From positions 74,922-138,921 of the forward strand of contig JAPLXC010000002.1 of assembly GCA_026396275.1 (NCBI GenBank): a DNA stretch of 64,000 bases, read 5' to 3'. The notes under the pieces are model-generated. The model ran no database searches. It saw only the letters and a list, made by a program, of their open reading frames with translations, and was not told the origin of the DNA. This document shows, in pieces, positions 1-64,000 of this stretch. Numbering within the stretch: position 1 is the first letter of the stretch; every line of letters starts with the position of its first letter. This DNA comes from Candidatus Moraniibacteriota bacterium (GTDB lineage: Bacteria > Patescibacteriota > Minisyncoccia > Moranbacterales > JAPLXC01). A program made the translations under genes and the position numbers.

Positions 1-221
1 TCTACATCTTCGTAAATCTCTGATTGGGGATCTTTTAATCTCTGAAGCACCGGCCATTGCAATTGCTCCTCTATTTTTAGTATCTTGTCATAGGCCTTAT
101 TCCAGTCTTCCATGGTAGAAAGAGCTACAATCTGCCGGCTAGAAACAGAGAATCTCACGAGTGTCTTTCGCGGAAGATAAGTTTTTTTAAACATTTCAAG
201 GTGCTCTTCTTCGGAAATCAT
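1..221 (-). CDS. hypothetical protein (partial, runs off the window start). Translation begins MISEEEHLEMFKKTYLPRKTLVRF...
   Basis: Open frame on the minus strand. ATG at 219-221 is preceded by a strong RBS (GAGGAGGTGG, reverse complement of 223-232). This frame is not in the supplied ORF track because it runs off the edge. Confidence 0.35.
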   Translation of the reverse strand, partial: MISEEEHLEMFKKTYLPRKTLVRFSVSSRQIVALSTMEDWNKAYDKILKIEEQLQWPVLQRLKDPQSEIYEDV

Positions 222-349
222 ATTCCCACCTCCTCTGTGCGCAATAATAAGTCAAGTAAGAAAAAAAGCAAGAGTAATTCCTCTAGCTTTTTAAAAGAAG
301 TATGGCTGGCAGGGGGAATTAAATATTACACAATAATTTACATACTCTG

Positions 350-1855
350 TCAAAGCTTATACCTCCTTGCTCCCGCCAGTAACCCAGCTGCCAACCAGAA
401 CAAAATCTGCCCCGGCTGGATATCCCAGAGATAATGATCAAAAAGCATAATTACAATAAAAGCAAGAAACAAGACGCTGGCTGTCTGAGATAGTTCTCCG
501 CATAGCGTTCCACGTGGAACACTCTTGAGATGTCGCATTAATTTCCAAATAAACCATACGAATAAGCTCAGTCCGACTAATCCTAGCTCGTTTAATACTA
601 GCAGGAAAACATTATGCACCGGCTGAAATTGCCAAGTTTGGATGCCAGTGAATTCCGGGAAATTGAGAACGAATTGGCCCATTCCGACTCCCAAGAGAGG
701 ATGAGAAAGAAATGTTTCACGTGAAACATTGAGAAAGAACAATCTTTCCTCCCAGCTCTGGGTGAAGAAGGAGTTGATGTCCAGTTTTAAGATTAGAAAA
801 ACAAGGAAAACAATTGCTAGAAAAATAAACGCTCTTTCAAGCCACTTTCTTGGAATAAGATCGTCTTTTCCCTTATAAATAAGGTAAAAAAGAGCGATAA
901 ATAACCCAAGAATGGCTGACTTCGAGAAGGTTAGAATTAATGCCGCTATTTGGATAATAGTGGCTAAAAATAGTGTCATCCCGAGCTTGTCCGCCAAAGG
1001 CGGACGAGGCGAGAGATCTAACTTGATTTCACTCCGCTCAGAATGACAAATATCAATTTGTTCCACGCGGAACATTTTTCGGTACAAGAGTGTAAGAATT
1101 ATAGAAAAAATTAGGAATCCTCCCAAGATATTGGGATGTGGAAATAATCCATAAGCCCGAATGAATTTCTCCCCCCCCAGAATTATTTTGGCTACTCCTG
1201 GCAAGTACGGTGATATAATGCTTTCTTTAAGCCAAAATAATCCGACGGAGTGTTGAAGAACAAACTGCAAAATGGCCATGATTGACTGAAATAGAGCTAT
1301 AATTACTATTATCTTGAAAAAATTAAGGAGAGAGTTGGAGCTATTTTTGTTATTTATAATTGTTCCATGTGGAACAATTCTTAAGGCAATAAAAAAAAAG
1401 AGGAAATACATTTCTAGTAACTTAAAGGATCGAAATAAGGCAATGGTCTCATTTTGGGACCAAAAGATTGAGGTGAAAGACCAAATTACCAGTGCCAGAG
1501 GGATAAATAGCAATAATTGATTTAAAAATGTTCCACTTGCCCGAAATGTCCCGATATCCTTCGGGGCAGGCGGGCGTGGAACATTTATTTCAAAAGGCGA
1601 CGGGAGAGTGGAGTTTATTGACAATTTGCCATTTTTGTTGTATAATAGCAAAATTCCCCAACTTACCAAAGTAAAGAAAAGAAAAATATCGCTTAAATAA
1701 AGGTAAATTCCGGTATATTCGTTAAATTGGCCGTTAATCGGATAGAAAAGAATCACTTTCCTGACTGAAAGTGTAAGGGTAATTAAGAAACCATAAAAAA
1801 ACCAGATGTCTGGATTAGTCTTGAATTTAATCCAGATGAAGTTCAATAAATTCAT
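350..1855 (-). CDS. polytopic membrane protein, O-antigen ligase (Wzy_C)-like. It carries multiple in-frame palindromic insertions.
   Basis: 501 aa with roughly 10-12 hydrophobic segments in an O-antigen-ligase-like arrangement. Contains five GTTCCACGTGGAAC-type palindromes and one 75-bp TGTCATCC...GAATGACA element, all read through in frame. Confidence 0.45.
   Translation of the reverse strand: MNLLNFIWIKFKTNPDIWFFYGFLITLTLSVRKVILFYPINGQFNEYTGIYLYLSDIFLFFTLVSWGILLLYNKNGKLSINSTLPSPFEINVPRPPAPKDIGTFRASGTFLNQLLLFIPLALVIWSFTSIFWSQNETIALFRSFKLLEMYFLFFFIALRIVPHGTIINNKNSSNSLLNFFKIIVIIALFQSIMAILQFVLQHSVGLFWLKESIISPYLPGVAKIILGGEKFIRAYGLFPHPNILGGFLIFSIILTLLYRKMFRVEQIDICHSERSEIKLDLSPRPPLADKLGMTLFLATIIQIAALILTFSKSAILGLFIALFYLIYKGKDDLIPRKWLERAFIFLAIVFLVFLILKLDINSFFTQSWEERLFFLNVSRETFLSHPLLGVGMGQFVLNFPEFTGIQTWQFQPVHNVFLLVLNELGLVGLSLFVWFIWKLMRHLKSVPRGTLCGELSQTASVLFLAFIVIMLFDHYLWDIQPGQILFWLAAGLLAGARRYKL
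974..1048. mobile_element. MITE-like element (TGTCATYC...GRATGACA family), copy 1, inserted in-frame (75 bp = 25 codons) in the membrane protein gene
   Basis: Terminal inverted repeat tgtcatcc/gaatgaca. Internal hairpin ccgccaaaggcgg. Translated through as ...SERSEIKLDLSPRPPLADKLGMT.... Confidence 0.55.
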
Positions 1856-1979
1856 ATCACCGTTAATTATACTATATACTGGACGATATTGCCTAAAGGT
1901 GTATTATATTAATTAAAAGAAAAAATGTTTGCACGAATGTTTTTGACAGTTATTTAAAAAATAAAAAAGGAGGTGAAAA

Positions 1980-3083
1980 ATGTCATCTATTTTGGCACAA
2001 GCACAACCACTTAAAATTGGCGATATAATCGCCAATTTGCCAATAATCCAGGGTGGGATGGGTGTGGGAATTTCCTTGTCTGGTCTGGCATCGGCAGTTG
2101 CCAGTGAAGGAGGAATTGGCGTTATTGCTACCCCCGCGATCGGAATGAATGAACCTGATTTTTTCAAAAATTTCCTGGAAGCCAATGTCAGGGCGTTAAG
2201 AAAAGAGATTAGAAAAGCCAGAGAATTATCACAAGGAATCCTCGGTGTCAATATCATGGTGGCATTGACTAATTTCGCCGATCTGGTGAGAACCTCCATT
2301 GAGGAGGGTATAGATGTTATCTTTTCCGGAGCCGGGTTGCCGCTAAATCTGCCTGAATTTTTGCAGAACACTGCGAAAACAAAGCTGGTACCGATTGTTT
2401 CCTCTGGTAGGGCAATTGATATTATCATAAGAAGATGGTCAGAAAGATACAAATATCTTCCCGATGCTGTTGTTGTGGAGGGACCGCTGGCAGGAGGACA
2501 TCTCGGTTTCAAAGAACAGATGATTAGCAACTCTGAATATTCATTAGAAAAACTTGTCCCGGAAGTGATTCTGGCGATAAAGCCATATGAAAAAAAATAT
2601 GGCAGGCCTATTCCAGTAATCGCCGCCGGAGGAATCTACACAGGAGAAGATATTTATAGATTTTTCCAGTTGGGAGCTTCGGGTGTGCAGATGGCAACGC
2701 GATTTGTCACTACGCATGAATGTGATGCAAATATCAGGTTTAAAGAGGCGTATATAAATGCCAAGGAAAACGATATAACAATTATCAAAAGCCCCGTAGG
2801 GATGCCAGGAAGAGCAATTAGAAATAAATTTCTTGATGATGTCAGTGCGGGCAAAAAGAAACCTTTCAGATGCTTTTTCCACTGCCTGAAAACATGCGAA
2901 TTAGAAAAAAGTCCCTATTGCATTTCCTATGCTCTAATAAGTGCGAAAAAAGGAAACCTTAACCATGGTTTCGCCTTCTGCGGATCAAATGCATGGAAAG
3001 CGGAAAAAATTATCTCTGTTAAGGAAACATTTGAGACTCTCAAGGAAGAGTATCGAAATGCTTCCAGCGGAGAAGATTTGTAA
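1980..3083 (+). CDS. NAD(P)H-dependent flavin oxidoreductase, nitronate monooxygenase / FabK (enoyl-ACP reductase II) family
   Basis: N-terminal motif IIQGGMGVGIS and the overall TIM-barrel NMO-family pattern. Strong RBS AAGGAGGTG upstream. Confidence 0.65.
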   Translation: MSSILAQAQPLKIGDIIANLPIIQGGMGVGISLSGLASAVASEGGIGVIATPAIGMNEPDFFKNFLEANVRALRKEIRKARELSQGILGVNIMVALTNFADLVRTSIEEGIDVIFSGAGLPLNLPEFLQNTAKTKLVPIVSSGRAIDIIIRRWSERYKYLPDAVVVEGPLAGGHLGFKEQMISNSEYSLEKLVPEVILAIKPYEKKYGRPIPVIAAGGIYTGEDIYRFFQLGASGVQMATRFVTTHECDANIRFKEAYINAKENDITIIKSPVGMPGRAIRNKFLDDVSAGKKKPFRCFFHCLKTCELEKSPYCISYALISAKKGNLNHGFAFCGSNAWKAEKIISVKETFETLKEEYRNASSGEDL

Positions 3084-3092
3084 GTCGCTTGA

Positions 3093-3134
3093 CCGGGGTG
3101 CGCTGTGAGTTCAATAGTGCAACCCGGTTTTTTT
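3093..3134 (+). terminator. Rho-independent terminator after the NMO-family gene
   Basis: Hairpin ccggggtgcgc...gtgcaacccgg followed by TTTTTTT. Confidence 0.6.
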
Positions 3135-3190
3135 ATTGACTAACTTTTTTCGCTTGGTATGATATTATGAATTCAGAGAATAAGTTAAAG

Positions 3191-3263
3191 GGGCCGTTAG
3201 CTCAATTGGTAGAGCGCTTCCATGGCATGGAAGAGGCAACCGGTTCGAACCCGGTACGGTCCA
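3191..3263 (+). tRNA. tRNA-Ala(GGC)
   Basis: Cloverleaf folds by hand. Acceptor gggccgt/acggtcc has the G3:U70 Ala identity pair. Anticodon loop aTGGCat. T-loop ttcgaac. No encoded CCA. Confidence 0.8.
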
Positions 3264-3273
3264 CTCTTAAAAT

Positions 3274-3816
3274 ATGCTTAAAAAAATTTTATTACTTTCC
3301 GGCTGGATGACCGATTTAAAATTATACAGAAAATATGATGATCTTACTATCCAAGTAAGTAAATTAAGCAGCGAATCTGAAAAAATCGATTATATAATTG
3401 GTCTAAGTTTGGGTGCTCTGATAGCCTTGCGTGAATGGAATAAAAGTGGGAAGCTGATTTTGATTAATCCGCCTCTTCCAAAAAGAAATATTTTCGTATG
3501 GCTTGGTAAATGGATTAAATTTATTTTGTCAGAAGGTTTATTTTTAGAGCGCCAGAAGTTTACAAAAAATCCATTCAGGTTTATTACTGAAATTATAAAA
3601 TGTGTAAAACTGCTCTCTGTGGATTTTTCAAAGGTTTTAGATAATATACCAGAAGACAAGTTAGTTGTGATTAAAGGCAAAAATGATAATTATTTCTGTG
3701 ATCAGAAAGCCGTAGAATTTATGCGATCAAAAAATATTACGGTTATTGAAGTTGAAAACGCTGGACACAATTGGTGTGAAGAAATTGAAAAAACTGTAAA
3801 TAAATTAATAAATTAA
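3274..3816 (+). CDS. small alpha/beta-hydrolase-fold serine hydrolase (putative esterase)
   Basis: GxSxG nucleophile motif (GLSLG) and a C-terminal His (NAGHNW). About 180 aa. Confidence 0.45.
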   Translation: MLKKILLLSGWMTDLKLYRKYDDLTIQVSKLSSESEKIDYIIGLSLGALIALREWNKSGKLILINPPLPKRNIFVWLGKWIKFILSEGLFLERQKFTKNPFRFITEIIKCVKLLSVDFSKVLDNIPEDKLVVIKGKNDNYFCDQKAVEFMRSKNITVIEVENAGHNWCEEIEKTVNKLIN

Positions 3817-3823
3817 AACATTA

Positions 3824-3898
3824 GCCCCCATAGTTCAACGGATAGAACAGTCCCGTCCTAAGGGATAAATGCGTGTTCAATTCATGCTGGGGGCACCA
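3824..3898 (+). tRNA. tRNA-Arg(CCT), CCA encoded
   Basis: Acceptor gccccca/tgggggc. Anticodon loop gtCCTaa. T-arm gcgtg-ttcaatt-catgc. 3' end ACCA. Confidence 0.8.
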
Positions 3899-3907
3899 AA
3901 TAATTCT

Positions 3908-5464
3908 GTGATTAAAAAAATTCCAAAAGAAGTAATTGAAGTTTTGCGGAAACTTGAAGCCGCAGATTTTGAGGCCTATATCGTAGGCGGGTGCGTGCGG
4001 GATTTGATCGTGGAAAAGGAACCGAAAGATTGGGATGTAACGACTAATGCGAAACCAGAAGAAATTTTAAAATCATTTCCGGACAGTTTTTATGAAAATG
4101 AATTTGGAACAGTCGGCGTAAAAGTAAAGCCGTTTATTAAGAATGGAAACCCAGATCGCGATCATGATGTTATTGAAGTTACTACATACCGCATTGAATC
4201 AAAATATTCCGACAAGCGCCGGCCGGACAAAATCAGGTTTGCCAAGACGCTAAAGGAAGATTTGAGTCGAAGGGACTTTACGATTAACGCGATAGCGTTA
4301 AAAATAAAAAATCAAAATGCAAAAATCAAAAATACTGATTATGAAATTATCGATCCCTATGACGGGAAGAGTGATTTAAAAAATAGAACAATCCGCACGG
4401 TGGGCGATCCTAATGAGCGGTTTGACGAGGACGCGTTGCGGATGATGCGAGCAGTAAGGTTCCACGCGGAACTGGGCTATAAGATAGAAGAAAAAACCCT
4501 AAAAGCGATCAAGAAAAACGCCAAATATCTCAAACACATTACGCTGGAAAGAATTAAAGACGAACTGGCAAGAATTATTTTGTCTGATAGTCCTGCCCGC
4601 AATGCTGCGCCCGTCAGAAGCGTTGCATCTGCTACAGGCTGGCATAGCGTTGCAGGCGGGCCTGCTGAGGGAATTGACATGCTTCATCAAACAGGATTAT
4701 TAAATTATATTATTCCAGAACTTGAAAAAGGCGTGGGGATAAAACAAAATCGCCATCATATCTATACCATATATAAACACAGTATTTTATCCTTAAAACA
4801 TTGCCCTTCTGCCAAACTTGAAGTGCGATTGGCGGCGCTTCTTCACGATATTTCCAAGCCTCAAACCAAAAGAGGCGAAGGCGAATACGCAACTTTTTAT
4901 AACCATGATCATGTTGGAGCCAAAGTAGCCGAAAAAATTCTTACACGCCTGCGTTTTTCTAATGAAGTTATTCAAAAAGTAAAACTTCTCGTGGATAATC
5001 ACATGTTTTACTATAATCCCGATGAGGTCGGAGTAAGCTCTGTTAGAAAATTAATTCAAAAAGTTGGCTTGGAAAACATGAAAGATCTGATTGATCTTAG
5101 AATTTCCGACAGATTGGGCTCGGGCGTGCCGAAAGCCAAGCCGTATAAGCTTCGCCACTTGGAATATATGATTGAGAAAGTTTCTCAGGACGCCATTTCA
5201 GTGAAAATGTTGAAAATCAACGGCAATGATTTGATGAAAGAATTAAAACTAAAACCCGGACCGAAAATCGGAGCGATTCTTGACGTTTTGCTTTCTGAAG
5301 TGATTGAGGACGCTTCTAAAAATAATCGGGATTATTTGCTGTCCCGTGCCAAAGAGCTGGATAAAAAGGACTTGGAAAAGTTAAGAAACATGGCAAAGGT
5401 TAAGATCGAAGAGAAAAAAGAAGAGGAAGACAAGGAAATAAAAAATAAGTATTGGGTTAAATAG
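3908..5464 (+). CDS. cca: CCA-adding tRNA nucleotidyltransferase (poly(A) polymerase family) with HD domain
   Basis: Nucleotidyltransferase motif YIVGGCVRDLI; RAVRFHAELGY helix; HD motif LLHDISKP. The track ORF starts at 3869 inside tRNA-Arg, so the start is moved to an in-frame GTG at 3908; the start is uncertain. Contains a 69-bp GC-rich in-frame insert at 4593-4661. Confidence 0.8.
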   Translation: MIKKIPKEVIEVLRKLEAADFEAYIVGGCVRDLIVEKEPKDWDVTTNAKPEEILKSFPDSFYENEFGTVGVKVKPFIKNGNPDRDHDVIEVTTYRIESKYSDKRRPDKIRFAKTLKEDLSRRDFTINAIALKIKNQNAKIKNTDYEIIDPYDGKSDLKNRTIRTVGDPNERFDEDALRMMRAVRFHAELGYKIEEKTLKAIKKNAKYLKHITLERIKDELARIILSDSPARNAAPVRSVASATGWHSVAGGPAEGIDMLHQTGLLNYIIPELEKGVGIKQNRHHIYTIYKHSILSLKHCPSAKLEVRLAALLHDISKPQTKRGEGEYATFYNHDHVGAKVAEKILTRLRFSNEVIQKVKLLVDNHMFYYNPDEVGVSSVRKLIQKVGLENMKDLIDLRISDRLGSGVPKAKPYKLRHLEYMIEKVSQDAISVKMLKINGNDLMKELKLKPGPKIGAILDVLLSEVIEDASKNNRDYLLSRAKELDKKDLEKLRNMAKVKIEEKKEEEDKEIKNKYWVK

Positions 5465-5502
5465 TCGTGTAAATCGCAAAATTAAAACCTGTAAATAGTC
5501 GA

Positions 5503-5576
5503 CGGGGCATAGTATACCGGTAGTACGTACGATTCGGGTTCGTAAAGACTGGGTTCGATTCCCAGTGCCCCGACCA
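5503..5576 (+). tRNA. tRNA-Pro(CGG), CCA encoded
   Basis: Acceptor cggggca/tgccccg. Anticodon arm tacga-ttCGGgt-tcgta. T-arm ctggg-ttcgatt-cccag. ACCA at the end. Confidence 0.8.
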
Positions 5577-5625
5577 AATGCTTACAAAACAAATTATCCC
5601 TTTTACTATTTTAAAGTGAAAATTG

Positions 5626-5915
5626 AAATTAAAAATATTAGAGGCAATCCCGCGGATCTCTTGCGGCGGGCAGGATATATTTTTCAGAGCCGTAAAGAGG
5701 ATGAAATGGGCTTCGTCCGTCCATTGTCTTCTTCGGGCTACCCGAGGTTTCATATCTTCACCCGCGTTGTCGGAGGCAATCTGATAATCAATATTCACCT
5801 GGACCAGAAAAAAGAAACCTATGGAGAAGCAAAGCGCCATCACGGAGAATATGAGAGCGCGATTATTAAAGAGGAAGCAGAGCGAATTGCTTCGGTATTA
5901 AGACCGGTAGAATAA
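5626..5915 (+). CDS. hypothetical small protein
   Basis: The track ORF 5565..5915 overlaps tRNA-Pro, so the start was moved to an in-frame GTG at 5626. No family recognised. Confidence 0.3.
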
Positions 5916-5943
5916 AATTAGAATTTAGCGAGCTTTTAAATAA

Positions 5944-7662
5944 ATGATTAAGTTAATAAATTACATTGAGGGACTCTCTTTTTGGAAAGTAGCCGTTATT
6001 CTCGCTACTGTCGGTCTGATACTTTACATTAATACTTTCACCAACCAGCTTTTCTGGGATGATTATGACAGCATTGTCAACAATGCCTATGTCAAAAGCT
6101 GGAATTATCTTCCCAACTACTTTTCAGAAAATCTTACCGCCGGATCGGGAATCCGCGACAATTACTGGCGTCCGCTTCTCCTTTTTTCTTTTTCGCTGGA
6201 TTACAAAATAGGAAAACTTACTCCCCTTTTTTATCATCTTCAGAGTTTATTCTGGCACATTCTCTCCGCTGTTTTGGCGTATTGGCTGATTTTTAAATTG
6301 TTTAAAAACAAACTGGCTTCACTTATCGCCGCGCTGATTTTTTTAGCCCATCCTCTGCAGGCGGAGGCAGTTACTTATGTCGCCGGCCGGGCCGATCCGA
6401 TGCATGCGGCTCTGATGCTGGCGGCATTCTTGTTTTTTTACAAGTATGTTGCCGAAAAAGCAGCTTTCAAGTTTTATTTCTGGTCAATTGTCTTTTTCTC
6501 GGCTGCGCTCCTAACTAAAGAACGGGCAATAGTACTGCCGGCTCTTCTGGTTTTGTATTACGTCACTCTTTATCCTGAACCTCTTCTTCAAAATTGGAAG
6601 AAAAAAATTATCAACATTTTACCCTACACCGGAATTGCCGTCCTCTATCTTATTTTAAGAATGACAGTTTTGCACTTCGCGGATGTTTTTGATCTGGGAC
6701 AGCCCAACAATATCGGAGCGCAGAATTGGTACGAAAAATTTCTGGCTTACTGCCAGGGCATAGCAGTGTATGCCGGACTTCTCTTTTGGCCGGCTAAACT
6801 TTATATGGAAAAATCAATCAGTATTCCGCCATCTTTTTGGAACTCTTACGTGATATCCGGTTTAATTATTGTAATTAGCTCATTGGCGGGAATAGTTTAT
6901 TCTTTCAGAAGGAAAAAAATTTTTGCTTTTGGAATGCTTTGGTTTTGGGTCGCTCTTTCTCCCTCTTTTCACATTTATCCCATTCAGGGGCTTCTTTACG
7001 AACACTGGCTGTATTTTCCCATGATTGGATTACTGGCCGTATTCGTGTTGCCGCTGGCGACAATGATCCGGTATACTGAATTTAATTCCTTTCGGATATT
7101 TCTGGTGGCACTACTTACTGTCGGAATCCTGGCTTTAGGTATTCGAACAATTGTCCGCAACCGCGACTGGAACAATCCGATAAGGTTTTACGAAAAAAAT
7201 GTTTCGCTGGGCGGATTGTCTGCCCGGGTATACACTAACTTAGGCATGGCTTACGATGGCGCGGGAAGGCACGAAGAGGCAATCGGAACTTATCAAAAAG
7301 CCATTGCACTGGACAATCGGCTGTTTCAGCCCTGGTACGACACGGGCAACGCTTATTGGGATATGCAAAAATTGGATGAAGCGCTAGCGGCTTATCAAAA
7401 GTCCGTTGAACTCAATCCTTATTTTTTGCCGGCTTATTATAATTTGGCGGGAATTTATGCCGGCTGTAATGATTTCGACAATGCTGCTGGAGTTTTGCAG
7501 AAGGCACTAGCGGTTGATTCCAATAAATCAAGGACATATTATAATTTAGGAATTGTTTACTATCAAAAAGGAGATAAGACAGAGGCAAAAAAATATTTTA
7601 CTGAGGCCTTACGGCTGGAGCCGAGTAATGTTGATTTATTGAATCTGGTTAATGGCTTATAG
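5944..7662 (+). CDS. membrane glycosyltransferase family 39 (PMT/ArnT-like) N-terminal domain fused to C-terminal TPR repeats
   Basis: About 11 TM segments in the N-terminal 400 aa, then three or four TPR units (AYDGAGRHEEAIGTYQKAIALD...; AYQKSVELNP...; YYNLGIVYYQKGDKTEAKKYFTEALRLEP). Confidence 0.5.
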   Translation: MIKLINYIEGLSFWKVAVILATVGLILYINTFTNQLFWDDYDSIVNNAYVKSWNYLPNYFSENLTAGSGIRDNYWRPLLLFSFSLDYKIGKLTPLFYHLQSLFWHILSAVLAYWLIFKLFKNKLASLIAALIFLAHPLQAEAVTYVAGRADPMHAALMLAAFLFFYKYVAEKAAFKFYFWSIVFFSAALLTKERAIVLPALLVLYYVTLYPEPLLQNWKKKIINILPYTGIAVLYLILRMTVLHFADVFDLGQPNNIGAQNWYEKFLAYCQGIAVYAGLLFWPAKLYMEKSISIPPSFWNSYVISGLIIVISSLAGIVYSFRRKKIFAFGMLWFWVALSPSFHIYPIQGLLYEHWLYFPMIGLLAVFVLPLATMIRYTEFNSFRIFLVALLTVGILALGIRTIVRNRDWNNPIRFYEKNVSLGGLSARVYTNLGMAYDGAGRHEEAIGTYQKAIALDNRLFQPWYDTGNAYWDMQKLDEALAAYQKSVELNPYFLPAYYNLAGIYAGCNDFDNAAGVLQKALAVDSNKSRTYYNLGIVYYQKGDKTEAKKYFTEALRLEPSNVDLLNLVNGL

Positions 7663-7681
7663 GCCGATGTGGTGAAACCCG

Positions 7682-7713
7682 CGCACCAGTCCGCCAGCTG
7701 GCGGACTGGTGCG
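7682..7713 (+). terminator. perfect 14-bp-stem hairpin directly after the TPR gene (terminator-like, no T-run)
   Basis: cgcaccagtccgcc-agct-ggcggactggtgcg. Confidence 0.4.
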
Positions 7714-7748
7714 GAGCAAGTTGGCAGATTTAACCCATTATAGCTGGT

Positions 7749-7831
7749 GGGCGAGTGGTGGAATGGTATACACGTAAGGTTTAGGACCTTATGGGAGTAA
7801 TCCCTTGTGGGTTCAAATCCCACCTCGCCCA
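7749..7831 (+). tRNA. tRNA-Leu(TAG)
   Basis: Acceptor gggcgag/ctcgccc. Anticodon arm taagg-ttTAGga-cctta. Long variable arm tgggagtaatccctt. T-arm gtggg-ttcaaat-cccac. Confidence 0.8.
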
Positions 7832-7994
7832 CAAAATAAAAGACGCATCCCGCCTAGGCGGGACTCCCGCAAGAAATTGAGAGTTCGAATCCCTGCCCGT
7901 TGATTTTTAGCGGGGTCTCCCAAGGCACGAAATAAGCTGGACTAATGCAAAAATTAAGTTATAATAATGAAATCAATATTTAAAAGAAATAAAA

Positions 7995-8387
7995 ATGGCA
8001 AACGATCAGGAAATTTTGGAAAAATATGAAAAAGAAAATCCCTGGGGCATGCTTACCAGCATTGATCTTAAAGAATGCAATCCGGAGATTATTCGCAACG
8101 CCGAAAAAATTAAGGACTTTGTCGCCAAACTCTGTGATTTAATCGGTATGAAACGCTTCGGAGAAATACAAGTGGTTCATTTCGGTGAGAACCAGCGGGT
8201 GGCCGGATTTTCAATGACGCAGCTGATTGAGACATCACTTATTTCCGGTCATTTTGCCAACCAGTCCAACGCGGTGTATCTGGATATTTTCAGCTGCGGG
8301 AAATATCCGCCTTACAAATCAGCGGAGTTTTGCAAGGATTTTTTTCAAGCCAAAAGCGCCAAAGTGACTGTTATTTTTCGCCACTAA
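7995..8387 (+). CDS. speH: S-adenosylmethionine decarboxylase proenzyme, archaeal/Bacillus type
   Basis: Processing-site region FSMTQLIETSLISGHF and YLDIFSCG, which match the SpeH pyruvoyl-enzyme pattern. 130 aa. Confidence 0.7.
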   Translation: MANDQEILEKYEKENPWGMLTSIDLKECNPEIIRNAEKIKDFVAKLCDLIGMKRFGEIQVVHFGENQRVAGFSMTQLIETSLISGHFANQSNAVYLDIFSCGKYPPYKSAEFCKDFFQAKSAKVTVIFRH

Positions 8388-8395
8388 AAACAGCA

Positions 8396-9361
8396 ATGAC
8401 TGTAAAATATATTGCCGTCACAAAAGAAAACAGCGGAGAGCGCCTTGATAAATTCCTAAAGCGGGAATTTTTTTCGTATTCTCGGGGAGAAATTATCAGA
8501 AATATCAGAGCCGGAAATATTCTGGTGAACAGCAAAAAAGTAAAGTCCAGCTATGTTTTGAAAGAAGGAGACATTATTAAATCAAAAATTAAAAATCAAA
8601 AATCAAAATTAATTTCCAATTCAAATATAAAATTCAGCGTTATTTATAAGAATGAAGACATTATTATGATCAATAAGCCAGCAGGGTTGAGTGTCCACCC
8701 CGTAAAATCAAATGAAAATGATACTTTAGCAAACGGATTGCTGGCAAAATTTACAGAAATAAAAAATATCCATGATGACTCTAAAAATGCGCATCTGCGC
8801 CCCGGAATTATTCACCGGCTAGATAAAGACACTTCGGGCGTAATGGTTATTGCGAGAAATATGAAAGCGTATGAAGGGTTAAAGAAAATTTTTAAAGAGC
8901 GTAAAGTCGATAAGAAATATTTAGCAATCGTCCGCGGAATCTTAAAGGATAAAAAAGGAGTTATCAAAAAACCGATTGCTCGAGCAAAAACTTATAGAAA
9001 GCAGGTAATTGCCGGAAGGAAAACTAAAACGAAAATTCGCGAAGCTATAACTGAATACAAAGTACTAAAAGAGTTTGATAATTACTCTTTACTGGAAGTT
9101 ACTCCCAAAACCGGCCGGATGCACCAAATTCGGGTGCATTTGTTTTCCATCGGCCATCCGATTGTGGGAGATAAGTTATATAAATTAAAAAAAGCTAAGC
9201 TTTTCCCGGCAAAGCTTAGCTTTAAAATGACTAGGCAACTGCTTCACGCCCAGCAGCTCATCTTTGACTTGGGCGGAAAAAAATATAAATTCAGCGCCAG
9301 GCCACCGAAGGATTTTGCGGATTTTCTGGGTTTTCTTGACGAAGGGAAAATAAAAAGCTAG
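8396..9361 (+). CDS. rluD: RluA-family 23S rRNA pseudouridine synthase (RluD-like) with N-terminal S4 domain
   Basis: Catalytic motif HRLDKDTSGVMVIA. S4-like N-terminus. The track start at 8330 overlaps speH, so ATG 8396 is preferred. Contains an AT-repeat low-complexity insert (KIKNQKSKLISNSNIK). Confidence 0.75.
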   Translation: MTVKYIAVTKENSGERLDKFLKREFFSYSRGEIIRNIRAGNILVNSKKVKSSYVLKEGDIIKSKIKNQKSKLISNSNIKFSVIYKNEDIIMINKPAGLSVHPVKSNENDTLANGLLAKFTEIKNIHDDSKNAHLRPGIIHRLDKDTSGVMVIARNMKAYEGLKKIFKERKVDKKYLAIVRGILKDKKGVIKKPIARAKTYRKQVIAGRKTKTKIREAITEYKVLKEFDNYSLLEVTPKTGRMHQIRVHLFSIGHPIVGDKLYKLKKAKLFPAKLSFKMTRQLLHAQQLIFDLGGKKYKFSARPPKDFADFLGFLDEGKIKS

Positions 9362-9432
9362 TATGAAAAAACTGGACAAAAAGGCAAAAAACTTTGTTTT
9401 TAATTTAAGTAAAAATTAACTATAATTACCAT

Positions 9433-9876
9433 ATGGATAAGAAAATAATTGAATTTAATCAAGTTTCCCGTCAAAAGAAGATGCCGGTTCTGCGAGCGGG
9501 AGATATTATTAAAGTGCATCGTAAAATAATTGAAGGAGGGAAAGAAAGAGTCCAGGTTTTTGAAGGAATCATTATCTCGGTTAAAGGAAAGCAAAGTTCC
9601 TCGCCAATGATAAGGGTGCGCAAAGTTTCAGAAGGCGTGGGAGTAGAATTGATCATTCCTGTCTATTCTCCGCAAGTCAAAAAAATTGAAGTGGTAAGGC
9701 AAGCAAAAGTGCGAAGGGCAAAATTGTATTATCTGCGGGAGCGGTCAGCCAAGTCGCTCAGAATGAAATACAAGGAATTGTCAGAGTTTGCAAAGGGCGA
9801 GGAAGAAGAGAAGAAACCGGACAATACTGAAAAATCAGAAGCCAAACTTCCTTTAGAGAAGCACAAAGAAAAATAG
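9433..9876 (+). CDS. rplS: 50S ribosomal protein L19
   Basis: L19 signature RAGDIIKVHRKIIEGGKERVQVFEGIIISV... plus a Lys/Glu-rich C-terminal tail. Confidence 0.85.
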   Translation: MDKKIIEFNQVSRQKKMPVLRAGDIIKVHRKIIEGGKERVQVFEGIIISVKGKQSSSPMIRVRKVSEGVGVELIIPVYSPQVKKIEVVRQAKVRRAKLYYLRERSAKSLRMKYKELSEFAKGEEEEKKPDNTEKSEAKLPLEKHKEK

Positions 9877-10034
9877 TTTTTAGCGCCCAAGACGCAAAGC
9901 GGCATATTAACTGTTCACTTTACTAAGATTTGCGGATGTGGTGCCTGCCTGCTTGTCTCGCTAAAGCTATGGAGAAGCGGGCGGTCAGGGAACCCGGTAT
10001 ATTTACCCCGCATCAATTTCTGTGTTCTGAAGAA

Positions 10035-10118
10035 AGGGGACGTGGCGGAATTGGTATACGCGATAGGTTGAGGACCTATGCTCGCAAGAGCGTGAGGGTT
10101 CAAGTCCCTCCGTCCCCA
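10035..10118 (+). tRNA. tRNA-Leu(GAG)
   Basis: Acceptor ggggacg/cgtcccc. Anticodon arm atagg-ttGAGga-cctat. Long variable arm gctcgcaagagcgt. T-arm gaggg-ttcaagt-ccctc. Confidence 0.8.
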
Positions 10119-10282
10119 CACAGGAATTGGTGCGGGGCGCATATGCCCCAGTACTAAGTCCAGGGTGGACTAGTACGGGGTAAACTTGAGGTGCATGTGG
10201 GAGTAATCTCCCTAGAGGTTTTTACCCCGTATTTGGAGCGAAGCGACATAGTTCGGGGCAAATCCTCTCATCCGCACTTGAA

Positions 10283-10470
10283 GGATCCTTAGCTCAGTTG
10301 GTAGAGCGCTTCGCTTATTCACCCCGCACCAAAATTAAGGGCAATTAGCTCAGTTGGCTAGAGCGCTTCGTTTACACCGAAGATGTCGTAGGTTCGAGTC
10401 CTACATTGCCCACTAGAATTTGGTGCGGGGCAAACCGAAGATGTCGTAGGTTCGAGTCCTACAGGATCCA
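10283..10470 (+). pseudogene. interrupted tRNA-like gene 'X' (Val-like body). Its 5' half (10283-10320) and 3' half (10436-10470) have complementary acceptor strands ggatcct/aggatcc and are separated by a 115-nt insert that contains a complete tRNA-Val.
   Basis: 5' half: acceptor, D-arm gctcagttggtagagc, stem cttcg, loop cttattc. 3' half: cgaag, atgtc, T-arm gtagg-ttcgagt-cctac, aggatcc. The insert is bounded by the inverted repeat ccccgcaccaaaatt / aatttggtgcgggg. Confidence 0.55.
10339..10412 (+). tRNA. tRNA-Val(TAC), nested inside the split tRNA-like gene X
   Basis: Acceptor gggcaat/attgccc. Anticodon arm cttcg-ttTACac-cgaag. T-arm gtagg-ttcgagt-cctac. Confidence 0.85.
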
Positions 10471-10493
10471 CTAATAATGTTTTTTAAAATTTT

Positions 10494-10565
10494 GCCAGGC
10501 TAGCTCAGTGGTAGAGCGAAGGACTGAAAATCCTTGCGTCCCCAGTTCGATTCTGGGGCCTGGCA
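10494..10565 (+). tRNA. tRNA-Phe(GAA)
   Basis: Acceptor gccaggc/gcctggc. Anticodon arm aagga-ctGAAaa-tcctt. T-arm cccag-ttcgatt-ctggg. Confidence 0.85.
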
Positions 10566-10736
10566 CAATAGGCAAAATTTAGTATGGGGCAAGCTGAAAA
10601 CTTATGTCGGCAGTTTTTACCCCGTCGAATGATTGGGGCGATCCTGTCCCCAAGCACAACGCCAAGCATTCCACTATAACTAATATGATTAAGGAATGCT
10701 AATTACAGTAATGTTACTACTAAGTATTAGTAGTTA

Positions 10737-10809
10737 GGGTCCGTAGCTCAGCGGTTAGAGCGGCCGGCTCATAACCGGTTGGTCGCAAGTTCGAATCTTG
10801 CCGGACCCA
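10737..10809 (+). tRNA. tRNA-Met(CAT), elongator or tRNA-Ile2 (lysidine) type. Not initiator-like (G1:C72 pair).
   Basis: Acceptor gggtccg/cggaccc. Anticodon arm gccgg-ctCATaa-ccggt. T-arm gcaag-ttcgaat-cttgc. Confidence 0.75.
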
Positions 10810-10855
10810 CATAAAAAATTCAAAATTTAAAAATCAAAATGCAAAACTTAAGAAA

Positions 10856-10926
10856 GCGGAATTAGTATAGTGGTAGTACGCCACCTTGCCAAGGTGATGG
10901 CGCCGGTTCGATTCCGGTATTCCGCT
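10856..10926 (+). tRNA. tRNA-Gly(GCC)
   Basis: Acceptor gcggaat/attccgc. Anticodon loop ttGCCaa. T-arm gccgg-ttcgatt-ccggt. Confidence 0.8.
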
Positions 10927-11022
10927 CAATTTTAGGTTCGCTGCAGCACCGCTGAAGGGTGCTAAGCGCCCGGCATTCTTTAGCAGTACCGGGCGATTCC
11001 GCTCACTCGCTCTAAAAGAAAA

Positions 11023-11053
11023 ATTCCTCAAATGGTGAGGAATTTTTCTTTTT
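11023..11053 (+). terminator. Rho-independent terminator
   Basis: aattcctca-aatgg-tgaggaatt followed by TTTCTTTTT. Confidence 0.65.
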
Positions 11054-11100
11054 GTGTTAAAATGAGTCAAAACGTAACTTAGTGCGGTTAAACCTTTAAT

Positions 11101-11175
11101 TGCGACCGTAGTACAGTGGCAGTATACGACCTTCCCAAGGTTGAGACGTGGGTTCCCTGCCTGCCATTGCTCCAA
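11101..11175 (+). pseudogene. degenerate tRNA-Gly(CCC)-like copy
   Basis: Has a Gly-like D-arm gtacagtggcagtat and anticodon arm cgacc-ttCCCaa-ggttg, but the T-arm (gtgggttccctgcctg) and the acceptor 3' strand are degenerate. It aligns to the 3' half of the neighbouring split Gly gene. Confidence 0.4.
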
Positions 11176-11177
11176 AT

Positions 11178-11425
11178 GCGGATGTAGTATAGTGGTAGTG
11201 CCCCAGTACTAAACTTGCCTTACGACAAATTAATACGGGGCAGGCATAACCTTCCCAAGCCCCGCACTAAATCTGCACCGCACTTTGTGCGAGAATAGTA
11301 TAGTGGCATTACACTTGCTTCCCAAGCAAGAAACGCGGGTTCAATTCCCGTTTCTCGCTCCGTTATTTGTGCAGATTTTAGTGCGGGGCAAGGTTGAAGC
11401 GTGGGTTCGATTCCCATCATCCGCT
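11178..11425 (+). pseudogene. interrupted tRNA-Gly(CCC)-like gene. The 5' part (11178-11259) and 3' part (11389-11425) have complementary acceptor strands gcggatg/catccgc. It hosts a complete tRNA-Gly(CCC) and also carries an extra 45-nt hairpin insert after the D-arm.
   Basis: 5' part: gcggatg-ta-gtatagtggtagtg ... taacc-ttCCCaa-g. 3' part: caaggttg-aagc-gtggg-ttcgatt-cccat-catccgc-t. The insert is bounded by ccccgcactaaatctgcac / gtgcagattttagtgcgggg, with a 4-bp direct repeat caag at both junctions. Confidence 0.55.
11289..11359 (+). tRNA. tRNA-Gly(CCC), nested inside the split Gly(CCC)-like gene
   Basis: Acceptor gcgagaa/ttctcgc. Anticodon arm cttgc-ttCCCaa-gcaag. T-arm gcggg-ttcaatt-cccgt. 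Confidence 0.85.
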
Positions 11426-11531
11426 CAGGCATTTGGCAGGCGGGGATTCTCATATCCCGCTCAAAGATTCTCTGAAAAATTGGCTTATTTCAACCCCGAA
11501 TATTTTCCTAGAATAAGCCAAATTTAGACCA

Positions 11532-11556
11532 AAATCCCTTATTTAAGGGATTTTTT
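11532..11556. terminator. symmetric hairpin with T-runs (bidirectional terminator-like)
   Basis: aaatccctta-ttt-aagggattt, followed by TTTTTT. Confidence 0.55.
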
Positions 11557-11713
11557 GGTTTTCCAAGCTTGACTTTCTGCCTGCAATCTGCTAGCATGGT
11601 AGGTTGGCATAATATGCCTTTTTTGTTTGGGCTATTTGCCAGCCCCCTAAACCACAGAAGGTTCAGGGCAGGGCAGTTTCTGAAAAACGTGCCTTAACAA
11701 TTAATGATAGCTT

Positions 11714-12277
11714 ATGGAACTTATTAGTATAATCGCCACTCTGCCGATTGCTGGCGGGCTGACTTTCGGAACGCCAACCATAGTAGAGGAACCAATCAAT
11801 ACTAATACAAAAATAGAATTTGTGGTTGAGAAAAATATACAACTTAATAACGGTTTTGTTGAAAGCAAAAATAATATTCCATATAACTCCGAGAGCTATA
11901 AACCAGTGAAAGGCGAAGAAGAAATTAAAAGAGAAGAAAAACTTTCCAAGTGGGAAGAAAAGCAAGCTCATCTGAAAAGCAATCTTCCTAAAGAAAAATT
12001 TACTGGAAACTTCTCGGCTTATACTGCCGCCGCTGACGAGTGTGGAAAATCGGACGGGATTACCGCGAGCGGCCTTAAGGTTAAAGGAAAAAGAACCCTT
12101 GCCTGTCCTCCGCAGTATCCTTTCGGAACAAAAGTTAAAATTGAAGGATACGGAACTTATGTCTGCGAAGATCGCGGGGGAGCGATCAAGAGTAACCATT
12201 TTGACATTTATATGGAAACTAAATCTCAAGCTTTCGCTTTTGGAAGAAGGCATCTCGAAGCGGAAGTGGTGGATTAA
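11714..12277 (+). CDS. 3D-domain (MltA/RlpA-like double-psi beta-barrel) cell-wall-binding protein
   Basis: C-terminal region ...GLKVKGKRTLACPPQYPFGTKVKIEGYGTYVCEDRGGAIKSNHFDIYMET..., which is typical of the 3D domain. Confidence 0.5.
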   Translation: MELISIIATLPIAGGLTFGTPTIVEEPINTNTKIEFVVEKNIQLNNGFVESKNNIPYNSESYKPVKGEEEIKREEKLSKWEEKQAHLKSNLPKEKFTGNFSAYTAAADECGKSDGITASGLKVKGKRTLACPPQYPFGTKVKIEGYGTYVCEDRGGAIKSNHFDIYMETKSQAFAFGRRHLEAEVVD

Positions 12278-12287
12278 TCCATCCAAA

Positions 12288-12348
12288 TGTCATTCCGGGC
12301 TTGACCCGGAATCTAGAAAATTGGATTCCCGCCTTCGCGGGAATGACA
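12288..12348. mobile_element. MITE-like element (TGTCATYC...GRATGACA family), copy 2, intergenic
   Basis: tgtcattccgggcttgacccggaatc...cccgccttcgcgggaatgaca. It has the terminal inverted repeat and two internal hairpins. Confidence 0.55.
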
Positions 12349-12437
12349 TACTAACAAGCAAAAACACCCAAGGATTTTCCGAGGGTGTTTTTGTATTACC
12401 TTGTTAATTTTGGCTTGTTGGTATAAATTTGTTATAA

Positions 12438-12508
12438 GGTCCGGTGGCCGAGAAGTTAGGCAGAGGTCTGCAAAACCTCTTACAGCAGTGCAAATCTGCT
12501 CCGGACCT
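12438..12508 (+). tRNA. tRNA-Cys(GCA)
   Basis: Acceptor ggtccgg/ccggacc with U73 discriminator (the Cys identity element). Anticodon arm gaggt-ctGCAaa-acctc. T-arm agcag-tgcaaat-ctgct. Confidence 0.75.
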
Positions 12509-12533
12509 CAAAATTATAGTATGGTTTGTCCAA

Positions 12534-12621
12534 GCCCGGGTGATGGAATCGGCAGACATGAGGGACTTAAAATCCCTTGGATGAATAATCCGTGCGAGTT
12601 CGAGTCTCGCCCCGGGCACCA
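12534..12621 (+). tRNA. tRNA-Leu(TAA), CCA encoded
   Basis: Acceptor gcccggg/cccgggc. Anticodon arm aggga-ctTAAaa-tccct. Long variable arm. T-arm gcgag-ttcgagt-ctcgc. ACCA at the end. Confidence 0.8.
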
Positions 12622-12626
12622 AAATT

Positions 12627-12931
12627 ATGACCAATTATACAATAATCTCGAAATTCAGAAATAAAGAACAGGTAGAATATCTCACTCGAAAATTAAAAGA
12701 AAAAGGTAATACTTGTTATACACTTTTAAAAGAGACATGAAAGGACTAGAGGATTGTGAAAAAGTTATTATGCTTCTTCCGGGCGGAAACTCCGCACATA
12801 TTGAAGCTGGCATTGCTTATGGAATAGGCAAACCGCTTATATTGATAGGCGAACCAGAAAAACCAGATACTTTGTATCTGATATTTAAAGAGAGATATAA
12901 AACGATAGAGAAATTTTTGAAGAGTATTTAA
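12627..12931 (+). pseudogene. nucleoside 2-deoxyribosyltransferase-like (YtoQ-type) gene fragment, split by a frameshift
   Basis: Frame 1 (12627-12740) reads MTNYTIISKFRNKEQVEYLTRKLKEKGNTCYTLLKET* and an overlapping frame (12713..12931) reads ...LLPGGNSAHIEAGIAYGIGKPLILIGEPE.... Both pieces together are shorter than typical family members. Confidence 0.35.
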
Positions 12932-13581
12932 AACAATCTTTCCTGCTTATCTTCTTCTGGCTCTATTTTCATATTTTCAACCGCCGGATTTTCTTCCGGT
13001 TTCTTTGCCATTTCCAGAACTTTAGGAATTTTTTTGAAGTCCTCGATTAACACGCTTCGCATTCCGCCGTTATAGAGCGCAGCGGCGGGGTGGTAGAGGG
13101 CATAAAAGACCCATGTGCCAATCTCAGGGATATTTCTTCGTAGCGCTTTTCCGTGAATCTGGGAAATTTTTTGATTGGGCAAGAATCTTTCCATCGCGTG
13201 TTTTCCTAGAAGCACAATTAATTTCGGATCAATTATTTTAATTTGTTCCACAAGCCACGACCAGCAGGCCTCCACTTCTTCCGGAAGGGGATCGCGGTTT
13301 CCCGGCGGGCGACACTTGATTATATTAGCAATATAAGTATCCTCCCTTTTTATATCTATTGTCTCTAATAGTTCATCCAGAAATTTGCCGGCTGCTCCGA
13401 CAAATGGTCTTCCCAACTCATCTTCCCTTTGTCCTGGTCCTTCACCGATAAACATAATTTCGGCTTCAGCGTTTCCCTCGCCGGGAACAACCACCCGGCA
13501 GGTTTCACGTAAAATACACTGGTTGCATTTCATCATGCGGTCATTGAGTTCGTTTAGTTGTTCTTGTTTCCTTTTTGTCAT
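12928..13581 (-). CDS. udg: uracil-DNA glycosylase, family 4 (UdgA type)
   Basis: Motifs GEGPG(x7)GRPFVGAAG, CRPPGNR and HPAAALY. Conserved N-terminal Cys residues. The annotated start codon lies inside MITE copy 3, so an internal Met (MMKCNQC) may be the true start. Confidence 0.8.
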   Translation of the reverse strand: MTKRKQEQLNELNDRMMKCNQCILRETCRVVVPGEGNAEAEIMFIGEGPGQREDELGRPFVGAAGKFLDELLETIDIKREDTYIANIIKCRPPGNRDPLPEEVEACWSWLVEQIKIIDPKLIVLLGKHAMERFLPNQKISQIHGKALRRNIPEIGTWVFYALYHPAAALYNGGMRSVLIEDFKKIPKVLEMAKKPEENPAVENMKIEPEEDKQERLF

Positions 13582-13633
13582 CCTGAACTTGTTTCAGGAT
13601 CTAATTAGATTCCGGATCAGGTCCGGAATGACA
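13576..13633. mobile_element. MITE-like element (TGTCATYC...GRATGACA family), copy 3, overlapping the UDG start
   Basis: tgtcatcctgaacttgtttcaggatc...ccggatcaggtccggaatgaca. Confidence 0.55.
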
Positions 13634-13635
13634 AT

Positions 13636-14169
13636 CTAATTTAGATCGTGAATGCGAATTAATTCAAATTTATCATTGTCAGTATTCCACACTGCAAACG
13701 TCGGTGGGTATATTTCTCCAGCCACGTTTCCAGGATTGAGCATTTTGCAATTGTTTATAATTTCTTCCCACGGTTTGTGAGTATGTCCGTAAAAAACAAA
13801 ATCATACTTGCCAGTTTGGCAAAGCTCTTTGGCAGTTTCGGTGTAATGAGTAAAAGCAATTTTTCTTGCCCCGTGACCGCCTGGTTTTATGGGGTTATTT
13901 TCAATTTCTATTTCGCCATAATCTTTAAAAATCCAGGTATTTTTATACTTCTTGTCGAAGTCATAATTTTTAAGCTGCCCATCATCCATATTCCCGAAGC
14001 AATAATAAATTTCTCCCGAAAAATTATCATTCAAAAAATCTAGCGTTTCCATTGAAGCCAAATCCCCGCAGCAGATTATTTTTTTAATATTGTTATCCCT
14101 GCAATAATTCAAAACTTTTTCAAGGTTAGTTATGTTGTTGTGAATGTCGGAAATAATGGCAATTTTCAT
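13636..14169 (-). CDS. metallophosphoesterase (YfcE/MJ0936-like calcineurin-fold phosphodiesterase)
   Basis: MKIAIISDIHNN...CCGDL...GHTH metal-binding motifs. 177 aa. Confidence 0.7.
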   Translation of the reverse strand: MKIAIISDIHNNITNLEKVLNYCRDNNIKKIICCGDLASMETLDFLNDNFSGEIYYCFGNMDDGQLKNYDFDKKYKNTWIFKDYGEIEIENNPIKPGGHGARKIAFTHYTETAKELCQTGKYDFVFYGHTHKPWEEIINNCKMLNPGNVAGEIYPPTFAVWNTDNDKFELIRIHDLN

Positions 14170-14213
14170 GAAATTCTCTACTAATTACGAATTTGTACGA
14201 ATATACTAATTTT

Positions 14214-15038
14214 TTATTTATCTCTTAATGTTTTCAAAATCTTTATGTCTTCTTCCACTCCCGGCCATTCGGTTTCACAGAGCATATCCATGCTATTTTT
14301 CTTGGCGAAAGAAACTATATTTTTAAATGCTTCCAAGCCAATTTTGCCTTTTCCAATATGTTCATGACGGTCTTTTTGGGATCCGCAGTCCGATTGGCTA
14401 TCGTTGGCGTGGATTAATTTAATATTTTTCATCCCCAGTTCTTTGTCTATTCTTTTGAGAGTGTTTTCAAAATCAGTCCAATCATATCCTGATGCAAAGG
14501 AGTGTTGAGTATCCAAGCATATACCTGCGATAGTAACACTATTTACGCCCTTAATAATTTCTGCCAGTTCTTGTAAATTATCTCCGATAATTTCTCCTGC
14601 TCCAGCGCTGTTTTCTAAAAGTAATTTTGTATTTCCGTCATAACCTTCCAAAGATTTCTTTAACATCTCAATAGTTTTTTTGATTGCTTCTTTTTGTCCT
14701 AGCTCTTTGGCGGTGCCAATATGAGTCATTACGAATTTAGCGCCCAGCATATTTCCTCTTTCCAATTCGTCGCGAATAGTTTTAACGGAACCATAACGGA
14801 TGCGATTATTGAGTGAAGCTAAGTTAATGTAATAAGGAGTATGTATATAAACTTCCTTAATTTTGAATTTTAATTTTTGAATTTTAAATTGTTCACAAAT
14901 TTCATTTGTGAGTATTGGCGCTTTTCCTCCCTGTGGCGGGCGAGTAAAAATCTGAATAACTTCGCAACCCAAATTATGCCCGTTTTTTGGTGCGTTTTGG
15001 ATTCCTCCTGCTACTGAAACATGAGCGCCAATGTTCAT
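14214..15038 (-). CDS. nfo: endonuclease IV (AP endonuclease family 2)
   Basis: MNIGAHVSVAGGIQNAPKNGHNLGCEVIQIFTRPPQGG... and TIM-barrel Nfo motifs (HxxYLINLAS, HANDS). Has an in-frame AT-repeat insert (QFKIQKLKFKIKE). Confidence 0.8.
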   Translation of the reverse strand: MNIGAHVSVAGGIQNAPKNGHNLGCEVIQIFTRPPQGGKAPILTNEICEQFKIQKLKFKIKEVYIHTPYYINLASLNNRIRYGSVKTIRDELERGNMLGAKFVMTHIGTAKELGQKEAIKKTIEMLKKSLEGYDGNTKLLLENSAGAGEIIGDNLQELAEIIKGVNSVTIAGICLDTQHSFASGYDWTDFENTLKRIDKELGMKNIKLIHANDSQSDCGSQKDRHEHIGKGKIGLEAFKNIVSFAKKNSMDMLCETEWPGVEEDIKILKTLRDK

Positions 15039-15305
15039 AAATATTCCCCCGCGAATCTACAAATTTTGCTACAAATCTACAGATACTATGATTGTATTAT
15101 ACATTATTTCTGATTTATTCGTACGTTCGTACAGTTTAGTAATTCGCAGAGATTACACTATTTCCCATCCGTTTTCCGCCCCAGCACCATTTTTCAATAA
15201 AGTTATTTCTTAATAATAAGTTTATTGGACAAAACGGCTTCGCCTTTGATTTTTCATAATTGATAATCTGTGCTGAAAATGGTGCGGGGTAAATCTCCAC
15301 AATTT

Positions 15306-16265
15306 TTAAATAATTTCCCAGCCCTTGTCGGTTTCTACTATGCGACCCTTCACTTCAAATCCGCTGGCTAAGATATGCCCACCTCCCCCAAAATGCCGGG
15401 CAATAGCAGAAACATCCACTCCTTTATAATCCTCCGAGCGCAAGCTCCCTTTGATTACTCCACTCTCGCGTTCAGAAAGTATAAGAGAGAATTTTGTTCC
15501 AGGCACGGTGTTAAGAATAGACGCTAACTGGGCGATATCATCTGTGGAGGCATTACATCCCTCAATATCTTCTTTGGTAAGAGCGGTAATTATCATCCCG
15601 TTTTTAGGGTTGATTTTAGCTTTTTCAAAAGCCCTCCCCCATAGTTTGAGAGTGGAAATTTTCTTGTTGGCTAGTGCGGCATCAATAATTTTGGATAAAG
15701 AAATTCCCTTTCTCATCAGGGAAGAAGCAATTTCCATCACTCGGGCTGTCGTATTGGAATGCTGGAAGTTTCCCGTGTCGGATAAGATTCCCAGCATTAG
15801 GGAGGCGGCAATGTTTTTGCTTATTTGCTCATTGGTGAATTCAAGATAATCGTAAACTATTTCACATACCGAAGAATAAGAAGAATCAATAATATTAATA
15901 TCTCCTTTGAGAGTAATGTCGGGATGGTGGTCGAGAAGAACTATAACTTGGTTTGGAAGAAGTTGATTTTTGATTTTATCGAACCCTCTTTCCACGCTGT
16001 CTGCAGCGATAACCGTTTCGTAGGATTTAAGATCGAGATGGTCCGGATATTCAAATTGTGAAGGAAAGGCAGATCCCAAAAGAGGAGGAAGCGGGTCAAA
16101 ACAGGCAATGTCAGCCAGCTTCCTTTTGTCTTTTAAATATTCTTTTAACGCCAGGACAGATCCCACTGTGTCTCCATCAGGCCCGGAGTGGGCAACTAAT
16201 AGAATTTTGTTGGATTTTTTAATGACGTAACGCAAGGCATTAAATTCACGGGCGAATTTGTGCAT
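15306..16265 (-). CDS. nrnA: DHH-family phosphoesterase NrnA (bifunctional oligoribonuclease / pAp phosphatase)
   Basis: DHH motif (LLDHHPD), the SGPDGDTVGS metal site, and the GGGH motif of the DHHA1 domain. Confidence 0.7.
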   Translation of the reverse strand: MHKFAREFNALRYVIKKSNKILLVAHSGPDGDTVGSVLALKEYLKDKRKLADIACFDPLPPLLGSAFPSQFEYPDHLDLKSYETVIAADSVERGFDKIKNQLLPNQVIVLLDHHPDITLKGDINIIDSSYSSVCEIVYDYLEFTNEQISKNIAASLMLGILSDTGNFQHSNTTARVMEIASSLMRKGISLSKIIDAALANKKISTLKLWGRAFEKAKINPKNGMIITALTKEDIEGCNASTDDIAQLASILNTVPGTKFSLILSERESGVIKGSLRSEDYKGVDVSAIARHFGGGGHILASGFEVKGRIVETDKGWEII

Positions 16266-16366
16266 AAAATTACAGAATTTGGAATTCAGTATTTAGAATC
16301 AAGAATGGGAATTACGAATTATGAATCAAGAATATTATTTATTCAAAATTCTAAATTAAAAATTCA

Positions 16367-16720
16367 CTATTCTAATTCTATAAGTATTTTTTCCACCTCG
16401 TCGGCTTTTGATTCGGTTTTGTCGAGTTGGAATTCAATCCGTGGAAGCGGTTTTGTGGAAAGCTTTTTATTAAGAACGCCCTGAAGGCGGTACATTTCTT
16501 TTTTAAGCGTTTCCATAACATAATTAGCTTCGCGCTCGGGGAAAATACTCACGAATATCCGAGTATAGCGGAGATCAGGAGTAGTGTCAACTTTAGCCAC
16601 AGTGACAAAGACCCCGGGCTTGAGGTCAAGTTCCCGGGTTATAATTTCAGCCACCTGGCGCTTAATTAGTTTGTTTATTTTTTCAAGGCGATGAGACATA
16701 AAATTAAATCCAAATTTCAA
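16367..16720 (-). CDS. rbfA: ribosome-binding factor A
   Basis: RbfA KH-like signature ...RQVAEIITRELDLKPGVFVTVAKVDTTPDLRYTRIFVS.... Sits downstream of infB, which is the conserved operon context. Confidence 0.8.
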   Translation of the reverse strand: MKFGFNFMSHRLEKINKLIKRQVAEIITRELDLKPGVFVTVAKVDTTPDLRYTRIFVSIFPEREANYVMETLKKEMYRLQGVLNKKLSTKPLPRIEFQLDKTESKADEVEKILIELE

Positions 16721-16816
16721 AATCCAAATTTCAAATGAATTTAAAAATCCAAATTTTTAAAATTTTTTCATTTGAGTTTGATTTGAAATTTAAACTTTGG
16801 ATTTTGATTTTTTCGG

Positions 16817-18592
16817 TTAAAGCGTTCTTCTCTTCTCCTCTTCCTTATACACAATCAAAGCATCTCCCTCTTTAATCTTCACGTCTCCTTCAAAAGTGAT
16901 TCCGCATTCATTGCCCTGACTGACTTCATCAGTGTTCGCTTTATTTTGCTGAAGATTAGCTAATTTTCCTCTTCCAATTATTTCGCCGTCTCTTTTTACT
17001 TCAATCAGGGAGCCCTTTATTAATTTCCCTTCAGTTACTCTTCCTCCCACGATCATGTCGCGCTTGCCGGTTTTAAAAATTGCTAAAACATTTAACCTTC
17101 CTAAGTCCTCCCGGATAACTTCCGGCGGAAGCATATCAGCCATTTTGTTTTTTACGTCCTGAACAAGCTCATAAATAATTTTGAAGGACTTAATCTCCGT
17201 GCCGCTGGTTTCGGCCAGGCGCTTTGCCACTGGAGTGGCTTCTACGTTAAAACCATAAATTATAGCACTGGCGCTTTCAGCTAATTTTACGTCCGATTCA
17301 GTAATATTTCCCACGCCAGTACCAATATATTCAATTGACAGTTCTTCTGATTTAATTGCTTTCAAAATTTGTTCAACGGCTTCAAGCGACCCTTGGACAT
17401 CGGCCTTAATAACCAGGTTGAGTTTTTTTATTCCGGCTTCTTCCCTTTCTTGTTTTAATTTGGCTTTATCGCTTATCAATTTTCCGGCCAATTCCTTTGA
17501 TTTAAGCCGCGCTGCTGATTTCCCGCTCATTACCTGAAGAATATCGTTGGTCTGGGGCGTGGAATTTAGCCCCATGATCATAACTGGAGTTGACGGTCCG
17601 GCGCTCATAATGTTTCTTCCGATATAGTCCTCCATTTTTCTTATTCGTCCAAAACTTCCTCCAGCCACAACGTCCTGACCGATTTTAAGCGTTCCTGTTT
17701 TAATCAGGACTATTGCAACGGGACCCTTTTGTGGGTCAAGATGAGCTTCAAGGACAACAGCTAGGCCATCACGCTTTGAATCAGCTTTAAAATCCTCAAC
17801 TTCAGCCAGGAGAATAATTTTTTCCAGAAGTTCGTCAATGCCAATATTTTTCTTGGCGCTGATTTCAGCACTCATAATCTCCCCGCTCCACTCTTCAAGA
17901 AGAATTCCATTGTCAGCCAATTCCTGCTTCACTTTCGCAATATTAGCTCCTGGTTTATCAATTTTGTTAACAGCGACAATTGTTGGAATCTTTTTTTCTT
18001 TCAGGTATTCAATGACTTCTTTGGTTTGAGGGCGGACTCCGTCGTCAGCGGCCACCACCAGGACGGCGATATCCGCGATGCTAACGCCGCGCTCCCGCAT
18101 GGCAGAGAATGCTTCATGCCCGGGAGTATCAACAAAAGTGATGGTAATCCCCTTTTTCTTTACTTGGTAAGCGCTGATATGCTGGGTAATTCCTCCGGCT
18201 TCACCGGCCACCACGTTAGTTTTTCGGATTGTATCAAGCAGAGTCGTTTTTCCGTGATCCACATGTCCTAATATGGTAACCACCGGCGGGCGCGGCTGGA
18301 GATTTTTTCCCGATTCTTTTTCTTTGCGACAGATTTCAACCAGTTTTTCAAGAGTGATTACATCGGCGGCGGAGGACTCCAGGTCTTCTTCGGTTTTAAA
18401 CCCCAGATCCTGGGCAATAATACTGGCTGTTTCAAAGTCAATTTCCTCATTGATGGTCGCCAGTATTTTGTTTTTCAAAAGTTCCATAATAATCCGGGAA
18501 ACAGGGAATCCCAGCAACTCGCTAAAGCGCTTGACTGTAACCGATGACGGAATTCTTACCGTCTTTTCAGTTGTTGATTTTTGAATTTCCAT
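16817..18592 (-). CDS. infB: translation initiation factor IF-2
   Basis: GTPase G1 motif VTILGHVDHGKTTLLD, DTPGH, NKID. Domains II and C-terminal beta-barrels. 591 aa. Confidence 0.9.
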   Translation of the reverse strand: MEIQKSTTEKTVRIPSSVTVKRFSELLGFPVSRIIMELLKNKILATINEEIDFETASIIAQDLGFKTEEDLESSAADVITLEKLVEICRKEKESGKNLQPRPPVVTILGHVDHGKTTLLDTIRKTNVVAGEAGGITQHISAYQVKKKGITITFVDTPGHEAFSAMRERGVSIADIAVLVVAADDGVRPQTKEVIEYLKEKKIPTIVAVNKIDKPGANIAKVKQELADNGILLEEWSGEIMSAEISAKKNIGIDELLEKIILLAEVEDFKADSKRDGLAVVLEAHLDPQKGPVAIVLIKTGTLKIGQDVVAGGSFGRIRKMEDYIGRNIMSAGPSTPVMIMGLNSTPQTNDILQVMSGKSAARLKSKELAGKLISDKAKLKQEREEAGIKKLNLVIKADVQGSLEAVEQILKAIKSEELSIEYIGTGVGNITESDVKLAESASAIIYGFNVEATPVAKRLAETSGTEIKSFKIIYELVQDVKNKMADMLPPEVIREDLGRLNVLAIFKTGKRDMIVGGRVTEGKLIKGSLIEVKRDGEIIGRGKLANLQQNKANTDEVSQGNECGITFEGDVKIKEGDALIVYKEEEKRRTL

Positions 18593-18596
18593 AATT

Positions 18597-19103
18597 CTAA
18601 ACTTTTTCTTCTTTAATCGGGCTGGCGATTTTTATCGCTTGTTTTTCTTCTTCCGTCAGCGGATATTTTTTGGACTCTCCCCTGATAACGGGCTTAGCGT
18701 ATACCCGAGTTCCTTCCCGGGTATGAAGAGAAGAAATTACAATGCCGGAATTTTTTCCATCAAGAAGCGCAATAGCAAAACTCTGATCTCCGCCTATATC
18801 TTTGAAAGGATTAAAACGAATCACTCCTATTTTATGCAGTCCCCGAAATGAAAGCGCGTTGATTTTATTTGATATTTCGAAAAGTTCCTGAATTTCTTTG
18901 TCCAGTTCTTTAAGGGATTTTGAGTGACTGGCGATAAGCGCTTCCAGGTTTTGACCGTCTTTTCCGGCGAAAAATAATTCACTTCTTTTGTTTATTGATC
19001 TTATTTGTAATAGGTTAAAAATGCCAAAGACAATGGCAAGAATTCCCAAAGACAGGGTGCTTATTATCAGTATTGTTATATTGGATTGGACCCAGTCATT
19101 CAT
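18597..19103 (-). CDS. small membrane-anchored protein (DUF4446-like) upstream of infB
   Basis: N-terminal TM followed by a conserved ...IGVIRFNPFKDIGGDQSFAIALLD...LHTREGTRVYAKPV... region. Part of the nusA-infB operon neighbourhood. Confidence 0.4.
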   Translation of the reverse strand: MNDWVQSNITILIISTLSLGILAIVFGIFNLLQIRSINKRSELFFAGKDGQNLEALIASHSKSLKELDKEIQELFEISNKINALSFRGLHKIGVIRFNPFKDIGGDQSFAIALLDGKNSGIVISSLHTREGTRVYAKPVIRGESKKYPLTEEEKQAIKIASPIKEEKV

Positions 19104-19346
19104 AACGTTTTTGATAACTAGAGCTTATTTCACGTTAGCATTTATTTCCCCTTGTGTAAAGAAAAAAAGGCAAATGGCGGTTTTTCTAGAACCCGTAAGA
19201 AAGCGGAGGGTACAGGAGTTGAACCCGTAATCCGCTAGGCGGGAAACCGCATTTTCCGCCAAAGGTGGACCAGCCGTTGGCTGGCGAGTTATATAAGCGA
19301 AAGAGGTGAGATTTTCACCCCGCACCTATAAAAATTTTATAAATTT

Positions 19347-19580
19347 GCGGCGGGAGAGGGATTCGAACCCCCGGTACCCTTTCGGATACACCTGATTTCG
19401 AGTTCCCGCACAAAGCGGAAGGAGTGAGATTCGAACTCACGGTCCCGTTTCCGAGACACCGCATTTCGAGTGCGGCCCATTCAACCACTCTGGCATCCTT
19501 CCACTATATGCGGGACGCAGCAGGCCTACGTGTCCCGCACCAATTTTTGGTGCGGGATTCAACCACTCTGGCATCCCGCC
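19347..19580 (-). pseudogene. interrupted tRNA-Ser(CGA)-like outer gene. The 5' piece (19557-19580; acceptor ggcggga plus D-arm) and the 3' piece (19347-19413; anticodon loop, variable arm, T-arm, acceptor tcccgcc) flank the intact tRNA-Ser(CGA).
   Basis: Acceptor strands ggcggga/tcccgcc are complementary. The D-arm is identical to that of the inner Ser gene. The CCCGCACC/GGTGCGGG inverted repeat flanks the insert. Confidence 0.5.
19416..19502 (-). tRNA. tRNA-Ser(CGA)
   Basis: The reverse complement folds as: acceptor ggaagga/tccttcc, D-arm ccagagtggttgaatgg, anticodon arm ccgca-ctCGAaa-tgcgg, long variable arm gtctcggaaacgggacc, T-arm gtgag-ttcgaat-ctcac. Confidence 0.8.
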
Positions 19581-19599
19581 AAAATTTTGGTGCGGGGCG

Positions 19600-19800
19600 G
19601 GCTCACAAAGGGATTGCTCCCTTACGGCTTTTTCTCGACCCCGTAAGAAAGCGAAGGGTATAAGAGTTGAACCTGTGAGGGGATTGCTCCCCAACCGCAT
19701 TTCGAGTGCGGCGCATTAGACCACTCTGCCAACCCCCCGCTTCTCTACGGGGCGAGGCCGCTTCCTTTATTGAATCTCGGCCACTCTTCCAATTATATAA
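19600..19800 (-). repeat. array of further degenerate tRNA-Ser-like fragments (minus strand)
   Basis: A second ccgca-ctCGAaa-tgcgg anticodon arm at 19698-19715; duplicated variable-arm hairpins ggggagcaatcccc / gggagcaatccc; an unusual T-loop ttcaact; and a class-II-like 5' fragment ggaagag-tg-gccgagattc. Confidence 0.4.
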
Positions 19801-19918
19801 TAGCAGATTCAGGATGATCCCGCCTAGTGGGATCATTTTGCCATTTTTGTTTTTTGTTGTAAAATTGATAATATCTGGGAAATAATGATTACCTCTATTT
19901 TTTAAGTGGTGCTAATTT

Positions 19919-20473
19919 ATGCAAACCGGATCTTCCGCAATTGAGAGATTTATTAACCCCCTGTCTATTATCAGACAACTGGATGTCGTTCCGGGAAATG
20001 TGGTGGCTGACTTTGGTTGCGGAGCCGGATATTTTTCAATACCTTTCGCTCAAAAAATAGGAAAAGAAGGGAAGGTGTACTGTCTAGATGTATTGCCGCA
20101 GGCGCTGGAGGCGGTGGAAAGCCGGGCCAAGATAATGGGAATCACCAATATTATTACCCGACGGGTGAATCTGGAAAACAAGCAGGGATCGAAACTCGAT
20201 AAAGAAAGCGTTGACTGGGTAGTGCTGAAAGATATTCTTTTTCAAAACCAGCAAAAAGAAGCTATTATTGAAGAGGTACATCGGGTGCTAAAACCCCAGG
20301 GAAAAACACTGATAGTGGAATGGAATGATAAAGATTTTTCAATCGGGCCGGATAAAAAATTGAGAGTGTCACTGAAGACATTGTCGAAGACGGTAGGAAA
20401 GCATAAATTTTCCATTGAGAAAGTGCTGGAAGCCGGCAATTTTCATTACGCGATGGTTTTAGCAAAGCACTAA
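19919..20473 (+). CDS. class I SAM-dependent methyltransferase
   Basis: Motif I VADFGCGAGYFSIPFA and post-I acidic residue (CLDVLP). 184 aa. Confidence 0.65.
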   Translation: MQTGSSAIERFINPLSIIRQLDVVPGNVVADFGCGAGYFSIPFAQKIGKEGKVYCLDVLPQALEAVESRAKIMGITNIITRRVNLENKQGSKLDKESVDWVVLKDILFQNQQKEAIIEEVHRVLKPQGKTLIVEWNDKDFSIGPDKKLRVSLKTLSKTVGKHKFSIEKVLEAGNFHYAMVLAKH

Positions 20474-20538
20474 AGCATCTAATCCAAAAAATTAGCAAAT
20501 GCGGATAGTAACTCTTTAACATTTTCGTTCTAAAAACG

Positions 20539-21954
20539 ATGCAATCAAAAATAAAAATACTGGTAGCTTTCATAGTCCTTACTTCTTTGTTTTTTTTCTC
20601 GGGTTGCTTGAAGAAAAAGGAAACCGTTTATAAAGTTAATCTGGAAATCTGGGGCGTTTTTGACAACTCCGATGCCTATGGAAAAATTGCCCAAGCATAC
20701 CGGGAAATAAATCCTTTTGTCGGTGAAATAAAATACCGCAAGTTCGAGGCGGATAATTACAAGAGAGATCTTCTTGACGCTCTGGCTTCCGGACAGGGGC
20801 CGGACATTTTTTTCTTCCACAATACTTGGCTTCCTTCTTTTGCTGATAAAGTCGAGCCGGCTCCCGATTGGCTTCTGGGAGAGCAGGAATTTCGTCAAAA
20901 TTTTGTGGATGTAGCCGCTAATGATTTTTTGGACAAAAGCAAAGTATACGCCGTGCCGCTAAGCGTTGATTCACTGGCACTTTACTATAATAAAGATTTA
21001 TTCAATGCGGAAGGAATTACCTCCCCTCCTGCCACCTGGAAAGAGTTAGTAGAAGATGTTAAACGGCTTACCAAAATCGATCAGTTTGGAAACATCGTCC
21101 AGCAGGGAGCGGCTCTGGGAACAGCTTACAATATCAATCGGTCCACCGATGTTCTGGGTTTGATAATGATGCAAAAAGGTGCCCAAATGATCAATGAAGA
21201 CAGAACTCAAGCTGCCTTTGGCTATCCTGTTACCGTTGGCGAAAAATCCATTCAAGCGGGAGAAGAAGCATTTGATTTTTACACGCAGTTTGCCCGCTCC
21301 AGCTCGCCCCAATACGGCTGGAATTCGCGGATGCATTATTCCATTGATTCTTTTTTTGAAGGAACAGCCGCGATGATGATCAACTATTCTTGGCACTATC
21401 CGACCATCAAAAGCAAAAATTCAAAGCTGAATTTTGCTGTTGCTCCCGTTCCTCAATTCCAGGGAACCCCTCCGGTCAATTACGCTAATTACTGGGGGCT
21501 GGCGGTGGCTAAAAATAAAATAATTTCTTCTCCTTCTAATCCGCAATTGACAGGAAGTGAAGAAGTGGTGCCGGACAACAAAGTGCGTATTCATGAGGCC
21601 TGGCAATTTTTGAAATTTTTGGCGATAAGAAACAACGGAAAAATTACTCTGGTAAACGGCATCACCGGAAACAGCAAGGAATTCCCCGTCAGCATTGATC
21701 CGGTGGTTGAATACCTGAAAGAAACCGGAAATCCGGCGGCGCGAAGGGACATTATTGAAAAACAAAAAAGCGACCCAATTCTCGGCTCCTTTGTTTATGG
21801 CAATTTAATCGCCAAAAACTGGTATCAAACCGAACCGGAAGCCATTGAAACAATACTGGCCGAAGCCATTGATTCGGTTAACCGGGGAAAGATGACTGTC
21901 CGCGACGCGCTGGAGCTGGCCGAAACGCGAGTGAGCCAGCTAATGAGAAAGTAA
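20539..21954 (+). CDS. lipoprotein, extracellular solute-binding protein (ABC-transporter SBP family 1-like)
   Basis: Signal peptide with lipobox (FFFSGC) and SBP-like size and composition (471 aa). No adjacent permease genes are in the window. Confidence 0.45.
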   Translation: MQSKIKILVAFIVLTSLFFFSGCLKKKETVYKVNLEIWGVFDNSDAYGKIAQAYREINPFVGEIKYRKFEADNYKRDLLDALASGQGPDIFFFHNTWLPSFADKVEPAPDWLLGEQEFRQNFVDVAANDFLDKSKVYAVPLSVDSLALYYNKDLFNAEGITSPPATWKELVEDVKRLTKIDQFGNIVQQGAALGTAYNINRSTDVLGLIMMQKGAQMINEDRTQAAFGYPVTVGEKSIQAGEEAFDFYTQFARSSSPQYGWNSRMHYSIDSFFEGTAAMMINYSWHYPTIKSKNSKLNFAVAPVPQFQGTPPVNYANYWGLAVAKNKIISSPSNPQLTGSEEVVPDNKVRIHEAWQFLKFLAIRNNGKITLVNGITGNSKEFPVSIDPVVEYLKETGNPAARRDIIEKQKSDPILGSFVYGNLIAKNWYQTEPEAIETILAEAIDSVNRGKMTVRDALELAETRVSQLMRK

Positions 21955-21997
21955 TTTTTCTTTATTGCTAATAATTATTAATATCAACTAATTCCCT

Positions 21998-22609
21998 ATG
22001 AATTTTAAAAAATATTATTTAATAGCGACTGCCAGTGTTATTCTCGCCTTAATTTTTCCTTTTGTTTCTTTAGCCCAATGCAAGGCGGAAGGAAATGTAA
22101 TAGAGTTTTGCAATCCTCTCCGGTTCAACACGGTGCAGGAAGTTTTAGCGAGCTTAATGGCTTCCCTTCAAGGAGTAATTGTAGTCATCTCTATTATTTT
22201 CATAATTATCGGGGCGGTGTTTTACATTACTTCGGGCGGGAGCGAAGATCGGATAAAAACCGCCAAGAAAGCCATTCTTGCCTCAATGATCGGACTAGCT
22301 ATTGGAATTGCGGCACCGACATTCCTAAAGGAAATATCAAGCATCTTAGGATGGACAAATCAGCCACCGGAGTTACAACAGGCGAAAAGCATTGCCGAAA
22401 TAGCTCTTAGTGTCCTGAATTTTCTTCTGGGAATTGTCGGGGCTCTGGCGCTCATTATGATGATAATTGGGGGAATTATGTATCTCACCGCAGCGGGAAA
22501 CGAGGACCGAATTGATGCAGGCAAAAAGATTTTCAAGTTTTCCCTAATTGGAATTGCCGTGGCGCTGGCATCGCTGGTTATTATCAGACAAATTGCCTTG
22601 TTTTTTTAA
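21998..22609 (+). CDS. T4SS-type pilin (TrbC/VirB2-like) with two tandem pilin domains
   Basis: Signal peptide, then two copies of the hydrophobic-YxTxGG(S/N)EDRI(x)AKK-hydrophobic module (FYITSGGSEDRIKTAKKAILASMIGLAIGI and MYLTAAGNEDRIDAGKKIFKFSLIGIAVAL). Confidence 0.6.
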   Translation: MNFKKYYLIATASVILALIFPFVSLAQCKAEGNVIEFCNPLRFNTVQEVLASLMASLQGVIVVISIIFIIIGAVFYITSGGSEDRIKTAKKAILASMIGLAIGIAAPTFLKEISSILGWTNQPPELQQAKSIAEIALSVLNFLLGIVGALALIMMIIGGIMYLTAAGNEDRIDAGKKIFKFSLIGIAVALASLVIIRQIALFF

Positions 22610-22641
22610 TCAATATTTTTTAACGCAAAGAATTTAGACCA

Positions 22642-23097
22642 ATGCTATTCAATGTTCCCCAATTTATTGATGTGGAAGACAAAGTGGCCGGTCCCTTCAC
22701 GGCCAAGCAGCTTCTTTGGATGTTTGGAATGGGCGCGGTACTGCTAGTGCTCTGGAACATACTTGAAAAACCGGCTTTTTTTGTTTCCGCTGTTCCGATA
22801 GTTGCTCTTTTTATGGCTTTGGCTTTTTATCGCCCCTATAACCAGCCACTAATAAGATTTATTCTTTTTTCTTTACTGTTCCTTTTCCGCCCCAAGGTGT
22901 ATGTGTGGAAAAGAATTCCTCATAAAATAGCATCTCAGGCAGGAAAGAAAAAAACGCCTGCTACGATGGAAAAAGAAAAAAAGAAAATGCTCAATCCGGA
23001 AAATATAGAAGCGTTAGCGCGAGTGCTGGACAGCGAGGGCAGGGAACGGAATGAAAAAATTATGGAGATAATAAAGAGAAATCAAAAATCAAAATGA
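22642..23097 (+). CDS. VirB3/PrgI-like small membrane protein of the T4SS-like system
   Basis: 151 aa with two adjacent TM helices after an N-terminal ...FIDVEDKVAGPFTAKQLLWM... segment. Sits immediately upstream of the VirB4 ORFs. Confidence 0.4.
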   Translation: MLFNVPQFIDVEDKVAGPFTAKQLLWMFGMGAVLLVLWNILEKPAFFVSAVPIVALFMALAFYRPYNQPLIRFILFSLLFLFRPKVYVWKRIPHKIASQAGKKKTPATMEKEKKKMLNPENIEALARVLDSEGRERNEKIMEIIKRNQKSK

Positions 23098-23185
23098 AAA
23101 AATCAAGATTCTAAATCAAAATTAAAAAATTTTTAAGTTCTAAGGTCTCTTAATTTCAATTTTTTATCTTTTTGCATTTTGATAT

Positions 23186-23890
23186 TTGATTTTTAATATT
23201 GCTATGGAGTTACTACATTCGAAAAAATTAACCGCCGGGAGTGGAGCCAGCACGCAAAAGTACGTGGACGTTGAAGAGATTAAAAACGGAGTTATCGTTC
23301 TTAAAAACGGGTCTTTGAGGGCCATTCTTTTGGTCTCTTCCATAAATTTCGAGCTTAAGTCCACGGAAGAGCAGGACGCAATCGTCGGCCAATATCAAAA
23401 CTTCCTTAATTCTCTGGATTTCCCTGTTCAGATTATTGTCAGTTCCCGACGGCTCAATATTGGTCCCTATCTGGATTTTTTAGGGGATAAAGAAAGTCAG
23501 CAGACGAATGAATTATTGCGGCTCCAGATTTCCGAATACATAAACTTCATTAAAAATCTCACCGAGGTCTCCAATATAATGTCCAAGTTTTTCTATATCG
23601 TGATCCCCTTTTCTCCAGTGGAAACAAAAGAAGGAGGGCCTTTCCGGAAACTCACTTCAATGTTCAACCCTCGACAGTCAATACTGCGCAAGCGAGAACT
23701 TTTTGAGACATACGAAAACCAGCTGTGGCAAAGAGTGGATCACGTGGTTGCCGGGCTGAGCGGAACAGGAGTAAAAGTTACTCCTCTGGGTACTGAAGAG
23801 GTAATTGAGCTGCTGTATAATTCCTATAATCCAACAATCTATACCAACTCAATCGTCCGGGAGATTGAAAATATTGAACTAGGAAAATAA
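23186..23890 (+). CDS. VirB4/TrbE-like N-terminal domain, encoded as a separate ORF
   Basis: 234 aa ending 4 nt before the ATPase ORF. Together the two ORFs reach the normal VirB4 length (~840 aa). Own RBS (AGGAAA) precedes the downstream ATG. Confidence 0.5.
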   Translation: MIFNIAMELLHSKKLTAGSGASTQKYVDVEEIKNGVIVLKNGSLRAILLVSSINFELKSTEEQDAIVGQYQNFLNSLDFPVQIIVSSRRLNIGPYLDFLGDKESQQTNELLRLQISEYINFIKNLTEVSNIMSKFFYIVIPFSPVETKEGGPFRKLTSMFNPRQSILRKRELFETYENQLWQRVDHVVAGLSGTGVKVTPLGTEEVIELLYNSYNPTIYTNSIVREIENIELGK

Positions 23891-23894
23891 AATT

Positions 23895-25706
23895 ATGTTT
23901 GATCTGGGAAAAAATAAAAAAGAAAAAGACACACTGCTGGAAAGCGAAGAACTTTATCAAGCAGGAGAGGCAACTATTAAGGACTTGATTGCTCCGGCGG
24001 CGGTGAAGATTAATGCCAACTATATCCAAATTGGCGAGACCTACACCCGAACACTTTTTGTCATTACCTACCCCCGTTATCTTCACACTAGCTGGTTTTC
24101 GCCGATTATCAACATTGATTTTCCGCTGGACATCGCCATGTTTATTCATCCGGTTGATACCAACGAAATCCTGAAAACTTTGCGCAAATCCACCACCCGG
24201 GTGCAGTCAGAAATTCACTTGGAGGAAGAAGCCGGAAAAATTCGCGACCCGATTTTGGAAACCGCCCTTCGGGATATTGAGGACTTGCGCGACAAGCTTC
24301 AGCAAGGGACTGAAAAATTCTTTCGATTCGGTCTTTACATGACCGTTTACGGGAAGAGTTATGATGAAGTAAGCAAGATCTGCCAGCAAATTGAGGCCAT
24401 TTTAGAAGCGCAACTGGTTTACGTGAAGCCGGCGGTACTTAAAACCGAACAGGCCTTTTCTTCCACGCTGCCGCTGGCTAACGACGAGCTGGATGTCGGG
24501 AATAATCTCAATACCTCCCCTCTTTCCACCACTTTTCCTTTCGTTTCTTCCGACCTTTCCTCCAATGAAGGAATTCTTTACGGCATCAACCGGCACAACA
24601 ATAGTTTAATTCTTTTTGACCGGTTCAATATGGAGAATGCTAATATGGTGATTTTCGCCAAATCCGGAGCCGGGAAAAGTTATTCCGTGAAACTGGAGGT
24701 GCTGCGCTCGATGATGCTGGGGACAAACGTGATGATTATTGACCCGGAAAACGAATATAAATATCTGTGCGAAACGGTCGGCGGAACCTTTGTTAAAATT
24801 TCTTTGGACTCCCATTTTCACCTCAATCCCTTTGATCTTCCTAAAATCAAAGAAGACGAAGATCCGGAAGGAGTTATCCGCAATACCATCGCTAATATTA
24901 TCGGTCTTCTTCATCTCATGCTCGGATCAGTCACGCCGGAAGAGGATTCAATTTTGGATCGAGCCATTCGAGAGACCTACGCGGTGCGCGACATTACTCC
25001 CCAGAGCAACTTCCAGTCGTTTACTTCCAATTCTTTCCCGACGATGTCCGATCTTTATGAAGTGCTGCGCAATATGGAGGGAGCGGAATCGCTGGCGATG
25101 CGTCTTGAAAAATACACCGAAGGAATTTTTTCCGGCTTTCTCAATAATCCCACCAACGTGAATATTGACAACCAGCTGGTAGTGTTCAACATTCGCGATT
25201 TGGAAGAGGAACTTCGCCCAGTGGCGATGTACGTTGTTTTACAATTCATCTGGAATGAGATGCGTTCGGAGCTAAAGAAGCGTTTAGTAGTAGTGGATGA
25301 GGCCTGGGTAATGATGCAAAATGAAGACGCCGCTTCTTTTATGTTTGGCATTGCCAAAAGGTGCCGCAAGTACTACACGGGACTTACCACTATTACTCAA
25401 GACATTACTGACTTTTTGGCTTCCCGCTACGGAAAGCCGATTGTCACCAACTCCTCGATTCAGTTGCTTCTCCGCCAGTCGCCAGCGGCCATTGAAACAG
25501 TAGTGGAGACGTTTTACCTTACCGATCAGGAGAAATTTCTGCTTTTGGAAAGCAACGTCGGGGAAGGAATATTTTTTGCCGGCACCAAGCATGTGGCGAT
25601 TAAAATCATCGCTTCCTATAGTGAGGATCAGATTATTACTTCCGATCCACGCCAGCTGCTGGAAATAGAGCAAGCCAAAAAAGAATTTGGCGAGGAAAAA
25701 ATGTAG
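23895..25706 (+). CDS. virB4: VirB4/TrbE/CagE-family T4SS ATPase (C-terminal ATPase portion)
   Basis: Walker A IFAKSGAGKSYSVK, Walker B LVVVDEAWVMMQNEDAA, and the TTITQDITDF motif. Confidence 0.85.
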   Translation: MFDLGKNKKEKDTLLESEELYQAGEATIKDLIAPAAVKINANYIQIGETYTRTLFVITYPRYLHTSWFSPIINIDFPLDIAMFIHPVDTNEILKTLRKSTTRVQSEIHLEEEAGKIRDPILETALRDIEDLRDKLQQGTEKFFRFGLYMTVYGKSYDEVSKICQQIEAILEAQLVYVKPAVLKTEQAFSSTLPLANDELDVGNNLNTSPLSTTFPFVSSDLSSNEGILYGINRHNNSLILFDRFNMENANMVIFAKSGAGKSYSVKLEVLRSMMLGTNVMIIDPENEYKYLCETVGGTFVKISLDSHFHLNPFDLPKIKEDEDPEGVIRNTIANIIGLLHLMLGSVTPEEDSILDRAIRETYAVRDITPQSNFQSFTSNSFPTMSDLYEVLRNMEGAESLAMRLEKYTEGIFSGFLNNPTNVNIDNQLVVFNIRDLEEELRPVAMYVVLQFIWNEMRSELKKRLVVVDEAWVMMQNEDAASFMFGIAKRCRKYYTGLTTITQDITDFLASRYGKPIVTNSSIQLLLRQSPAAIETVVETFYLTDQEKFLLLESNVGEGIFFAGTKHVAIKIIASYSEDQIITSDPRQLLEIEQAKKEFGEEKM

Positions 25707-25722
25707 ATATTGAATTATCTTT

Positions 25723-26253
25723 ATGTCCGAGCATGATCACAGGAGACGTTTGGCAGAAGCCAGAAAAAAATATCAGGATACGAAAAAAATTGCGGCTGAA
25801 GCCAAGACCTTGGTAAAATCCGCCACTCCCTGGGGAGTGTTTTCTTTACTTTCCCAATTTAATTTATTTGCTGACTGGGTCTACGCAGCAGCGCTCGCAG
25901 CAGCTATTTTTAAAGATTTTTTTTTAGACCTTATATTTGGTTTTATTCCTGCTGTTGGAGCAGTAATAACTTGGCTCGTTTCAATTTTTATTTTTTTCAT
26001 GATGATTCTTTCCAATACGCTAGAAAAAGACCGCACTGTCTTTCAGCGAACACTTATAAGATACATAACTCGTTTTCTAATCCTGATCCTAGTTACAATT
26101 TGTGAGTCTATCCCAGCGATAGAAGTATTACCACTGGAGACAATTGGAGTCATTGCAATTTATTTGTTTACTTTAGCAGCTAGGAAAAATGCAGAAGAAG
26201 TTAAAAAGAAAGCAAGGACCGCTCAGGCGTCAATGGAGGAAGAATATGTATAA
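25723..26253 (+). CDS. small integral membrane protein, T4SS-associated by position
   Basis: 176 aa with about 4 TM segments. Translationally coupled to virB4. Confidence 0.3.
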   Translation: MSEHDHRRRLAEARKKYQDTKKIAAEAKTLVKSATPWGVFSLLSQFNLFADWVYAAALAAAIFKDFFLDLIFGFIPAVGAVITWLVSIFIFFMMILSNTLEKDRTVFQRTLIRYITRFLILILVTICESIPAIEVLPLETIGVIAIYLFTLAARKNAEEVKKKARTAQASMEEEYV

Positions 26254-26336
26254 TAAATCAAAAATCAAATATCAAAATGCAAAATTTTATCCTTTTTAAA
26301 TTTTGATTTTTACATTTTGATTTTAGCGCAGCGCTT

Positions 26337-27863
26337 ATGCCTTCTAAAATACTTTCCGCTGCTACTATTGGCCTTGATAGTGAAATTGTAGAAGTGGAAG
26401 TGGATGTTCTGGGCCAGGGACTCCATAATTTTACCATCGTTGGTCTCCCCGACACGGCTATCAAAGAATCACGCGACCGGGTTAGTTCGGCCCTCAAGAA
26501 CAGCGGCTTCAAGCCGGCTCATCGCTGCGGCCGGATTACCGTGAATCTGGCTCCGGCTGATCTTCCCAAGCTAAGTCCGATTTATGATCTTCCCATTGCC
26601 CTTGGACTCATTTTAGCTACCAATCAGGTCCATTTTGACTTCAAAGGAAAAATGTTTGTGGGAGAGCTGGCTCTAGACGGAACAGTGCGCCCGATTCACG
26701 GAACTCTTCCCATCGCGCTTCTTGCCAAAGAAAAAGGAATAAAAGAACTTTATGTTCCACGAGAAAACGCGCCTGAAGCCAGCGTGGTCAGGGAAGTCAG
26801 AATTATTCCGGCGGATAATTTTTATTCTCTGGTCAGTCATCTTATCGGAGAGCAAATTATTGATTTTTTTCCGGAAGTGAATTTTGAGGAATTATTTCAA
26901 AAAGAAGAATATCCGCTGGATATGTCCCACATCCACGGTCAGGAACATGCTAAACGAGCTCTTGAGATTGCCGCCGCCGGCGCCCACAACGTGATTCTCA
27001 ACGGTCCTCCCGGATCAGGAAAAACGCTCCTGGCCAGGACAATGCCTTCCATTCTTCCCCGCCTCAATTTTTCCGAATCGCTGGAAATCACCAAAATATT
27101 TTCCGTGGCGGGGAAGTTGTCCAAGAACAGTGGTTTGATTACCGAGCGCCCTTACCGCTCTCCTCATCACAGCGCGAGTGCTGTGTCATTGGTGGGCGGA
27201 GGAACTTATCCCAAGCCCGGTGAAATAAGCTTAGCCCACCGGGGAGTGTTATTTTTGGACGAATTCGCCGAGTTCCCCCGAAACGTGATGGAGAATCTCC
27301 GCCAGCCGCTGGAAGACGGAGTGATATCAGTATCTCGCGCCAAGGGATCGCTTGAATTTCCGGCTCGCTTCACTTTGATCGCGGCCATGAACCCCTGCCC
27401 GTGCGGCAACGCGACTGATCCAGAGCGCCTCTGCTCCTGCAGCCCGGCGCAGATCATCAAGTACCAGCGAAAAATTTCCGGTCCGATCTTAGACCGTATT
27501 GACCTTCATGTAGAAGTACCGCGGCTCAAGTTTGAAAAATTGCGTGAGGATGGCCGCGGAGAAACCAGTGTTCAAATCAGGGAACGGGTAGAAAAAGCCA
27601 GAGAAGTTCAAAAAAAGCGTTTTAAAAATCTGGATATTATTACTAATAGCGAAATGAGTTCCAATCAGATAAAAAACTTCTGTCTTCTGGACAATCAGTG
27701 TATTGAACTCCTTCGCAGTGCTGTCACCACGCTGCACTTGAGCGCCCGGGCATATCATCGTATTATTAAGATCGCTAGAACCATCGCGGATCTCGCCGGA
27801 GTGGAAAAAATCCAGCCGGCCTACATTGCCGAAGCGGTACAGTATCGGTTTAAGACGGAGTAA
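26337..27863 (+). CDS. comM: YifB/ComM-family Mg-chelatase-like AAA+ ATPase (competence protein ComM)
   Basis: Lon-like N-domain, Walker A ILNGPPGSGKTLLAR, LFLDEFAEF, the C4 zinc motif CPCGN...CSC, and a C-terminal Mg-chelatase domain. Confidence 0.85.
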   Translation: MPSKILSAATIGLDSEIVEVEVDVLGQGLHNFTIVGLPDTAIKESRDRVSSALKNSGFKPAHRCGRITVNLAPADLPKLSPIYDLPIALGLILATNQVHFDFKGKMFVGELALDGTVRPIHGTLPIALLAKEKGIKELYVPRENAPEASVVREVRIIPADNFYSLVSHLIGEQIIDFFPEVNFEELFQKEEYPLDMSHIHGQEHAKRALEIAAAGAHNVILNGPPGSGKTLLARTMPSILPRLNFSESLEITKIFSVAGKLSKNSGLITERPYRSPHHSASAVSLVGGGTYPKPGEISLAHRGVLFLDEFAEFPRNVMENLRQPLEDGVISVSRAKGSLEFPARFTLIAAMNPCPCGNATDPERLCSCSPAQIIKYQRKISGPILDRIDLHVEVPRLKFEKLREDGRGETSVQIRERVEKAREVQKKRFKNLDIITNSEMSSNQIKNFCLLDNQCIELLRSAVTTLHLSARAYHRIIKIARTIADLAGVEKIQPAYIAEAVQYRFKTE

Positions 27864-27889
27864 AACTATTAATTTTTAATAAAACAAAA

Positions 27890-28402
27890 ATGAAAAGCAT
27901 AATCCCACAGGAAGTCATTGAAAATAAAATACTTCTCATAAGAGGTAAGAAAGTTATTCTGGACAAGGATTTAGCCGCTTTTTATCAGGTTGAAACTAAA
28001 GTTCTTAACCGGGCTGTTAAAAGAAATATTGACCGTTTCCCGGAAGATTTTATGTTCCGCTTAAATAAAAACGAGTTTGACAATTTGAGGTTCCATTTTG
28101 GCACCTCAAGTTACGGAGGAAGGCGCTATATTCCTTTTGTCTTTACCGAACAAGGCGTGGCTATGCTTTCCAGCGTTTTAAAAAGCAAAAGGGCTATACA
28201 GGCCAACATACAAATTATCCGGACTTTTACCCGGCTCAGGGAAATAATAATCAGTAACCGCGAACTTCGTATTAAAATTGAAGAAATGGAAAGAAAAAAT
28301 GAAAGCAAATTCAAGGTTATTTTTGATATTATTAAAAAACTTATAGCCACCCGGGAAAAAGAGATAAATCCAAATAAACGGATCGGCTTTAAAGCTAAAT
28401 AA
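27890..28402 (+). CDS. ORF6N-domain protein (KilA-N/anti-repressor-like DNA-binding)
   Basis: LIRGKKVILDKDLAAFYQVETKVLNRAVKRNIDRFPEDFMFRL, followed by a coiled-coil C-terminal domain. Confidence 0.7.
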   Translation: MKSIIPQEVIENKILLIRGKKVILDKDLAAFYQVETKVLNRAVKRNIDRFPEDFMFRLNKNEFDNLRFHFGTSSYGGRRYIPFVFTEQGVAMLSSVLKSKRAIQANIQIIRTFTRLREIIISNRELRIKIEEMERKNESKFKVIFDIIKKLIATREKEINPNKRIGFKAK

Positions 28403-28770
28403 TCCTGGGTGGTTTTAGAATATTTAGAAGGTATCCTAGGCGCGTTTCAGCAAAATAAAAGAGGCAGAACGCGGTTGCGAACTGCCTCAAACCTTATTAT
28501 TACTTTCCTAACAAATTGTTAAGAAAGTTGACTATTATCCCTTTCCACCTCTTATTATACCACGGTAGGTTTTTGGAAGTGTTATACGGGATTTTCCTGG
28601 TTTTCAACTGTGGCATTTTTATTCCTCCTTTATTTCATATGCCATTCCTGCGAAAGCAGAAATCCAGTAAACAAATTTTATCTTATTTCTCTTTTTCAAA
28701 ACCACTTTTCACAAAATGATTTTAAAAAGAGAGGCAAGAGAATCAGATTCAATCCTCTTGCCTCAAATTA

Positions 28771-29139
28771 TCATAATTTCACCCCTTTCAATATTTTGGA
28801 ACAATGCTTATCACAATCCTCTTTTTGATATAAGTTAAGTCCGTGCTTGCAGATAATACAAATGCCAAACTTTTTCTTTAGAAAAATAATTATCTCCCTC
28901 GCTTCTTCTTCCTCTTTCCATTCCTTGCCTTTTTTATCTAGCGTCTTTATTAAATTGGGAACATCTCCTTCGTAACATCCTATTCCATCATCAACAAATG
29001 TGACTCTGCAATCGCCTTTTTTCTCGTCGTAAATACCTTCCCGATTCCATTTAATATCCAAGACATCATTTAAATCCCAAAGATCAATACAATTATCATT
29101 TCTGATTTCTTTCACTATTTCTTCCAAATTCTTCTTCAT
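28771..29139 (-). CDS. hypothetical Cys-containing small protein
   Basis: 122-aa ORF with clean boundaries. No family recognised. Confidence 0.3.
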   Translation of the reverse strand: MKKNLEEIVKEIRNDNCIDLWDLNDVLDIKWNREGIYDEKKGDCRVTFVDDGIGCYEGDVPNLIKTLDKKGKEWKEEEEAREIIIFLKKKFGICIICKHGLNLYQKEDCDKHCSKILKGVKL

Positions 29140-29408
29140 TTTAATCCCCTTATCCCTGCCTTTCTTATATTTCCATCAAAGATGGATTATACAAGTTAAG
29201 GACTTATAGGTATATTTTTCTGAGGTGATTTATCAAAGAACTGCGTTAAGATTTTTGTATTCGTATGTGCCCATTCGTAGTGGGCTATTCGGATACCTCA
29301 TCTTAACAGCCCATTATACTCCTAAATTATGGAAATGTCAATATTAAGCGTCAAGCAAATCAGAATAATTACTAATCTTAAATAAATAATCCTTTAGTAA
29401 AGCCATTA

Positions 29409-29436
29409 TTGACAAATTATGCCAGTTTGATATAAT
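29409..29436 (+). promoter_or_regulatory. sigma70-like promoter for the TrmB-family gene
   Basis: TTGACA, 16-nt spacer, TATAAT. A second TTGACG box lies 30 nt downstream. Confidence 0.5.
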
Positions 29437-29498
29437 ATAAATGTTGACGGATAATGCCGACATAATTAAGTAGAAAGTTTATAAAGTATGTAAAGGAA

Positions 29499-30308
29499 AT
29501 GGAGATAAAAAGTGTTTTAAAACAATTCGGGCTGGAAGGTAAAAAGGCGGATGTATATTTGGCGGCTTTGGAGTTGGGAAGCGCGACGGTAATTGAAATT
29601 GCTAAAAAGGCAGAAATTAAAAGAACGACAGGATATGATATTTTGCTGGATCTGGAAAAGCTGGGCTTGATTTCGGAAACTATGAAAGGCAGAAGAAGAT
29701 TTTTTATCGGCGAAGACCCGGAAAATATCCAGAAAAAGTTAAAGGAAAAAGAAAGCTTGTTTTCTGAAATACTCCCCCAGTTAAAGTCGGTATATAATAT
29801 TAAAGGCGTAAAGCCAAAAATAAGATTTTACGAAGGAAAAGAGGGATTAAGAGAAGTTTATGCTGATACTCTAAAATATTCCGGTGAAATGCTGGCTTTC
29901 GCCTCGGAAGACGTAGCAAAGGTTTTAGGAACGGACTGGGTGAATAATTATCTCAAAACTCGAACAAAAAAAGGGATTCGTGTTAGGGCAATTATGCCGG
30001 GCACCGAATTTCTGACCAAGGAAATAATTTCCCGTGACCGGGAACAGCTTCGGACGACAAAAACAATTAATCCTAAAAAATATCCGTTTTCCATTGAAAT
30101 AAATATATATGGCTATCAAAAAGTGGCTTTAATGTCTTCAAAGGAAGAAACCGGCTTGATTATTGAAGGCGCGGAGATTTATAATACTATGAAGCTTATT
30201 TTTGAACTTTTGTGGGATAATTTGCCGGAAATAAAGTTGAAGCCGAAAGAGGAACTTGATAAAAAGACCAACATAGCTGAAGATGATGAAGATGACTTGG
30301 ATTATTGA
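29499..30308 (+). CDS. TrmB-family transcriptional regulator
   Basis: N-terminal winged HTH (ADVYLAALELGSATVIEIAKKAEIKRTTGYDILLDLEKLGLI) plus a TrmB C-terminal sensing domain. Confidence 0.6.
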   Translation: MEIKSVLKQFGLEGKKADVYLAALELGSATVIEIAKKAEIKRTTGYDILLDLEKLGLISETMKGRRRFFIGEDPENIQKKLKEKESLFSEILPQLKSVYNIKGVKPKIRFYEGKEGLREVYADTLKYSGEMLAFASEDVAKVLGTDWVNNYLKTRTKKGIRVRAIMPGTEFLTKEIISRDREQLRTTKTINPKKYPFSIEINIYGYQKVALMSSKEETGLIIEGAEIYNTMKLIFELLWDNLPEIKLKPKEELDKKTNIAEDDEDDLDY

Positions 30309-30362
30309 ATGAAGCGCTGAAAAATCGCGGATTAAAAAGATTAAAGAACTGCTTAAAATCTA

Positions 30363-31328
30363 ATGTTAAATATTGAAAACAGAAAATTAGCACGGCAAAT
30401 TGAAGCCGCATTTTTGGCGGTTTCATTGTCTTGGATTATCGCTAGTTGCACCTTTGCCAAAGGAAAAAATCCGGATTTTTCAGATGTTGATAAAAAGATA
30501 GTGTTTAATGACGACGGATTGGTTTTTGAAAATATTTCTTCCCAAGCCGGCACGGTCGGTGAATTTTTAGAGGAACAAAAAATAAGCATCAAGGAAGGGG
30601 ATAATATCATTCCTTCTCTGGACAATAAAATATTTTCCGGACTGAAAATAATTATTCAGCGGGGAAAAGAAGTTGTAATAAGCGTGGATAAAAAGAAAAT
30701 AGAAAGTCATACCTTACTGGCAAATGTTGAAGGAGTGCTTTGGGAAAATGGAGTAAGTATAAGCGAAGATGATGTTACTTCTCCGACTAGATTATCGCCA
30801 ATTTCTGACGGGAGCGAAATAAAAATTACCCGGGTTGTTATTAAAGAAGAAGTTAAAAAGGAGAACATTAACTTTAAAACAATAACACAGGAAGATGAAA
30901 AACTTAGCTGGCGGACCAGAAAAGTGACCCAAAAAGGGGAGAAAGGAATAAAAGAACTGCGCTACCGAGTTGTGTTTCATAATGGGCAGGAAATTTCCCG
31001 GAAACTTTTGGAAACACAAATCACAAAAGAGCCAGTTTCGGAAATGGTGGTGCAAGGAACATACGTGAAGGTGGGCAAATCCCATACTGGCACAGCCACC
31101 TGGTATTCTTTTCGCGGCGGGCTTTTCGCCGCCAGCCCCTGGCTGCCGATAGGAAGTTATGCCCGGGTGACTAACAAAGAAAATGGGAAACAAATAATTG
31201 TAAAAATCAACGACCGCGGTCCGTTTGGAGATGGGCGCATTATTGATCTGGACAAAGTAGCATTTGCCAAAATCGCGCCGCTGGGACAGGGCGTAATTTC
31301 CGTAAAAGTGGAAGAGATCATAAATTAA
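30363..31328 (+). CDS. G5 domain plus RlpA-like double-psi beta-barrel (septal-ring lytic-transglycosylase-like) protein
   Basis: G5 region (...KENINFKTITQEDEKLSWRTRKVTQKGEKGIKELRYRVVFHNGQEISRKLLE...) and C-terminal DPBB (GTATWYSFRGGLFAASPWLPIGSYARVTNKENGKQIIVKINDRGP). Confidence 0.6.
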   Translation: MLNIENRKLARQIEAAFLAVSLSWIIASCTFAKGKNPDFSDVDKKIVFNDDGLVFENISSQAGTVGEFLEEQKISIKEGDNIIPSLDNKIFSGLKIIIQRGKEVVISVDKKKIESHTLLANVEGVLWENGVSISEDDVTSPTRLSPISDGSEIKITRVVIKEEVKKENINFKTITQEDEKLSWRTRKVTQKGEKGIKELRYRVVFHNGQEISRKLLETQITKEPVSEMVVQGTYVKVGKSHTGTATWYSFRGGLFAASPWLPIGSYARVTNKENGKQIIVKINDRGPFGDGRIIDLDKVAFAKIAPLGQGVISVKVEEIIN

Positions 31329-31361
31329 TTTTGAGAAATAAAAAGGCGCGTGGAGATTGCA

Positions 31362-31393
31362 TTACACAATACTGCGGCCGCAGTATTGTGTAA
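31362..31393. promoter_or_regulatory. 32-bp perfect palindrome (NotI GCGGCCGC core) between the RlpA-like gene and ksgA
   Basis: ttacacaatactgc-ggccgc-agtattgtgtaa. Candidate operator or terminator. No T-run follows. Confidence 0.45.
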
Positions 31394-31415
31394 CACGAAC
31401 TTCATTTGTTATTAT

Positions 31416-32198
31416 ATGCCCACCAAGTTAGGTCAAAATTTTCTGGTTAATAAAGATGTCGTTAAAAAGATTATTAAAACGGCAGGTCTAACGCCTGATG
31501 ATTTTGTTCTGGAAATCGGGCCGGGGAAAGGGATATTGACAGAAGAATTGGCAAAACACGAGGGAAAAGTTATCGCTGTTGAAATTGATAAAAAACTGGT
31601 GAATTTGTTACGTAACAAATTACATAACTGCAAAAATGTTGAAATTGTGAAAGGAGATATTTTAAAGATTAATTTAACTAAACAACTTACAACTAACTAC
31701 TTACAACGTATAAATTACAAAGTAATTGCGAATTTACCTTATTATATTACGTCGCCGATCATTAGGCTTTTTCTGGAAGCTGATAATCCACCGAGCGAAA
31801 TGATATTGATGGTTCAAAAAGAAGTAGCCGAGCGGATTGTCGCCCAGCCGGGCAAGATGAGCATTCTATCAGTGGCGGTTCAATATTACGCAAAGCCGGA
31901 ATTATTATTCACAGTCGGGAGGGAAAATTTTGATCCGGTGCCGGAGGTGGATAGCGCAGTAATAAAAATATCAAATATCAAAAATCAAATATCAAAATTA
32001 GAGAGTAAAGAATTTTTTAGAATAGTGCGGGCGGGATTTTGCGCCAAGAGGAAAACGCTTGCCAATAATTTGACCAACAGTTTTCATCTGGGGAAATATG
32101 AAGTGGAAGAAAAAATAAAAAAAACCGGATTTTTGCCAAATGTCCGAGCACAGGAGCTTTCAGTTGAAAATTGGAAGAAATTGGCGGGATTGTTCTAA
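31416..32198 (+). CDS. ksgA: 16S rRNA (adenine1518/1519-N6)-dimethyltransferase
   Basis: LGQNFLVNKDVVKKII and SAM motif LEIGPGKGILTEEL. The start was moved from the track's 31350 to ATG 31416 to exclude the palindrome. Contains an AT-repeat insert (ISNIKNQISKLESK). Confidence 0.8.
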   Translation: MPTKLGQNFLVNKDVVKKIIKTAGLTPDDFVLEIGPGKGILTEELAKHEGKVIAVEIDKKLVNLLRNKLHNCKNVEIVKGDILKINLTKQLTTNYLQRINYKVIANLPYYITSPIIRLFLEADNPPSEMILMVQKEVAERIVAQPGKMSILSVAVQYYAKPELLFTVGRENFDPVPEVDSAVIKISNIKNQISKLESKEFFRIVRAGFCAKRKTLANNLTNSFHLGKYEVEEKIKKTGFLPNVRAQELSVENWKKLAGLF

Positions 32199-32205
32199 GG
32201 AAGCT

Positions 32206-33861
32206 CTACAGGAAAACTACTTTCATCATTATCATTCCGTACAAAACCACTACTCCCAAAATCCACCACGGCAGGCGCCGCGGATTTATACTTTTATTAA
32301 TAATTATCCAGAAGGCGAGACCGCCGAAAAACAGCGCCCACCAGAACAGCCGCGGTTCGTTAAATAATATCACACTCAAAACGAACGAAAGAAAAATTCC
32401 CGCGCCCACGATAATTTTTCCCCACTGTTCGCCAAAAAGGACGGGAACGGTGTACACCCCGTTTTTTTTATCTCCTTCAACGTCCTTGAAATCCTTGATG
32501 GGAAGCGCCAAAGTATAACCAATTACTAGAAGCGCCACAATGGAAAAGGGAAGGCCTTTTATATTCTGCTCAGGCGAAACCAGTATAAAACCGGAAAACA
32601 AAATCAGAAGTGATGCAATGGCGCTCACAAAGGTCGAAACAAAGGCAAATCGTTTGAGCCGCAGGGGCCAGCAAGAGTACAACCAGGCGATGGCTTGATA
32701 AACCAGAAGTAGCAAGGCGATTTTAAAATTAACAATGGCGGAAAACAAAATTGAAACCAAAAACAAAATCCAGCCGATGGTCTTGTATTCTTCCAGCGTA
32801 AATGTTCCTGTGGCCAGCGGTCTCGTCTGGTTGGTTATTTTATCAATATCTTTATCCTGAATGTCATTGATCACCACTGATGCTAGCCAGGCGCAGAAAA
32901 TGGATGACAAAAGAACCAAAAAACTGGAAACATTAAAAAAATTAAATGTGATCCAGCTATCAGTAAAAATAACTGCCAGTCCCATTCCCACCATAAGCAA
33001 GCCGCCGTGATAGATGAGCTGAGGGAATCTGGCATTTTTCAAAAAAGCTAAAAATCTGTTTTTCCAGTCAAAGAACACCCCCAGCAAGACAATTCCAATT
33101 AAAACCAAGGAATAAACCAAGCTCATCTTTATATTAAGGGTACTGACAATATCAGGGATTTCCCGCGAAAAAATTCTTGCCGGCGTCAAAAACATCTGGG
33201 CGACGTCTACATCCGTAACCGCTAAAAATCCTTTGGAAAAGCCCTTGACAGCAATAGTTATCCAGGAAGGAAAAGTCCCTAAAACAAAAAAGACAAGATA
33301 GGAAAGAAGGAAAAGGAACAAGGATTTTAGAATATTTTTTGATTTCAGAAAACTGTATAAGCCGATAAAGAGTATGGCAATAGCTACTTCTATTCTCACT
33401 CCGTAAGTCACTCCGATTTCCGGCGTGCTGCCGAAAAATGTAAAGAATCTAGTTATCAGTCCTTTGAGCCCGTCGAATTCATAAAAACTCCAGAATCCTT
33501 TTCCGTGGGAAATAATATAGTCCGCGATGGGAGGAGTAAGAATAATTAAATATCCCCAAAGGAGGACATTGGAAATTTTTCGAAAATCAGCGGATAAAAT
33601 TCTTTTTAAAATCCACAAGAAAAGCAGATAGGCGATCAGGAAGAAGAGGAAGGTGTGAGTGAACTCGTAAAAAATAAAAAGTCCGGATCGGGAGCGAAAA
33701 CCTTCCAGCCAGTTTTCAATGAGAATTCGAATTATTATAATGGCTGAAAAAGAAGCCAGCCAGAACCAGAAAGTAACGGGGCTGTTTTCAATCCGGTCAA
33801 TAATTTTAGGCAAGAACTTAGCCATAATTTTAAATCTGGCATTAAAAGTATTCTGTATCAA
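32206..33861 (-). CDS. polytopic membrane protein with a C-terminal UbiA-family prenyltransferase domain
   Basis: UbiA Asp-rich motifs NDIQDKDIDKI and KDFKDVEGDKK in the C-terminal ~280 aa. The N-terminal ~270 aa is an extra multi-TM domain. Confidence 0.5.
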   Translation of the reverse strand: MIQNTFNARFKIMAKFLPKIIDRIENSPVTFWFWLASFSAIIIIRILIENWLEGFRSRSGLFIFYEFTHTFLFFLIAYLLFLWILKRILSADFRKISNVLLWGYLIILTPPIADYIISHGKGFWSFYEFDGLKGLITRFFTFFGSTPEIGVTYGVRIEVAIAILFIGLYSFLKSKNILKSLFLFLLSYLVFFVLGTFPSWITIAVKGFSKGFLAVTDVDVAQMFLTPARIFSREIPDIVSTLNIKMSLVYSLVLIGIVLLGVFFDWKNRFLAFLKNARFPQLIYHGGLLMVGMGLAVIFTDSWITFNFFNVSSFLVLLSSIFCAWLASVVINDIQDKDIDKITNQTRPLATGTFTLEEYKTIGWILFLVSILFSAIVNFKIALLLLVYQAIAWLYSCWPLRLKRFAFVSTFVSAIASLLILFSGFILVSPEQNIKGLPFSIVALLVIGYTLALPIKDFKDVEGDKKNGVYTVPVLFGEQWGKIIVGAGIFLSFVLSVILFNEPRLFWWALFFGGLAFWIIINKSINPRRLPWWILGVVVLYGMIMMKVVFL

Positions 33862-33929
33862 GTATAATGTATTATGTATAATGAATAAAGAGTGATGAAT
33901 TTAAAAAATTGTGTTAATGTAACATAGTT

Positions 33930-36164
33930 ATGAAGGGTATTTTGGCTAATCTCAACCCCCAGCAGAAAGAGGCAGTCGCGACAACCGACGGACCGATTTT
34001 GATTATCGCCGGAGCGGGATCGGGGAAAACCAGGACTCTCACCCATCGGGTGGCATATTTGATAAGAGAAAAAAAGATCAATCCCCAAAACATTTTGGCG
34101 GTAACTTTTACCAACAAGGCGGCCGATGAGATGAGGGGAAGAATCATTAAATTACTAAAAACTGACAACCAACCTGCCTCGCCGGCAAGCGGGCAACTAA
34201 CAACTGCTTTGCCCCACGTCGGAACCTTCCACGCCATTTGCGCTAAGATTTTACGCCGGGAAATTGGAAAACTTGGCTACAAGAGTTCTTTTAATATCAT
34301 TGACGATCAGGATCAACTGGCTCTGGCGAAAAAAATTTGCAAAACACTGGAAGTTAATACTGATCAGTTTAATCCTCTTACTTTACTGGATGCAATCAGC
34401 CGCGCGAAAAATGAACTGGTTGATGTTGACCGGTACGAAGAAAATATTGGCGGATACTACGAAGAAATAGTAGTGAAAGTTTACAAAGAATATCAGAAAA
34501 CGCTTTTGGAAAACAATTCAGTTGATTTTGATGACCTTATTGCACTTACCGTGAAAATTTTTCAAAAGTTCCTCGATGTTTTGAGGAAATATCAAAAACT
34601 TTTTCGCTATGTTCTGGTAGACGAATATCAAGACACTAACCATGCTCAATACGTTCTGGTGAATATGCTCGCGAAAGAGCACCGCAATCTTTGCGTCGTG
34701 GGGGACGACTGGCAGTCAATTTATGGCTGGCGCCAGGCGGATATCAGAAATATCTTGAGTTTTGAAAAGGACTACCCGGAAGCCAAAGTGATTGCTCTGG
34801 AGCAGAACTACCGGTCCACTCAAGTGATCCTTGACGCCGCTTATGGGGTAATCTCAAAAAATATAAATCGCACTGACAAAAAACTCTGGACTGAAAAATC
34901 CGGCGGGCATTTAATTTCGGTGTATGAAGCGGAAGACGAAAAGGAGGAGGCGGAGTTTGTGACAGAGGAAATAATTAGATTAGTCGGAGAAAAAAGTTCG
35001 GGATCCTTCGACAGGGCTCGGGACGACAAAAATGGAAAATTTTCATTTTCCAATTTTGCCGTATTTTACCGAACTCACGCCCAATCCCGGATGCTAGAAG
35101 AGATGTTTTTGCGCCAATCCATTCCCTACCGGATCGTCGGCGGAATTAAATTCTATCAGCGCAAAGAAGTGAAAGACATTATTGCTTATCTGCGGCTCAT
35201 TCAAAATCCCAACGACTATATTTCGCTAGAGCGGATTATTGATGAACCAAAAAGGGGCATTGGAGAAAAGACACTGGAGTACTGGTCAGCGATTGCTAAA
35301 AAAAATCGTCTAGATTTAATTATAATGGGTCTCCAAATTTCTAATTCCAAATTTCTAATTTCTAATCAAATCCCAAATTCCAAATCCCAAATTAATTCCA
35401 AAATGGATGCAGTAGTTAAGTTCTGTGATTTTATCAAGCGAATGAGGAAATTAAGCAGAAAAGTAAAACTGACTGACCTGATAGAGAAAGTTATCAAGGA
35501 AAGCGGTTATGAAAAAATGCTTTTGGATGGAACAATGGAGGGAGAAACACGCTGGGAAAATATTCAGGAACTTTTGTCGGTGGCTAAAAAATATGACGAT
35601 CTTAAAGGAGAAGCGGCGCTGGAGGGGTTTCTTGAGGAAGTGGCGCTGGTGACCAGCACTGAAGATATTGATCAAAGCAAAAACGCGGTGCATCTGATGA
35701 CGCTTCACAGCGCCAAAGGACTGGAATTCCCTTTTGTTTTTATCGTCGGGCTGGAAGAGGGATTGTTGCCGCATTCACGAAGCACTTTATCAGCAGAGGA
35801 GATGGAAGAAGAAAGGCGGCTGATGTACGTGGGAATCACCCGCGCAAAAGTTAAGGTTTATCTTCTTTTCGCCAGAGAACGAACAATTTTTGGCTCCACT
35901 CAAGCTAATTTTCCCTCACGGTTTTTGGACGACATACCGCCGCATCTTATTGAAGATGCGGAAATAAAAAATTATTTTTCTAGCGGAACTAATGAAGCTA
36001 ATAAACTAAAAGCTAAATTTAAAGATGGTGACCGGGTAAAACATGATGAATTTGGCGAAGGGATTGTGATTTCTGTTCAAGATGATATCGCCACGGTAGC
36101 TTTCAGAAAAGCCGGAGTTAAAAATATTTCTTTAGAGTTTTCAGGACTTAGGAAATCAAAATAA
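33930..36164 (+). CDS. pcrA: UvrD/PcrA-family ATP-dependent DNA helicase
   Basis: Motif I AGAGSGKTRTLTHR, Ia VTFTNKAADEM, II VLVDEYQDTN, and VI VGITRAK. Contains a low-complexity AT-repeat insert (QISNSKFLISNQIPNSKSQINSK). Confidence 0.85.
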   Translation: MKGILANLNPQQKEAVATTDGPILIIAGAGSGKTRTLTHRVAYLIREKKINPQNILAVTFTNKAADEMRGRIIKLLKTDNQPASPASGQLTTALPHVGTFHAICAKILRREIGKLGYKSSFNIIDDQDQLALAKKICKTLEVNTDQFNPLTLLDAISRAKNELVDVDRYEENIGGYYEEIVVKVYKEYQKTLLENNSVDFDDLIALTVKIFQKFLDVLRKYQKLFRYVLVDEYQDTNHAQYVLVNMLAKEHRNLCVVGDDWQSIYGWRQADIRNILSFEKDYPEAKVIALEQNYRSTQVILDAAYGVISKNINRTDKKLWTEKSGGHLISVYEAEDEKEEAEFVTEEIIRLVGEKSSGSFDRARDDKNGKFSFSNFAVFYRTHAQSRMLEEMFLRQSIPYRIVGGIKFYQRKEVKDIIAYLRLIQNPNDYISLERIIDEPKRGIGEKTLEYWSAIAKKNRLDLIIMGLQISNSKFLISNQIPNSKSQINSKMDAVVKFCDFIKRMRKLSRKVKLTDLIEKVIKESGYEKMLLDGTMEGETRWENIQELLSVAKKYDDLKGEAALEGFLEEVALVTSTEDIDQSKNAVHLMTLHSAKGLEFPFVFIVGLEEGLLPHSRSTLSAEEMEEERRLMYVGITRAKVKVYLLFARERTIFGSTQANFPSRFLDDIPPHLIEDAEIKNYFSSGTNEANKLKAKFKDGDRVKHDEFGEGIVISVQDDIATVAFRKAGVKNISLEFSGLRKSK

Positions 36165-36328
36165 AACAACTCTCTCGTTTTTGGCTCATTTCTAAAATAA
36201 AGGCGCGAAGACATTGTTGTAGAAAAAGGTCAAATTTATTATAATAAAAACGTAAGTATAAATTCTCAAGTTTGCTTGATATTTAAAAAATGAGAGCTAT
36301 TTAGCTAGGAATACTTAGGATCAAATAC

Positions 36329-36357
36329 TGGACAAGACAAAAAAAGTATGATATACT
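36329..36357 (+). promoter_or_regulatory. strong sigma70-like promoter (extended -10)
   Basis: TGGACA, 17-nt spacer, TGaTATACT. Confidence 0.5.
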
Positions 36358-36384
36358 ATAAATAACTGAAAGGGGGCGCGAAAG

Positions 36385-36424
36385 CGGCTTTTCAGGAAAA
36401 AAACGGGTGAAAGCCGTTTTTTTT
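36385..36424 (+). terminator. intrinsic terminator / leader hairpin about 30 nt downstream of the promoter (candidate attenuator or small RNA)
   Basis: cggcttt-(18-nt loop)-aaagccg followed by TTTTTTTT. Confidence 0.45.
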
Positions 36425-36487
36425 ATTTGTTTTTTCTTGAATATATTCAGTCTATTCAGATAGCTATTAAATTGAAACCAAATTTTT

Positions 36488-36694
36488 ATGGGTTATGTAA
36501 GAGTAAAAGATATTGAGAAAATAATAGATCGCGACCGCAACACTATTCTACGCTGGGAGCGGGAAGGAAAAATTCCGCCGCCTCAAAAAGACAGCCGGGG
36601 CTGGCGTTTTTACACGGAAACGGATATTGAAACTATCCGCCGCTATGTTGCCAAATCCAATCCTTATTATGGAAATTTCAACCAAAACTGTTAA
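36488..36694 (+). CDS. small MerR/excisionase-type HTH DNA-binding protein directly upstream of the giant gene
   Basis: 68 aa: VRVKDIEKIIDRDRNTILRWEREGKIPPPQKDSRGWRFYTETDIETIRRY, an HTH_17-like pattern. Confidence 0.5.
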   Translation: MGYVRVKDIEKIIDRDRNTILRWEREGKIPPPQKDSRGWRFYTETDIETIRRYVAKSNPYYGNFNQNC

Positions 36695-36741
36695 AGCCAG
36701 CTAATTTTTTGCCGTGTTTGGAGAAATAAAAATGAAAATCA

Positions 36742-39700
36742 ATGCTCAAGGAAAAATGCGAAAAAATTTACGGTAAAATAAAAAATTGGGCGATCATTGT
36801 CCGCGATTCTAGCCGGCGCCACTTCCCGCTGGTTTTGGCGATTATTTTTTTGACTCCGGCTTTTATTCTACTTTTTCTTTTTGTTAATTCGCAACTACAT
36901 AAGCAGTCTTCTTACGCGGCCACTTTTACTGGAAAAGTCAAAGTTTCCAAGCAGACAACGACTTTGTCAACCAGCGGGGACTGGTATACTTCCATGGCTC
37001 ATTCCGGCGACGGAGTCAACGGTGACGCGGAATCGGGCACTTTCAATCCAATTCATCCGGGCCAGGGAGCGGGAACCGAGCCGGGAGCTGGCGGAATCGC
37101 TATGGGCCATGTGGCCATGGGAGCAACAACCACTTACGCGGCCGCCCAGTTCATCGGTTTTAAACCAAGCGCCACAGGAAACTTGGACGGGGTCCAGCTG
37201 GTTTTTGAAAATTTGACTTCAACCAATCTTTCCAATGTGGACTTGGTGGTTGAATTTGTTCGTTTTCCCTCAGCGACGTATAGCGGGGGTTGGACCAATT
37301 ATGTGACCGGCACCCAAGGCGCTTATACATATCCTTCCGACACGCAAGTTTTGCGCCGGACGGTCTGGCAGTTCAATCAGGAGCTTTCCGGGGAAAACGC
37401 GGCGCCGGGTCAGTTCGGGCGGGCAACTTTTGACTTTCGCTTTGATCCACCGGTAGCAGTAACAACCGGCGGAGGGGCCGGCGATCATTACGGCATCCGG
37501 ATTATCAACATGGGCGCCAGCACTCCGGTTTTTGGCACTTGGGCGCAAGCGCCTCAGTCCAACGGCTTCCCTTCAATCAACGGCACGATCCGGACAATCG
37601 GCTTCAATGATCTTGATACAACTAACGCCCCAACCGTTACTATGCCAGTGGTTTTGGGAGGAAATACGGTTTTGACAACCGGCGCGATGGTGGCGGCTAA
37701 TTCGGTTCCGGGAATCGGATTGCCGACAGTGCGCAGAACGGAAAACGAACACTGGACAGCCACTTATTCTTCAGCCAATGGAAATTGGACAGTTGCTGGA
37801 TCGGTTTCCGGAACACAAACCAATAAATTAACTACATCCACTAATGGCGGAACCGGCGCCAGCTGGCTCAATGACAGCGCTGTCTATACCACTCTGACCT
37901 CGGACATTACCGGCACAACCAACAAACTTTGCGTGGATTCAATCACCGGTTTTGCGGCCAACCAATATATTGATGTTTGGGACAGCGATACGGCTTCGGC
38001 TCAATTTACTATTCTTTCAGTAAATTCTTCAGACGGCAGTTGTCCGTTAAGCGGACCGTCCATTACTACAACCGCCAACCTGACTAACACCAATAACTAC
38101 ACCCAATCCAAAAACGCCACCGTAGCCAGAACCACCTGGAAGCAAAGAATTATTCAGGGAGCAATCCAGGTCTTTACCCAGGATATGCCCTCAACCACTA
38201 AAATCTGCGTGGCCGATTCAAGCAGATTCAGCGCGCCGACAGCCGGAACAGCCAATAACATCGTGGTTTGGGACAATAACACAACAACAATCAACACCAA
38301 CCGCGTCGTATCCACTTCGCAGGCGGATGGAAGCTGTACCAGCAATAACAGCATTACAATATCAACAGCGATTACTGCCGGAACTTATACTACCGCTCAA
38401 AGCGCTTATGTGGCGGAATATTCGGCTCATCTTTCCAATTCGGCCGCACCGTCCAATGGAGCGGTTTTACGCTGGACGACTTTTAATCATCCGCAAAATC
38501 CAACCAATTCAACTTTGCTGGCGCGGACTACTTCAGTTAATTTGGCTTACGCTAAATCACAGTCGCCGGCCACTTCCAGCACCAACTATCCTTATCTATC
38601 CAACCGCCATATTTTCTTTGTGGCTTATGGCGACGCGGACACGACCGCGCCGGCTGACGGTGATATTGTTATCGTCGGCAACGGCAAATCCGATCCTGAT
38701 TCCGGCGATTCATCCAATTTGACCAGCGACATCAACTGGGCGACCAAGGAATCGCATGTGGTGACGATTGACCGCAGTTGGGACGCGCCGATGGCATATA
38801 GCGGAACCAACGCAGCGGCGGTGGGCGACGGCGCCGGTTCTCGTGCCAACTTTGCCGCCTGGAGCCAGAACGGCGGCTGGGTATCAGCGCTGGTTACTCC
38901 CAGTTCGCAATTGGGGATAGACAACAGCACCAACAAGCATTACCGGATTACCATTCCCGGAAAAATTGTGGTTGACTCGGACGCATCGGTGGCGCTTGGG
39001 AAATCCGGAGCAGCCATTCCGGAAAGTTCTGGCCACGACATATATTTTGACACGGTGAGTCCCGCGGCTTCAACGCTTTTGACTGTTGACTCGGCGGCTA
39101 CTACGACTTTGACCGTAGCTTCCACCACTAATTTTATGCCCGGAGACACGATTGTCTTGGACGATAACAATTCCGTTCCGATAACGAGAATTATCGCGGC
39201 GGTTGAAAATTCTACCACCATAACTTTAACCGCGGCGGCGGTAACCGGCTATACCGTGGCACAGAGCGCATTTATCGCCAAAGGTCCGACCACTGAACTG
39301 CCAACTGGTTCTGATAGAAGAGCCGGGATTTATACAATGACCGGCCTTAACGGAGCATCCACGCCGGCGCAAAGCAATACCCGTACCGGAAGAGTGGCGC
39401 TTTATGCCGACGGTTCGGAAGATTTCAGAACTTCCAAAAGTGATTTGGCAGTGGATGTTGACGGCAATATTGACACTGGATATTTAGGAAATAATTCAAC
39501 TGATGCCGGCAATACCTGGGTGGATGTGGAAGATGATGTAGTTGGCAACTGGCAGCCGCTGGATCAGGTGGCTGTTGCCGGAGGGACCAATCAGCTGGCG
39601 GACAATAATTATTCCTCAACTGAGTTGGGCGGGACGGATGACGCCAACCAGATGCCGGTTTGGACAGGAGCCACAACCAAGGTTGACGCCGGAGCCGGGG

Positions 39701-42700
39701 GCCGAAACGCTCTGCCGACGCCCAATATGGAAGTGGCCGAGATCGGCACGATTCCGATGACCAATATTTATAACAGCGATTATAACGGCGGATCGCCTTT
39801 GTATTCTTCCAATTACAACAATTCGTCCAGTTTGACGATTTTTAATGACGGCGCCAACACGGAAGTGAACGACGCGGTTTATTTTGGTGATCAGGGAAGT
39901 AATATGCCTTATGCTTTGGAATTCAATATTGGAACGGCCATGGTAGCCAGCGCCGATTATGTCTGGGAATACTATAAGTCCGGAGTCGGCTGGACGGAAT
40001 TTACTCCCCGGGACGCATATCTTTATCAAACCAGGACCGGAGTGACGCTTCCTTTGTCAGTGGATACGGTTAATAATTCTCTTGCGATTACTCTGGCAGA
40101 AGGCGGAACAGTTTTTGGGCTGGATCAAATTGTGATGATTGACGACAACGATTCCGATCCGATTTACCGCCGATTGGGAACTTCCGCTCCGACAGCGACC
40201 ACTTTAACTTTTTCTGAACCGGTTCCTTCCGGATATACAGTAGCGCAGGGAGCGACAGTTACGCGTTTGAACGGCGGCCAATGGCAGTCAATGGACCCGA
40301 CTGGAATTTTTACCAGTGGCACCGGCAGAAGGATTATTTCCTGGACACCTACGAACCTAAATGGTACTCCCGCCAAGACAACGGTAAACGGTGTTAGCGC
40401 CTATTGGGTGCGAGCTAGAATTTCCTCTTTTACTTCCTGGACCACTTCGCCAACCAATCAGACAACTCCGGTGGGAATGGGAGGAATAGAAAGAATGTCT
40501 TCAGGCGTGTTTAATGTTTCTTCAGGCGTTCAAGAAGCCAAAGTTTCCGAAGTGACGGCCGGGAGCAGTTTTGATCCCAATGAAACTTATATTTTAGAAT
40601 ACGGCAATTCTCCCAGCTGGACGCAAGTTCTGCCGATTGTGCCTTCGGCGCCGTATACCTGGCATATAAACAGTACCGGCATGTTAAGCCAAAATACGGC
40701 GACGGCTGATTTTCATACGGCTAACGGCGATTTGTCTTGGGGGAATTATACGGTGACAGCCAAAGTGCAGATGAGGACGGCCAATGACGCGACTTCCAGA
40801 AAAATCGGAGTGGTTTTGAGAAATTCGCTGGACGGCAATGGCTATGGAGCTTTAATTGAAAAAACCAGCTCCCAGCAAAGAGTCGGTCTTTATCCGATGG
40901 CTCTGGGCGCGGAAGGTACGGTTTTTGCCAACACTACCAAAGCCTTTTCGGAAAACAGCTGGTATTGGATCAAGGCTAATGTTACCGGCACTGGCGCTTC
41001 CACAGTCTTGAGCGCCAAGTTCTGGGCTGACGGATCAGGTGAACCGGGTAGCTGGGATGTGACTTACACGACCACGGCCGGACAAGGACTTTGGAATACC
41101 GGTAAAATTGGTCTTTTTGCCGACGCGATGATTGCCGATTTTGACGATGTTTCGGTGGACAACGGGTCGGTAGTTTTTTCTGATTCATTTACCAGCACCG
41201 GCACCTGGAAACTTAAAGGTTCTATTAATGGCGATTTGGGAACAATTACTCCCGGAACACCTTTTACCAGCAACTATATTAATTTCACTTTGAAGCATAA
41301 AGGCGGCTGGAATGGAACAATTAATCCGGAAATCGGAGATAAAATTTATATCAGTCCCACTTCAACCAGAAGCTACAAAGGTTTATCCGGAACAGGATCT
41401 TCGGCCATAACTACCAGCGACACGAACACGGTCTATGAAAATGTTGATTTTGAATGGAATCCGGGGAGTAGCAATTACACTGTGACTGGAAGTGCTACCG
41501 GCGCGATGGGAACGGCCACGCCCGGAAGCGCTTACACGGCCACTGGCGGAAAAATCGGTCTGACCATTCCCTCCGGATCTCCGACCGCCACTAAATTCGG
41601 AAACAGAATGCTTTTGCTTCAAGATAATCTGCGCAGAAACACCGGTTCGTGGGTTGGCAACAATGGTTTGGGAAGCGCGGCTTTGGTCTGGCCGTCTTAT
41701 ACCTTAACTTCCAGCGCCATCACGCCCCGCTACAATATTGAAGGTGTTAGCGGAACGGCCACGGCCCGGCAAAACGGCACGATTGATTTTTGGTTCAAGG
41801 CCAATTATTCCGGTTCGCCTTCTTCTGCCACTCATCCCAAGGGAATGTATCTGGTGGATTATGCCAACCAAGGAAATTCGGAACGTCTTTTTATTCGGCA
41901 TACAAACGATGGCTATCTGGAAGCGGCGGTATTTGGAGGAGCGACTCAAAACACATTGCTTCGGAAAAGTTTTTCCGCCACTGCCGGACAGTGGTATCAT
42001 TTCCGTTTGGCCTGGGATGAAACTTTAAATACCAAAAGAGCCTGGCTAGATGAAACAGCTTTCACCTCCGGCGAAGGGCAAGCTTCAACGGTGGGAACCA
42101 GAGGCGCTAATGCCGGAATTATAAGAATTGGAAATACTTGGACTTATGACGCGCCCTTTGATGGATCAATTGACGAGTTTGCTATTTTTGACGATGCGAT
42201 TGACACTTCCGACGCTTGCGATTGGGGAGTATCTGTGGGAATTCCAATTCCCAGCGCGGCCTGGACCAATGGCCAGACAGCCGGATGCGACGACGCGGAC
42301 AGCAACATCGGAACTAATATTTTCCGAGCCAGTTTTGATCAAACTATGAATCCGCAGGAAGGGTCAATTATGGCGGATTACGCTTTTGGCAATCCGGCCA
42401 TGATTTTCACCAACGGAGCTGATACCGGCAATGAAAGAATCAGAATAGTCACCTATCCGCAAAGAACGCGTGTTTGGGTGGACAATACCGGAGAAAAATA
42501 TACGCCTTCAGCCAGAATCAAATTCGGTTCCGGTTATGAAGAAAACGCGACTCTGGCCACGCTGGCCGGCTGGAGCCATAATTACACTTATCATCACAAG
42601 GCGGTCCGACAATCTTCTTCCAGCCCGACTTATTCGCCGGTTCTTAATCTTAAGCGCAATACTCACATCTGGTCGGTGGAACCAATAACGCAAAACGGGG

Positions 42701-45700
42701 CGACGATGGGCGCGCCGATCAATGCCGGTATGGGATATGGAATGGGAACAATCGGACTTTCAGGGTTGGGAACCATCAATTTTTCCGATGTTTCCATGGA
42801 AAACCAATATACCAATTTTGCGATTGTTACCAATCCCTTTACTTTTTTGGCGGCCAAGCCCGCACAAACGATTTCCAATTCAGTTTTCTATAATTTCTAC
42901 GACCGCGCCTACACCATTGCCAGTAAAACGCAGGGAACCAATTATGTGGGCGCTTATTTCGTCACCACTCATTTTGCCGCCGCCAACATCGGCAGTGGCT
43001 ATAACGCCAGTCTTTCCCAGAATGTCGGAATTGACGGCAGTATTTTTATGGGCAACCGTAACGCTTACGTGACTGTGCCGCCGGTGGCGGCTAACGGCGC
43101 GGCGTCTTTTTTCTCCGGCCGGCTGTATACGGTTCAAAACAGCGAATTTTATAACAACGGTGTCACCGGCGCCGGAACATCGGGCGCTTTGAACTTTTCT
43201 TCTGGCGTGGCGAAAGTGACGATTGCCGATAATATTTTTTCCATCAACACCAATGGCATCCGGCTTTACGGAAACTCGTTTTTTACCATGAATGACAATA
43301 TTTTTGAAGGCCATGTAGCGGATGATGTGACGACATTAGGCGCCAATTATGGCGCCGGCATCAGGGTAGCGCAAACCTCATCGTCAGTGGCGATCGTGGA
43401 TACGGACAGTATTTTCGGCCGGGGGCTTTGGAATGAGGCGGATGTCGGCTTGCCGCCCAACACCGGAACTTTTGAAGCTGAATCGCTCATCCAGTTTACC
43501 GGCGAGGGCAGCCAGTTGAGAAGTCCCATTTTGTTTGGAACGGCTGATTACGATAATATGCCGAGAGTCGCCGATCACTATCTGGGATCCACTATTCCGG
43601 GTACGGATATACGAGGAACCCATTCTACCAATGAAAAGAATATTATCAATGCCACCACTTTTGGCTATATGCGCACCACCGGAGCGGGCTTGCCGGATAC
43701 GCTTTTGCGCACCAGCGGGGGCTATGGCTGGCGGTTGGAACCGATCAATGCCGACATCGGATTGGACTATACAGCTAAGCTTGTAGGCGTGGCCGATAAG
43801 CCACTGGCGGCGACCGGCTATTTGAGAATCAATTCCAATTACGGCACGACTAATTTGCCGACTGTTACACTTTCCGGACTGGGAATGACTGGAGCCAATT
43901 TGACTTGGACAGCGGAGCCGACAGCGGACGAATGGCAGCAATTCGTGGTTTCCGGCACGCCGACAGAGTCAGCTTTAGCGGAACTCAAAATTTCCACCAA
44001 GCTGGATTATGTGGTATCCGATTCCGGCACGAGCGAAATTGTTTCCAATGCCACCGGGAATTATCTTCCGGCCTTGGTTGAAGATGTGGATAAATCCTGG
44101 ACGCCCAATCAATGGGTGGGATATAAATTCAAAGACGCCAACGGAAAAGTTTTTGATATCGTGAAAAATACCAGTCAGATTCTCTATCTCAAAGGCACGG
44201 TAGTTCCGCATCTATTAAGCACTACTTTCGCGGCCTTAACTCCGGGCGATTATGTCATTTATAACGAGCCGTATGTTTATCTGGATGATGTTTCGGTTTT
44301 GTCTGGAACAGTGGATACGGGAACTCTTGATTTTCATTCCAGTGGACAGCCGGTTTCTCCTTGGCTGGCGACCGGTCTTACGGCCGAAGGAGTTTGGAAC
44401 GCGCAGTTCAGCACTTTTTCCGACAGCGCCGGTTCTTTTGGTCAGCTTTTGGGTGACGCATTAGTAGCTCAGTACGCGGATGTTTCTGATCTTTCACCTA
44501 CAACAACCGAGTTCGATACCAGCTTAAGTTCTACGACCGATGATTTTTATCTAAACGGCGCGATTATTTTTACCGAAGGGCAAAATAAGGGAGCGGTCCG
44601 AAGAATTTCCGATTATACTGGTGCTTCAAAAACAATAACTGTTGACCCAGCCCTGTCTTTTGCTCCGGCTGATGAGGATCGATTTGCCATTTTGGCGGCG
44701 ACCGCTTCCAGCGGTGGAAGTGGAGGAGGAGCTACGGCGGCTGAAATTTGGAGCTATGCGATAAGAAGGCTTACCGACAGCACTTTGTCAGGCGGAGGAA
44801 CATTGGCAACACAGTCATATCTGGATACGATGAAGGCGGACATCATCGCTGAAATTGATGAAAATGAAGCTTTGATTAGCGGCCTTAACGACATATCGGC
44901 TGCCGATGTCTGGAGTTATGCTAATCGTTCCATCACCGATCCAGACGCGATTTGGGAATACGCTCTCACTTCCATCGGAGAAACCGGATCGGTTGGAAAA
45001 TTAATCAAGGACAATCTTGATGCCACTATCTCCAGCCGGGGAACCAGCGACTTGACGGCGGCCGATGTTTGGACGAACGCCACTCGAACTCTGACTGATT
45101 ATTCAACTGACGCTATTTCTCTGGCAGTTTGGCAAAATGCCACCAGAACATTAACTGCTTATGGAAACGATATAACCGCGGCGGATGTATGGAATGTTTT
45201 AAGTTCATCGCTTACCACAGTTGGAAGTATTGGCAAACAACTGGCGGAAAATGTGGATGTGGCAGTCTCTTCTCGAGCCTCCCAAGCTTCGCTGGACGCC
45301 TTAAATGATATTTCTGCTGCTGATGTCTGGAGCTATTCCAACCGAACGATTACTGATCCGGATAACATTTGGGAATACGCCCTCACTTCCATCGGAGAAA
45401 CCGGATCGGTTGGAAAATTAATCAAGGACAATCTTGATGCCACTATCTCCAGCCGGGGAACCAGCGACTTGACGGCGGCCGATGTTTGGCTGGCAACGGA
45501 AAGAACCTTAACTTCCAACGCTAATTTCAACGATCCGACCACAGCGCAAATTGCCACAGCCGTTTGGGGGGAAGCCAATAGAACTCTTACTAGTTACGGC
45601 AATGACATTACCGCTGCCGACGTTTGGAGCATATTAAGCTCATCACTAACTACAGTCGGTTCGATTGGCAAGCAGCTGGCGGAGAATGTAGATGTGGCGA

Positions 45701-48700
45701 CCTCCACGCGGGCTTCCCAATCTTCAGTAGATGCCCTAAATGATATTTCCGCGTCTGATGTATGGACTTACGCTACTAGAACTTTGACTGGTGAAGTGGC
45801 GCTTACTTCCGATTCCAGAAAAGCGATCTGGGACACGGCCTGTTCTATCCTCAATACTTCCGGTAGCGTGGGAAAACTGGTTTGCGACAATTTAGACGCA
45901 GCCGTTTCTTCCCGTTCGACGCTTACGGCCGCTGATGTCTGGAGCAGCGCTACTCGAACAATTACCAATTTGGAAAATCCGGCCCTTTCGGCGATTGCCA
46001 ACAGCGTTTGGAGCAATGCCACTCGCGAACTGACTGCCTATGGCAACGACATCACGGCGCAGGATGTTTGGGATGTTTTAACTTCCAGTATGACTACTAT
46101 TGATTCTATCGGAGAGCTCCTAATAACCAATGTGGATGAGGAAATTTCCTCCCGGTCATCCCAAAGCAGTCTGGATGATGTTTCAACCAATGTCAGTGAT
46201 ATTGAATCCAATGTGGATGTGCCGGTTTCAACCCGTTCTTCGCAGGCCAGTCTTGACACCCATGAATCGTCCGAATCAACTTTTAGAACCAATACAACCA
46301 ATACCCTATCCGACATTTCCAGCGATGTTGGCGATATTTACATTAATGTAGTGGCTATTCAGAGCGATCTCTCTTCCATTGATACGAAAATTGATACTCT
46401 AACAACCACTCTCAACTCCGTTGACGCGAAAATTGACACTCTTGACACTAATATTGACAGTATAAAAACAACCGTGGAAGACACCAATATTAAAGTCAGC
46501 GCCATCCAAACGGTGACTAACAGTATTCTTAATAAGTGGGGCAGTTATTCTGCCGCGGATATCATCGGCTATGTTGACGCGCTGGAAGATTATGTGGGAA
46601 CGCCGGATGACGAAGCCAGCGCAGAAACTCTTTTTGGAAGGATAAAGGAAGTAAAGGAAGCGACGGGAAGCGGCGGGACGATTGATTTAATTTACGCCCA
46701 AGTCCAGGCCACGCATAACAAGCTTCTGGACGTTGAGTTGGAATTGGGATATAACGGAAAAACCACCAGCGCCTATGACGATATCACGGCTGTTAAAAAT
46801 TATGTGGACACGGTGGAGAACAGTCTGGCGACTTTGGATTCAAGAACTTCCGATATTTCTTCTTCAGTGAGTGATATTTCATCCGATCTCAAAGACGTGA
46901 CTGACAAGATTGGAAAAGTCAGTTCAGATTCCTTTTCCCAGCATTTCGAGATCAAGAAAACAGATATTGATTATCTCAAAAATAAAGTGATTGAGCTTAA
47001 AGCTATCGCTGAAATAGACCGCCAGCTGATCGAAAGAACGATCAGCGAGCCGATAGTCAAAGTGATTATGGAATGGGGGTCGGTAGTGATTAAATTTATT
47101 ATTGTCAATCCTTCTGATTCAACTGATCAGAAAATTCCTTTCAAGGCCTATCTTCCCAAAGAAGTGCGTCAGGAATATATAATAGATCTGAGCGGGCTTT
47201 CCTTAAATTACGACGCGACTACAGAGCAATACTATGTTACCGCGGACATCGCACTTAAAGCTGGCGAGTCGGTAACGCGCGCGGTGGAAATAAAAGACAT
47301 CTGGATAATTAGCTATGACGAAATTGATTCCCTAAGAAAGCAAGCCGAAGAAATGGCAGTGGGATTGACCGATACTTTCTACAACGCGCAAGCCATAACC
47401 TTAAAGACTGATATTAATACCCGGCTGGATAAGGTTGCAAGAAAGCAAAAAGATAATAATGCCACTCCGCAAGACCATATCCTGGCTTATCGGGAAAATC
47501 AGGAGGAATTGAAAGCAATTAATGAAAATTTAAAAGGAATGAAGGATTTAGTTTTGAATTCCGGCACCGGGAAAAACTTCCTAGCCTCTATCGGGGGCAT
47601 TCAGACCTTTGCCACCTGGGGAATAGTCCTAATTTTAATTTTTGGCATGGGAGCTCTCGGGTTTTTCTACTACGCTCTCTGGAGGAAAAAAATCGTGTCC
47701 GATGGAAAGTCGGAAACCGGCGGGCTGCCAGCCGGCCAGAAAACGGATGATATGAATCCTGTCCAACCAGTAGTCACTCCTGGCGCTCCGAATCAAAATA
47801 TCGAGTTGCCGACACCTTCGCCGCTCGCTCTTCCGGGATTCAATTTTTCCTGGGCCAAAAAGATTGTTTTGGGGTTAGTTATCCTGTCCAAGGATATCTC
47901 GAGCCTTATATATAGCTTGTTCAAAAAAGTTGCGGCCAAGGTGGCTTCTCTTCCCAAGAAGGTCTTATTAGTCATAGGCATATTAGTCATCGTCACGGCT
48001 GGCACCCTGGCTTTCGTAAAATACCATGATTACCAGAAAGAAAAATCAGAAAAAGAAAAAGAGATTGTTTTAAGCGTTTCTCAAAGCCAGGTTCCGGATG
48101 AAGCGGATGAAAAGAAGAAAAAAGTCCTGGAATTAGTCGCTGAAATCGATAAAAAAGCCGGAGAAAAAGCGGAGATGAACAAAAAAATAGATGAGATAAT
48201 GAAAAAAGATGAGAATCCAGAGGATGCTTCGCAGGAGGAAAAAATAGAAAACAAATCCGAAGCTTCCAAATCCAGCCGGCTGACCGTAAAAGACACGCCT
48301 ACCGGCTGGCTGAATGTTCGTGAGAGCGCTTCAACCGGCGGGAATGTTATTGGCAAGGTTTATCCGAAAGAAAGTTATAATTATATCGAAAATCAAGATA
48401 ACTGGTATAGGATAGTTCTAAAAGATAAAAAAGAAGGCTGGGTTAACGGTGAATATGTTCAATTGGAAGAAACGGTTGGCGGCGCAACTACGGAAAATAA
48501 TTCAGGGGAGACTCCATCTGTCAAGGCAAAAGAAAATGAACTAACTATCAAAGATACGCCCACGGGCTGGCTGAATGTTAGAGAACAGCCCTCTGCTAGC
48601 GGCGCACTGGTAGCTAAAATTTATCCGGGAGAAAAGTATATTTATTTGGAATCCGAAAACGGCTGGTACAAAATAATTCTCAAAGATAAAAAAGAAGGCT

Positions 48701-49200
48701 GGGTTATCGGAGAGTATGTGAAAACAAATAGTCCGGCTTTGTTAGGCAGCAATGACAATCAGGAAAAAGTCGAGGGAGCGAGCATCGGCGATACCGGAGA
48801 GGCGGCAATCAGACAGACAAATATGGAGTTTTACGGTGTTTACGAAAATCCGTCTTATACGGAAAAAATAATCGCTCGGGCTTATCCGGGAGAAATCTAT
48901 TCTTTTTCAGAAATTCTGGGCGGCTGGTACAAAATAATCCTCAAAGATAAAAAAGAAGGCTGGATCCTGGGCGAGTATATTGAGCCGGCCGGCAATTTGG
49001 AAAACCGGGAATTCGTGAAAATTATTCCCAATGACAGCTCTTATGTTAATATCAGGGAGATTCCCTCTCAATCAGGGAAAGTTGTCAAGAAAATTTATGT
49101 TAGCAACCAGTTTGAAAAACTTGAAGAAAAAGATGGTTGGGTTAAAATAGAACTTTTGGACGGAAGTTTTGGGTGGGTATCAAACCAATTCGCTAAATAA
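36742..49200 (+). CDS. giant (4152-aa) membrane-anchored surface protein. Order: N-terminal TM; Thr/Ser/Gly/Asn-rich beta regions; two LamG/ConA-like lectin domains; PbH1 parallel beta-helix repeats; three ~140-aa DVW-motif super-repeats; a coiled-coil; two TM helices; four C-terminal SH3b domains.
   Basis: A continuous 12.46-kb ORF. TM at aa 27-49. LamG-like regions ...WYWIKANVTG...IADFDDVSV and ...DGSIDEFAIFD. Beta-helix NSEFYNNGVTGAG...ADNIFSINTNGIRLYGNSFFTMNDNIFEGH. Tandem repeats AADVW..R.LT. TM helices at about aa 3614 and 3745. SH3b copies TGWLNVRE...WY(R/K)I(V/I)LKDKKEGWV. Confidence 0.8.
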   Translation: MLKEKCEKIYGKIKNWAIIVRDSSRRHFPLVLAIIFLTPAFILLFLFVNSQLHKQSSYAATFTGKVKVSKQTTTLSTSGDWYTSMAHSGDGVNGDAESGTFNPIHPGQGAGTEPGAGGIAMGHVAMGATTTYAAAQFIGFKPSATGNLDGVQLVFENLTSTNLSNVDLVVEFVRFPSATYSGGWTNYVTGTQGAYTYPSDTQVLRRTVWQFNQELSGENAAPGQFGRATFDFRFDPPVAVTTGGGAGDHYGIRIINMGASTPVFGTWAQAPQSNGFPSINGTIRTIGFNDLDTTNAPTVTMPVVLGGNTVLTTGAMVAANSVPGIGLPTVRRTENEHWTATYSSANGNWTVAGSVSGTQTNKLTTSTNGGTGASWLNDSAVYTTLTSDITGTTNKLCVDSITGFAANQYIDVWDSDTASAQFTILSVNSSDGSCPLSGPSITTTANLTNTNNYTQSKNATVARTTWKQRIIQGAIQVFTQDMPSTTKICVADSSRFSAPTAGTANNIVVWDNNTTTINTNRVVSTSQADGSCTSNNSITISTAITAGTYTTAQSAYVAEYSAHLSNSAAPSNGAVLRWTTFNHPQNPTNSTLLARTTSVNLAYAKSQSPATSSTNYPYLSNRHIFFVAYGDADTTAPADGDIVIVGNGKSDPDSGDSSNLTSDINWATKESHVVTIDRSWDAPMAYSGTNAAAVGDGAGSRANFAAWSQNGGWVSALVTPSSQLGIDNSTNKHYRITIPGKIVVDSDASVALGKSGAAIPESSGHDIYFDTVSPAASTLLTVDSAATTTLTVASTTNFMPGDTIVLDDNNSVPITRIIAAVENSTTITLTAAAVTGYTVAQSAFIAKGPTTELPTGSDRRAGIYTMTGLNGASTPAQSNTRTGRVALYADGSEDFRTSKSDLAVDVDGNIDTGYLGNNSTDAGNTWVDVEDDVVGNWQPLDQVAVAGGTNQLADNNYSSTELGGTDDANQMPVWTGATTKVDAGAGGRNALPTPNMEVAEIGTIPMTNIYNSDYNGGSPLYSSNYNNSSSLTIFNDGANTEVNDAVYFGDQGSNMPYALEFNIGTAMVASADYVWEYYKSGVGWTEFTPRDAYLYQTRTGVTLPLSVDTVNNSLAITLAEGGTVFGLDQIVMIDDNDSDPIYRRLGTSAPTATTLTFSEPVPSGYTVAQGATVTRLNGGQWQSMDPTGIFTSGTGRRIISWTPTNLNGTPAKTTVNGVSAYWVRARISSFTSWTTSPTNQTTPVGMGGIERMSSGVFNVSSGVQEAKVSEVTAGSSFDPNETYILEYGNSPSWTQVLPIVPSAPYTWHINSTGMLSQNTATADFHTANGDLSWGNYTVTAKVQMRTANDATSRKIGVVLRNSLDGNGYGALIEKTSSQQRVGLYPMALGAEGTVFANTTKAFSENSWYWIKANVTGTGASTVLSAKFWADGSGEPGSWDVTYTTTAGQGLWNTGKIGLFADAMIADFDDVSVDNGSVVFSDSFTSTGTWKLKGSINGDLGTITPGTPFTSNYINFTLKHKGGWNGTINPEIGDKIYISPTSTRSYKGLSGTGSSAITTSDTNTVYENVDFEWNPGSSNYTVTGSATGAMGTATPGSAYTATGGKIGLTIPSGSPTATKFGNRMLLLQDNLRRNTGSWVGNNGLGSAALVWPSYTLTSSAITPRYNIEGVSGTATARQNGTIDFWFKANYSGSPSSATHPKGMYLVDYANQGNSERLFIRHTNDGYLEAAVFGGATQNTLLRKSFSATAGQWYHFRLAWDETLNTKRAWLDETAFTSGEGQASTVGTRGANAGIIRIGNTWTYDAPFDGSIDEFAIFDDAIDTSDACDWGVSVGIPIPSAAWTNGQTAGCDDADSNIGTNIFRASFDQTMNPQEGSIMADYAFGNPAMIFTNGADTGNERIRIVTYPQRTRVWVDNTGEKYTPSARIKFGSGYEENATLATLAGWSHNYTYHHKAVRQSSSSPTYSPVLNLKRNTHIWSVEPITQNGATMGAPINAGMGYGMGTIGLSGLGTINFSDVSMENQYTNFAIVTNPFTFLAAKPAQTISNSVFYNFYDRAYTIASKTQGTNYVGAYFVTTHFAAANIGSGYNASLSQNVGIDGSIFMGNRNAYVTVPPVAANGAASFFSGRLYTVQNSEFYNNGVTGAGTSGALNFSSGVAKVTIADNIFSINTNGIRLYGNSFFTMNDNIFEGHVADDVTTLGANYGAGIRVAQTSSSVAIVDTDSIFGRGLWNEADVGLPPNTGTFEAESLIQFTGEGSQLRSPILFGTADYDNMPRVADHYLGSTIPGTDIRGTHSTNEKNIINATTFGYMRTTGAGLPDTLLRTSGGYGWRLEPINADIGLDYTAKLVGVADKPLAATGYLRINSNYGTTNLPTVTLSGLGMTGANLTWTAEPTADEWQQFVVSGTPTESALAELKISTKLDYVVSDSGTSEIVSNATGNYLPALVEDVDKSWTPNQWVGYKFKDANGKVFDIVKNTSQILYLKGTVVPHLLSTTFAALTPGDYVIYNEPYVYLDDVSVLSGTVDTGTLDFHSSGQPVSPWLATGLTAEGVWNAQFSTFSDSAGSFGQLLGDALVAQYADVSDLSPTTTEFDTSLSSTTDDFYLNGAIIFTEGQNKGAVRRISDYTGASKTITVDPALSFAPADEDRFAILAATASSGGSGGGATAAEIWSYAIRRLTDSTLSGGGTLATQSYLDTMKADIIAEIDENEALISGLNDISAADVWSYANRSITDPDAIWEYALTSIGETGSVGKLIKDNLDATISSRGTSDLTAADVWTNATRTLTDYSTDAISLAVWQNATRTLTAYGNDITAADVWNVLSSSLTTVGSIGKQLAENVDVAVSSRASQASLDALNDISAADVWSYSNRTITDPDNIWEYALTSIGETGSVGKLIKDNLDATISSRGTSDLTAADVWLATERTLTSNANFNDPTTAQIATAVWGEANRTLTSYGNDITAADVWSILSSSLTTVGSIGKQLAENVDVATSTRASQSSVDALNDISASDVWTYATRTLTGEVALTSDSRKAIWDTACSILNTSGSVGKLVCDNLDAAVSSRSTLTAADVWSSATRTITNLENPALSAIANSVWSNATRELTAYGNDITAQDVWDVLTSSMTTIDSIGELLITNVDEEISSRSSQSSLDDVSTNVSDIESNVDVPVSTRSSQASLDTHESSESTFRTNTTNTLSDISSDVGDIYINVVAIQSDLSSIDTKIDTLTTTLNSVDAKIDTLDTNIDSIKTTVEDTNIKVSAIQTVTNSILNKWGSYSAADIIGYVDALEDYVGTPDDEASAETLFGRIKEVKEATGSGGTIDLIYAQVQATHNKLLDVELELGYNGKTTSAYDDITAVKNYVDTVENSLATLDSRTSDISSSVSDISSDLKDVTDKIGKVSSDSFSQHFEIKKTDIDYLKNKVIELKAIAEIDRQLIERTISEPIVKVIMEWGSVVIKFIIVNPSDSTDQKIPFKAYLPKEVRQEYIIDLSGLSLNYDATTEQYYVTADIALKAGESVTRAVEIKDIWIISYDEIDSLRKQAEEMAVGLTDTFYNAQAITLKTDINTRLDKVARKQKDNNATPQDHILAYRENQEELKAINENLKGMKDLVLNSGTGKNFLASIGGIQTFATWGIVLILIFGMGALGFFYYALWRKKIVSDGKSETGGLPAGQKTDDMNPVQPVVTPGAPNQNIELPTPSPLALPGFNFSWAKKIVLGLVILSKDISSLIYSLFKKVAAKVASLPKKVLLVIGILVIVTAGTLAFVKYHDYQKEKSEKEKEIVLSVSQSQVPDEADEKKKKVLELVAEIDKKAGEKAEMNKKIDEIMKKDENPEDASQEEKIENKSEASKSSRLTVKDTPTGWLNVRESASTGGNVIGKVYPKESYNYIENQDNWYRIVLKDKKEGWVNGEYVQLEETVGGATTENNSGETPSVKAKENELTIKDTPTGWLNVREQPSASGALVAKIYPGEKYIYLESENGWYKIILKDKKEGWVIGEYVKTNSPALLGSNDNQEKVEGASIGDTGEAAIRQTNMEFYGVYENPSYTEKIIARAYPGEIYSFSEILGGWYKIILKDKKEGWILGEYIEPAGNLENREFVKIIPNDSSYVNIREIPSQSGKVVKKIYVSNQFEKLEEKDGWVKIELLDGSFGWVSNQFAK
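44870..46130 (+). repeat. three tandem near-identical repeats of about 420 bp inside the giant gene. Some stretches over 100 bp are 100% identical between copies.
   Basis: For example 44958-45070 and 45378-45490 are identical (cctcacttccatcggagaaaccggatcggttggaaaattaatcaaggacaatcttgatgccactatctccagccggggaaccagcgacttgacggcggccgatgtttgg). Confidence 0.85.
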
Positions 49201-49216
49201 TTATAAATATAAATTT

Positions 49217-50188
49217 ATGAAAAAGTTTTTTATTTTGCATCGGAAGCTTTGTTTCATTGTATTTTTTTTGATTATTTTTATGCCGGCTTCGGGTGTGGCT
49301 TTTCTGAATTCCTTAAAAATTTACAGTATGGAGAAAATTAATATTCAAGAACAGTCTATGTTTTTAGCAAAATTAACAGCAGTTCTTCAGGAACAAACTA
49401 TCAACGAAACTCGGGAATTTCTTTCCTTTTTGTCCAAGCTTCCGCAGTTGCAAGATTCTGAGTCTTCTAAATGCGATGAAATTTTGGCTAAGCTTTTAAA
49501 GCAGTATAAAGAATATACGAATATCACTTTGCTCGGGGCAGACGGAAATCTCATTTGCAGCGGACTTGAAAACGACCAATCAATCAATGTCGCTTATCAG
49601 CCCTATTTCCAGAGAATGCTCGAAGAACGGGATTTTATAACGGGGAAATATGTGGCTGGAACAATAAGTAATAAACCAATCATTCCTTTTATCCAGCCAA
49701 TTTTTAATTCTCAAGGTGAAATTAAAAGTGCTGTCGTGGCTTTTCGAGATTTATCGTGGCTTTATGATCTCAACAGCAAAATTTCTTTGCCTTACGGAAC
49801 ATCACTTTTGATTTTTGACGAAAACGGAGTAGTTTTAGATTGCTTTTCCGAAGAAAAAGATTGCGTTGGGAAAAATCTTAAAGGTAAATCTTTAGTGCGA
49901 AAGGCTATAGAAAATGGAAATGAAGGCGCGGTGTACGCCGAAGGATTAGATGAAAATGAAAAAATTTACCTGTTTATTTCTACTTCTCCCGACTCTTCTC
50001 AAGATAAAATTTATATAGCAGTGGGGAGAGAGGATGTATTGCCTTTTTCAGTTCTTTTTTCCAATCTTTTATTAAACTTTATTTTGCTTTTAGCCGTAGC
50101 CATTTTAGCCTGGTTGGTGGCTAAAAAAGAGTGTTCTTCCTGCAGTTATTATAATCCCCCAAGGGATGAAAAAGATTTGCATAGCTGA
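49217..50188 (+). CDS. Cache-like extracellular sensor domain protein with a C-terminal TM and no output domain
   Basis: Signal/TM, then a double-Cache-like fold (...AYQPYFQRMLEERDFITGKYVAGTISNKPIIPFIQPIF...), then TM LLLNFILLLAVAILAWLVA and an 18-aa tail. The start was moved from the track's 49169 to ATG 49217 to avoid overlap with the giant gene. Confidence 0.45.
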   Translation: MKKFFILHRKLCFIVFFLIIFMPASGVAFLNSLKIYSMEKINIQEQSMFLAKLTAVLQEQTINETREFLSFLSKLPQLQDSESSKCDEILAKLLKQYKEYTNITLLGADGNLICSGLENDQSINVAYQPYFQRMLEERDFITGKYVAGTISNKPIIPFIQPIFNSQGEIKSAVVAFRDLSWLYDLNSKISLPYGTSLLIFDENGVVLDCFSEEKDCVGKNLKGKSLVRKAIENGNEGAVYAEGLDENEKIYLFISTSPDSSQDKIYIAVGREDVLPFSVLFSNLLLNFILLLAVAILAWLVAKKECSSCSYYNPPRDEKDLHS

Positions 50189-50219
50189 TTTGTTTGCCTC
50201 GGTCAATTAGGAACTCATA

Positions 50220-50675
50220 TTATTTGAGTAAAAACATAACGGATTGATTATAGAAATAATGGATGAGCATCGCCAGAAGTGCGGCTGGAAAAATAAGGCG
50301 GCGGTTTTTTTGAGCAGAAAGCAGAATAATCAGAATAGTGAATATATGCAAGATTGAAGCCAAGAAAAATCTTTCAATAAAGATAGCGGGCGATCCATAA
50401 AGGATTGAATTGGAAAGGTAAAAAAAATTTTCTGAAAGAGCAAAGAAAAATCCCAGAAAAATAGTCAGCTTTATTTGAAATGATTTCCCGGGAATTGTTA
50501 GGATTAAAAAAACCATAGTGGCCTTAAACATTTCTTCTAGAATGTAAGGATAAGGAATAATTTTTTCAATAGGCAATAAAATAACTGGCGCGATTAAAGC
50601 TAAAATCGGCAACAGAAAAAAAAGATAAGAGACATCAGTTTTATTTTGATTATTATTTTTGAGAAATGGATTCAT
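50220..50675 (-). CDS. hypothetical integral membrane protein
   Basis: 151 aa with about 4 TM segments. Confidence 0.3.
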   Translation of the reverse strand: MNPFLKNNNQNKTDVSYLFFLLPILALIAPVILLPIEKIIPYPYILEEMFKATMVFLILTIPGKSFQIKLTIFLGFFFALSENFFYLSNSILYGSPAIFIERFFLASILHIFTILIILLSAQKNRRLIFPAALLAMLIHYFYNQSVMFLLK

Positions 50676-51588
50676 AAATAATTTTGGATAAGTTCGCTAT
50701 AAGCTCTTTAGCTTTGGGCACTTCCATGTCACGGGTCATTATGCAAATAAAATAAGTACTTTTGGGATGATAGACTATTCCACAATCAGAAAGTCCATCT
50801 GGTCTCTCGCCGTACTTATGCGCTATCTGAACTTCATAAGGAATGCCGGCAGAAAGCAGGTTTTCCATTTTTGTGTCAGTGGTAATTTCAAGCGCTTTAT
50901 CGGATAATTCCGGAGAAAGATAGGTCGAAAAATAGAGACTCTTGAAAAACCGCGTGTAACCGCGCGGTGTTACCAGTGAATCATTGGTTTGGGCGTAGGG
51001 ATTAGGGATACCGACATGAGCGAAAACCGAGTTTAACTCTGCGTCAGTCAGTTGTCTTTTTAAAACTTCCTTAGCTGTATTATCTGATGCAAGAATCATT
51101 TCTTCAATAAAATCCCAGACCGACATTTTATATCCGGTGCCTTTTTTGTATAATTCGCCGGAATTTTTATCCAAATCGTCCGGAGTAATTTCTAAAATAG
51201 TATTAAGAGATAATTCATTAAGATCAATTTGTCTTAAGACAGCTAGCATAATAGGAATTTTTAAAAGACTGGCCGGATTAAATCCTTCCCTTTCATTTAT
51301 TCCCAGCCAAGCGCCTGTTCGGCTGTCTTGCAAAAAAATCCCAATGTTTTTTTGAGCATCAAAATTGTTAATTTCTTGCTCAAGTTGGGGTTTTAAGCCA
51401 TTAAAATGCAAAATCGCATTTCCTTCTTGAATATTGGAATCTATAAACTGTTTTTGGTTATCACTTATCATTTTAAACAGTTTGGTTGTGTTTTTCGCGG
51501 GTTCTTCTTTGAAAGATAGCTTGAAAACAAAAAAGACATTAATTAGCAATGAAACGGTCAAAAAAATATAGATGATTTTTTTACGCAT
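50653..51588 (-). CDS. class A beta-lactamase-like / PBP-like serine hydrolase (secreted)
   Basis: N-terminal TM/signal. SxxK (ASLLK), SDN and an H-KYG (KTG-like) motif in the expected order. Confidence 0.55.
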   Translation of the reverse strand: MRKKIIYIFLTVSLLINVFFVFKLSFKEEPAKNTTKLFKMISDNQKQFIDSNIQEGNAILHFNGLKPQLEQEINNFDAQKNIGIFLQDSRTGAWLGINEREGFNPASLLKIPIMLAVLRQIDLNELSLNTILEITPDDLDKNSGELYKKGTGYKMSVWDFIEEMILASDNTAKEVLKRQLTDAELNSVFAHVGIPNPYAQTNDSLVTPRGYTRFFKSLYFSTYLSPELSDKALEITTDTKMENLLSAGIPYEVQIAHKYGERPDGLSDCGIVYHPKSTYFICIMTRDMEVPKAKELIANLSKIIYESISQK

Positions 51589-51978
51589 TTTTTTGGATAA
51601 TTAACATTAGTGACAGTATAGCATTTTTTTAAAATGCACTCTACAAAAAGCTGGGCATGTATCCCATCCTAAAAATCCGTGGTTTTGATTGCCAAACAAC
51701 TAAAAGGTATTTATATTTGTCTAAGTGTGGACGCACGGGTGGGATATTGGGGCAAACACGCTTTCCTTTTTATATAAAGTCGTAGCATTGCTTCCGCCGT
51801 TCCGATTTCTTAGAACGCAAATTTCTTCAAAATTCGCGGGCGGAAGCTAAGCTAAATTTTGGAAAAAAGTTCAAGCGCAGCACTTCCTATTTCAACCGCC
51901 TGGCGCTTTTCACAAAAAGCCAAACGCTAGAAGCTTTTCTGTCAAAGCTTAGCTTCGACAGAACTTTCCTTCCTGAGG

Positions 51979-52977
51979 TCAAGCCCTGAGAAGTTTTGTT
52001 CTTCTTCTCCTCGCATGAAACGCCTGATGCACTTCTTTGAGCTGTTGATTGGTTACATGGGTGTAAATTTGCGTTGTCGTAATAGAAGAATGCCCCAGCA
52101 TCGCCTGGACGCTTCTGATATCGGCACCGCTGGCCAGAAGATCAGTCGCAAAACTGTGGCGCAAAGTGTGGGGATGAACGTCTTTAACAAGACCGGCTTT
52201 GGCAGCGTAAAACTTCACAATTCTTTGGACGGAGCGGGGAGTAATTCTTAGAGAAGAGTCGCTTTTTTTATTGTCATTCCGGACTTGATCCGGAATCTCT
52301 TTAGATCCTGAATCAAGTTCAGGATGACATTTGCGATGGATTTTTTTGGCGATTCGCACGAATAGCGCCGGATCAATATCCATTCTTTTATTTAAATATT
52401 TTTCCAATGCCTTTTTAGCAGTGTCGGAGACAAAAACAATCCGGATTTTTCCTCCTTTACCCCGAACGCTGAATTCCTGTTTGGCCAAATTTATCTGGTC
52501 GCGATTGATGTTCACCAGTTCCGAAACGCGAAGTCCGGCTGAAAAAAGAAGTTCCAAAATCGCCCGGTCGCGCAGCGTTTTCAAATCATCTCCGGAAGCA
52601 CTTTCCAGGAGGCGGTCCAGTTCATCGGCTTCCAGAAACTCAACGGCCTGAACCGGATTTTTTCCCACTTCTATTTTTTCCGGCTGAAGCGCCTCAATGT
52701 CGCGTTTGGCCAGATATTTCAAAAAGTTGCGAAGAGCAATGACATGGTAATTCTGGGTGATTTTTTTAAGTTCTTTACCCTTCTTGTCTTGGTAGCGGTT
52801 AAGACGCAAACGGTATTTTCTCACCAGATCATCCGTGATTTCCCCGGGGCTGGTAACTCCGGCCCAATTCAAAAACCGCTCGAGATAATGCCGGTAGTTT
52901 TCAATCGTTTTAGGGGACCGGCCGCGCTCAATTTCGAGATATTCCAGGAAATCTTTGAGAAGACCGTTTAAATCCAT
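51979..52977 (-). CDS. xerC: tyrosine site-specific recombinase, XerC/XerD-like, carrying an in-frame MITE insertion
   Basis: Core-binding N-domain; catalytic R...HPHTLRHSFAT...LGHSSITTTQIYTHV (Tyr). An extra segment ...CHPELDSGSKEIPDQVRNDNKKSDS... corresponds to MITE copy 4. Confidence 0.8.
   Translation of the reverse strand: MDLNGLLKDFLEYLEIERGRSPKTIENYRHYLERFLNWAGVTSPGEITDDLVRKYRLRLNRYQDKKGKELKKITQNYHVIALRNFLKYLAKRDIEALQPEKIEVGKNPVQAVEFLEADELDRLLESASGDDLKTLRDRAILELLFSAGLRVSELVNINRDQINLAKQEFSVRGKGGKIRIVFVSDTAKKALEKYLNKRMDIDPALFVRIAKKIHRKCHPELDSGSKEIPDQVRNDNKKSDSSLRITPRSVQRIVKFYAAKAGLVKDVHPHTLRHSFATDLLASGADIRSVQAMLGHSSITTTQIYTHVTNQQLKEVHQAFHARRRRTKLLRA
52272..52329. mobile_element. MITE-like element (TGTCATYC...GRATGACA family), copy 4, in-frame inside xerC/D
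   Basis: tgtcattccggacttgatccggaatc...cctgaatcaagttcaggatgaca. Confidence 0.55.
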
Positions 52978-53283
52978 TTTGCCTTAAATCAAAAATCAAA
53001 TATCAAAAATCAAAATTAAGGTATCGCTTTGCGATAGATATTTATTATGGAAAAGTCGTGAGCGTAGCGCCTGCCTGTCGGCAGACAGGAACACCAAAAT
53101 TTTGAATTTTACACTTTGATTTTTAATTTTTTACGTCGTACAACCCAATTGTCACTTTCTAGTGCATTCTATCACAGTCCTGTTCTTAGAGAAAGAGAGA
53201 AAAAAGTCCCGCGCGGGCACTGTATCACCTTTTGCCCTACCTAAGCCGCCAAACAAAAGAAGAAAAACTTGTAAATTTCTCGG

Positions 53284-53312
53284 TTGACAAACCCGAGAGT
53301 ATTTCCTATACT
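53284..53312 (+). promoter_or_regulatory. sigma70-like promoter for the LysM-CHAP gene
   Basis: TTGACA, 17-nt spacer, TATACT. Flanked by AGCGTTAG / CTAACGCT repeats. Confidence 0.5.
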
Positions 53313-53395
53313 AGATAGCGTTAAAAATTAGAGCGTTAGCCGATGAGCCGAGTACCGGCAATTTTGGTTGATGTTGCTTCGGAAGCTAACGCTAA

Positions 53396-54601
53396 TTGGA
53401 AGGATCAAATTCTATTAGTAAACAATTGTTGGTATCACGCTTTCCGTTTCTGGGACGCTTGCGGCTGAAAAATATCCACACAAAAGTTTACAAATATCAG
53501 CGGGATCTGGCCGACTTTATCAAAAAACGCAGGACCGTCAAATTGCTTCATCTGCTCCGCAATTATTCGGCGCTGGTGGTAGTAATTTCCAGCGCCATAC
53601 TTGTCGCGGCGACCAATGTGGCAGCTAGCAAAGGTTCAGGCGGTTTTTTGTTTGGCTCCGGGAGCGGAGACGAAGAGCAACTTATAGCTGTCAGCAAAAA
53701 AATTGACGCCCAGTCAAGCCGCAAGAGTAATCTGGCCCTTGTCCCCTTGGCTAAATCCGGCATAGCGGTTGATCCGGATGCGAAAGACGATTTTGAATCC
53801 GAGGCCATTAATCCCATCCAGGGCCAGGTAATGATGGTTAGCGTCAATACCTCACTTAGAGATCCCGAGGAAGAGGGGGGAGTGGAAATTTACACAGTGC
53901 GCACGGGAGACACGGTGAGCGCCATCGCGGCCCGCAACAGCATTACTGTCAACACGATTCTTTGGGCCAATGATATTGATAACGTTGACTCCATTATGCC
54001 GGGAGATAAAATTTTCATTCTTCCGGTCGCCGGCGTCGGTCATACCGTGAAAAGTGGAGACACTCTGGATTCTATTGCGAAGAAATATAAAGCGGATAAA
54101 GAAAAGATTATTACTTTCAACGGCCTTCCGGCCGATGGAACAATCCGGGAAGGCGACGAGATTATTATTCCTGGCGGGCAAAAGGAAGTTCCCCAAAGTC
54201 CTGGAACAGCCAGTGGCCTTCTTCGGCAGTACGCCACTCCTTTGGGCGGCACTCCGCTTATTTCCGGCTGGAGAAAGCTGGATGGAAGAGCGGGAGCGGG
54301 GCACAGATTTCCTTATGGATATTGTACCTGGTATGTTTCCCAGCGGCGCTTTATTCCCTGGGGCGGAAATGCCGGGGCTTGGCTTTATAACGCCAAAGCC
54401 GGCGGTTATCAAACCAGCAAGGCCCCCCGAGTGGGAGCAATTATCGTCACTGCCGAATCCTGGTGGGGACATGTCGGGATAGTGGAAAAAGTAAGCGGCG
54501 GATCAGTCACTATTTCGGAGATGAATTACAATCGATGGGGAAAAGTGAACAAACGGACACTGGCGACTTCCAGTCGAGTGATAAAAGGATATATTTATTA
54601 A
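53396..54601 (+). CDS. secreted peptidoglycan hydrolase: two LysM domains plus a C-terminal CHAP amidase/peptidase
   Basis: LysM motifs (YTVRTGDTVSAIAARNSITVNTILWAN; HTVKSGDTLDSIAKKY). CHAP catalytic Cys (GYCTWYV) and His (WGHVGIV). Confidence 0.75.
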   Translation: MEGSNSISKQLLVSRFPFLGRLRLKNIHTKVYKYQRDLADFIKKRRTVKLLHLLRNYSALVVVISSAILVAATNVAASKGSGGFLFGSGSGDEEQLIAVSKKIDAQSSRKSNLALVPLAKSGIAVDPDAKDDFESEAINPIQGQVMMVSVNTSLRDPEEEGGVEIYTVRTGDTVSAIAARNSITVNTILWANDIDNVDSIMPGDKIFILPVAGVGHTVKSGDTLDSIAKKYKADKEKIITFNGLPADGTIREGDEIIIPGGQKEVPQSPGTASGLLRQYATPLGGTPLISGWRKLDGRAGAGHRFPYGYCTWYVSQRRFIPWGGNAGAWLYNAKAGGYQTSKAPRVGAIIVTAESWWGHVGIVEKVSGGSVTISEMNYNRWGKVNKRTLATSSRVIKGYIY

Positions 54602-54878
54602 CTGACAACTTTACAACTGACAACTGATAACTGATGACGAAAAACTAGCAACAAGACGGCTCGCTGAAAATCGGGCTGTTTTTATTGCATTTTTTATTCT
54701 TTCTGTTATATTAAGGGCAGAAAATTGTAGTACCTTTTAGAGCGTTAGGATTGACAAAACAAGAAATTTGAACTTTAATAGAGCATCAAGATCTTTAACA
54801 ATCTATAAGTTAGCTATTTTCGAAAGAGAAACACTTAAAAAAACAGCCAATATTTTGGCGGAAAACAAGGAGGGAAAG

Positions 54879-55322
54879 ATGAGAAAAATAGTAGGAATAT
54901 TTATCGCTATTATGCTGTTACTAACAGCAAACTGTTTACAGGCAGGATCAGGAGATAATCTGGAGAAAAAAATCGAAAGAAAAATTATAAAGCAGATAAT
55001 TTCATTTGTGGACGAAAGACCCATTGAAATTGTATGGGCAGACAAACTTAAAATCATAAGAAAAGAATCGCAACCTTACTGGACTGGCAGAATAATTCAT
55101 TTCCGTGCTGGCTACCTTCCTGCGGAGATAAAGTTAAAAAAAGGAAAGAAAATCAGAAAAGCTGATATTATGTTTATGGCTGGATACGGGGAAGAGGATG
55201 GGAAAATAGTTTCAGAAGCGTGTGAGATTTTAAACATCGCTTATCAAGACAGTCCAAATTACGAGTCAGAAAAGAAAAAATTCATGGGACTGGTAAAAGC
55301 TACCAAGCCATTCGAACGCTAA
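54879..55322 (+). CDS. hypothetical secreted protein
   Basis: Signal peptide MRKIVGIFIAIMLLLTANCLQA. RBS AAGGAGGG. The start was moved from the track's 54768 to ATG 54879. Confidence 0.35.
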   Translation: MRKIVGIFIAIMLLLTANCLQAGSGDNLEKKIERKIIKQIISFVDERPIEIVWADKLKIIRKESQPYWTGRIIHFRAGYLPAEIKLKKGKKIRKADIMFMAGYGEEDGKIVSEACEILNIAYQDSPNYESEKKKFMGLVKATKPFER

Positions 55323-55332
55323 TATCTTTTTG

Positions 55333-55380
55333 CCCGCGGATTTGATAGATAAAAACAGTCCGCGGGTTTCTTATTTTTTA
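55333..55380 (+). terminator. Rho-independent terminator
   Basis: cccgcgga-(18 nt)-tccgcggg followed by TTTCTTATTTTTT. Confidence 0.6.
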
Positions 55381-55490
55381 ATTAGTTTTGCATTTAGTAA
55401 GTTATTGCTTACTTAATTATCCACAGCTTCCCCTTTTTTGTTTTTCTGGTATAATTAAAGGCAAAAGGAATCACTCTTTTTGCTTTTATT

Positions 55491-57476
55491 GTGCAGAAGA
55501 AAATAAAAAATAAAAGTGGTATTTTTTACAAAAGGCAACTTTTTAAAATGTTAGCTTTTTTGGCGTTTGCCTTTTTTTTGCTAAATCTTCGTCTTAGTTT
55601 AGAAATGGATTTTTCCGGCAAAAACGAGGGATACTTATATACAGTATCTTTTACAAAAACTTTAGGCCAGGGACTTTCTGGTCCCCTTGTAGTAGATCCA
55701 AATTCTGAACTATGGAAAGGCGATAACTGGAAAAAGTGGGAAAATGTTAACAAGGATCTACAGAAGAAATTAAAATCATACGAAGCACCCTGTGGACCTA
55801 CCGACATCGGCTGTTGGTTTAAACAGTTGCTTTACTCGGTATTTCGCGTTGTAGCTTTGTTTTTGGGAATTGCTGGTGTCTTGTTTGGTTGGGTAATAAA
55901 GCCGGATAACGTTTATCTTGTTCTTAGAGATAATGAAGCGATTTATGCTGGCTGGAAAGCAGTTCGTGACTTTTTAAATTTAACTTTCATTTTAGTTTTG
56001 CTTTTCAGTGCTTTTTGTACCATATTTCAAGTTGAAAAATATAATCTCAAAAAAATACTTCTCACTCTAGTAATAATGGCACTACTGGTTAATTTTAGTT
56101 TTCCTATCGCTCGCTTTATCATTGATGTTTCTAATGTCACTTTTTACTTTATCATTAACAATGCATTCAGTGGTGGCAACGGTGAAGGAATTTTCACTTC
56201 TTTTGCTAATTACTCCGAGCTTGTTGGCATTCTTACAGCTAAACAGGCAGGGCAAGCCGACTTTTGGTATCTCATTATGATAATTATCTTTACCTTTATT
56301 TTAATGATCACACTTTTTGTTATTGCTATTCTTTTTATAATTCGATTAGCAGTTCTCGCCATCCTCATTATTCTTTCTCCCGTTGGCTTTGTAGCTGCGA
56401 TCTTCCCCTCAACCAAACACTATGCTGATGAATGGTGGGAATCACTTTTTAAATACTCTTTTTTCGCCCCTATAATGGGCTTTGCAATGTATCTTTCCCT
56501 GAGAGTTTTAGAGGCAATGAAACAAAAAGGTATAGATATTAGTTTTCTTAAAGAGGCACAAAAAAATGTTAGTGGAGATATTGATCCCAATATGTTTGGC
56601 AAAATGGCATTCTTTGCTATCCCCGTTATAATGCTCTGGGTAGGCATAATTGCCTCTACAAAATTGGCCGGCGGAGCTGGAAACTGGGTGGCTGGGCAAG
56701 CTAAAAAATTCGCCGGGTGGGCGAGAAGACAACCCTGGCGAGGAACAAAGGCGCTGGTAGGTGCAACAGGAATTCCGGGAGGGGCCAAACAAGCATGGAG
56801 TCAATTCAGGAGAACGGGAAAATTATTTGGCAAACAAACGCCTATATACCGCGGTTCTGAAAGCAGAGCCGAGTCGGAAGCCAAATGGGCGACCCGTTTT
56901 GGTGTTAGGGGGGCGAGGGAACAAGATATTAAAAGAAGAGCGGAGGAAATGAAAAAGAATAATGTAAGTGTTACGGAGCGAAAAGATTTGGCGGCAAGGG
57001 GAAATGCAGCAGCTGTTTATAGCTTGGCTGATGATAAATTGATAGATCAAGAAACTTACGATAAGTTTTTGGCAGCGAATAAGGATAAAGATATTCATGA
57101 AACCCTTGACTTTAAGTTGAAGCAAACTAGGACAGACCTTATTGCAATTAGAAAATCTGGGGACCAAGAGGAGATACAGAAAGTTCAGAATGCCAATCCA
57201 AACTGGAATATCAATCAGGTTATGGATCACATTGTCCGCCAGGAGATGGGCAAAATGAACGCTGAAAAATGGTCCGATCAAGATTGGGATAAAATACTTG
57301 CTCCTCCTCCCCAAGGTGCTACTCCTACACAGGTTCAGGACTGGCAAAGAAAAATTGCGGCAACCCAATGGACATTTTCTCCTCAAAATATGACTGCATC
57401 AGCACAAAGCGAAATTAGAAAACGGATAAATCCAAATAAAAAAGCCGCGCTTAATGCGCAAAACATACCAGTCTAA
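55491..57476 (+). CDS. VirB6/TrbL-like polytopic membrane protein with a long soluble C-terminal extension (T4SS-like system)
   Basis: 661 aa, about 8 TM helices in the first 400 aa, then a hydrophilic C-terminal domain. Sits in the same locus as the four pilin paralogs. Confidence 0.4.
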   Translation: MQKKIKNKSGIFYKRQLFKMLAFLAFAFFLLNLRLSLEMDFSGKNEGYLYTVSFTKTLGQGLSGPLVVDPNSELWKGDNWKKWENVNKDLQKKLKSYEAPCGPTDIGCWFKQLLYSVFRVVALFLGIAGVLFGWVIKPDNVYLVLRDNEAIYAGWKAVRDFLNLTFILVLLFSAFCTIFQVEKYNLKKILLTLVIMALLVNFSFPIARFIIDVSNVTFYFIINNAFSGGNGEGIFTSFANYSELVGILTAKQAGQADFWYLIMIIIFTFILMITLFVIAILFIIRLAVLAILIILSPVGFVAAIFPSTKHYADEWWESLFKYSFFAPIMGFAMYLSLRVLEAMKQKGIDISFLKEAQKNVSGDIDPNMFGKMAFFAIPVIMLWVGIIASTKLAGGAGNWVAGQAKKFAGWARRQPWRGTKALVGATGIPGGAKQAWSQFRRTGKLFGKQTPIYRGSESRAESEAKWATRFGVRGAREQDIKRRAEEMKKNNVSVTERKDLAARGNAAAVYSLADDKLIDQETYDKFLAANKDKDIHETLDFKLKQTRTDLIAIRKSGDQEEIQKVQNANPNWNINQVMDHIVRQEMGKMNAEKWSDQDWDKILAPPPQGATPTQVQDWQRKIAATQWTFSPQNMTASAQSEIRKRINPNKKAALNAQNIPV

Positions 57477-57487
57477 ATTCAAATTAC

Positions 57488-58513
57488 ATGAAGATACCTT
57501 TTATTAAACTTAATAGGGAAATACAAATGGAGTTTTGTACAATTCCAAGTGTTGTTTCTTCAACAAAAAATCCTGACGATGAGACAAGAGAAAATATAAT
57601 AAAGAGACATGAGAAATTTCTAAAACTACCTGAAGAAATAAAAGACAAACTTGTTTTCCAAGAAACCGGTAAAAGAATTCAAGAAATTGGACAAGCATCT
57701 AGTTTGCAATTGTTGCAACTGGCTGACATCGCCCGGGCGGTGAGGAATTATTATTTCGGTGAGCTGAAACTGGAAGACATGCCGGCGGTTTTAGCGAGGG
57801 AAATTGGGATTGATTTAAATAAAGCTCGGGAAATTGCCAATCAAGTTGTTCAGAAAATAATCAGGGATAAGTCATATATTAAAACCGCTGAGACGATTTC
57901 TCTTCCTCTCTCCCAAGCGCTCCAGAAATATCCCGCCTTGGGTGAGCAGTTGATTACGGTAAATCCCATTCGGCTCAAAATCCTTCCCACTCCCGTCCGC
58001 CCTTCGGCAAAAAACTGGATTACCGATTACCACGAAAAACTGGGCGTAGGAAAGCACGAGGTAATGGAGCGGGGAAATTATCTTTACCATAGCGAAAACA
58101 CCAAGCGCCTGACGCCGGGAGAAAGGCAGAAACTGGCAGTGATCTTGAAGTCGCTGGATGAAAATGAGCCGATTGCGGTGGACGCGGAGAAGCAGGAAAT
58201 TGTGTTCCCTCACCCCGAGACCCTCTCCCAAAGGGAGAGGGGGCAAGTTAACAAAGCTAATTCAGCTAATAAAGTTGGCTATCGTTTCTCCTCGCCCCAG
58301 AGGTTCGCGGTTGAGAAACAAGAACCAGCGCCGCCTCCCCAACGGCCTACGTCTCCTCCTGCGCCGCCAGAGGTACCACCAGCTTTTCACAAGCCGCCGC
58401 GGCATGAGCACCAGCCTTATCATATTTATCCTTTGGGATATCCAGAACCGCCCAGACCGCCCGAGAAGACAGAGCCGAAAATTGATGGAAACACAGTAGA
58501 TCTAAGAAATTAA
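57488..58513 (+). CDS. hypothetical protein with a Pro-rich C-terminus (T4SS-associated by position)
   Basis: 341 aa. C-terminal PAPPPQRPTSPPAPPEVPPAFHKPP.... Contains the GC-rich hairpin ccctctccc-aaa-gggagaggg in frame. Confidence 0.3.
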   Translation: MKIPFIKLNREIQMEFCTIPSVVSSTKNPDDETRENIIKRHEKFLKLPEEIKDKLVFQETGKRIQEIGQASSLQLLQLADIARAVRNYYFGELKLEDMPAVLAREIGIDLNKAREIANQVVQKIIRDKSYIKTAETISLPLSQALQKYPALGEQLITVNPIRLKILPTPVRPSAKNWITDYHEKLGVGKHEVMERGNYLYHSENTKRLTPGERQKLAVILKSLDENEPIAVDAEKQEIVFPHPETLSQRERGQVNKANSANKVGYRFSSPQRFAVEKQEPAPPPQRPTSPPAPPEVPPAFHKPPRHEHQPYHIYPLGYPEPPRPPEKTEPKIDGNTVDLRN

Positions 58514-58566
58514 CCTAATTTCTAGTTTTTAATTTTAAAAATCCAAATTGTTTCAAAATCCAAATT

Positions 58567-58950
58567 ATGCCAAATCAAATCCAAAACCCAAAGGCAAAAA
58601 AGAGTTATGACTTGGAAGAGAGAACGGCAAAATTTGGAGAAAACGTGATTGGATTTGTCCGCACCCTGCCAAAAGATCCGGTAAATGTTCCCTTGATAAA
58701 CCAGGCAGTTAGATCAGCTACAAGCATTGGAGCTAATTATATGGAAGCAGATGGCGCGGAATCAGGGAAAGATTTTAGACATAAAATCGCGATTTGTAAG
58801 AAAGAAGCCAAAGAATCAATGCACTGGCTAAGAATGATTGCCAAAGCCAATGCCGGAAAAAAAGACGAGTGCAGAAAACTTTGGAAGGAAGCTCATGAAT
58901 TAGCCCTCATCTTTTCAGCTATTTTACGGACAGCTGGTAAGAAAAAGTGA
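58567..58950 (+). CDS. four-helix-bundle protein (23S rRNA IVS-encoded protein family)
   Basis: SIGANYMEADGAESGKDFRHKIAICKKEAKESMHWLRMIA, the signature of the TIGR02436-like family. Confidence 0.65.
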   Translation: MPNQIQNPKAKKSYDLEERTAKFGENVIGFVRTLPKDPVNVPLINQAVRSATSIGANYMEADGAESGKDFRHKIAICKKEAKESMHWLRMIAKANAGKKDECRKLWKEAHELALIFSAILRTAGKKK

Positions 58951-59015
58951 TTTTAATATTTGAGCATTTGAAATTGATTTGGAACAATTTGAACTTTGGT
59001 ATTTGGATTTACAAG

Positions 59016-59342
59016 ATGCTTAATAATCTAGTTAAAATTAGTGTTTGGAAACGTGATTTCTGCTTCATAATTCCATTTGTAGCTGTTGCTAATGCTGGTG
59101 TAATCACCGACGCTCCCACGGTGGCGGAAGTCCTTTACAAAGCCCTCCAGTTTCTTTTGTCGGTTTTCGGATTTCTTGCTATAATAGGACTGGTAATTTC
59201 CGGAGTTCTTTACCTTACCGCGGCGGGCGATCAAAGAAGAATTGAAAAAGCTAAGAAAGCGTTTTATTATTCAATTGTAGGAATTGTAATAGCGCTGGGA
59301 GGATGGGTAACTATTAAAACGGTTATTTCATTAACGGGTTAA
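59016..59342 (+). CDS. T4SS-type pilin (TrbC/VirB2-like) paralog 1
   Basis: Hydrophobic LYLTAAGDQRRIEKAKKAFYYSIVGIVIAL core. The start is uncertain (track start 58947). Confidence 0.55.
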   Translation: MLNNLVKISVWKRDFCFIIPFVAVANAGVITDAPTVAEVLYKALQFLLSVFGFLAIIGLVISGVLYLTAAGDQRRIEKAKKAFYYSIVGIVIALGGWVTIKTVISLTG

Positions 59343-59422
59343 TGAGTTAAGTTTTTTCAGCCCGTTGGCTCGTGAACTCGTTAACTGAAAAATAAATAAT
59401 AAAGATAGAAAGGCGGTGAGTT

Positions 59423-59782
59423 ATGAAAACAAAAATCAAAAGAATCGGCTATAGCATAGCGTCGGCTGCGGTTTTAGCGGCTCCGCTGGTGGTGCTGGCT
59501 CAATTTGACCGTCCAGGCGGAACCAACCTTCCCGAGGGAAGAATGTTTGATATTGTCACCAACGCGATGATGTGGCTCTTAGCAATCGTCGGAATCATCG
59601 GCGTTATCGGTTTTGCCATTGCTGGAATTTTGTACCTCACGGCGGCGGGGGACGAGACCCGAATTGAAAAAGCCAAGTCGGCAATGCTGATGTCAATCAT
59701 TGGAGTAGTAGTAGCGCTGGTAGGACTGGTGATTATGCGGGCGGTACAGACCTGGCTGGGAGGAAGCGCGAGCCGGTTTTAA
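59423..59782 (+). CDS. T4SS-type pilin (TrbC/VirB2-like) paralog 2
   Basis: Signal peptide ...VVLAQFD. Core ILYLTAAGDETRIEKAKSAMLMSIIGVVVAL. Confidence 0.6.
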   Translation: MKTKIKRIGYSIASAAVLAAPLVVLAQFDRPGGTNLPEGRMFDIVTNAMMWLLAIVGIIGVIGFAIAGILYLTAAGDETRIEKAKSAMLMSIIGVVVALVGLVIMRAVQTWLGGSASRF

Positions 59783-59960
59783 GCTGCTGCGCAAGAAGCA
59801 AGTGCCAATTTACGAATATTTTTTAAATTTTGGAAATTAACGGATTAAAGGATTAACGAATTATCTCAATTCGTTAATTCGTTGACTTGTTAATAAATAA
59901 TAAAGTTTCAACCTCTTTCAATTCCGCTTCGGCGGGGAAGAGGCCAAATCTTTTGGAAAT

Positions 59961-60320
59961 ATGAGAAAAATAAAAAAACAAATCTTAATTTCCTTTTCAG
60001 CCCTGCTGTCTCTTGCTCCTCTGGCAGCTATCGCCCAGTGGGATCCAGCCAATTACAGCACTACCAATCTCCCGGCCGGAAGGGTCTATGATATTATCTT
60101 CAATATCCTGTTTTGGCTCTTGGCGATTTTTGGAGCCGTCGGCATTATCGGTTTTGTGATTTCCGGAATACTTTATTTAACAGCTGCGGGAAATGAAGAG
60201 CAGATCACTAAAGCCAAGTCGGCAATGAAATGGTCGCTGGTGGGAGTGGTAGTGGGGCTGGCGGGATTGGTTATTCTTCGGGCGGCAACTACCGCTCTTG
60301 GAGGATTTTTCTATTTTTAG
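59961..60320 (+). CDS. T4SS-type pilin (TrbC/VirB2-like) paralog 3
   Basis: Signal peptide ...LAAIAQWD. Core ILYLTAAGNEEQITKAKSAMKWSLVGVVVGL. Confidence 0.6.
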   Translation: MRKIKKQILISFSALLSLAPLAAIAQWDPANYSTTNLPAGRVYDIIFNILFWLLAIFGAVGIIGFVISGILYLTAAGNEEQITKAKSAMKWSLVGVVVGLAGLVILRAATTALGGFFYF

Positions 60321-60335
60321 AATTATTTTGAAGAA

Positions 60336-60818
60336 ATGAAAAAAACCAAAATACTTATTTTACTAGCTTTAGGAGTTATTCTGCTTTTAAGTGCGAGTGT
60401 TTCTAACGGTCAACAGTGTCCTGAGGGCTACACGTGGGACCCGGAAGGGCAGCAGTGTATACTGACTGGTAGCCCCGGACCAGGTCCAGGACCTTCGCCA
60501 ACTGGAACTTGTCCTAATGGTTTTGAAAAAAAAGCGGGCGTGTGTTTCCCAACCAACACCGGGCTTTCCGATACACCGGTAGCAGATATTATCGAGAATT
60601 TCCTGATGTGGCTCTTGGGAATCTTTGGATTTATCGCCATCATTGCTTTCATAATTTCCGGTATCCAATATCTTACTTCAGCTGGTGAAGAGAAAGCGAT
60701 TGAAACCGCCAAGCGCAATATGAAATGGTCAATCGTCGGAGTGATTATAGCGCTGGCGGGATTTGTTATTATTTTGGCAGTTGATGCGGCCTTAAAAGCA
60801 TCATCGACATATTTTTAG
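60336..60818 (+). CDS. T4SS-type pilin paralog 4 with an extra Cys-rich N-terminal module
   Basis: Signal peptide; CPEGYTWDPEGQQC...GPGPGP...CPNGFEKKAGVC; then core IQYLTSAGEEKAIETAKRNMKWSIVGVIIAL. Confidence 0.6.
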   Translation: MKKTKILILLALGVILLLSASVSNGQQCPEGYTWDPEGQQCILTGSPGPGPGPSPTGTCPNGFEKKAGVCFPTNTGLSDTPVADIIENFLMWLLGIFGFIAIIAFIISGIQYLTSAGEEKAIETAKRNMKWSIVGVIIALAGFVIILAVDAALKASSTYF

Positions 60819-60842
60819 TTACTTTTAATAAACAAAAACAAA

Positions 60843-60881
60843 GAGAGGCACAGTTTGTTAGCTGTGCCTCTTGATTTTTTA
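60843..60881. terminator. bidirectional Rho-independent terminator between the pilin operon and the convergent minus-strand genes
   Basis: agaggcacag-tttgttag-ctgtgcctct followed by TTGATTTTTT. Confidence 0.6.
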
Positions 60882-61538
60882 AGCGATTTTTTTGATTTTC
60901 ACGAAAAATCCTCCCCGGTTTTTCGTGAAATTGTCCGGATTGTCTTGAGTATTGTTGATACTTAAGTACAAATCCGTTTTTTCCGTTATGGTAATTGACT
61001 CCCTCCAGCCGATGGGAATTATTTTGCCATTAACTTTGGCAATTAGATATCCCACCAGCTTGTCAGTAGCAGGAAAAGTATACTGGAGCGGAGAGATCCA
61101 GGGATTTCCCATGGCGTCTCTTGCACCATGGGGCTTAATTTTCCAAGGGTAAGTTCTACCACCATTGGAAAATATTTGCTCATATTCCCCGCTGGCATCC
61201 AGTTCATATTGTCCTACTTCCAGCTCCAGTTTTTTCTGCCACCCTTTGTCTGTGTGGCTCCACTGGCTCGGAGAAAAAATTATTGTTTTTTCCCAAGTTC
61301 TTATAACTGGCGGAGGCGGAGTGACGGGAGCAGGAGCAAAAGCCGGAGCAGAAGCAACTGGTGCTGGAGTTTGTAAATTTGTTTGTTTCACTTCGGCGGG
61401 CGGCTTTGGCCATGACCACAAGGTTCTTATACCTGGAGAGAAGTGGAAATAGAAAGCGAGAAATATTGTGATTAAACTGACTAGTAGAATAACCACAGCT
61501 TTAACATTTCCACTATTGCCGTTTAAGATTCTGTTCAT
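60879..61538 (-). CDS. hypothetical membrane-anchored secreted protein with a Pro/Ala-rich linker
   Basis: N-terminal TM. PAPVASAPAFAPAPVTPPPPV linker. C-terminal beta-rich domain. Confidence 0.3.
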   Translation of the reverse strand: MNRILNGNSGNVKAVVILLVSLITIFLAFYFHFSPGIRTLWSWPKPPAEVKQTNLQTPAPVASAPAFAPAPVTPPPPVIRTWEKTIIFSPSQWSHTDKGWQKKLELEVGQYELDASGEYEQIFSNGGRTYPWKIKPHGARDAMGNPWISPLQYTFPATDKLVGYLIAKVNGKIIPIGWRESITITEKTDLYLSINNTQDNPDNFTKNRGGFFVKIKKIA

Positions 61539-61544
61539 TTTCTA

Positions 61545-63074
61545 TCACCTCCTGCTCCGAGATCTGGCTCTAGGCTTGGCTTTAGGCTTAAAGAGCTTTT
61601 CAAGAGCAGAGGACAGCACTTCATTCAAGCCGGGAATGTTGTATATTTTTTCCTCTTTGCTGGGGGTCATTTTTCCCCTCGTTGCCAGTATGTAATCAGC
61701 AAATTCTTTGTCGGCAAGATACGGCAGTTGTTCTTTTAAGAGTTGGAGGACTTTCTTGGTTGTCGCGTATTCGGTTACAATTGCTTCCTGTTTATATTTC
61801 ATGGTAACCTTCGCATCGCGAGCTACTTTCGCCTTTTCGTCAAGCGTCGGGTTATACAGCCGGGACCCGATGATATTTATGTGGAAATCTTTTTCCAGCC
61901 CAGTTCTTTCTCTTCCGGTTTCTTTTTTGTCTCCAACTTCAACCGGCACCTTTTTAACTTCAGAACAAGCTTTCTCTAGGTTATTAAGGTTGCCTTTTAT
62001 CACTTCAATCCATTCCTTACTTTTGGAACTTTTTTCCAGCGGAAGGTCAGCAAATGAAAGCCTTAATTCATTGATATCTTTTGAAATTTGTTTTGCAGTG
62101 GCGGTGCCCGGAGAGCTTAATATTTCCTGCGACCTGATAATCAACTCTTGAATGAGTTCTGCTGCCAAATTCAACCGCCTATTCTGGGATTCAACCAACT
62201 TGTCCCTTTCTTTTTCGGAATCAATCTTTGTGCGCTTGATTAATTCTTTCTCACTCTTTTCCTTGTTCTCAGTGGCTGTTTCAAGACGCTTGATCAATTC
62301 CTCAAGTATTTGTTTTTTCCCCTCGAGGTCGGCGATTTTGCGGCGGTTTATTCCAAGTCTCCCGAGGAGTATTTCGGTGCGTGAACCCGTAAGTTCCGTC
62401 CGCAGTTGCTCGCTCAAAGATCTTTGCTCGGTGATTACTTCGTCAGTAGTTCTGTCTCCAGTTTCGGACTGGAATAACTCCTGAACCCCGGATGCTAAAG
62501 CATTTTTTAATTCCACTTCCACTATGAGGAAGTCTTTCAATTCAGGCGGGTATATTGTGTAGAAAACGGTGTTCGTGAGCGTAATGCTTCCATCCATAGT
62601 CAGATAATCCTCTGTAACATCAAAACGCTTGACTTCTATAGATTTGGTGCTTATCTTGTCCGTGGGAAGGGTGATAATTATTCCTTCCGTTCCAACCTCA
62701 TCCGTCCTCCCGGTAAATTTGTCAATCAGCAGGCTGACCTCAAGAGGATTAACCCAGCGGATAATTCTTTTCCCCAAAAGTTCATAGAGAGCGTAAATCA
62801 GTCCGCAAAAAGCGATGAAAAGAAAAATTTTACCCCACCAGCCTAATACCAACATTCCCATAGTGAACACGGCTGCTAAAAATATGAATAAGGCTGTCAC
62901 TGTCCAGCGGAAAATTTTCCACTCGAGCTTTCTAATTCCCCTTACATCCTCTTTTGCCCTTAAGTTTAGGATTTTTTGGAATATGTTATCCCCTTTTTCT
63001 TTTTTTGAAACCCTGACCAATAAAATCTTTTTAAGAAAAGTACCGAATTTAGTAAAGTGCCTTAAAATGTTCAT
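61545..63074 (-). CDS. SPFH (band-7/flotillin-like) domain membrane protein with a long coiled-coil tail
   Basis: N-terminal TM, SPFH-like core (...KRFDVTEDYLTMDGSITLTNTVFYTIY...), and about 250 aa of coiled-coil. Confidence 0.45.
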   Translation of the reverse strand: MNILRHFTKFGTFLKKILLVRVSKKEKGDNIFQKILNLRAKEDVRGIRKLEWKIFRWTVTALFIFLAAVFTMGMLVLGWWGKIFLFIAFCGLIYALYELLGKRIIRWVNPLEVSLLIDKFTGRTDEVGTEGIIITLPTDKISTKSIEVKRFDVTEDYLTMDGSITLTNTVFYTIYPPELKDFLIVEVELKNALASGVQELFQSETGDRTTDEVITEQRSLSEQLRTELTGSRTEILLGRLGINRRKIADLEGKKQILEELIKRLETATENKEKSEKELIKRTKIDSEKERDKLVESQNRRLNLAAELIQELIIRSQEILSSPGTATAKQISKDINELRLSFADLPLEKSSKSKEWIEVIKGNLNNLEKACSEVKKVPVEVGDKKETGRERTGLEKDFHINIIGSRLYNPTLDEKAKVARDAKVTMKYKQEAIVTEYATTKKVLQLLKEQLPYLADKEFADYILATRGKMTPSKEEKIYNIPGLNEVLSSALEKLFKPKAKPRARSRSRR

Positions 63075-63313
63075 TTCTCCTTCTCCTTTCTTTCCTATCT
63101 TTTCTAAATTTTTATTTAATTTTTAAGGACCAAGAGCCCTTGTTTTTTACTTCAGACCCATTATCTGGTGTCCGAATGGCCTTTTAGTAGAGGCCGAATC
63201 GTTATCCACGATAACGCCTTATCCTAGTATAAAAGCAAAGAAAAGTCAAATGTTAAATTGTTAGGCGGCTATGCCATTAAATTGTTACATTGTCACATCA
63301 TTAAACTGTGAAG

Positions 63314-63342
63314 TTGACAAGTATGAATAGTGTTGCTAATAT
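63314..63342 (+). promoter_or_regulatory. sigma70-like promoter upstream of nusA
   Basis: TTGACA, 17-nt spacer, TAATAT. Confidence 0.45.
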
Positions 63343-63492
63343 GGCATTGTAATGATGTATTACGGAAGGTTCGCGGAAAGCGAATCTTCTTTGTTAAAAA
63401 GCTACTAATTACGAATTATGTACTAATATACTAATAACTAATTGATAATTCGTGTATTTGTACGTGATTAGTATTTAGTAGACAAAATAATT

Positions 63493-64000
63493 ATGGCAAG
63501 ATCAAAAAAGCTTAGTGATACACAAAGCCCAAGTGGGAAACTTGGCGAATTTGGCAGTGCAATTTTGCAGATTGCCGAAGAAAAAGGAATCTCCAAGGAC
63601 AAAGTAATTGAGACAATTGAAGCAGCCCTGTCCGCTGCCTATAAAAAGGACTACGGAAAAAGGGGCCAGCACATCCGGGCGGAATTCAACGAGGTTAGTG
63701 GCGAGGCAAAATTTTATTTAATCAAAGAAGTGGTGGATGAAACAACGCGCGAATTCCCCTCTCCTGAGGCAGCAGAAGAAAAAACAGAATCGGCCGCAGT
63801 CACTAAAAAAGCGGAAACGGAAAAGAAAACTGGAAAAAAGAAGGTGAGAAAAAAGAAAAGGCAGGTAAGAAAAAAACTGTTTCCACTGAAACTACTGCCG
63901 AAGAATCTGCCTCACCGGCCGGCGAGGAAAAAATCCCCCGTTATAATCCGGAAAGAGACATCCTTCTTGAAGAAGCGAAAAAACTAAACAAAAAAGCTAA
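63493..64000 (+). CDS. nusA: transcription termination/antitermination factor NusA (5' part; runs off the window, probably in a different frame after ~63835)
   Basis: NusA N-domain IAEEKGISKDKVIETIEAALSAAYKK...IRAEFNEVSGEAKFYL. After a Lys/Glu-rich insert, the NusA-like continuation (IPRYNPERDILLEEAKKLNKKA...) is in frame 3, so the track's stop at 63987 is probably an artefact of a frameshift in an A-run. Confidence 0.6.

Follow-up and report, generated by a model that had tools for sequence, protein, structure and literature searches.

Four palindromic elements in the stretch of DNA analysed here (64,000 nt from a Candidatus Moraniibacteriota bacterium; hereafter, the window) are probably head-to-head dimers of REP hairpin units tagged with (C/T)GTC, which would place them in the 'CGTC' superfamily as its TGTC variant. 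As part of the same reading, and with the same confidence, we regard these 58-75 bp dimers as probably small, non-coding, REPIN-like elements that are gained and lost site by site in this Moranbacteria lineage. The repeat reported in an earlier note on this DNA is real but mostly already known, the REP family itself being bacteria-wide and described before.

Anatomy of the dimers and their known relatives

All four elements (974-1048, 12288-12348, 13576-13633 and 52272-52329) lie exactly where the earlier note had placed them and are bounded by TGTCATYC…GRATGACA, and all eight unit termini are TGTC. The window has 11 occurrences of the motif TGTCATYC vs 3.2 ± 2.0 expected (0 of 100 shuffles get to 11), and 8 of these 11 make up the inward-facing pairs of the four elements. 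The clean copies, namely 12288-12348, 13576-13633 and 52272-52329, each comprise two units of 25-26 nt, inverted about a spacer of 6-10 nt, in which TGTC is followed by a perfect 8-bp stem (AT-YC-NNNN) enclosing a 4- or 5-nt loop, and by a tail. Stem mismatches number zero in the six clean units, shuffles being expected to give 2.7 such units; the loop is 5 nt long in five of them (CTTGA, CTTGT, CCTGA) and 4 nt in one (GAAG), the tail is CTA in four, CTC in one and CCA in one, and the tags point outward. All four copies are head-to-head, the three clean ones are heterodimers, and solo units are absent from the window. Fold z-scores of the elements range from -2.9 to -4.9 as DNA and from -3.6 to -4.7 as RNA; for 52272-52329, the RNA fold is a single interrupted hairpin of 26 bp, and the DNA folds into two hairpins. 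The claim of two internal hairpins per copy holds for the three clean copies, with their 8-bp stems, but 974-1048, which is decayed and carries a nested hairpin, lacks two hairpins of this same kind. What the earlier note took for 'terminal inverted repeats' is formed by two REP hairpins in inverted orientation, through their tags and stems. Moreover, 61 distinct units of many genomes display hairpin covariation (96 double-change cells vs 38 ± 6 in shuffled sets, 0/500), with a stem pairing of 88% vs 13-51% when slid.

The CGTC/TGTC-tagged REP superfamily was defined by Di Nocera, De Gregorio and Rocco (2013, BMC Genomics 14:522; PMC3733652). Its members have the unpaired 5' tag CGTC (variants TGTC and CCTC, with TGTC in many repeats), an 8-9 bp stem that starts with AT and has complementary A-T at stem positions 1 and 2, a loop of 4 nt in family 1 and 5 nt in families 2-4, and a short unpaired 3' tail, mostly CCA; they form predominantly head-to-head dimers, commonly heterodimers, and lie mostly directly 3' of ORFs, some being intragenic and encoding 20-30 aa (PMC3733652). 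The paper includes Neisseria dRS3 (CGTC-1), Rickettsia RPE-4 (CGTC-4) and RPE-6 (CGTC-1) in the superfamily and gives no known transposase for it (PMC3733652). CGTC REPs are not known to be associated with RAYT. The window units agree in the TGTC tag, the 8-bp AT-starting stem, the 4- or 5-nt loop, the head-to-head (hetero)dimers, the positions after ORFs or within genes and the lack of an associated transposase; they differ in their tails, mostly CTA against the published CCA, and in their host phylum, Patescibacteria/CPR, which is outside the five phyla covered in 2013 (PMC3733652). In the cross-phylum sample, GRATCCA is frequent. By unit type, the window units appear to match CGTC-1 where the loop has 4 nt and CGTC-2 where it is the 5-nt CTTGW, and a decayed dimer of the GAGCGAAGCGA type comes in addition; this assignment compares catalogued members and window units at the peptide level only. 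Among the published peptides (PMC3733652), RHSELVSGS of the Sulfurovum CGTC-2 corresponds to CHPELVSGS encoded by 13576-13633 and to CHPELDSGS of 52272-52329, TPDQVRGD of the S. alaskensis CGTC-1 corresponds to IPDQVRND, and VIPAKAGI, encoded in one frame of 12324-12348, matches entries for the R. conorii CGTC-1 in the supplement exactly.

The window dimers also resemble the Rickettsia palindromic elements, which likewise lie in frame in functional genes and add a peptide loop missing from orthologs (here Xer and Wzy). The classic in-frame case is reportedly RPE-1 of Ogata et al. (2000), which is said to be about 100-150 bp long and unrelated in sequence to the window dimers. Unlike the window dimers, which are 58-75 bp long with half of the local copies intergenic, the Rickettsia elements reside in obligate intracellular alphaproteobacteria. 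The dRS3 units of Neisseria have the form ATTCCC-N8-GGGAAT and are integration sites for filamentous prophages. The right unit of 12288-12348, ATTCCCGCGAAGGCGGGAAT, fits this form, but the dRS3 units of the dRS3/NIME system flank longer RS blocks in big clusters, and no prophage-integration or RS-block features like theirs were seen in the window. The likeness to Rickettsia elements put forward in the earlier note goes beyond analogy, with RPE-4 and RPE-6 in the same superfamily and, via the equivalence given by Di Nocera et al. (PMC3733652), with RPE-6 of the same unit type as the right half of 12288-12348.

With respect to REPINs, GTAG REPs and REPINs are processed by RAYT (TnpA-REP) HUH Y1 enzymes (PMC3116915, PMC3479197, PMC8266576). 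The REPIN-RAYT system (Bertels and Rainey, 2011; PMC3116915) shares with the window elements a replicating unit of two inverted REP hairpins, high within-family identity, the absence of target-site duplication and, in the case of 52272-52329, the ability to fold as a single long hairpin; it differs in its GTAG tag, against TGTC in the window. Its RAYT gene is single-copy and typically REP-flanked; no RAYT was found in the window and 123 loci.

The term 'MITE-like', used in the earlier note, is imprecise, there being neither target-site duplication nor a parent IS. Bacterial MITEs such as Correia/NEMIS, Nezha and RUP (reviewed in PMC10969869) are likewise small, non-coding, multi-copy and bounded by inverted repeats, and in-frame insertion is known for some, but they are IS-derived and produce target-site duplications, neither of which was seen for the window elements. 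That the elements are classical MITEs, i.e., deletion derivatives of DDE-type IS with TGT...ACA terminal inverted repeats that move by cut-and-paste, is very improbable: the TGTCAT...ATGACA termini do resemble TG...CA transposon ends and a length of 58-75 bp is still within the MITE range, near its lower limit, but target-site duplication does not rise above the permuted control in the flanks of 141 dimers, 123 loci held no larger element that has these ends and encloses a coding region or transposase, the supposed terminal repeat is the hairpin unit itself, which in the 123 loci also occurs tail-to-tail and solo, and the units fit the REP definition.

Insertions within genes and at gene ends

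Element 52272-52329 lies in the gene of a XerC/D-type tyrosine recombinase (51979-52977, minus strand; Phage_integrase/Xer ORF) as a 58-bp heterodimer of units 52272-52297 and 52304-52329 around the spacer TCTTTA. Its minus-strand translation is CHPELDSGSKEIPDQVRND, with one base left over; an added in-frame segment of about 20 residues, as claimed before, is confirmed, but 58 bp, not being a multiple of 3, amounts to 19 codons plus one base. The A7 run adjoining this copy is a plausible site of a compensating slip. The spacer of the coding copy reads AAAGAG; its counterpart in the intergenic 13576-13633 is the stop-bearing AATTAG. The CHPELDSGS...IPDQVRND segment is present in 4 of 120 orthologs, namely the query and its three closest Xer orthologs (P0002, P0003 and P0004, with 88%, 83% and 77% identity, respectively); 73 of 117 orthologs have a loop of 12-15 aa at the insert site, and, in the solved XerC-like structure 4a8e, 2 residues stand in place of the query's 30. 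These alignments show the segment to be a lineage-specific insertion in a hypervariable loop. Residues R150, H270, R273, H296 and Y305, which we take to be the putative catalytic set of tyrosine recombinases, are invariant across 48 orthologs.

The second intragenic copy, 974-1048, lies within the ORF of an O-antigen-ligase-like membrane protein (350-1855, minus strand; Pfam Wzy_C) and, as claimed, spans 75 bp or 25 codons, which on the minus strand read CHSERSEIKLDLSPRPPLADKLGMT; only one of its six frames is open, the one in use. Alignment to the 58-nt type-B dimer model points to a decayed head-to-head REP dimer (minus strand) with GAGCGAAGCGA-type units, differing from the model by a 19-nt nested insertion, a 2-nt deletion and 3 mismatches, with both units degenerate. 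By folding and alignment to the model, a secondary hairpin, GTCCGCC-AAA-GGCGGAC (989-1005), sits nested within the left unit, in its loop region. A palindrome related to this nested hairpin is found at 7682-7713. The inserted segment is missing from most of the 70 aligned orthologs, its position corresponds to a hypervariable loop immediately N-terminal of the Wzy_C domain, and it too is a lineage-specific insertion.

The refutation test that the earlier note had set itself, whether orthologs carry the same segments, thus favours insertion. The alternative that the peptide segments are ancestral protein, palindromic in DNA by chance, has a negligible probability. Intact reading frames, and nothing else, speak for it; against it, the segment is confined to the 4 Xer orthologs and a few Wzy orthologs, solved Xer homologs do without it, the same DNA is intergenic within the window, and the same peptide is shared with unrelated proteins, e.g., the APH/EcKL-type kinase P0241. 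The Xer and Wzy ortholog alignments and the Xer structure 4a8e have already refuted this alternative.

Outside genes, the 61-bp heterodimer 12288-12348 is intergenic, as reported, and begins in the 3' untranslated region 10 nt past the stop of a 3D-domain ORF (12275-12277), with a terminator-like hairpin and two tRNA genes downstream. Its left unit (12288-12313, plus strand) consists of TGTC, ATTCCGGG, the loop CTTGA, CCCGGAAT and C, with an 8-bp stem and a 5-nt loop, and its right unit (12324-12348, minus strand), of the CGTC-1 type, consists of TGTC, ATTCCCGC, the loop GAAG, GCGGGAAT and C, with an 8-bp stem and a 4-nt loop. The 58-bp heterodimer 13576-13633 (units 13576-13601 and 13608-13633, spacer TAATTA) fills the Metallophos_2/UDG junction, starting 2 nt after the Metallophos_2 stop (13636-13638) and donating the start codon of the UDG gene (family 4 type; 12928-13581, minus strand). 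The overlap with the UDG start noted earlier is thus borne out: the ATG (13581-13579) belongs to the ATGACA terminus of the element and reads Met-Thr, and the alignments to solved UDG structures, which begin at query residue 6-8, leave no downstream start that fits. The insertion itself is corroborated by two syntenic relatives (L138 and L155) with an empty junction, consisting of the stop, 6-10 nt and ATG, the junction being filled in other relatives.

Turnover, constraint and spread

Among the genome-scan matches listed, the dimer pattern spans many phyla, and the family is not CPR-specific; since the same architecture occurs in many phyla, it is no CPR invention. In-frame tolerance in a CPR-like genome, as stressed in the earlier note, was indeed seen, but in-frame insertion of CGTC/TGTC REPs had been published before, and therefore the implied novelty was too high. 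Four copies are present in the 64 kb of the window and three in 14 kb of the relative L001, two of which are missing at the syntenic window sites. Shared sites are occupied by differing palindrome families, lineage by lineage, and nested insertions in hairpin loops are seen not only at 989-1005 in 974-1048 but also at 2328-2423 of L002 and near 19300 of L003. Identical stems reappear across phyla, a recurrence that would be odd under structure-only recognition.

Between non-orthologous copies in the window and L001, the stems are the same and all differences lie in loops and spacers, and the orthologous Xer copies are identical at 56-57 of 58 positions among three lineages, with host genes 73-78% identical. 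Together with some 21 nt downstream, the Xer copy is the most conserved DNA of its gene among these lineages (57/58 for the copy vs about 77% over the gene as a whole), which points to selection on the sequence or gene conversion and is contrary to a neutrally decaying selfish insertion. Both observations would suit hairpins selected for a host function at each locus, with mobility at most historical, an explanation that we consider possible if doubtful; the same holds for the candidate functions, namely mRNA 3'-end stabilisers or attenuators, translation-coupling elements and binding sites of a conserved protein. The RNA fold scores also fit it, as do 12288-12348 (10 nt after a stop) and 13576-13633 (2 nt after a stop and covering the next start), both in published REP positions. 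However, close relatives differ at the same sites in whether an element is there and in the family it belongs to, 974-1048 is visibly decaying, no RNA or DNA role is evident for the two of the four copies that sit in protein loops, and comparison with Rfam matched no family. Host function is compatible with, and not exclusive of, the REP-dimer explanation.

For mobile REP dimers in a gene-dense genome, the tolerated sites would be few: the nucleotides right after a stop, gene junctions, and surface or inter-helix protein loops. Within genes, the survivors would be copies that are stop-free in the host frame and restore it, and intragenic copies would look 'in frame' because only such copies survive; the encoded 20-25 or so residues would be passengers of a variable loop rather than ancestral protein. 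Most likely, the elements would spread as hairpins of single-stranded DNA on which a structure- and tag-specific nuclease or transposase acts in trans, either a HUH/RAYT-type enzyme or a functional analogue, its gene lying elsewhere in the genome. Such a route would leave no target-site duplication and would favour landing in or beside existing hairpins. The flanks of the 141 dimers have a pyrimidine at -1 in 74% and a purine at +1 in 70%. A phmmer search with E. coli RayT found no RAYT/Y1 homolog in the window and about 0.9 Mb of element-bearing sequence (the 123 loci), and no transposase Pfam family, Y1_Tnp included, was found in the approximately 45 window ORFs.

Spread and homogenisation could alternatively proceed free of any transposase, by hairpin template switching or slippage in replication and by gene conversion or homologous recombination among the copies, so that other members of the family would take the place of existing hairpins in situ. 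We consider this unlikely. It would accommodate the different palindrome families at the same sites, the hairpins nested in hairpin loops, the absent target-site duplication, the high inter-copy identity and the lack of a known transposase for CGTC REPs (PMC3733652); but gene conversion requires flanking homology, barely offered by 58-bp elements, and the first arrival at the empty junctions of L138 and L155 and the conserved 21-nt flank beside the Xer copy would go unexplained.

Implications for CPR genomes

What goes beyond the searchable literature is the presence of the CGTC/TGTC REP family in CPR genomes, the occupation of a few shared sites by different palindrome families, lineage by lineage, and the Xer copy as the most conserved DNA of its gene. 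Beyond the preferred reading as REP dimers, we tentatively raise the rather unlikely generalization that TGTC-REP dimers in CPR combine nucleotide-level constraint even within coding DNA with targeting to existing hairpins and serial re-occupation of loops and junctions. If this is true, protein loops and gene junctions would be re-occupied by successive palindrome families, a repeat-driven source of loop diversity. Furthermore, because a CPR genome carries no more than about 1000 genes, a comparison across such genomes of which genes go with many elements could reveal the long-missing enzyme that moves CGTC-type REPs.

Anatomy and affiliation of the elements

Where 3.2 ± 2.0 would be expected, the window contains 11 occurrences of the octamer TGTCATYC; eight of these form the four inward-facing pairs of the palindromic elements 974-1048, 12288-12348, 13576-13633 and 52272-52329, all found exactly where the earlier note had placed them. 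The last three have a common anatomy, with the two hairpins that the note ascribed to all four: two inverted units of 25-26 nt with a 6-10 nt spacer between them, each unit consisting of TGTC, a perfect 8-bp stem starting with AT, a loop of 5 nt (CTTGA, CTTGT, CCTGA) or, once, 4 nt (GAAG), and a short tail. The 75-bp element 974-1048 departs from the other three and is a decayed dimer of the GAGCGAAGCGA-type unit: its alignment to a 58-nt dimer of this type requires a nested insertion of 19 nt (hairpin GTCCGCC-AAA-GGCGGAC, 989-1005), a deletion of 2 nt and three mismatches. Folding z-scores range from -2.9 to -4.9 for DNA and from -3.6 to -4.7 for RNA; no solo REP units are present across the 64-kb window. 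A perfect 32-nt palindrome, CGCACCAGTCCGCCAG/CTGGCGGACTGGTGCG, lies at 7682-7713 between a TPR/PMT_2 ORF and a tRNA; since its core, GTCCGCC...GGCGGAC, is also that of the nested hairpin 989-1005, the two may represent a third small hairpin family.

Feature for feature, this anatomy matches the CGTC-tagged REP superfamily of Di Nocera et al. (2013; PMC3733652). As described there, CGTC REPs have 4-nt loops in family 1, 5-nt loops in families 2-4 and short tails, form mainly head-to-head dimers that are frequently heterodimers, lie mostly directly downstream of ORFs, with some intragenic dimers encoding 20-30 aa, and come without a dedicated transposase; Neisseria dRS3 and R. conorii RPE-6 are treated as CGTC-1, and RPE-4 as CGTC-4. 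The encoded peptides agree with intragenic peptides in the supplement to this paper (PMC3733652): VIPAKAGI of the right unit of 12288-12348 is identical to two supplement entries for R. conorii CGTC-1, CHPELVSGS (13576-13633) and CHPELDSGS (52272-52329) match RHSELVSGS of Sulfurovum CGTC-2, with the R-to-C difference resulting from the change of the tag from CGTC to TGTC, and IPDQVRND resembles TPDQVRGD of S. alaskensis CGTC-1. Given these peptide matches and the equation of RPEs with CGTC families, the likeness to Rickettsia palindromic elements, which the note had offered as an analogy, is a family relationship.

CRISPR, integron attC and intein readings are ruled out by anatomy. Rfam searches of the window (gathering threshold) and of four element-rich loci (E<=0.1) returned no family covering the elements, the weak plant-miRNA matches reflecting just long hairpins, and a full-text literature search for the element DNA strings retrieved unrelated primers only.

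Coding copies and repeatedly occupied sites

The source of the window is a MAG of Candidatus Moranbacteria, with P0001 and P0121 as 100% identical database matches to window proteins. Element 974-1048 lies inside a Wzy_C (O-antigen-ligase-like) ORF (350-1855, minus strand) and 52272-52329 inside a Phage_integrase/XerC-D ORF (51979-52977, minus strand). Element 12288-12348 begins 10 nt past the stop of a 3D-domain gene and is followed by a terminator-like hairpin and two tRNAs, and 13576-13633 takes up the junction at which the stop of a Metallophos_2 gene meets UDG (12928-13581, minus strand). In keeping with the overlap with the UDG start codon seen in the note, the UDG ATG belongs to the ATGACA terminus of the latter element; no start further downstream fits, since the alignment with solved family-4 UDGs begins at query residue 6-8.

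Several other features of the window can be recorded. Fourteen tRNA genes are spread over 3191-19738, most densely at 10036-12618. CPR-type type IV secretion/pilus genes (PrgI, a TraG P-loop ATPase and five ORFs of the T4SS_pilin family) occupy 21998-25706 and 58567-60818, and a 23S_rRNA_IVP-family protein is also present. Tandem heptamer arrays AAATCAA(A/T) (32 matches with <=2 mismatches versus 1.8 expected) are found at 16706-16812, 23079-23201, 26255-26324 and 52986-53129, and inside ORFs at 4302-4330, 8579-8607 and 31968-31996; intergenic arrays often form inverted pairs with 50-100 nt between partners.

Ortholog alignment shows that the coding copies in Xer and Wzy are insertions, in agreement with the note. 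Among 120 Xer orthologs, the segment CHPELDSGS...IPDQVRND is confined to the query and the three orthologs nearest to it (88, 83 and 77% identical); the modal loop at this position is 12-15 aa (73 of 117 orthologs), and in the solved XerC-like structure 4a8e the corresponding stretch is 2 residues long, versus 30 in the query. The in-frame Wzy segment is likewise absent from most of 70 orthologs, and the UDG junctions of two syntenic relatives (L138, L155) are empty, consisting of a stop, 6-10 nt and ATG. Two extra copies in a related locus, L001 (GCA_040961635.1; L001:2957-3013 and L001:11325-11387), are missing from the syntenic window sites; intergenic alignments with L001 and the relatives L002 and L003 are too diverged for base-exact empty-site boundaries.

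The Xer gene with its insert looks functional, since the presumed catalytic residues, which we take to be R150, H270, R273, H296 and Y305, are invariant in the ortholog alignment. An AlphaFold2 model built with 48 orthologs (mean pLDDT 69, pTM 0.44), in which pLDDT is below 50 for the insert (212-241) and also for part of the catalytic domain, hints at a disordered loop. The copy itself is 57/58, 57/58 and 56/58 identical among the window, L001 and L125, in genes that are 73-78% identical, and together with ~21 nt downstream forms the gene's most conserved stretch. Such conservation would not be expected of an old insertion decaying neutrally; selection on the sequence, gene conversion and a recombination tract are candidate explanations. 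UvrD and Xer are adjacent in L001, L002 and L003; in the window a ~16-kb block (36165-51978) lies between them, holding dCache, PrsW-like and beta-lactamase-family genes and a 4152-aa ORF (36742-49200) whose only Pfam matches are four C-terminal SH3_3 domains. The L001 UvrD helicase (4336-7437, 1033 aa) has an intein (Pfam Intein_splicing), and its window ortholog (33930-36164, 744 aa) has none.

The in-frame state of the coding copies is best explained by a survivorship filter. One frame of the terminus GRATGACA contains TGA, spacers frequently carry TAA or TAG, and the single open frame of six in 974-1048 is the one in use; the spacer of the coding Xer copy is AAAGAG, versus AATTAG in the intergenic 13576-13633. 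Frame 0 (TGT CAT, Cys-His) is used in eight of the nine credible intragenic cases encountered. The Xer copy, being 58 bp, needed a compensating change, for which the adjoining A7 run would be a plausible slip site.

At each of three sites, the Xer loop, the Wzy loop and the UDG junction, the resident palindrome family differs between lineages. The Xer loops of three other loci contain a perfect 15-bp-stem hairpin EAELLKNRSSAS (L126:322-1263), GC-rich double hairpins PSPRQLAGRGWREAPGE (L127:3001-3969), and other palindromes with CAGCCCAAGGCTG repeats (QPKADLSPRL; L128:10001-10981), all unrelated to the window copy. The Wzy orthologs P0152 and P0127 have other TGTC-type dimers in the loop that holds 974-1048, and the UDG junction carries a distinct GAGCG-type TGTC dimer, also providing ATGACA as start, in L137 and a CGTCATTGCGAGG-type element in L154. 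In dozens of Moranbacteria Wzy orthologs, the hypervariable loop that holds 974-1048 is filled by MFHVEQ, VPRGT and CSTWN, the three frames of a second palindromic repeat, TGTTCCACGTGGAACA. This repeat occurs five times in the window versus 0.23 expected, four times in the Wzy ORF (506-521, 713-728, 1059-1074, 1361-1376) and once at 4458-4473. Either a compact genome offers few permissive sites or hairpins attract hairpins.

Distribution and mobilisation

In a search of one genome per species, the dimer pattern matched at least 120 stretches, where ~0.1 would be expected by chance, as estimated from the pattern's information content. Among the matches listed are Nitrospirota, Chloroflexota, Bacteroidota, Firmicutes, Alpha-, Beta- and Gammaproteobacteria, Gemmatimonadota, Armatimonadota, Elusimicrobia, Ignavibacteria, Bdellovibrionota, Melainabacteria and several CPR groups. 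The elements do reside in a CPR genome, as the note held, but with this distribution TGTC dimers are not CPR-specific. Two unit types dominate the matches listed, hairpins ATYCNNNN-CTTGW-NNNNGRAT and ATCCTGAGCGAAGCGAAGGAT, the latter with a GCGAAGC mini-hairpin and tandem G.A mismatches, and identical stems recur across phyla. The stem covaries over 61 distinct units: 96 double-change cells were counted, where shuffles gave 38 ± 6 (0/500), and the paired fraction of cells is 88%, versus 13-51% when slid.

About 10% of 135 dimers among the matches listed lie inside long ORFs. Credible intragenic cases are L038 (a MiaB-like radical-SAM enzyme with two inserts), L076 (a further Wzy_C protein), L005, and P0241 (an APH/EcKL kinase with three dimers). 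A HMMER search of the 30-aa insert against 1.8 billion representatives gave only nine matches, mostly short spurious ORFs, the query being too short for a host-protein census. A set of 2.9 million viral contigs yielded only seven matches and hence no evidence for carriage of the family by phages. Around UDG orthologs, 246 kb contain only four such elements, so that the lineage of the window shows a local expansion of the family; the density is 4 per 64 kb in the window and ~1 per 60 kb in contigs of its relatives. The sole clustered arrangement among the matches listed is L082:4370-6280 (Alphaproteobacteria MAG CANLAL010000037.1), with at least 10 TGTC heterodimers within ~2 kb, each with a conserved 18-19 nt spacer, and an adjoining 1147-aa ORF.

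With respect to movement, target-site duplication was absent from 141 flanks, whose direct-repeat distribution equals that of the permuted control, and long-range unit pairs in 123 loci disclosed no coding autonomous parent IS. The MITE-like label of the note was therefore abandoned for REP dimers. No transposase was found in the ~45 window ORFs, nor did E. coli RayT match any stop-to-stop ORF of the window and the 123 loci. Position -1 is Y in 74% and position +1 is R in 70% of the 141 flanks, and ~10% of the copies have palindromic extensions. By analogy with GTAG REP/REPIN-RAYT systems, we favor a tag-specific nuclease that would mobilise the elements in trans as single-stranded hairpins. 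Nested insertions in hairpin loops, seen three times (989-1005, and one each in L002 and L003), would be consistent with attack on single-stranded loops.

Implications

The observation made in the earlier note is confirmed, and its interpretation is supported with two refinements, namely that the elements are REP dimers and that they are not specific to CPR. A literature search retrieved no relevant account of palindromic, RPE-type or intragenic repeats in CPR; the CGTC/TGTC REP superfamily, and with it the RPE-like in-frame decoration of proteins, now extends to the Candidate Phyla Radiation, and the dimer architecture to far more phyla than the five of the 2013 paper (PMC3733652). Element peptides, such as CHPELDSGS and VIPAKAGI, are abundant in gene calls and protein databases, and their recognition should reduce spurious ORFs and false 'domains'. 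The extreme conservation of the loop-borne copy, together with the repeated occupation of the same sites, hints that the repeats are selected or targeted, beyond mere tolerance. Worth pursuing are the occurrence in CPR, the hot-spot sites and the conservation of the coding copy, and small CPR genomes with a recent family expansion are tractable for finding the enzyme that mobilises CGTC REPs.

Follow-up and report, generated by a model that had tools for sequence, protein, structure and literature searches.

Why does one membrane-protein gene carry five copies of the same palindrome, the fifth being split at its centre by a GC-rich hairpin, and why is the nearby cca gene interrupted by an insert with similar ends? 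The question is raised by a 64,000-nt stretch of DNA from a Candidatus Moraniibacteriota bacterium (the window), in which an earlier note had seen families of tiny mobile palindromes tolerated inside open reading frames. The answer that we consider probable is a joint one: the palindromes form a parS array within a coding gene of the Wzy_C family, and the GC-rich mini-hairpins are non-autonomous insertion elements that hit the apices of stem-loops.

The repeated palindrome corresponds to chromosomal parS

A search of the 64 kb for GTTCCACGTGGAAC with up to two mismatches returned 507-520 (no mismatch), 714-727 (two), 1060-1073, 1362-1375 and 4459-4472 (one each), and no further match in the window. 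Shuffled sequences gave 0.10 expected matches, and none of 100 shuffles reached five. The split copy, GTTCCAC-(39 nt)-GTGGAAC at 1530-1582, was the sole match of its kind in the window (0.00 expected from shuffles), as had been described. All five copies previously noted within the open reading frame are present, the second lying at 714-727 rather than 713-726.

Judged by its sequence, the 16-mer TGTTCCACGTGGAACA that underlies these copies, represented in the window by the variant TGTTTCACGTGAAACA, is canonical chromosomal parS, which reads TGTTCCACGTGGAACA in P. aeruginosa and TGTTCCACGTGGAACG in M. xanthus, with TGTTNCACGTGAAACA as the general consensus (PMC7022226). Compared with the 16-bp inverted repeat tGTTNCACGTGAAACa, the site at 713-728 is exact and the other window sites (Table 1) have one mismatch each; none of the four intact sites is a perfect TGTTCCACGTGGAACA.

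Table 1 Features of the locus, with positions counted from the first nucleotide of the window
Feature	Position	Strand	Remarks
Wzy_C/O-antigen-ligase-family polytopic membrane protein gene, host of the parS array	350..1855	-	ORF call, 501 aa
parS site 1, cGTTCCACGTGGAACa	506..521		15/16 matches to TGTTCCACGTGGAACA; VPRGT (aa 446-450), loop
parS site 2, TGTTTCACGTGAAACA	713..728		exact universal parS consensus; VSRET (aa 377-381), end of helix 360-384
parS site 3, TGTTCCACGCGGAACA	1059..1074		1 mismatch; different frame, MFRVEQ (aa 261-266)
parS site 4, TGTTCCATGTGGAACA	1361..1376		1 mismatch; VPHGT (aa 161-165), loop, pLDDT <50
parS site 5, split at the dyad	1529..1583		TGTTCCAC (1529-1536) + 39-nt insert + GTGGAACA (1576-1583)
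39-nt GC-rich mini-hairpin TTGCCCGAAATGTCCCGATATCCTTCGGGGCAGGCGGGC	1537..1575		13 codons; F3-type termini CYTGCCCGMAATG ... GCAGGCGGG
cca (CCA-adding tRNA nucleotidyltransferase)	3908..5464	+	Pfam PolyA_pol, PolyA_pol_RNAbd, HD, tRNA_NucTran2_2
Near-parS GTTCCACGCGGAAC within cca	4459..4472		RFHAEL; equivocal: weak site or by-product of conserved protein motif
69-nt in-frame hairpin insert in cca, F3-type (CCTGCCCGCAATGC...GCAGGCGGG)	4592..4660		23 codons; second segment nested in loop

The host protein has about 10 hydrophobic helices, a confident AlphaFold2 model (pLDDT 84, pTM 0.87) and a Pfam Wzy_C match (PF04932, E = 7e-13) that exceeds the curated cut-off; as a polytopic membrane protein with this domain, it belongs to the Wzy_C/O-antigen ligase family. 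It is 100% identical to a protein of one Candidatus Moranbacteria MAG. The ORF call found no reading frame on the opposite strand of the gene. Four of the window copies share a frame (VPRGT, VSRET, VPHGT and VPR[PPAPKDIGTFRAS]GT) and, at 1060, a different frame gives MFRVEQ. Compared with protein loops, as had been suggested, four of the five sites fall in low-pLDDT loops of the structure model; split site 5 is in the low-confidence loop aa 78-106. TrmB-family regulators were recurrently seen near the host locus.

The status of the sixth copy, assigned to cca, is less clear. The match exists, with one mismatch, but without the T/A that flank it in the 16-mer; it overlaps the conserved protein motif RAxRFHAEL, and this stretch approaches the palindrome in the nearest relatives only. 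For these reasons it may be a coincidence.

parS sites are concentrated in one gene and conserved as DNA

Orthologs of the host gene from 80 Moranbacteria genomes contained 634 parS sites (4.6 per kb), compared with 20 sites in 1.13 Mb of flanking DNA (0.018 per kb), i.e. a density about 260-fold higher in the gene. An independent metagenome set gave 152 sites in the gene and 16 in the flanks. The exact TGTTCCACGTGGAACA accounted for 532 of the 634 in-gene sites, and 15 of its 16 positions were more than 96% conserved, despite the fact that the homologous proteins are merely 30-46% identical to the window protein (tblastn). The reading frame was unbroken in 76 of the 80 genomes. parS-derived peptides averaged 5.5 per protein in 120 homologous proteins. 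Among 95 homologs, such a peptide occupied the slot of site 1 in 72, of site 3 in 49 and of site 4 in 65, and LNVSRGT or a similar peptide occupied that of site 2 in 66; for the window's five slots together, occupancy ranged from 40 to 76%.

The in-gene sites are translated in all three frames (NVPRGT, CSTWN and MFHVEH, in a ratio of 270:157:200), mostly in loops of the host protein. The earlier note had named a VPRGT motif shared by homologous proteins as an argument against its own reading. Formally, this is what we found, since the peptide does recur in homologs; however, the use of all three frames indicates that conservation acts on the DNA and not on a protein motif.

Relation of the array to the replication origin

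In most related loci, cca adjoins the Wzy_C gene on its upstream side and is oriented divergently from it; in the window, it likely starts at the GTG at 3908, after tRNA-Arg. Two relatives carry their parS array in non-coding DNA. One of them (L137) has seven perfect sites at the same syntenic place, within a non-coding, AT-rich kilobase that directly precedes dnaA and is about 3 kb away from cca; the other (L144) has five sites just upstream of cca, close to TGTGGATAA boxes. The DnaA-box analysis in general is weak. In a third locus (L037), dnaA is 1.8 kb from the host gene. The clustering of copies that typifies parS is extreme here, and proximity to the origin is seen for L137, where dnaA adjoins the array, and for L037; of about 160 loci, only two have dnaA adjacent. 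GC skew switches sign at the host gene (from -0.11 to +0.05), which suggests origin proximity, the switch being confounded with gene orientation. For the window itself, a position near the origin is putative. A search with a Spo0J sequence, itself validated as ParB, detected no ParB homolog in the window, nor, for about 160 loci (each up to about 22 kb), at distances of up to about 10 kb from the gene. We infer that ParB would bind the in-gene sites.

GC-rich mini-hairpins split parS sites and enter other stem-loops

The termini TGCCCGMAATG and GCAGGCGGGC had exact matches only at the 39-nt insert of site 5 and at the insert in cca, in agreement with the shared ends reported previously. As single-stranded DNA, the split site 5 unit folds into one hairpin (-20.3 kcal/mol, z = -6.5); the boundary of its insert is ambiguous by 1 nt. 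The in-frame cca insert, which we place at 4592-4660 instead of 4593-4661, is now degenerate (fold z = -1.1) and splits the match to the PolyA_pol_RNAbd profile at position 42 of 64. It had been pointed out that its presence in all orthologs would undermine the idea of an insertion; it is missing from 124 of 126. Locus L009 carries, at 21315-21383, another 69-nt element that has these termini, and two loci (L010 and L083) have a different hairpin-family member at the identical cca position. A CCTGC repeat at the insert is accounted for by the element's own terminus.

These inserts belong to lineage-wide families of GC-rich mini-hairpins of 21-69 nt, with fold z values from -2.3 to -4.3. Within the host gene, 50 split parS sites were found across 33 genomes, the inserts (about 20-45 nt, GC-rich, in both orientations) sitting at the parS dyad, and at least five unrelated families have each reached such a dyad. 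At several slots (L070/L071/L078/L081), a site that is split in one genome has an intact ortholog in another; one site was hit in opposite orientations and another by two different families. Families with shared termini (F1-F4) occur in many genomes, and also in viral contigs. Outside parS, they are found without shared flanks in cca, T-loop-like hairpins, lysine-rich coding stretches and viral contigs, and within reading frames most of their lengths are multiples of 3. L167, L009 and the cca gene of the window provide cases of nesting at loop apices, and hairpins also lie within tRNA-like T-loops. Like MITEs or REPs, the mini-hairpins are short repeated units present in many copies within a lineage, and they differ in presence at orthologous sites (parS slots, cca) with precise boundaries. 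The earlier description of the GC-rich inserts as repeated families that share termini, nest in the palindrome and in each other, and are carried in frame therefore holds.

No target-site duplication was visible, and removal of the insert restores an intact parS with a boundary ambiguity of at most 1-2 nt. There was no transposase among the window's ORFs of at least 150 aa, which also showed neither a RAYT nor an IS200 gene. Its single XerC/D-like tyrosine recombinase is encoded at 51979-52977, with an F1-like hairpin about 90 nt upstream. Some insertion sites, in cca and in lysine-rich coding stretches, are not obvious hairpins.

Alternative explanations

We considered the possibility that the palindrome is itself a tiny mobile or dispersed repeat colonising the reading frame, comparable to cyanobacterial small dispersed repeats and as the earlier note had proposed for GTTCCACGTGGAAC. 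This would fit with the variation in copy number between orthologs (0-18 per gene) and in position, with loop expansions made of several copies each, and with conserved A-rich and T-rich flanks that lengthen the unit to about 22 nt. Yet a dispersed element should occur genome-wide, and this one, identical to canonical parS, reaches a density in one gene that is 260 times that of the flanks, is lacking from the window's other 59 kb, and forms, as the same extended unit, arrays in non-coding DNA of relatives, next to dnaA and cca. We regard this proposal as unsupported and improbable. Still less credit is due to the idea that another DNA-binding protein, or a site-specific recombinase causing, for instance, phase-variable inversion of a surface-glycan gene, recognises the sites in place of ParB. 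The lack of ParB in the window and in about 160 loci, the TrmB-family regulators near the locus and the tyrosine recombinase of the window could be quoted for it; against it stand the exact parS match, the resemblance of the arrays to known centromere clusters (one abutting dnaA), and the fact that neither inversions nor deletions of the gene came to light, with 76 of 80 reading frames intact and none on the opposite strand. That VPRGT, MFHVEH and the like are functional motifs of the membrane-protein family, the palindrome being a by-product, is scarcely credible. In its favour, about 70% of homologs retain LNVSRGT, which sits where a confidently modelled helix ends; but the 16-mer is translated in three frames, falls mostly into disordered loops that vary in length, shows conservation at synonymous positions (532 of 634 sites identical) and also exists in non-coding arrays.

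The hairpins, for their part, might not have been transposed. A few entries into parS followed by gene conversion or template switching, or filler DNA from break repair at extruded palindrome tips, would explain near-identical copies within one gene (three in L002, two identical ones in L071) and the lack of both target-site duplication and transposase. parS flanks provide about 10 nt of homology per side and, being palindromic, would permit either orientation. In contrast, at least five unrelated families at parS dyads, and the same families at non-parS sites without shared flanks, indicate that a primary insertion mechanism is still required. We therefore consider this explanation unlikely as a whole, though gene conversion rather than transposition could account for part of the spread among parS copies.

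Proposed model

Our favoured reading, a parS array hit by insertion elements, would operate as follows. In Moranbacteria, the chromosomal array would be embedded in one conserved Wzy_C-family gene adjoining cca, filling a handful of conserved slots with lineage-specific expansions, and would be translated in whatever frame it meets, mostly as disordered loops between transmembrane helices. ParB dimers would recognise the sites, and ParB clamps would be loaded near the replication origin, a putative role here; in other bacteria, SMC is also loaded at parS. Since the array is both embedded and translated, we propose that the gene serves as protein and centromere at once. Mini-hairpins would insert at the apex of DNA stem-loops, chiefly the parS dyad (CAC^GTG, within 1 nt), and also enter T-loop-like hairpins and the loops of other copies, giving nested forms, or occasionally land in ordinary coding sites such as cca. 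Within reading frames, only copies with a length multiple of 3 in permissive loops would survive. Insertion possibly relies on an enzyme whose substrate is the single-stranded hairpin, or on the repair of breaks at hairpin tips. Split sites would no longer bind ParB, so that the 39-nt insert presumably inactivated one of the window's five sites; the 69-nt cca insert would belong to the same terminus family, as a copy that is nested and has decayed.

A farther-reaching version, which we offer tentatively as somewhat less probable than not, is that of a protein-coding centromere: with nearly the entire array in the loops of one membrane protein, centromere position could be coupled to co-translational membrane insertion of the host protein. 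The mini-hairpins would then be selfish, centromere-targeting DNA that homes by structure to the parS dyad and other stem-loop apices, and growth of the array would offset the erosion of parS.

Comparison with known systems

No published description of a gene-embedded parS array or of the hairpin elements was found in the literature. As in the chromosomal ParABS systems of B. subtilis, P. aeruginosa, M. xanthus, C. crescentus and S. coelicolor, the same 16-bp palindrome is present here in multiple clustered copies, with an array at dnaA in at least one relative (L137). A parS site can lie within a coding sequence, as in B. subtilis, where the site inside spo0J encodes NVPRET, a peptide that we recovered in the Spo0J query. 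Unlike known parS, all sites of the local array, as many as 18 in less than 2 kb, are inside one conserved membrane-protein gene, class-wide, are read in three frames and shape protein loops; parAB is not adjacent and ParB binding is putative.

REPs and REPINs, which depend on RAYT (IS200-like Y1 transposases), are short GC-rich imperfect palindromes forming single-stranded hairpins; they are non-autonomous, have genome-specific subfamilies, and insert into or beside existing copies (PMC3116915). The mini-hairpins resemble them in being short, GC-rich, hairpin-forming and non-autonomous, in their subfamilies and in inserting at existing copies. However, REPs are extragenic, share a conserved GTAG head and lie on either side of a RAYT gene, whereas the mini-hairpins lie in frame within genes, at the parS dyad or loop apices. 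In-frame location is also a property of Rickettsia palindromic elements (RPEs, about 100-150 bp) and Coxiella MITEs, which are tolerated in protein-coding genes as extra surface peptide segments. The mini-hairpins are smaller (21-69 nt) and strongly target a centromere palindrome; RPEs are not known to target a functional DNA site. Cyanobacterial small dispersed repeats (Elhai et al. 2008, Genome Res 18:1484) are reportedly about 21-27 nt long, palindromic, mutually nested and located inside genes. They differ in phylum and sequence, and are not known to be linked with parS or stem-loop apices. Insertion sequences, of the IS110/IS1111 type, are reported to target REP palindromes (Tobes and Pareja 2006). 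They share with the mini-hairpins insertion at the centre of a palindromic DNA structure, but are full-size and encode a transposase, whereas the mini-hairpin insert is a hairpin of a few dozen bases only.

A palindromic 16-mer is conserved as DNA within one gene

The earlier note had described a short palindrome recurring within the gene of a Wzy_C/O-antigen-ligase-family membrane protein of 501 aa, and had attributed it to a family of tiny mobile sequences. A scan of the 64-kb window with GTTCCACGTGGAAC, allowing up to 2 mismatches, returned five positions and no others, against 0.10 matches expected from shuffles of the window. The copies thus exist as described, including a further one interrupted by 39 GC-rich bases between GTTCCAC and GTGGAAC. 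Translation of the copies in the Wzy_C gene gives VPRGT, VSRET, VPHGT and VPR...GT for four of them and MFRVEQ for one. The protein shows 100% identity to a protein from a Candidatus Moranbacteria MAG.

Protein alignment indicated that the peptides NVPRGT, MFHVEH/Q and CSTWN recur in nearly all Wzy_C homologs, both at conserved positions and within variable loop expansions, with a mean of 5.5 such peptides per protein in 120 homologous proteins. We considered the possibility that this reflects a repeated protein motif. Yet the three peptides are what AATGTTCCACGTGGAACATT yields in its three reading frames, and the use of all three rules this reading out. In 80 species-level genomes, whose proteins are 30-46% identical to that of the window (tblastn), the orthologous gene contains 634 sites (4.6 per kb), compared with 20 in 1.13 Mb of flanks (0.018 per kb). 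The exact sequence TGTTCCACGTGGAACA accounts for 532 of the 634, with A-rich and T-rich bases on its flanks; the sites fall in the three frames as 270:157:200, and 76 of the 80 genomes have an intact ORF. In a separate set of metagenome contigs, 152 sites fell within the gene and 16 elsewhere. Since all frames are used, the 16-mer is mostly kept identical and the sites are concentrated in the gene, the conserved object is the DNA 16-mer rather than any peptide. An assembly artefact was also ruled out, as the pattern was seen again in more than 100 independent assemblies. The site counts likewise show a sequence confined to one gene without dispersal, and the mobile-family part of the earlier interpretation is therefore not supported: the palindrome appears instead to be the host's centromere site (parS, the ParB-binding site), and the preferred target of the hairpins described below.

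An AlphaFold2 model built from 96 homologs was confident (pLDDT 84, pTM 0.87). It places the peptides at aa 92-109, 161-165, 261-266 and 446-450 in low-confidence inter-helix loops, and VSRET (aa 377-381), which corresponds to the family-wide LNVSRGT, at the end of a well-modelled helix. At each of the window's five slots, 40-76% of homologs carry a parS-derived peptide.

The 16-mer matches parS and may lie near the origin

The general chromosomal parS consensus is TGTTNCACGTGAAACA, with TGTTCCACGTGGAACA in P. aeruginosa and TGTTCCACGTGGAACG in M. xanthus (review, PMC7022226). One window site, TGTTTCACGTGAAACA, is an exact match to the general consensus, and by its sequence the 16-mer is parS. 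The near-palindrome in cca was rejected as a firm sixth parS.

In two loci of relatives reached through cca, L137 and L144, the array occupies the same syntenic place and is non-coding. L137 has seven perfect TGTTTCACGTGAAACA in an AT-rich kilobase, directly flanked by dnaA (Pfam) on one side, with a tRNA and cca on the other. L144 has five perfect sites in AT-rich DNA directly upstream of cca, with DnaA-box-like sequences (TGTGGATAA) beside them. In L037, dnaA lies 1.8 kb from the Wzy_C gene. The mean GC skew over loci changes sign at the gene, although this is confounded with divergent gene orientation, and the density of exact DnaA boxes is only 6-fold higher in the gene than in the flanks (0.264 vs 0.042 per kb), the window's own Wzy_C gene having none. 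A DnaA-box scan allowing 1 mismatch found no clear oriC beside the gene. The dnaA neighbours, the skew, the DnaA boxes and the non-coding arrays fit an origin-proximal centromere array. Searches by a GERRxRA regex, tblastn and phmmer found no ParB in the window, and at none of the loci was there one closer than about 10 kb to the gene; the query was B. subtilis Spo0J, confirmed by Pfam. Our literature search on ParB/parS in Patescibacteria, CPR, Moranbacteria or Parcubacteria found nothing relevant.

In L047, L068, L071, L078, L081 and L023, the part of the Wzy_C gene that encodes its first variable loop, some 250-315 nt from the start, contains a pair of perfect DnaA boxes (TTATCCACA) separated by about 50 nt. 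In several genomes, genes for TrmB-family HTH regulators recur by the cca/parS-array locus.

Coordinates of features in the window and in loci of relatives or viral contigs (L numbers)
Sequence	Position	Strand	Feature
Window	350..1855	minus	Wzy_C gene; five palindrome copies inside, including the split one
Window	507, 714, 1060, 1362, 4459		starts of GTTCCACGTGGAAC matches (4459 in cca)
Window	713-728		exact general parS consensus
Window	1530-1582		interrupted palindrome with 39-nt insert
Window	975-1047		third kind of insert, Wzy_C gene
Window	9756-9767		further arm-like match
Window	3824-3898		tRNA-Arg(CCT)
Window	3869-5464	plus	longest cca ORF; probable true start GTG 3908
Window	4592-4660		69-nt insert in cca
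Window	3191-12621		region dense in tRNA genes
Window	21998-25706, 36742-49200, 60336-60818		type IV secretion-like genes and 4152-aa ORF
Window	29499-30308		TrmB-family regulator
Window	33930-36164		UvrD/PcrA
Window	34170-34208		UvrD/PcrA insertion (core 34173-34193)
Window	51979-52977		XerC/D-like tyrosine recombinase
Window	53070-53089		F1-like hairpin
L001	658-1395, 3178-3897		TrmB-family regulators
L137	2345-3050		non-coding parS array
L137	4955-5926		TrmB-family regulator
L144	4772-5470		non-coding parS array
L070	9517-9594		hairpin in tRNA-like copy
L010	2737-2771		hairpin in T-arm-like hairpin
L167	327-380		hairpin nested in F3 loop

GC-rich hairpins split parS sites and other stem-loops

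Split parS sites number 50 in the Wzy_C genes of 33 genomes; at the dyad of each lies a GC-rich hairpin of about 20-45 nt, and both orientations occur. The boundary can be placed only to within 1-2 nt, which is consistent with insertion exactly at the centre. Four families were defined by shared termini: F1 (CCTGCCTG..CAGGCAGG, 20-21 nt), F2 (a 30-nt type), F3 (CCTGCCCGCAATGC...GCAGGCGGG, 36 nt) and F4 (CCCGCCTCGACTCG...CGAGGCGGG, 39-45 nt). Members also occur beyond parS; most of those in ORFs have a length divisible by 3, odd lengths being found mainly in non-coding DNA.

The termini TGCCCGMAATG and GCAGGCGGGC match exactly in the window solely at the 39-nt and 69-nt inserts, both of which have F3-type ends. 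L009 has, in another gene, a 69-nt F3 form that shares these ends, so that the kinship proposed for the two inserts proves to be that of a real family. The split site with its insert folds as a single long hairpin (-20.3 kcal/mol, z = -6.5), and the cca copy is decayed (fold z = -1.1). Rfam gave no match at either insert, its only hits in window 1-12000 being tRNAs. The 36-nt F3 is also found on nine uncultivated viral contigs (IMG/VR, L162-L175; 48-60% GC), with up to 5 copies in 33 kb, and on L167 a second hairpin is nested in an F3 loop; terminators or a vector of spread are conceivable roles there. No split parS was found on the viral contigs, and Pfam searches with the ORFs of one hairpin-rich viral contig returned nothing useful.

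When the gene was aligned across six relatives (58-77% nucleotide identity), orthologous parS sites proved to be patchily distributed between two states, intact in one genome and precisely split in another. At one slot L071 and L078 both carry the 30-nt element, the two copies pointing in opposite directions; at another, L070 has F2, L071 has F1, and neither L078 nor L081 has an insert. Of 126 cca orthologs, 124 lack the cca insert. The single further occupied case, L010/L083 (74% identical CCA), has a 39-nt F4 at exactly the same codon boundary; a metagenome scan found no cca relatives above 79% identity. The split and intact orthologous sites and the nesting uphold the other half of the earlier interpretation, namely that the GC-rich inserts are tiny, nestable insertion elements tolerated in-frame.

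Other targets were tRNA-like. In L070, as in L046, L071, L078 and L024, the intact tRNA has beside it a duplicated tRNA-Arg(CCT)-like copy, with a mini-hairpin inserted in its T-loop (GGAATC^GAACC), and in L010 a hairpin within a T-arm-like hairpin is followed by an acceptor-like ...CCGACCA. ARAGORN did not call these hairpin-bearing copies. Taken together, the locations at the parS dyad, the T-loop, the T-arm-like hairpin and the L167 loop make insertion at a stem-loop apex the common theme; the mechanism of insertion is one that we infer. Gene conversion between the numerous identical copies of parS may play a part in the spread. We saw no target-site duplication, and the window yielded no transposase.

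Just one recombinase was noted in the window, an XerC/D-like tyrosine recombinase, and it is the only candidate enzyme. About 90 nt upstream of its gene lies an F1-like hairpin, CCTGCCTGTCGGCAGACAGG, which could be a coincidence or a terminator.

Relative to the L144 ortholog, the sole one compared, UvrD/PcrA carries 13 additional residues, QPASPASGQLTTA. They are probably a further in-frame hairpin insert, since they contain CCTGCCTCGCCGGCAAGCGGG, an F1/F4-like hairpin.

Implications

We place the array closest to ParABS centromeres and the inserts closest to REP/MITE-like elements. The literature searched contained no published account of a parS array within one conserved coding gene, nor of hairpin elements homing to parS. 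Members of the Candidate Phyla Radiation cannot be grown in pure culture. If our reading is true, it would give a first picture of their chromosome-segregation cis-elements, and a clear case of dual constraint, with a protein and a centromere array in one stretch of DNA. The hairpins suggest mobile DNA that recognises a structure, the palindrome's tip, in place of a sequence, and that exploits a host site which is both essential and redundant; this would be a compact natural system for studying centromere-array turnover. In predicted CPR proteins, NVPRGT, MFHVEH and CSTWN can now be read as translated parS, and GC-rich inserts of 7-23 residues as inserted hairpins instead of functional domains.

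Other features of the window

A third kind of insert (about 73 nt) lies in the Wzy_C gene, in a loop (aa 270-295, CHSE...GMT), its inverted termini GTCATCCCGAGC / GCTCAGAATGAC enclosing a CCGCCAAAGGCGGAC hairpin. The CHSE..GMT type also occurs in the homologous protein P0007, and a further arm-like match was noted elsewhere in the window. The longest cca ORF overlaps tRNA-Arg(CCT), and the tRNA-dense region holds 12 of the window's 14 tRNA genes. The window also contains type IV secretion-like genes (two T4SS pilin-like proteins, PrgI and a TraG/VirB4-like ATPase) and a single ORF of 4152 aa with about 50% GC, compared with about 40% around it.

Follow-up and report, generated by a model that had tools for sequence, protein, structure and literature searches.

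Tandem heptamers termed STRR have reportedly been described in cyanobacteria, the account being attributed to Mazel in 1990; their unit sequences are CCCCAGT, TTGGTCA, and CAACAGT. Likewise, the Rickettsia palindromic elements (RPE) of Ogata et al. in 2000, a work cited in PMC10969869 and PMC1779305, are said to measure 100-150 bp, to share a family consensus, and to be inserted as whole units. More generally, heptanucleotide repeats are given as the most abundant simple-sequence repeats (SSRs) of 5-11 nt in prokaryotes, with polymerase slippage as their proposed origin (Mrazek 2007, in PMC4679880; PMC4692102). Direct repeats of the heptamer TAACTGA occur in marine Beggiatoaceae, Cyanobacteria, and Bacteroidetes (MacGregor 2015, PMC4679880), and the tandem repeats of Borgs create disordered protein regions (PMC9879509).

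Here, we analyzed a window (the whole stretch of 64,000 nucleotides) from a Candidatus Moranbacteria (CPR) MAG. An earlier note had described in it a single AT-rich repeat family, found as palindromes between genes and also, in frame, within conserved enzymes, and this description was supported.

Results

The motif is a heptanucleotide SSR with the general unit AAAATNN, mostly AAATCAA in the window. The sequence AAAATCAAA occurred 23 times in the window, against 5.6 +/- 2.5 expected from dinucleotide shuffles, and (AAATCAA)n was enriched at least 20-fold over Markov nulls, with 10 clusters at up to 3 mismatches per 21 nt (0.13-0.5 in simulations of order 1/3/5) and 13 clusters at up to 4 mismatches (1.4-2.7 simulated). 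When tandem periods from 4 to 14 were compared, only 7 (and 14) were enriched: tracts with at least 17/21 self-matches numbered eight for period 7 and six for period 14, and 0-1 for each of the other periods from 4 to 13. The earlier claim that the motif exceeds what base composition predicts is borne out by these counts. Ordinary AT-rich low complexity, for which base composition and codon bias would suffice and no repeat process would be needed, would find a basis in the AT-richness of the window (about 42% GC) and in the A-rich codons for K, N, and I; however, even an order-5 Markov model yields 0.5 clusters against the 10 observed, the period-7 signal is exclusive, and perfect tandem units are found in relatives. 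This explanation, to which we give next to no credence, is refuted by the order-5 enrichment together with the exclusive period.

Heptamer arrays are a lineage-wide trait of Candidatus Moranbacteria and other Patescibacteria. In 199 kb of Moranbacteria sequence, period-7 tracts reached 0.57 per kb in non-coding and 0.135 per kb in coding DNA, array density in spacers being about 4-8 times that in genes; period 7 was also prominent elsewhere among the Patescibacteria, and bacteria of other groups showed it at a lower density. AAATCAA had been assigned to all listed sites of the window, which holds except at 16265-16380, 16706-16811, 58520-58566, and the PcrA stretch, where other units of period 7 were found, AAATCCA/AATTTCA at both 16706-16811 and 58520-58566. 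The defining 7-nt tandem period was not recognized at that time. Six window arms carry the two-substitution variant AATG[C/T/A]AA, and the sub-motif ATCAAAATGCAAAA, common to several arms, suggests some within-genome copying or gene conversion between arrays. Furthermore, the exact 23-mer AAATCAAAWATCAAAATGCAAAA was present in at least 120 metagenome stretches of 28-59% GC (a raw count), and such wide sharing of AAATCAAAWATCAAAATGCAAAA and AATG[C/T/A]AA could reflect a conserved functional or mobile sequence instead of independent slippage.

Among coding copies, a true in-frame insertion was identified in the CCA-adding enzyme (ORF 3869-5464), where an AAAATNN array (4296-4335, plus strand) encodes KIKNQNAKIKN and adds 21 nt, exactly three units, relative to the uninserted orthologue L085. 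About 60% of Moranbacteria CCA-enzyme orthologues carry differing heptamer arrays at this site. The loop has a ground state of 7-9 aa in 44 of 116 orthologues, and in the remainder it exceeds this by between 4 and 41 aa, the first peak of the distribution falling at +6/+7 aa. By genome, the loop contains (AAAATNN)5 in the window, (TAACAAC)n in L084, no array in L085, (ATTTCCA)4(AAAATCC)3 in L086, equivalent to +42 nt, and an array opening with (ATTTCGA)4 in L087. In two further alleles, L208 and L209, the flanks are 100% identical over about 90 and 60 nt, and the enclosed sequences differ: that of L208, GAAGTCA(AAAGTCA)3AAAGCGA, is the ground state with exactly three perfect AAAGTCA units added, and that of L209 is a degenerate (CAACANA)5 unrelated to the L208 array. 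This allele difference points to slippage in place. The insertion at 4296-4335 lay outside the range of the earlier note and had been missed there.

In RluD, Nfo, and KsgA, the copies were found where they had been described, the quoted peptides were correct, and their character as tolerated low-complexity K/N/I/S/Q peptides was supported; the further claim that they are inserts absent from typical orthologs fails for all three. The (AAATCAA/AAATTAA)n array of RluD (8330-9361), at 8575-8614 on the plus strand, occupies the linker that joins the S4 domain to the catalytic domain, with unchanged length and a gapless alignment to E. coli RluD and to relatives. In Nfo (14214-15038), an (AAATTCA/AAATTAA)n array (14857-14890, minus strand), which lies on the sense strand of the gene and encodes QFKIQKLKFKIKE, adds only one amino acid relative to a solved endonuclease IV. 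The (ATATCAA/AAATCAA)n array of KsgA (31961-32002, plus strand) encodes ISNIKNQISK in the linker between VDSAVI and FFR; at 19 aa, this linker has the modal length among 120 homologues and aligns without gaps to B. subtilis KsgA. A second, weaker array of ACAACTT units is located in a variable region of the same protein (31682-31710, plus strand). The KsgA, RluD, and Nfo stretches are replacements of variable linkers at unchanged length, not insertions. Moreover, ISNIKNQ-type peptides recur in 12 of the 120 KsgA homologues, at 62-71% identity, which partly undercuts the view that the inserts are lineage-specific and not conserved in distant orthologs.

The PcrA stretch (35334-35395, plus strand), composed of CCAAATT/TCTAATT/AAATCCC heptamers and encoding ISNSKFLISNQIPNSKSQI, does agree with an insert in that the protein exceeds its Geobacillus counterpart by about 12 aa, but the site is low-complexity in all three syntenic relatives (L081, L082, and L083), with different units in each. 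Three of the four coding copies listed before add no length, whereas lineage-specific insertion is real and best shown in the unlisted CCA-adding enzyme. In the KsgA, RluD, and PcrA loops, units differ between species with no gross length change, and the arrays in genes occupy variable loops or linkers only. All are single-arm direct tandem arrays, not palindromes, and in every coding copy of the window the A-rich strand is the sense strand (metagenome copies: 10 sense, 2 antisense). Only this strand is possible as sense because the antisense strand of an AAATCAA array, (TTGATTT)n, places TGA in all three frames.

With regard to the spacers, seven hairpins had been proposed; folding returned long AT hairpins at five of the intergenic sites (16262-16382, 16700-16815, 23075-23200, 26250-26330, and 52984-53131; z = -2.1 to -6.6) and none at 10810-10850 (MFE 0) or at 58520-58566. 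The former is a single A-rich arm (AAAAATCAAAATGCAAAA; 10811-10851, plus strand) that fills the tRNA-Met/tRNA-Gly spacer, unstructured and with no inverted partner; the latter belongs to AAATCCA-type direct repeats (58520-58600, plus strand) that constitute the leader of a PF05635 four-helix-bundle gene and its first codons (MPNQIQNPKAK). Among the palindromes, to which no strand is assigned, that between rbfA and a DHH-family gene (16265-16380) is built of GAATNNN heptamers, another unit family, and that in the infB/rbfA spacer (16706-16811) of AAATCCA/AATTTCA heptamers, with the A-rich arm first. Inverted AAATCAA arm pairs were located between PrgI and a TraC-like gene (23070-23201; arms 23070-23108, plus, and 23168-23201, minus), where the left arm supplies the PrgI stop codon, and between a hypothetical gene and ComM (26248-26326), with 30-nt arms, 80% complementary, and a 9-nt loop. 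A (GTATAAT)n-like period-7 tract was also detected upstream of pcrA (33854-33895, plus strand).

At the same junctions, syntenic relatives carry spacer elements in some cases and often lack them. The PrgI/TraC-like element is absent from relatives, with spacers of 2 nt (L081) and 23 nt (L082), and the ComM element is absent from L082 (12-nt spacer); L083 has a palindrome of other units upstream of ComM. Between the divergent xerC-like and LysM-CHAP genes, a composite element (52982-53136) opens with an A-arm of AAATCAA units at 52982-53022 and closes with a T-arm at 53093-53136; small GC hairpins lie in between, at about 53022-53036 and 53070-53089. Directly 3' of the LysM-CHAP stop codon, a CAACTGA/TAACTGA array (54607-54642, plus strand) is followed by a canonical GC-stem and T-run terminator, and L083 has an AACT-core array at this position.

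Arm order was strongly polar, A-rich and then T-rich: the partner lay downstream rather than upstream in a ratio of 45:1 among 100 metagenome copies, and of 16:3 in a set masked for the query motif. Such palindromes read identically on both strands. It is possible, though doubtful in our view, that the intergenic palindromes are selected cis-elements, perhaps bound by a lineage-specific factor, and that one and the same sequence preference spills over into the coding copies; candidates would be bidirectional intrinsic terminators or attenuators, REP-like RNA-stabilizing hairpins, and A/U-rich SD-less translation leaders. Indeed, the polarity matches the A-tract, hairpin, U-tract geometry of terminators, a strict central GC hairpin is present in 11 of 50 copies, and central GC hairpins are present in 52982-53136, and the xerC|LysM layout is kept in L083 although both arms have been rebuilt from AAATTCC/AAATCCT units. 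Arrays begin at or shortly 3' of stop codons, T-arms abut start codons, and a start codon falls within the motif in 11 of 124 copies (ORFs of at least 90 aa); analogous TAACTGA heptamers immediately 5' of start codons have been proposed as translational-regulator sites (PMC4679880). Against this, junction types of metagenome copies equal the background, with neither enrichment at convergent nor depletion at divergent junctions, window copies lie within apparent operons (prgI-traC and infB-rbfA) and between divergent genes, and syntenic relatives do without elements at equivalent junctions. In addition, the stems are for the most part free of GC pairs and escaped the terminator scan, canonical GC-stem and T-run terminators exist elsewhere in the genome, and the intergenic elements had no match in Rfam. 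The terminator role suggested earlier is therefore consistent with the geometry and not with the placement, and it is from geometry only that we infer a terminator or RNA-hairpin role for the spacer arrays.

That spacers and, in frame, genes were invaded by a palindromic mobile element of non-autonomous type (MITE, REP, or RPE-like) is improbable. Such an element would account for the inverted arms (24-37 nt), for copies that are present at an orthologous junction in one relative and missing in another, for the true insertion in the CCA enzyme, for the recurrence of one long sub-motif at several loci and across many metagenome contigs, and for the composite arm/GC-hairpin/arm sequences apparently translated in some CCA orthologues (e.g., P0127 and P0232). 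However, conserved ends, target duplications, or a shared core were not found across elements, and on these grounds a MITE or RPE identity was rejected. The internal regions in the window (9, 66, and 70 nt) are unrelated in sequence and length, and no transposase was found among the ORFs searched; coding copies are not palindromic, three of the five add no length, perfect tandem units at one site differ across genomes, and ground state plus three units suffices for L208.

That biased natural transformation has enriched a DNA uptake sequence (USS/DUS-like) is very unlikely. Such enrichment would place inverted pairs behind genes and drive point mutations in tolerant coding positions with length unchanged, as is compatible with the length-neutral copies in variable protein segments, the intergenic inverted pairs, and the ComM gene and T4SS/pilin cluster of the window; nevertheless, the density is just about 1 per 5 kb, many heptamer units coexist in one genome and at one site, the array is periodic instead of a fixed 9-12-mer and expands in unit steps, and the motif spans contigs of 28-59% GC, hence is not species-specific.

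Discussion

We favor, with moderate confidence, the reading that the arrays are in-place heptanucleotide SSRs, born by slippage, filtered by selection, and shaped as polar palindromes in spacers. They would arise and turn over in place when replication errs on A-rich seeds by strand slippage or transient misalignment, the Lys-Ile codons AAA-ATx being one example of such a seed. The products would then pass a selective filter: a coding array would survive only where its net length change is 3n nt, typically three units (21 nt, 7 aa), and K/N/I/S/Q peptides would be tolerated in surface loops only. Since the linker replacement without length change in KsgA, RluD, and Nfo is unlike simple slippage, compensating deletions or misalignment-templated substitutions would be needed. 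The spacer form consists of an A-rich arm, a loop or small GC hairpin, and a T-rich arm. Its most economical origin would be that bidirectional terminator-like hairpins had their A-tract and T-tract lengthened while intra-hairpin template switching kept the arms complementary. Neutral duplication in inverted orientation does not predict the strong A-first polarity; either selection or a directional mechanism would be required. Once transcribed, the putative long RNA hairpins could act as attenuators or 3'-end protectors, in a REP-like manner.

The AAATCAA family is of a known kind, the bacterial SSR; its lineage and its twist are new. Like RPE, which also belong to a bacterium with a reduced genome, it places palindromic repeats between genes and copies in frame within conserved genes, where translation yields extra peptides at the protein surface; unlike RPE, its coding copies are single-arm tandem arrays with differing units at one site, often length-neutral, and with evidence for in-place growth. 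With REP/BIME and bidirectional intrinsic terminators it shares imperfect spacer palindromes, often in operons, and the A-tract/hairpin/T-tract geometry, some copies having a small central GC stem-loop. The stems here, however, are almost pure A-U and made of 7-nt repeats, neither a REP consensus nor a RAYT is present, and placement lacks a terminator-like bias. Compared with STRR, the units are A-rich (AAAATNN), not CCCCAGT, TTGGTCA, or CAACAGT.

Prokaryotic heptanucleotide SSRs, STRR included, resemble the present arrays as short 7-nt tandem arrays, mostly intergenic, with many unit sequences, genome-wide scatter, and a presumed slippage origin (Mrazek et al. 2007 via PMC4679880). The Moranbacteria arrays differ from them in being short (3-6 units) and mostly imperfect, in forming polar A-arm/T-arm palindromes, and in their in-frame occurrence within the housekeeping enzymes of a CPR lineage. 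Repeats of TAACTGA are similar in their 2-6 direct heptamer copies in spacers beside start or stop codons, in occasional in-ORF copies, in stop-free orientation only and at protein peripheries, and in having no evident mobility mechanism (PMC4679880); the window array at 54607-54642 itself contains TAACTGA/CAACTGA. Here, by contrast, the main unit is AAATCAA, coding copies lie in internal loops of conserved enzymes, and inverted pairing is usual, where only one indirect repeat was reported for BOGUAY (PMC4679880). Finally, Borg repeats are likewise rapidly evolving, both intergenic and in-ORF, and encode low-complexity peptides with frames unbroken, but their in-ORF units are always divisible by three (PMC9879509); the unit here is 7 nt, so that the frame is kept only in steps of three units (21 nt) or through compensating changes.

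Results

The earlier note had proposed that an AAATCAA-type motif recurs both as AT-rich hairpins between genes and as in-frame inserts in rluD, nfo, ksgA, and pcrA. The motif itself proved to be far above chance, with AAAATCAAA occurring 23 times in the window against 5.6 expected. Scanned in 21-nt segments, in any phase and on both strands, (AAATCAA)n formed 10 clusters at ≤3 mismatches and 13 at ≤4, compared with 0.13–0.5 and 1.4–2.7, respectively, in sequences simulated with Markov models of orders 1, 3, and 5. Composition alone is effectively excluded as the cause of the arrays. Moreover, in a composition-free test of period, where 21-nt segments with ≥17 self-matches at lag p were counted and periods 1–3 were left out, eight tracts were found at period 7 and six at period 14, with zero or one at each other period from 4 to 13. 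Tandem arrays of four to five heptamer units are present at 13 window loci, at least three units head-to-tail being the criterion for LSSR/STRR-like repeats, and the consensus arm reads AAATCAA-AAATCAA-ATATCAA-AATGCAA-AA.

The common bond of these arrays is the 7-nt period, and not the word AAATCAA. Six further unit types were identified: AAATCCA/AATTTCA in the infB-rbfA spacer (16706–16811) and in the leader of a PF05635 gene (58520–58566), GAATNNN in the rbfA-DHH spacer (16265–16380), CCAAATT/TCTAATT/AAATCCC in PcrA (35334–35395), ACAACTT in KsgA (31682–31710), GTATAAT in the spacer upstream of pcrA (33854–33895), and CAACTGA/TAACTGA from the LysM-CHAP stop codon onward (54607–54642), followed by a canonical terminator. 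Consequently, the motif first described is real but its description was imprecise, several unit families having been lumped as one and their tandem heptamer nature left unstated. At the position equivalent to 54607–54642, the syntenic Moranbacteria locus L083 has an AACT-core period-7 array (20011–20041). The idea that one heptamer flavour per genome invades its proteins was rejected in its strict form, L083 carrying at least seven units in 20 kb. Several window arms have ATCAAAATG[C/T/A]AAA in common, which suggests some copying between arrays.

Across 199 kb of Moranbacteria DNA, the density of period-7 tracts in non-coding sequence is about four times that in genes, the ratio being about 8 in the window. 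Period 7 is also prominent in other Patescibacteria and weaker in unrelated bacteria; the comparison drew on a KsgA profile search of genome contigs, in which the matches listed comprised 19 Patescibacteria loci and, for the most part, Chloroflexota and Firmicutes, which served as controls. This distribution agrees with the published abundance of heptanucleotide repeats, described as the most abundant class of 5–11-nt simple sequence repeats (SSRs) in prokaryotes (Mrazek, 2007, as summarised in PMC4679880; PMC4692102).

As is typical for the Candidate Phyla Radiation (CPR), the window (~42% GC) has a PrgI/TraC-like/VirB4/TrbL/pilin cluster, ComM, a 4152-aa ORF, and many tRNAs. Its KsgA and CCA-adding enzyme match, at 100% identity, NCBI proteins assigned to Candidatus Moranbacteria. 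The giant ORF (36742–49200) is situated in the most GC-rich part (GC 0.49–0.51 vs. 0.35–0.45 elsewhere), and the type-IV-secretion-like cluster lies in two parts, at 22.6–25.7 kb and 55.5–60.8 kb. Two tRNA-Ser(CGA) genes stand in tandem on the minus strand (19415–19502 and 19651–19738), the second with a far lower Rfam score (41.7 vs. 56.5 bits). A 60-nt imperfect, non-heptamer palindrome (TTGTCATCCTGAAC...GGAATGACAA) separates UDG-family and metallophosphoesterase genes at 13575–13634.

Among the coding copies, three of the four inserts that had been claimed are not insertions. The KsgA peptide, reported as missing from orthologues (...VDSAVIKISNIKNQISKLESKEFFR...), aligns gaplessly with 26 residues of B. 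subtilis KsgA, and its 19-aa linker belongs to the modal class, 18–21 aa being found in 95 of 120 homologues. Likewise, RluD aligns without gaps to E. coli RluD and to its counterparts in three comparison loci (L086, L208, and L209), which are of the same length or shorter, and Nfo differs by one residue from a solved endonuclease IV. PcrA is ~12 aa longer than Geobacillus PcrA, but in the syntenic loci L081, L082, and L083 this position is likewise taken by low-complexity sequence of about equal length, its heptamer units differing among these loci and the window. In the PcrA orthologue of L082 (12605–15907), the DDWQ motif is also followed by an intein (Hint/Intein_splicing), which window PcrA does not have. 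In all window coding copies the A-rich strand is the sense strand, an orientation that is forced, because (TTGATTT)3, as read from the sequence, contains TGA in all three frames.

At the KsgA linker, homologues of 60–71% identity display varied low-complexity flavours at one site, including ISNIKNQxSK (12/120 homologues), ISDFGFRISDF (in L082 encoded by a near-perfect (ATTTCGG)4), ISNFKFRI, ITRNSQPETQN, IKTQEHKNTRTKEQ, and longer GC-rich ITPHPNPLPKGEG types. GC-rich ITPHPNPLPKGEGDF-type peptides occupy the linker of many homologues (P0006, P0011, P0017, P0032, P0038, P0050, P0087, and others), and the DNA beneath them would be a palindrome like CCCTCTCCCCAAAGGGGAGAGGG. Since these peptides lengthen the linker (22–46 vs. 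19–21 aa), they point to a GC-rich palindromic insert class at the same hot spot as the heptamer arrays. Directly upstream of the annotated KsgA start lies a 27+27-nt palindrome with 81% complementarity and zero spacer (31351–31404); the NCBI KsgA protein has 260 aa, vs. 282 aa for the window ORF.

A genuine insertion is present in a fifth coding copy, the CCA-adding enzyme, which the earlier note had missed. Its KIKNQNAKIK peptide is unmatched in solved CCA enzymes, and the gene exceeds that of L085, a Moranbacteria orthologue with no insert, by exactly 21 nt (three units, 7 aa). The insert is a single-arm tandem array in a loop after RDFT(I/M)NAIAL[KR][IVL], which we take to be between motifs B and C of class II enzymes. 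A ground state of 7–9 aa is retained in 44 of 116 orthologues, the remainder being longer by 4 to 41 aa. The first peak is at +6/+7 aa; as regards multiples of 7 aa, it alone is visible, and longer inserts have no clean periodicity. Some array is present at this loop in approximately 60% of the CCA enzymes of Moranbacteria.

In DNA sequence, this one point holds a different array in each of four genomes and none in a fifth, L085: (AAAATNN)5 in the window, (TAACAAC)n in L084, whose protein is 80% identical to that of the window, (ATTTCCA)4(AAAATCC)3 in L086 (+42 nt), and (ATTTCGA)4...(AATTCAA)n in L087. Arm/GC-hairpin/arm composites are seemingly present in the orthologues P0127 and P0232. The clearest case is offered by L208 and L209, alleles in one 90%-identity protein cluster whose genes are 91.5% identical overall, with 100% identity over ~90 nt before the array and ~60 nt after it. 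Inside these flanks L209 has a degenerate (CAACANA)5, and L208 has GAAGTCA-AAAGTCA-AAAGTCA-AAAGTCA-AAAGCGA, which amounts to the ground state EVKSEFE with exactly three perfect units added. The pair looks as it would if an A-rich seed had expanded in place by strand slippage, and not like the transposition of a preformed element. Change in unit number, the signature of slippage, was seen between relatives only (L208 vs. L209; window CCA gene vs. L085). Length differences among members of the CCA clusters are mostly due to N-terminal start calls, the sole loop difference being P0221 vs. P0243.

Seven intergenic hairpins had been put forward, of which five fold as long, imperfect, and nearly GC-free structures (z −2.1 to −6.6); the other two do not, the tRNA-Met/tRNA-Gly copy being a lone arm (MFE 0) and the stretch before the PF05635 gene a direct repeat. 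Window palindromes are found at the co-directional, apparently operonic junctions prgI/traC-like, hypothetical/comM, infB/rbfA, and rbfA/DHH, and one lies at the divergent xerC-like/LysM-CHAP junction. An Rfam scan of the whole window returned tRNAs alone, with no family at any palindrome. The prgI/traC junction is occupied by a 107-nt element in the window, vs. spacers of 2 nt in L081 and 23 nt in L082, and upstream of comM there are 12 nt in L082 and a palindrome of other units in L083. In the xerC/LysM-CHAP spacer, AAATCAA arms flank small GC hairpins in the window, and AAATTCC/AAATCCT arms flank a different GC hairpin (CCGCCACTGGCGG) in L083, so that architecture is shared and sequence altered on both arms.

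A mobile palindromic element of the MITE or RPE type is, in our view, an unlikely source of these structures. Filled and empty orthologous junctions were compared and gave no target duplication, and conserved ends were likewise not found. The inter-arm regions (9, 66, and 70 nt) are mutually unrelated, hence there is no full-length consensus; the window coding copies are single-arm, those in KsgA, RluD, and Nfo add no length, and different perfect units occupy one site.

In both the window and L083, LysM-CHAP is preceded by a canonical TTGACA-17-TATACT promoter and followed by a canonical GC-stem and T-run terminator, so normal signals coexist with the AT palindromes. A promoter read by hand in the T-arm before the TraC-like gene was dropped, as it did not generalise to other copies. 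At 53070–53089 there is a GC-rich palindrome, CCTGCCTG-N-CAGGCAGG in type; a similar one is found in the comparison locus L197 and is missing from the otherwise matching L123, and the type is seemingly translated (LPRRQAG) inside some CCA-enzyme inserts (P0127, P0232). This type probably represents a distinct family of small palindromic insertions, and may be among the other insertion kinds mentioned in the earlier note.

Exact AAATCAAAWATCAAAATGCAAAA was found in at least 120 metagenome stretches, on contigs of 28–59% GC, which might reflect a conserved functional sequence or merely very many AAAATNN arrays in CPR-rich metagenomes. Among the matches listed, 124 unique copies were compared. 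An inverted partner occurs no more than 260 nt away in ~44% of them, ~10% are contained in long ORFs in sense orientation, and in 11 an ORF of ≥90 aa begins at the ATG of the motif (MQNDN..., MQKSK...). The arrays start near a stop codon and finish near the next start, fading into flanks of variable length, and no conserved termini are visible in the 124 copies.

The palindromes are strongly polar, as established by arm-level tests, a 10-mer seed test being too noisy. Among the matches listed, in 100 metagenome copies with enough flank on both sides, the T-rich partner lies downstream of the A-arm in 45 and upstream in 1; with the query motif masked, independent A/T-asymmetric heptamer tracts are A-first in 16 cases vs. 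3, and all four AAATCAA/AAATCCA palindromes of the window are A-first. The A-arm...T-arm order is identical when read on either strand. Such a bias would not be expected from neutral inverted duplication. A central GC hairpin was detected in 11 of 50 metagenome copies under strict criteria and, in the window, in the element at 52982–53136.

The geometry (A-tract, hairpin, U-tract) is shared with bidirectional intrinsic terminators, but a GC-rich stem-loop with a T-run behind it, as in the latter, is not the rule among the AT palindromes. Terminators would also be enriched at convergent and depleted at divergent junctions, whereas the metagenome copies are at background proportions (79% co-directional, 9% convergent, and 12% divergent vs. 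81, 10, and 9.5%). A sigma-70/terminator consensus scan of 8–28 kb left the AT palindromes uncalled, and is uninformative for AT-only stems.

Heptamer repeats make up the leader and the first codons of the PF05635 gene at 58567–58950 (23S rRNA IVS/four-helix-bundle, Avd-like). For five of seven PF05635 genes in motif-selected metagenome loci, among them L171, L174, L193, and L206, the start lies at the AAATCAA motif or shortly behind it (MQNDN...), a weak pattern in a small and biased sample. The Avd-like gene prompted consideration of a DGR or reverse-transcriptase origin, which was rejected: its neighbours are four tandem T4SS pilin paralogues (PF18895, 58947–60818) and a TrbL-like gene, adjoining PrgI/TraC/VirB4-like genes, with no RT.

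Discussion

The phenomenon is best explained as a heptanucleotide SSR system, which is a known kind, and the earlier interpretation is partly supported. The computed results suggest that arrays arise and turn over in place, via slippage or transient misalignment at A-rich seeds, and that among arrays in genes selection retains those of 3n length, in sense orientation, and in loops that tolerate them. Polar palindromes in spacers probably had their beginnings in hairpins resembling terminators, from the A-tracts and T-tracts of these, with symmetry kept by template switching, and may have a function at the RNA level.

We consider it improbable that A-arm/T-arm palindromes and single arms are lineage-wide cis-elements of Patescibacteria with a dedicated factor, or products of active enzymatic writing in 7-nt steps. 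If the cis-element reading were true, their candidate roles would be termination or RNA 3′-end protection free of GC stems, or an SD-independent start of translation at AAAATNN leaders. Function, not mutation bias, would then lie behind the exact 23-mer on at least 120 unrelated contigs from metagenomes, the polarity of 45:1, and the repeated occurrence of start codons in the motif (MQNDN..., including PF05635 four-helix-bundle genes).

If, as we favour, the arrays are SSRs rewritten in place, many lineage-specific inserts and low-complexity tails of Patescibacteria would be by-products of one mutational process, and not adaptive domains. In CPR annotation, spacer palindromes should not be taken for mobile elements, nor automatically for terminators. 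Furthermore, the repeated rewriting of KsgA, RluD, PcrA, and CCA-adding enzyme loops is a natural experiment in protein tolerance, the arrays make concrete the question of why 7 nt is favoured as a slippage unit in bacteria, and A-first polarity is a testable handle on transcript termination or stabilisation in reduced genomes with AT-only hairpins. The searchable literature gave no account of such arrays in CPR, Patescibacteria, or Moranbacteria; in particular, neither polar AT-only palindromes built of SSR arrays nor repeated rewriting of the same housekeeping-enzyme loops was found described for CPR bacteria.

Among known repeat classes, DNA uptake sequences (USS/DUS) are effectively excluded, since they need one fixed species-specific core of 9–12 nt at about one per kb; the window has ~13 arrays in 64 kb with several unrelated units, and the long motif is spread across contigs of 28–59% GC. 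Cyanobacterial STRR1–3 repeats have the units CCCCAGT, TTGGTCA, and CAACAGT, from which those of the window differ (AAATCAA, AAATCCA, GAATNNN, CAACTGA, and others). Closely analogous are the TAACTGA heptamer repeats of Beggiatoaceae, Cyanobacteria, and Bacteroidetes (PMC4679880). In these, the directly repeated unit is TAACTGA itself, and most lie a short way before start codons (MacGregor, 2015), whereas the main window family is AAATCAA, and only 54607–54642 has TAACTGA/CAACTGA, after a stop codon. With LSSR/STRR-like heptamer SSRs, the window arrays share tandem 7-nt units and a period-specific excess over composition.
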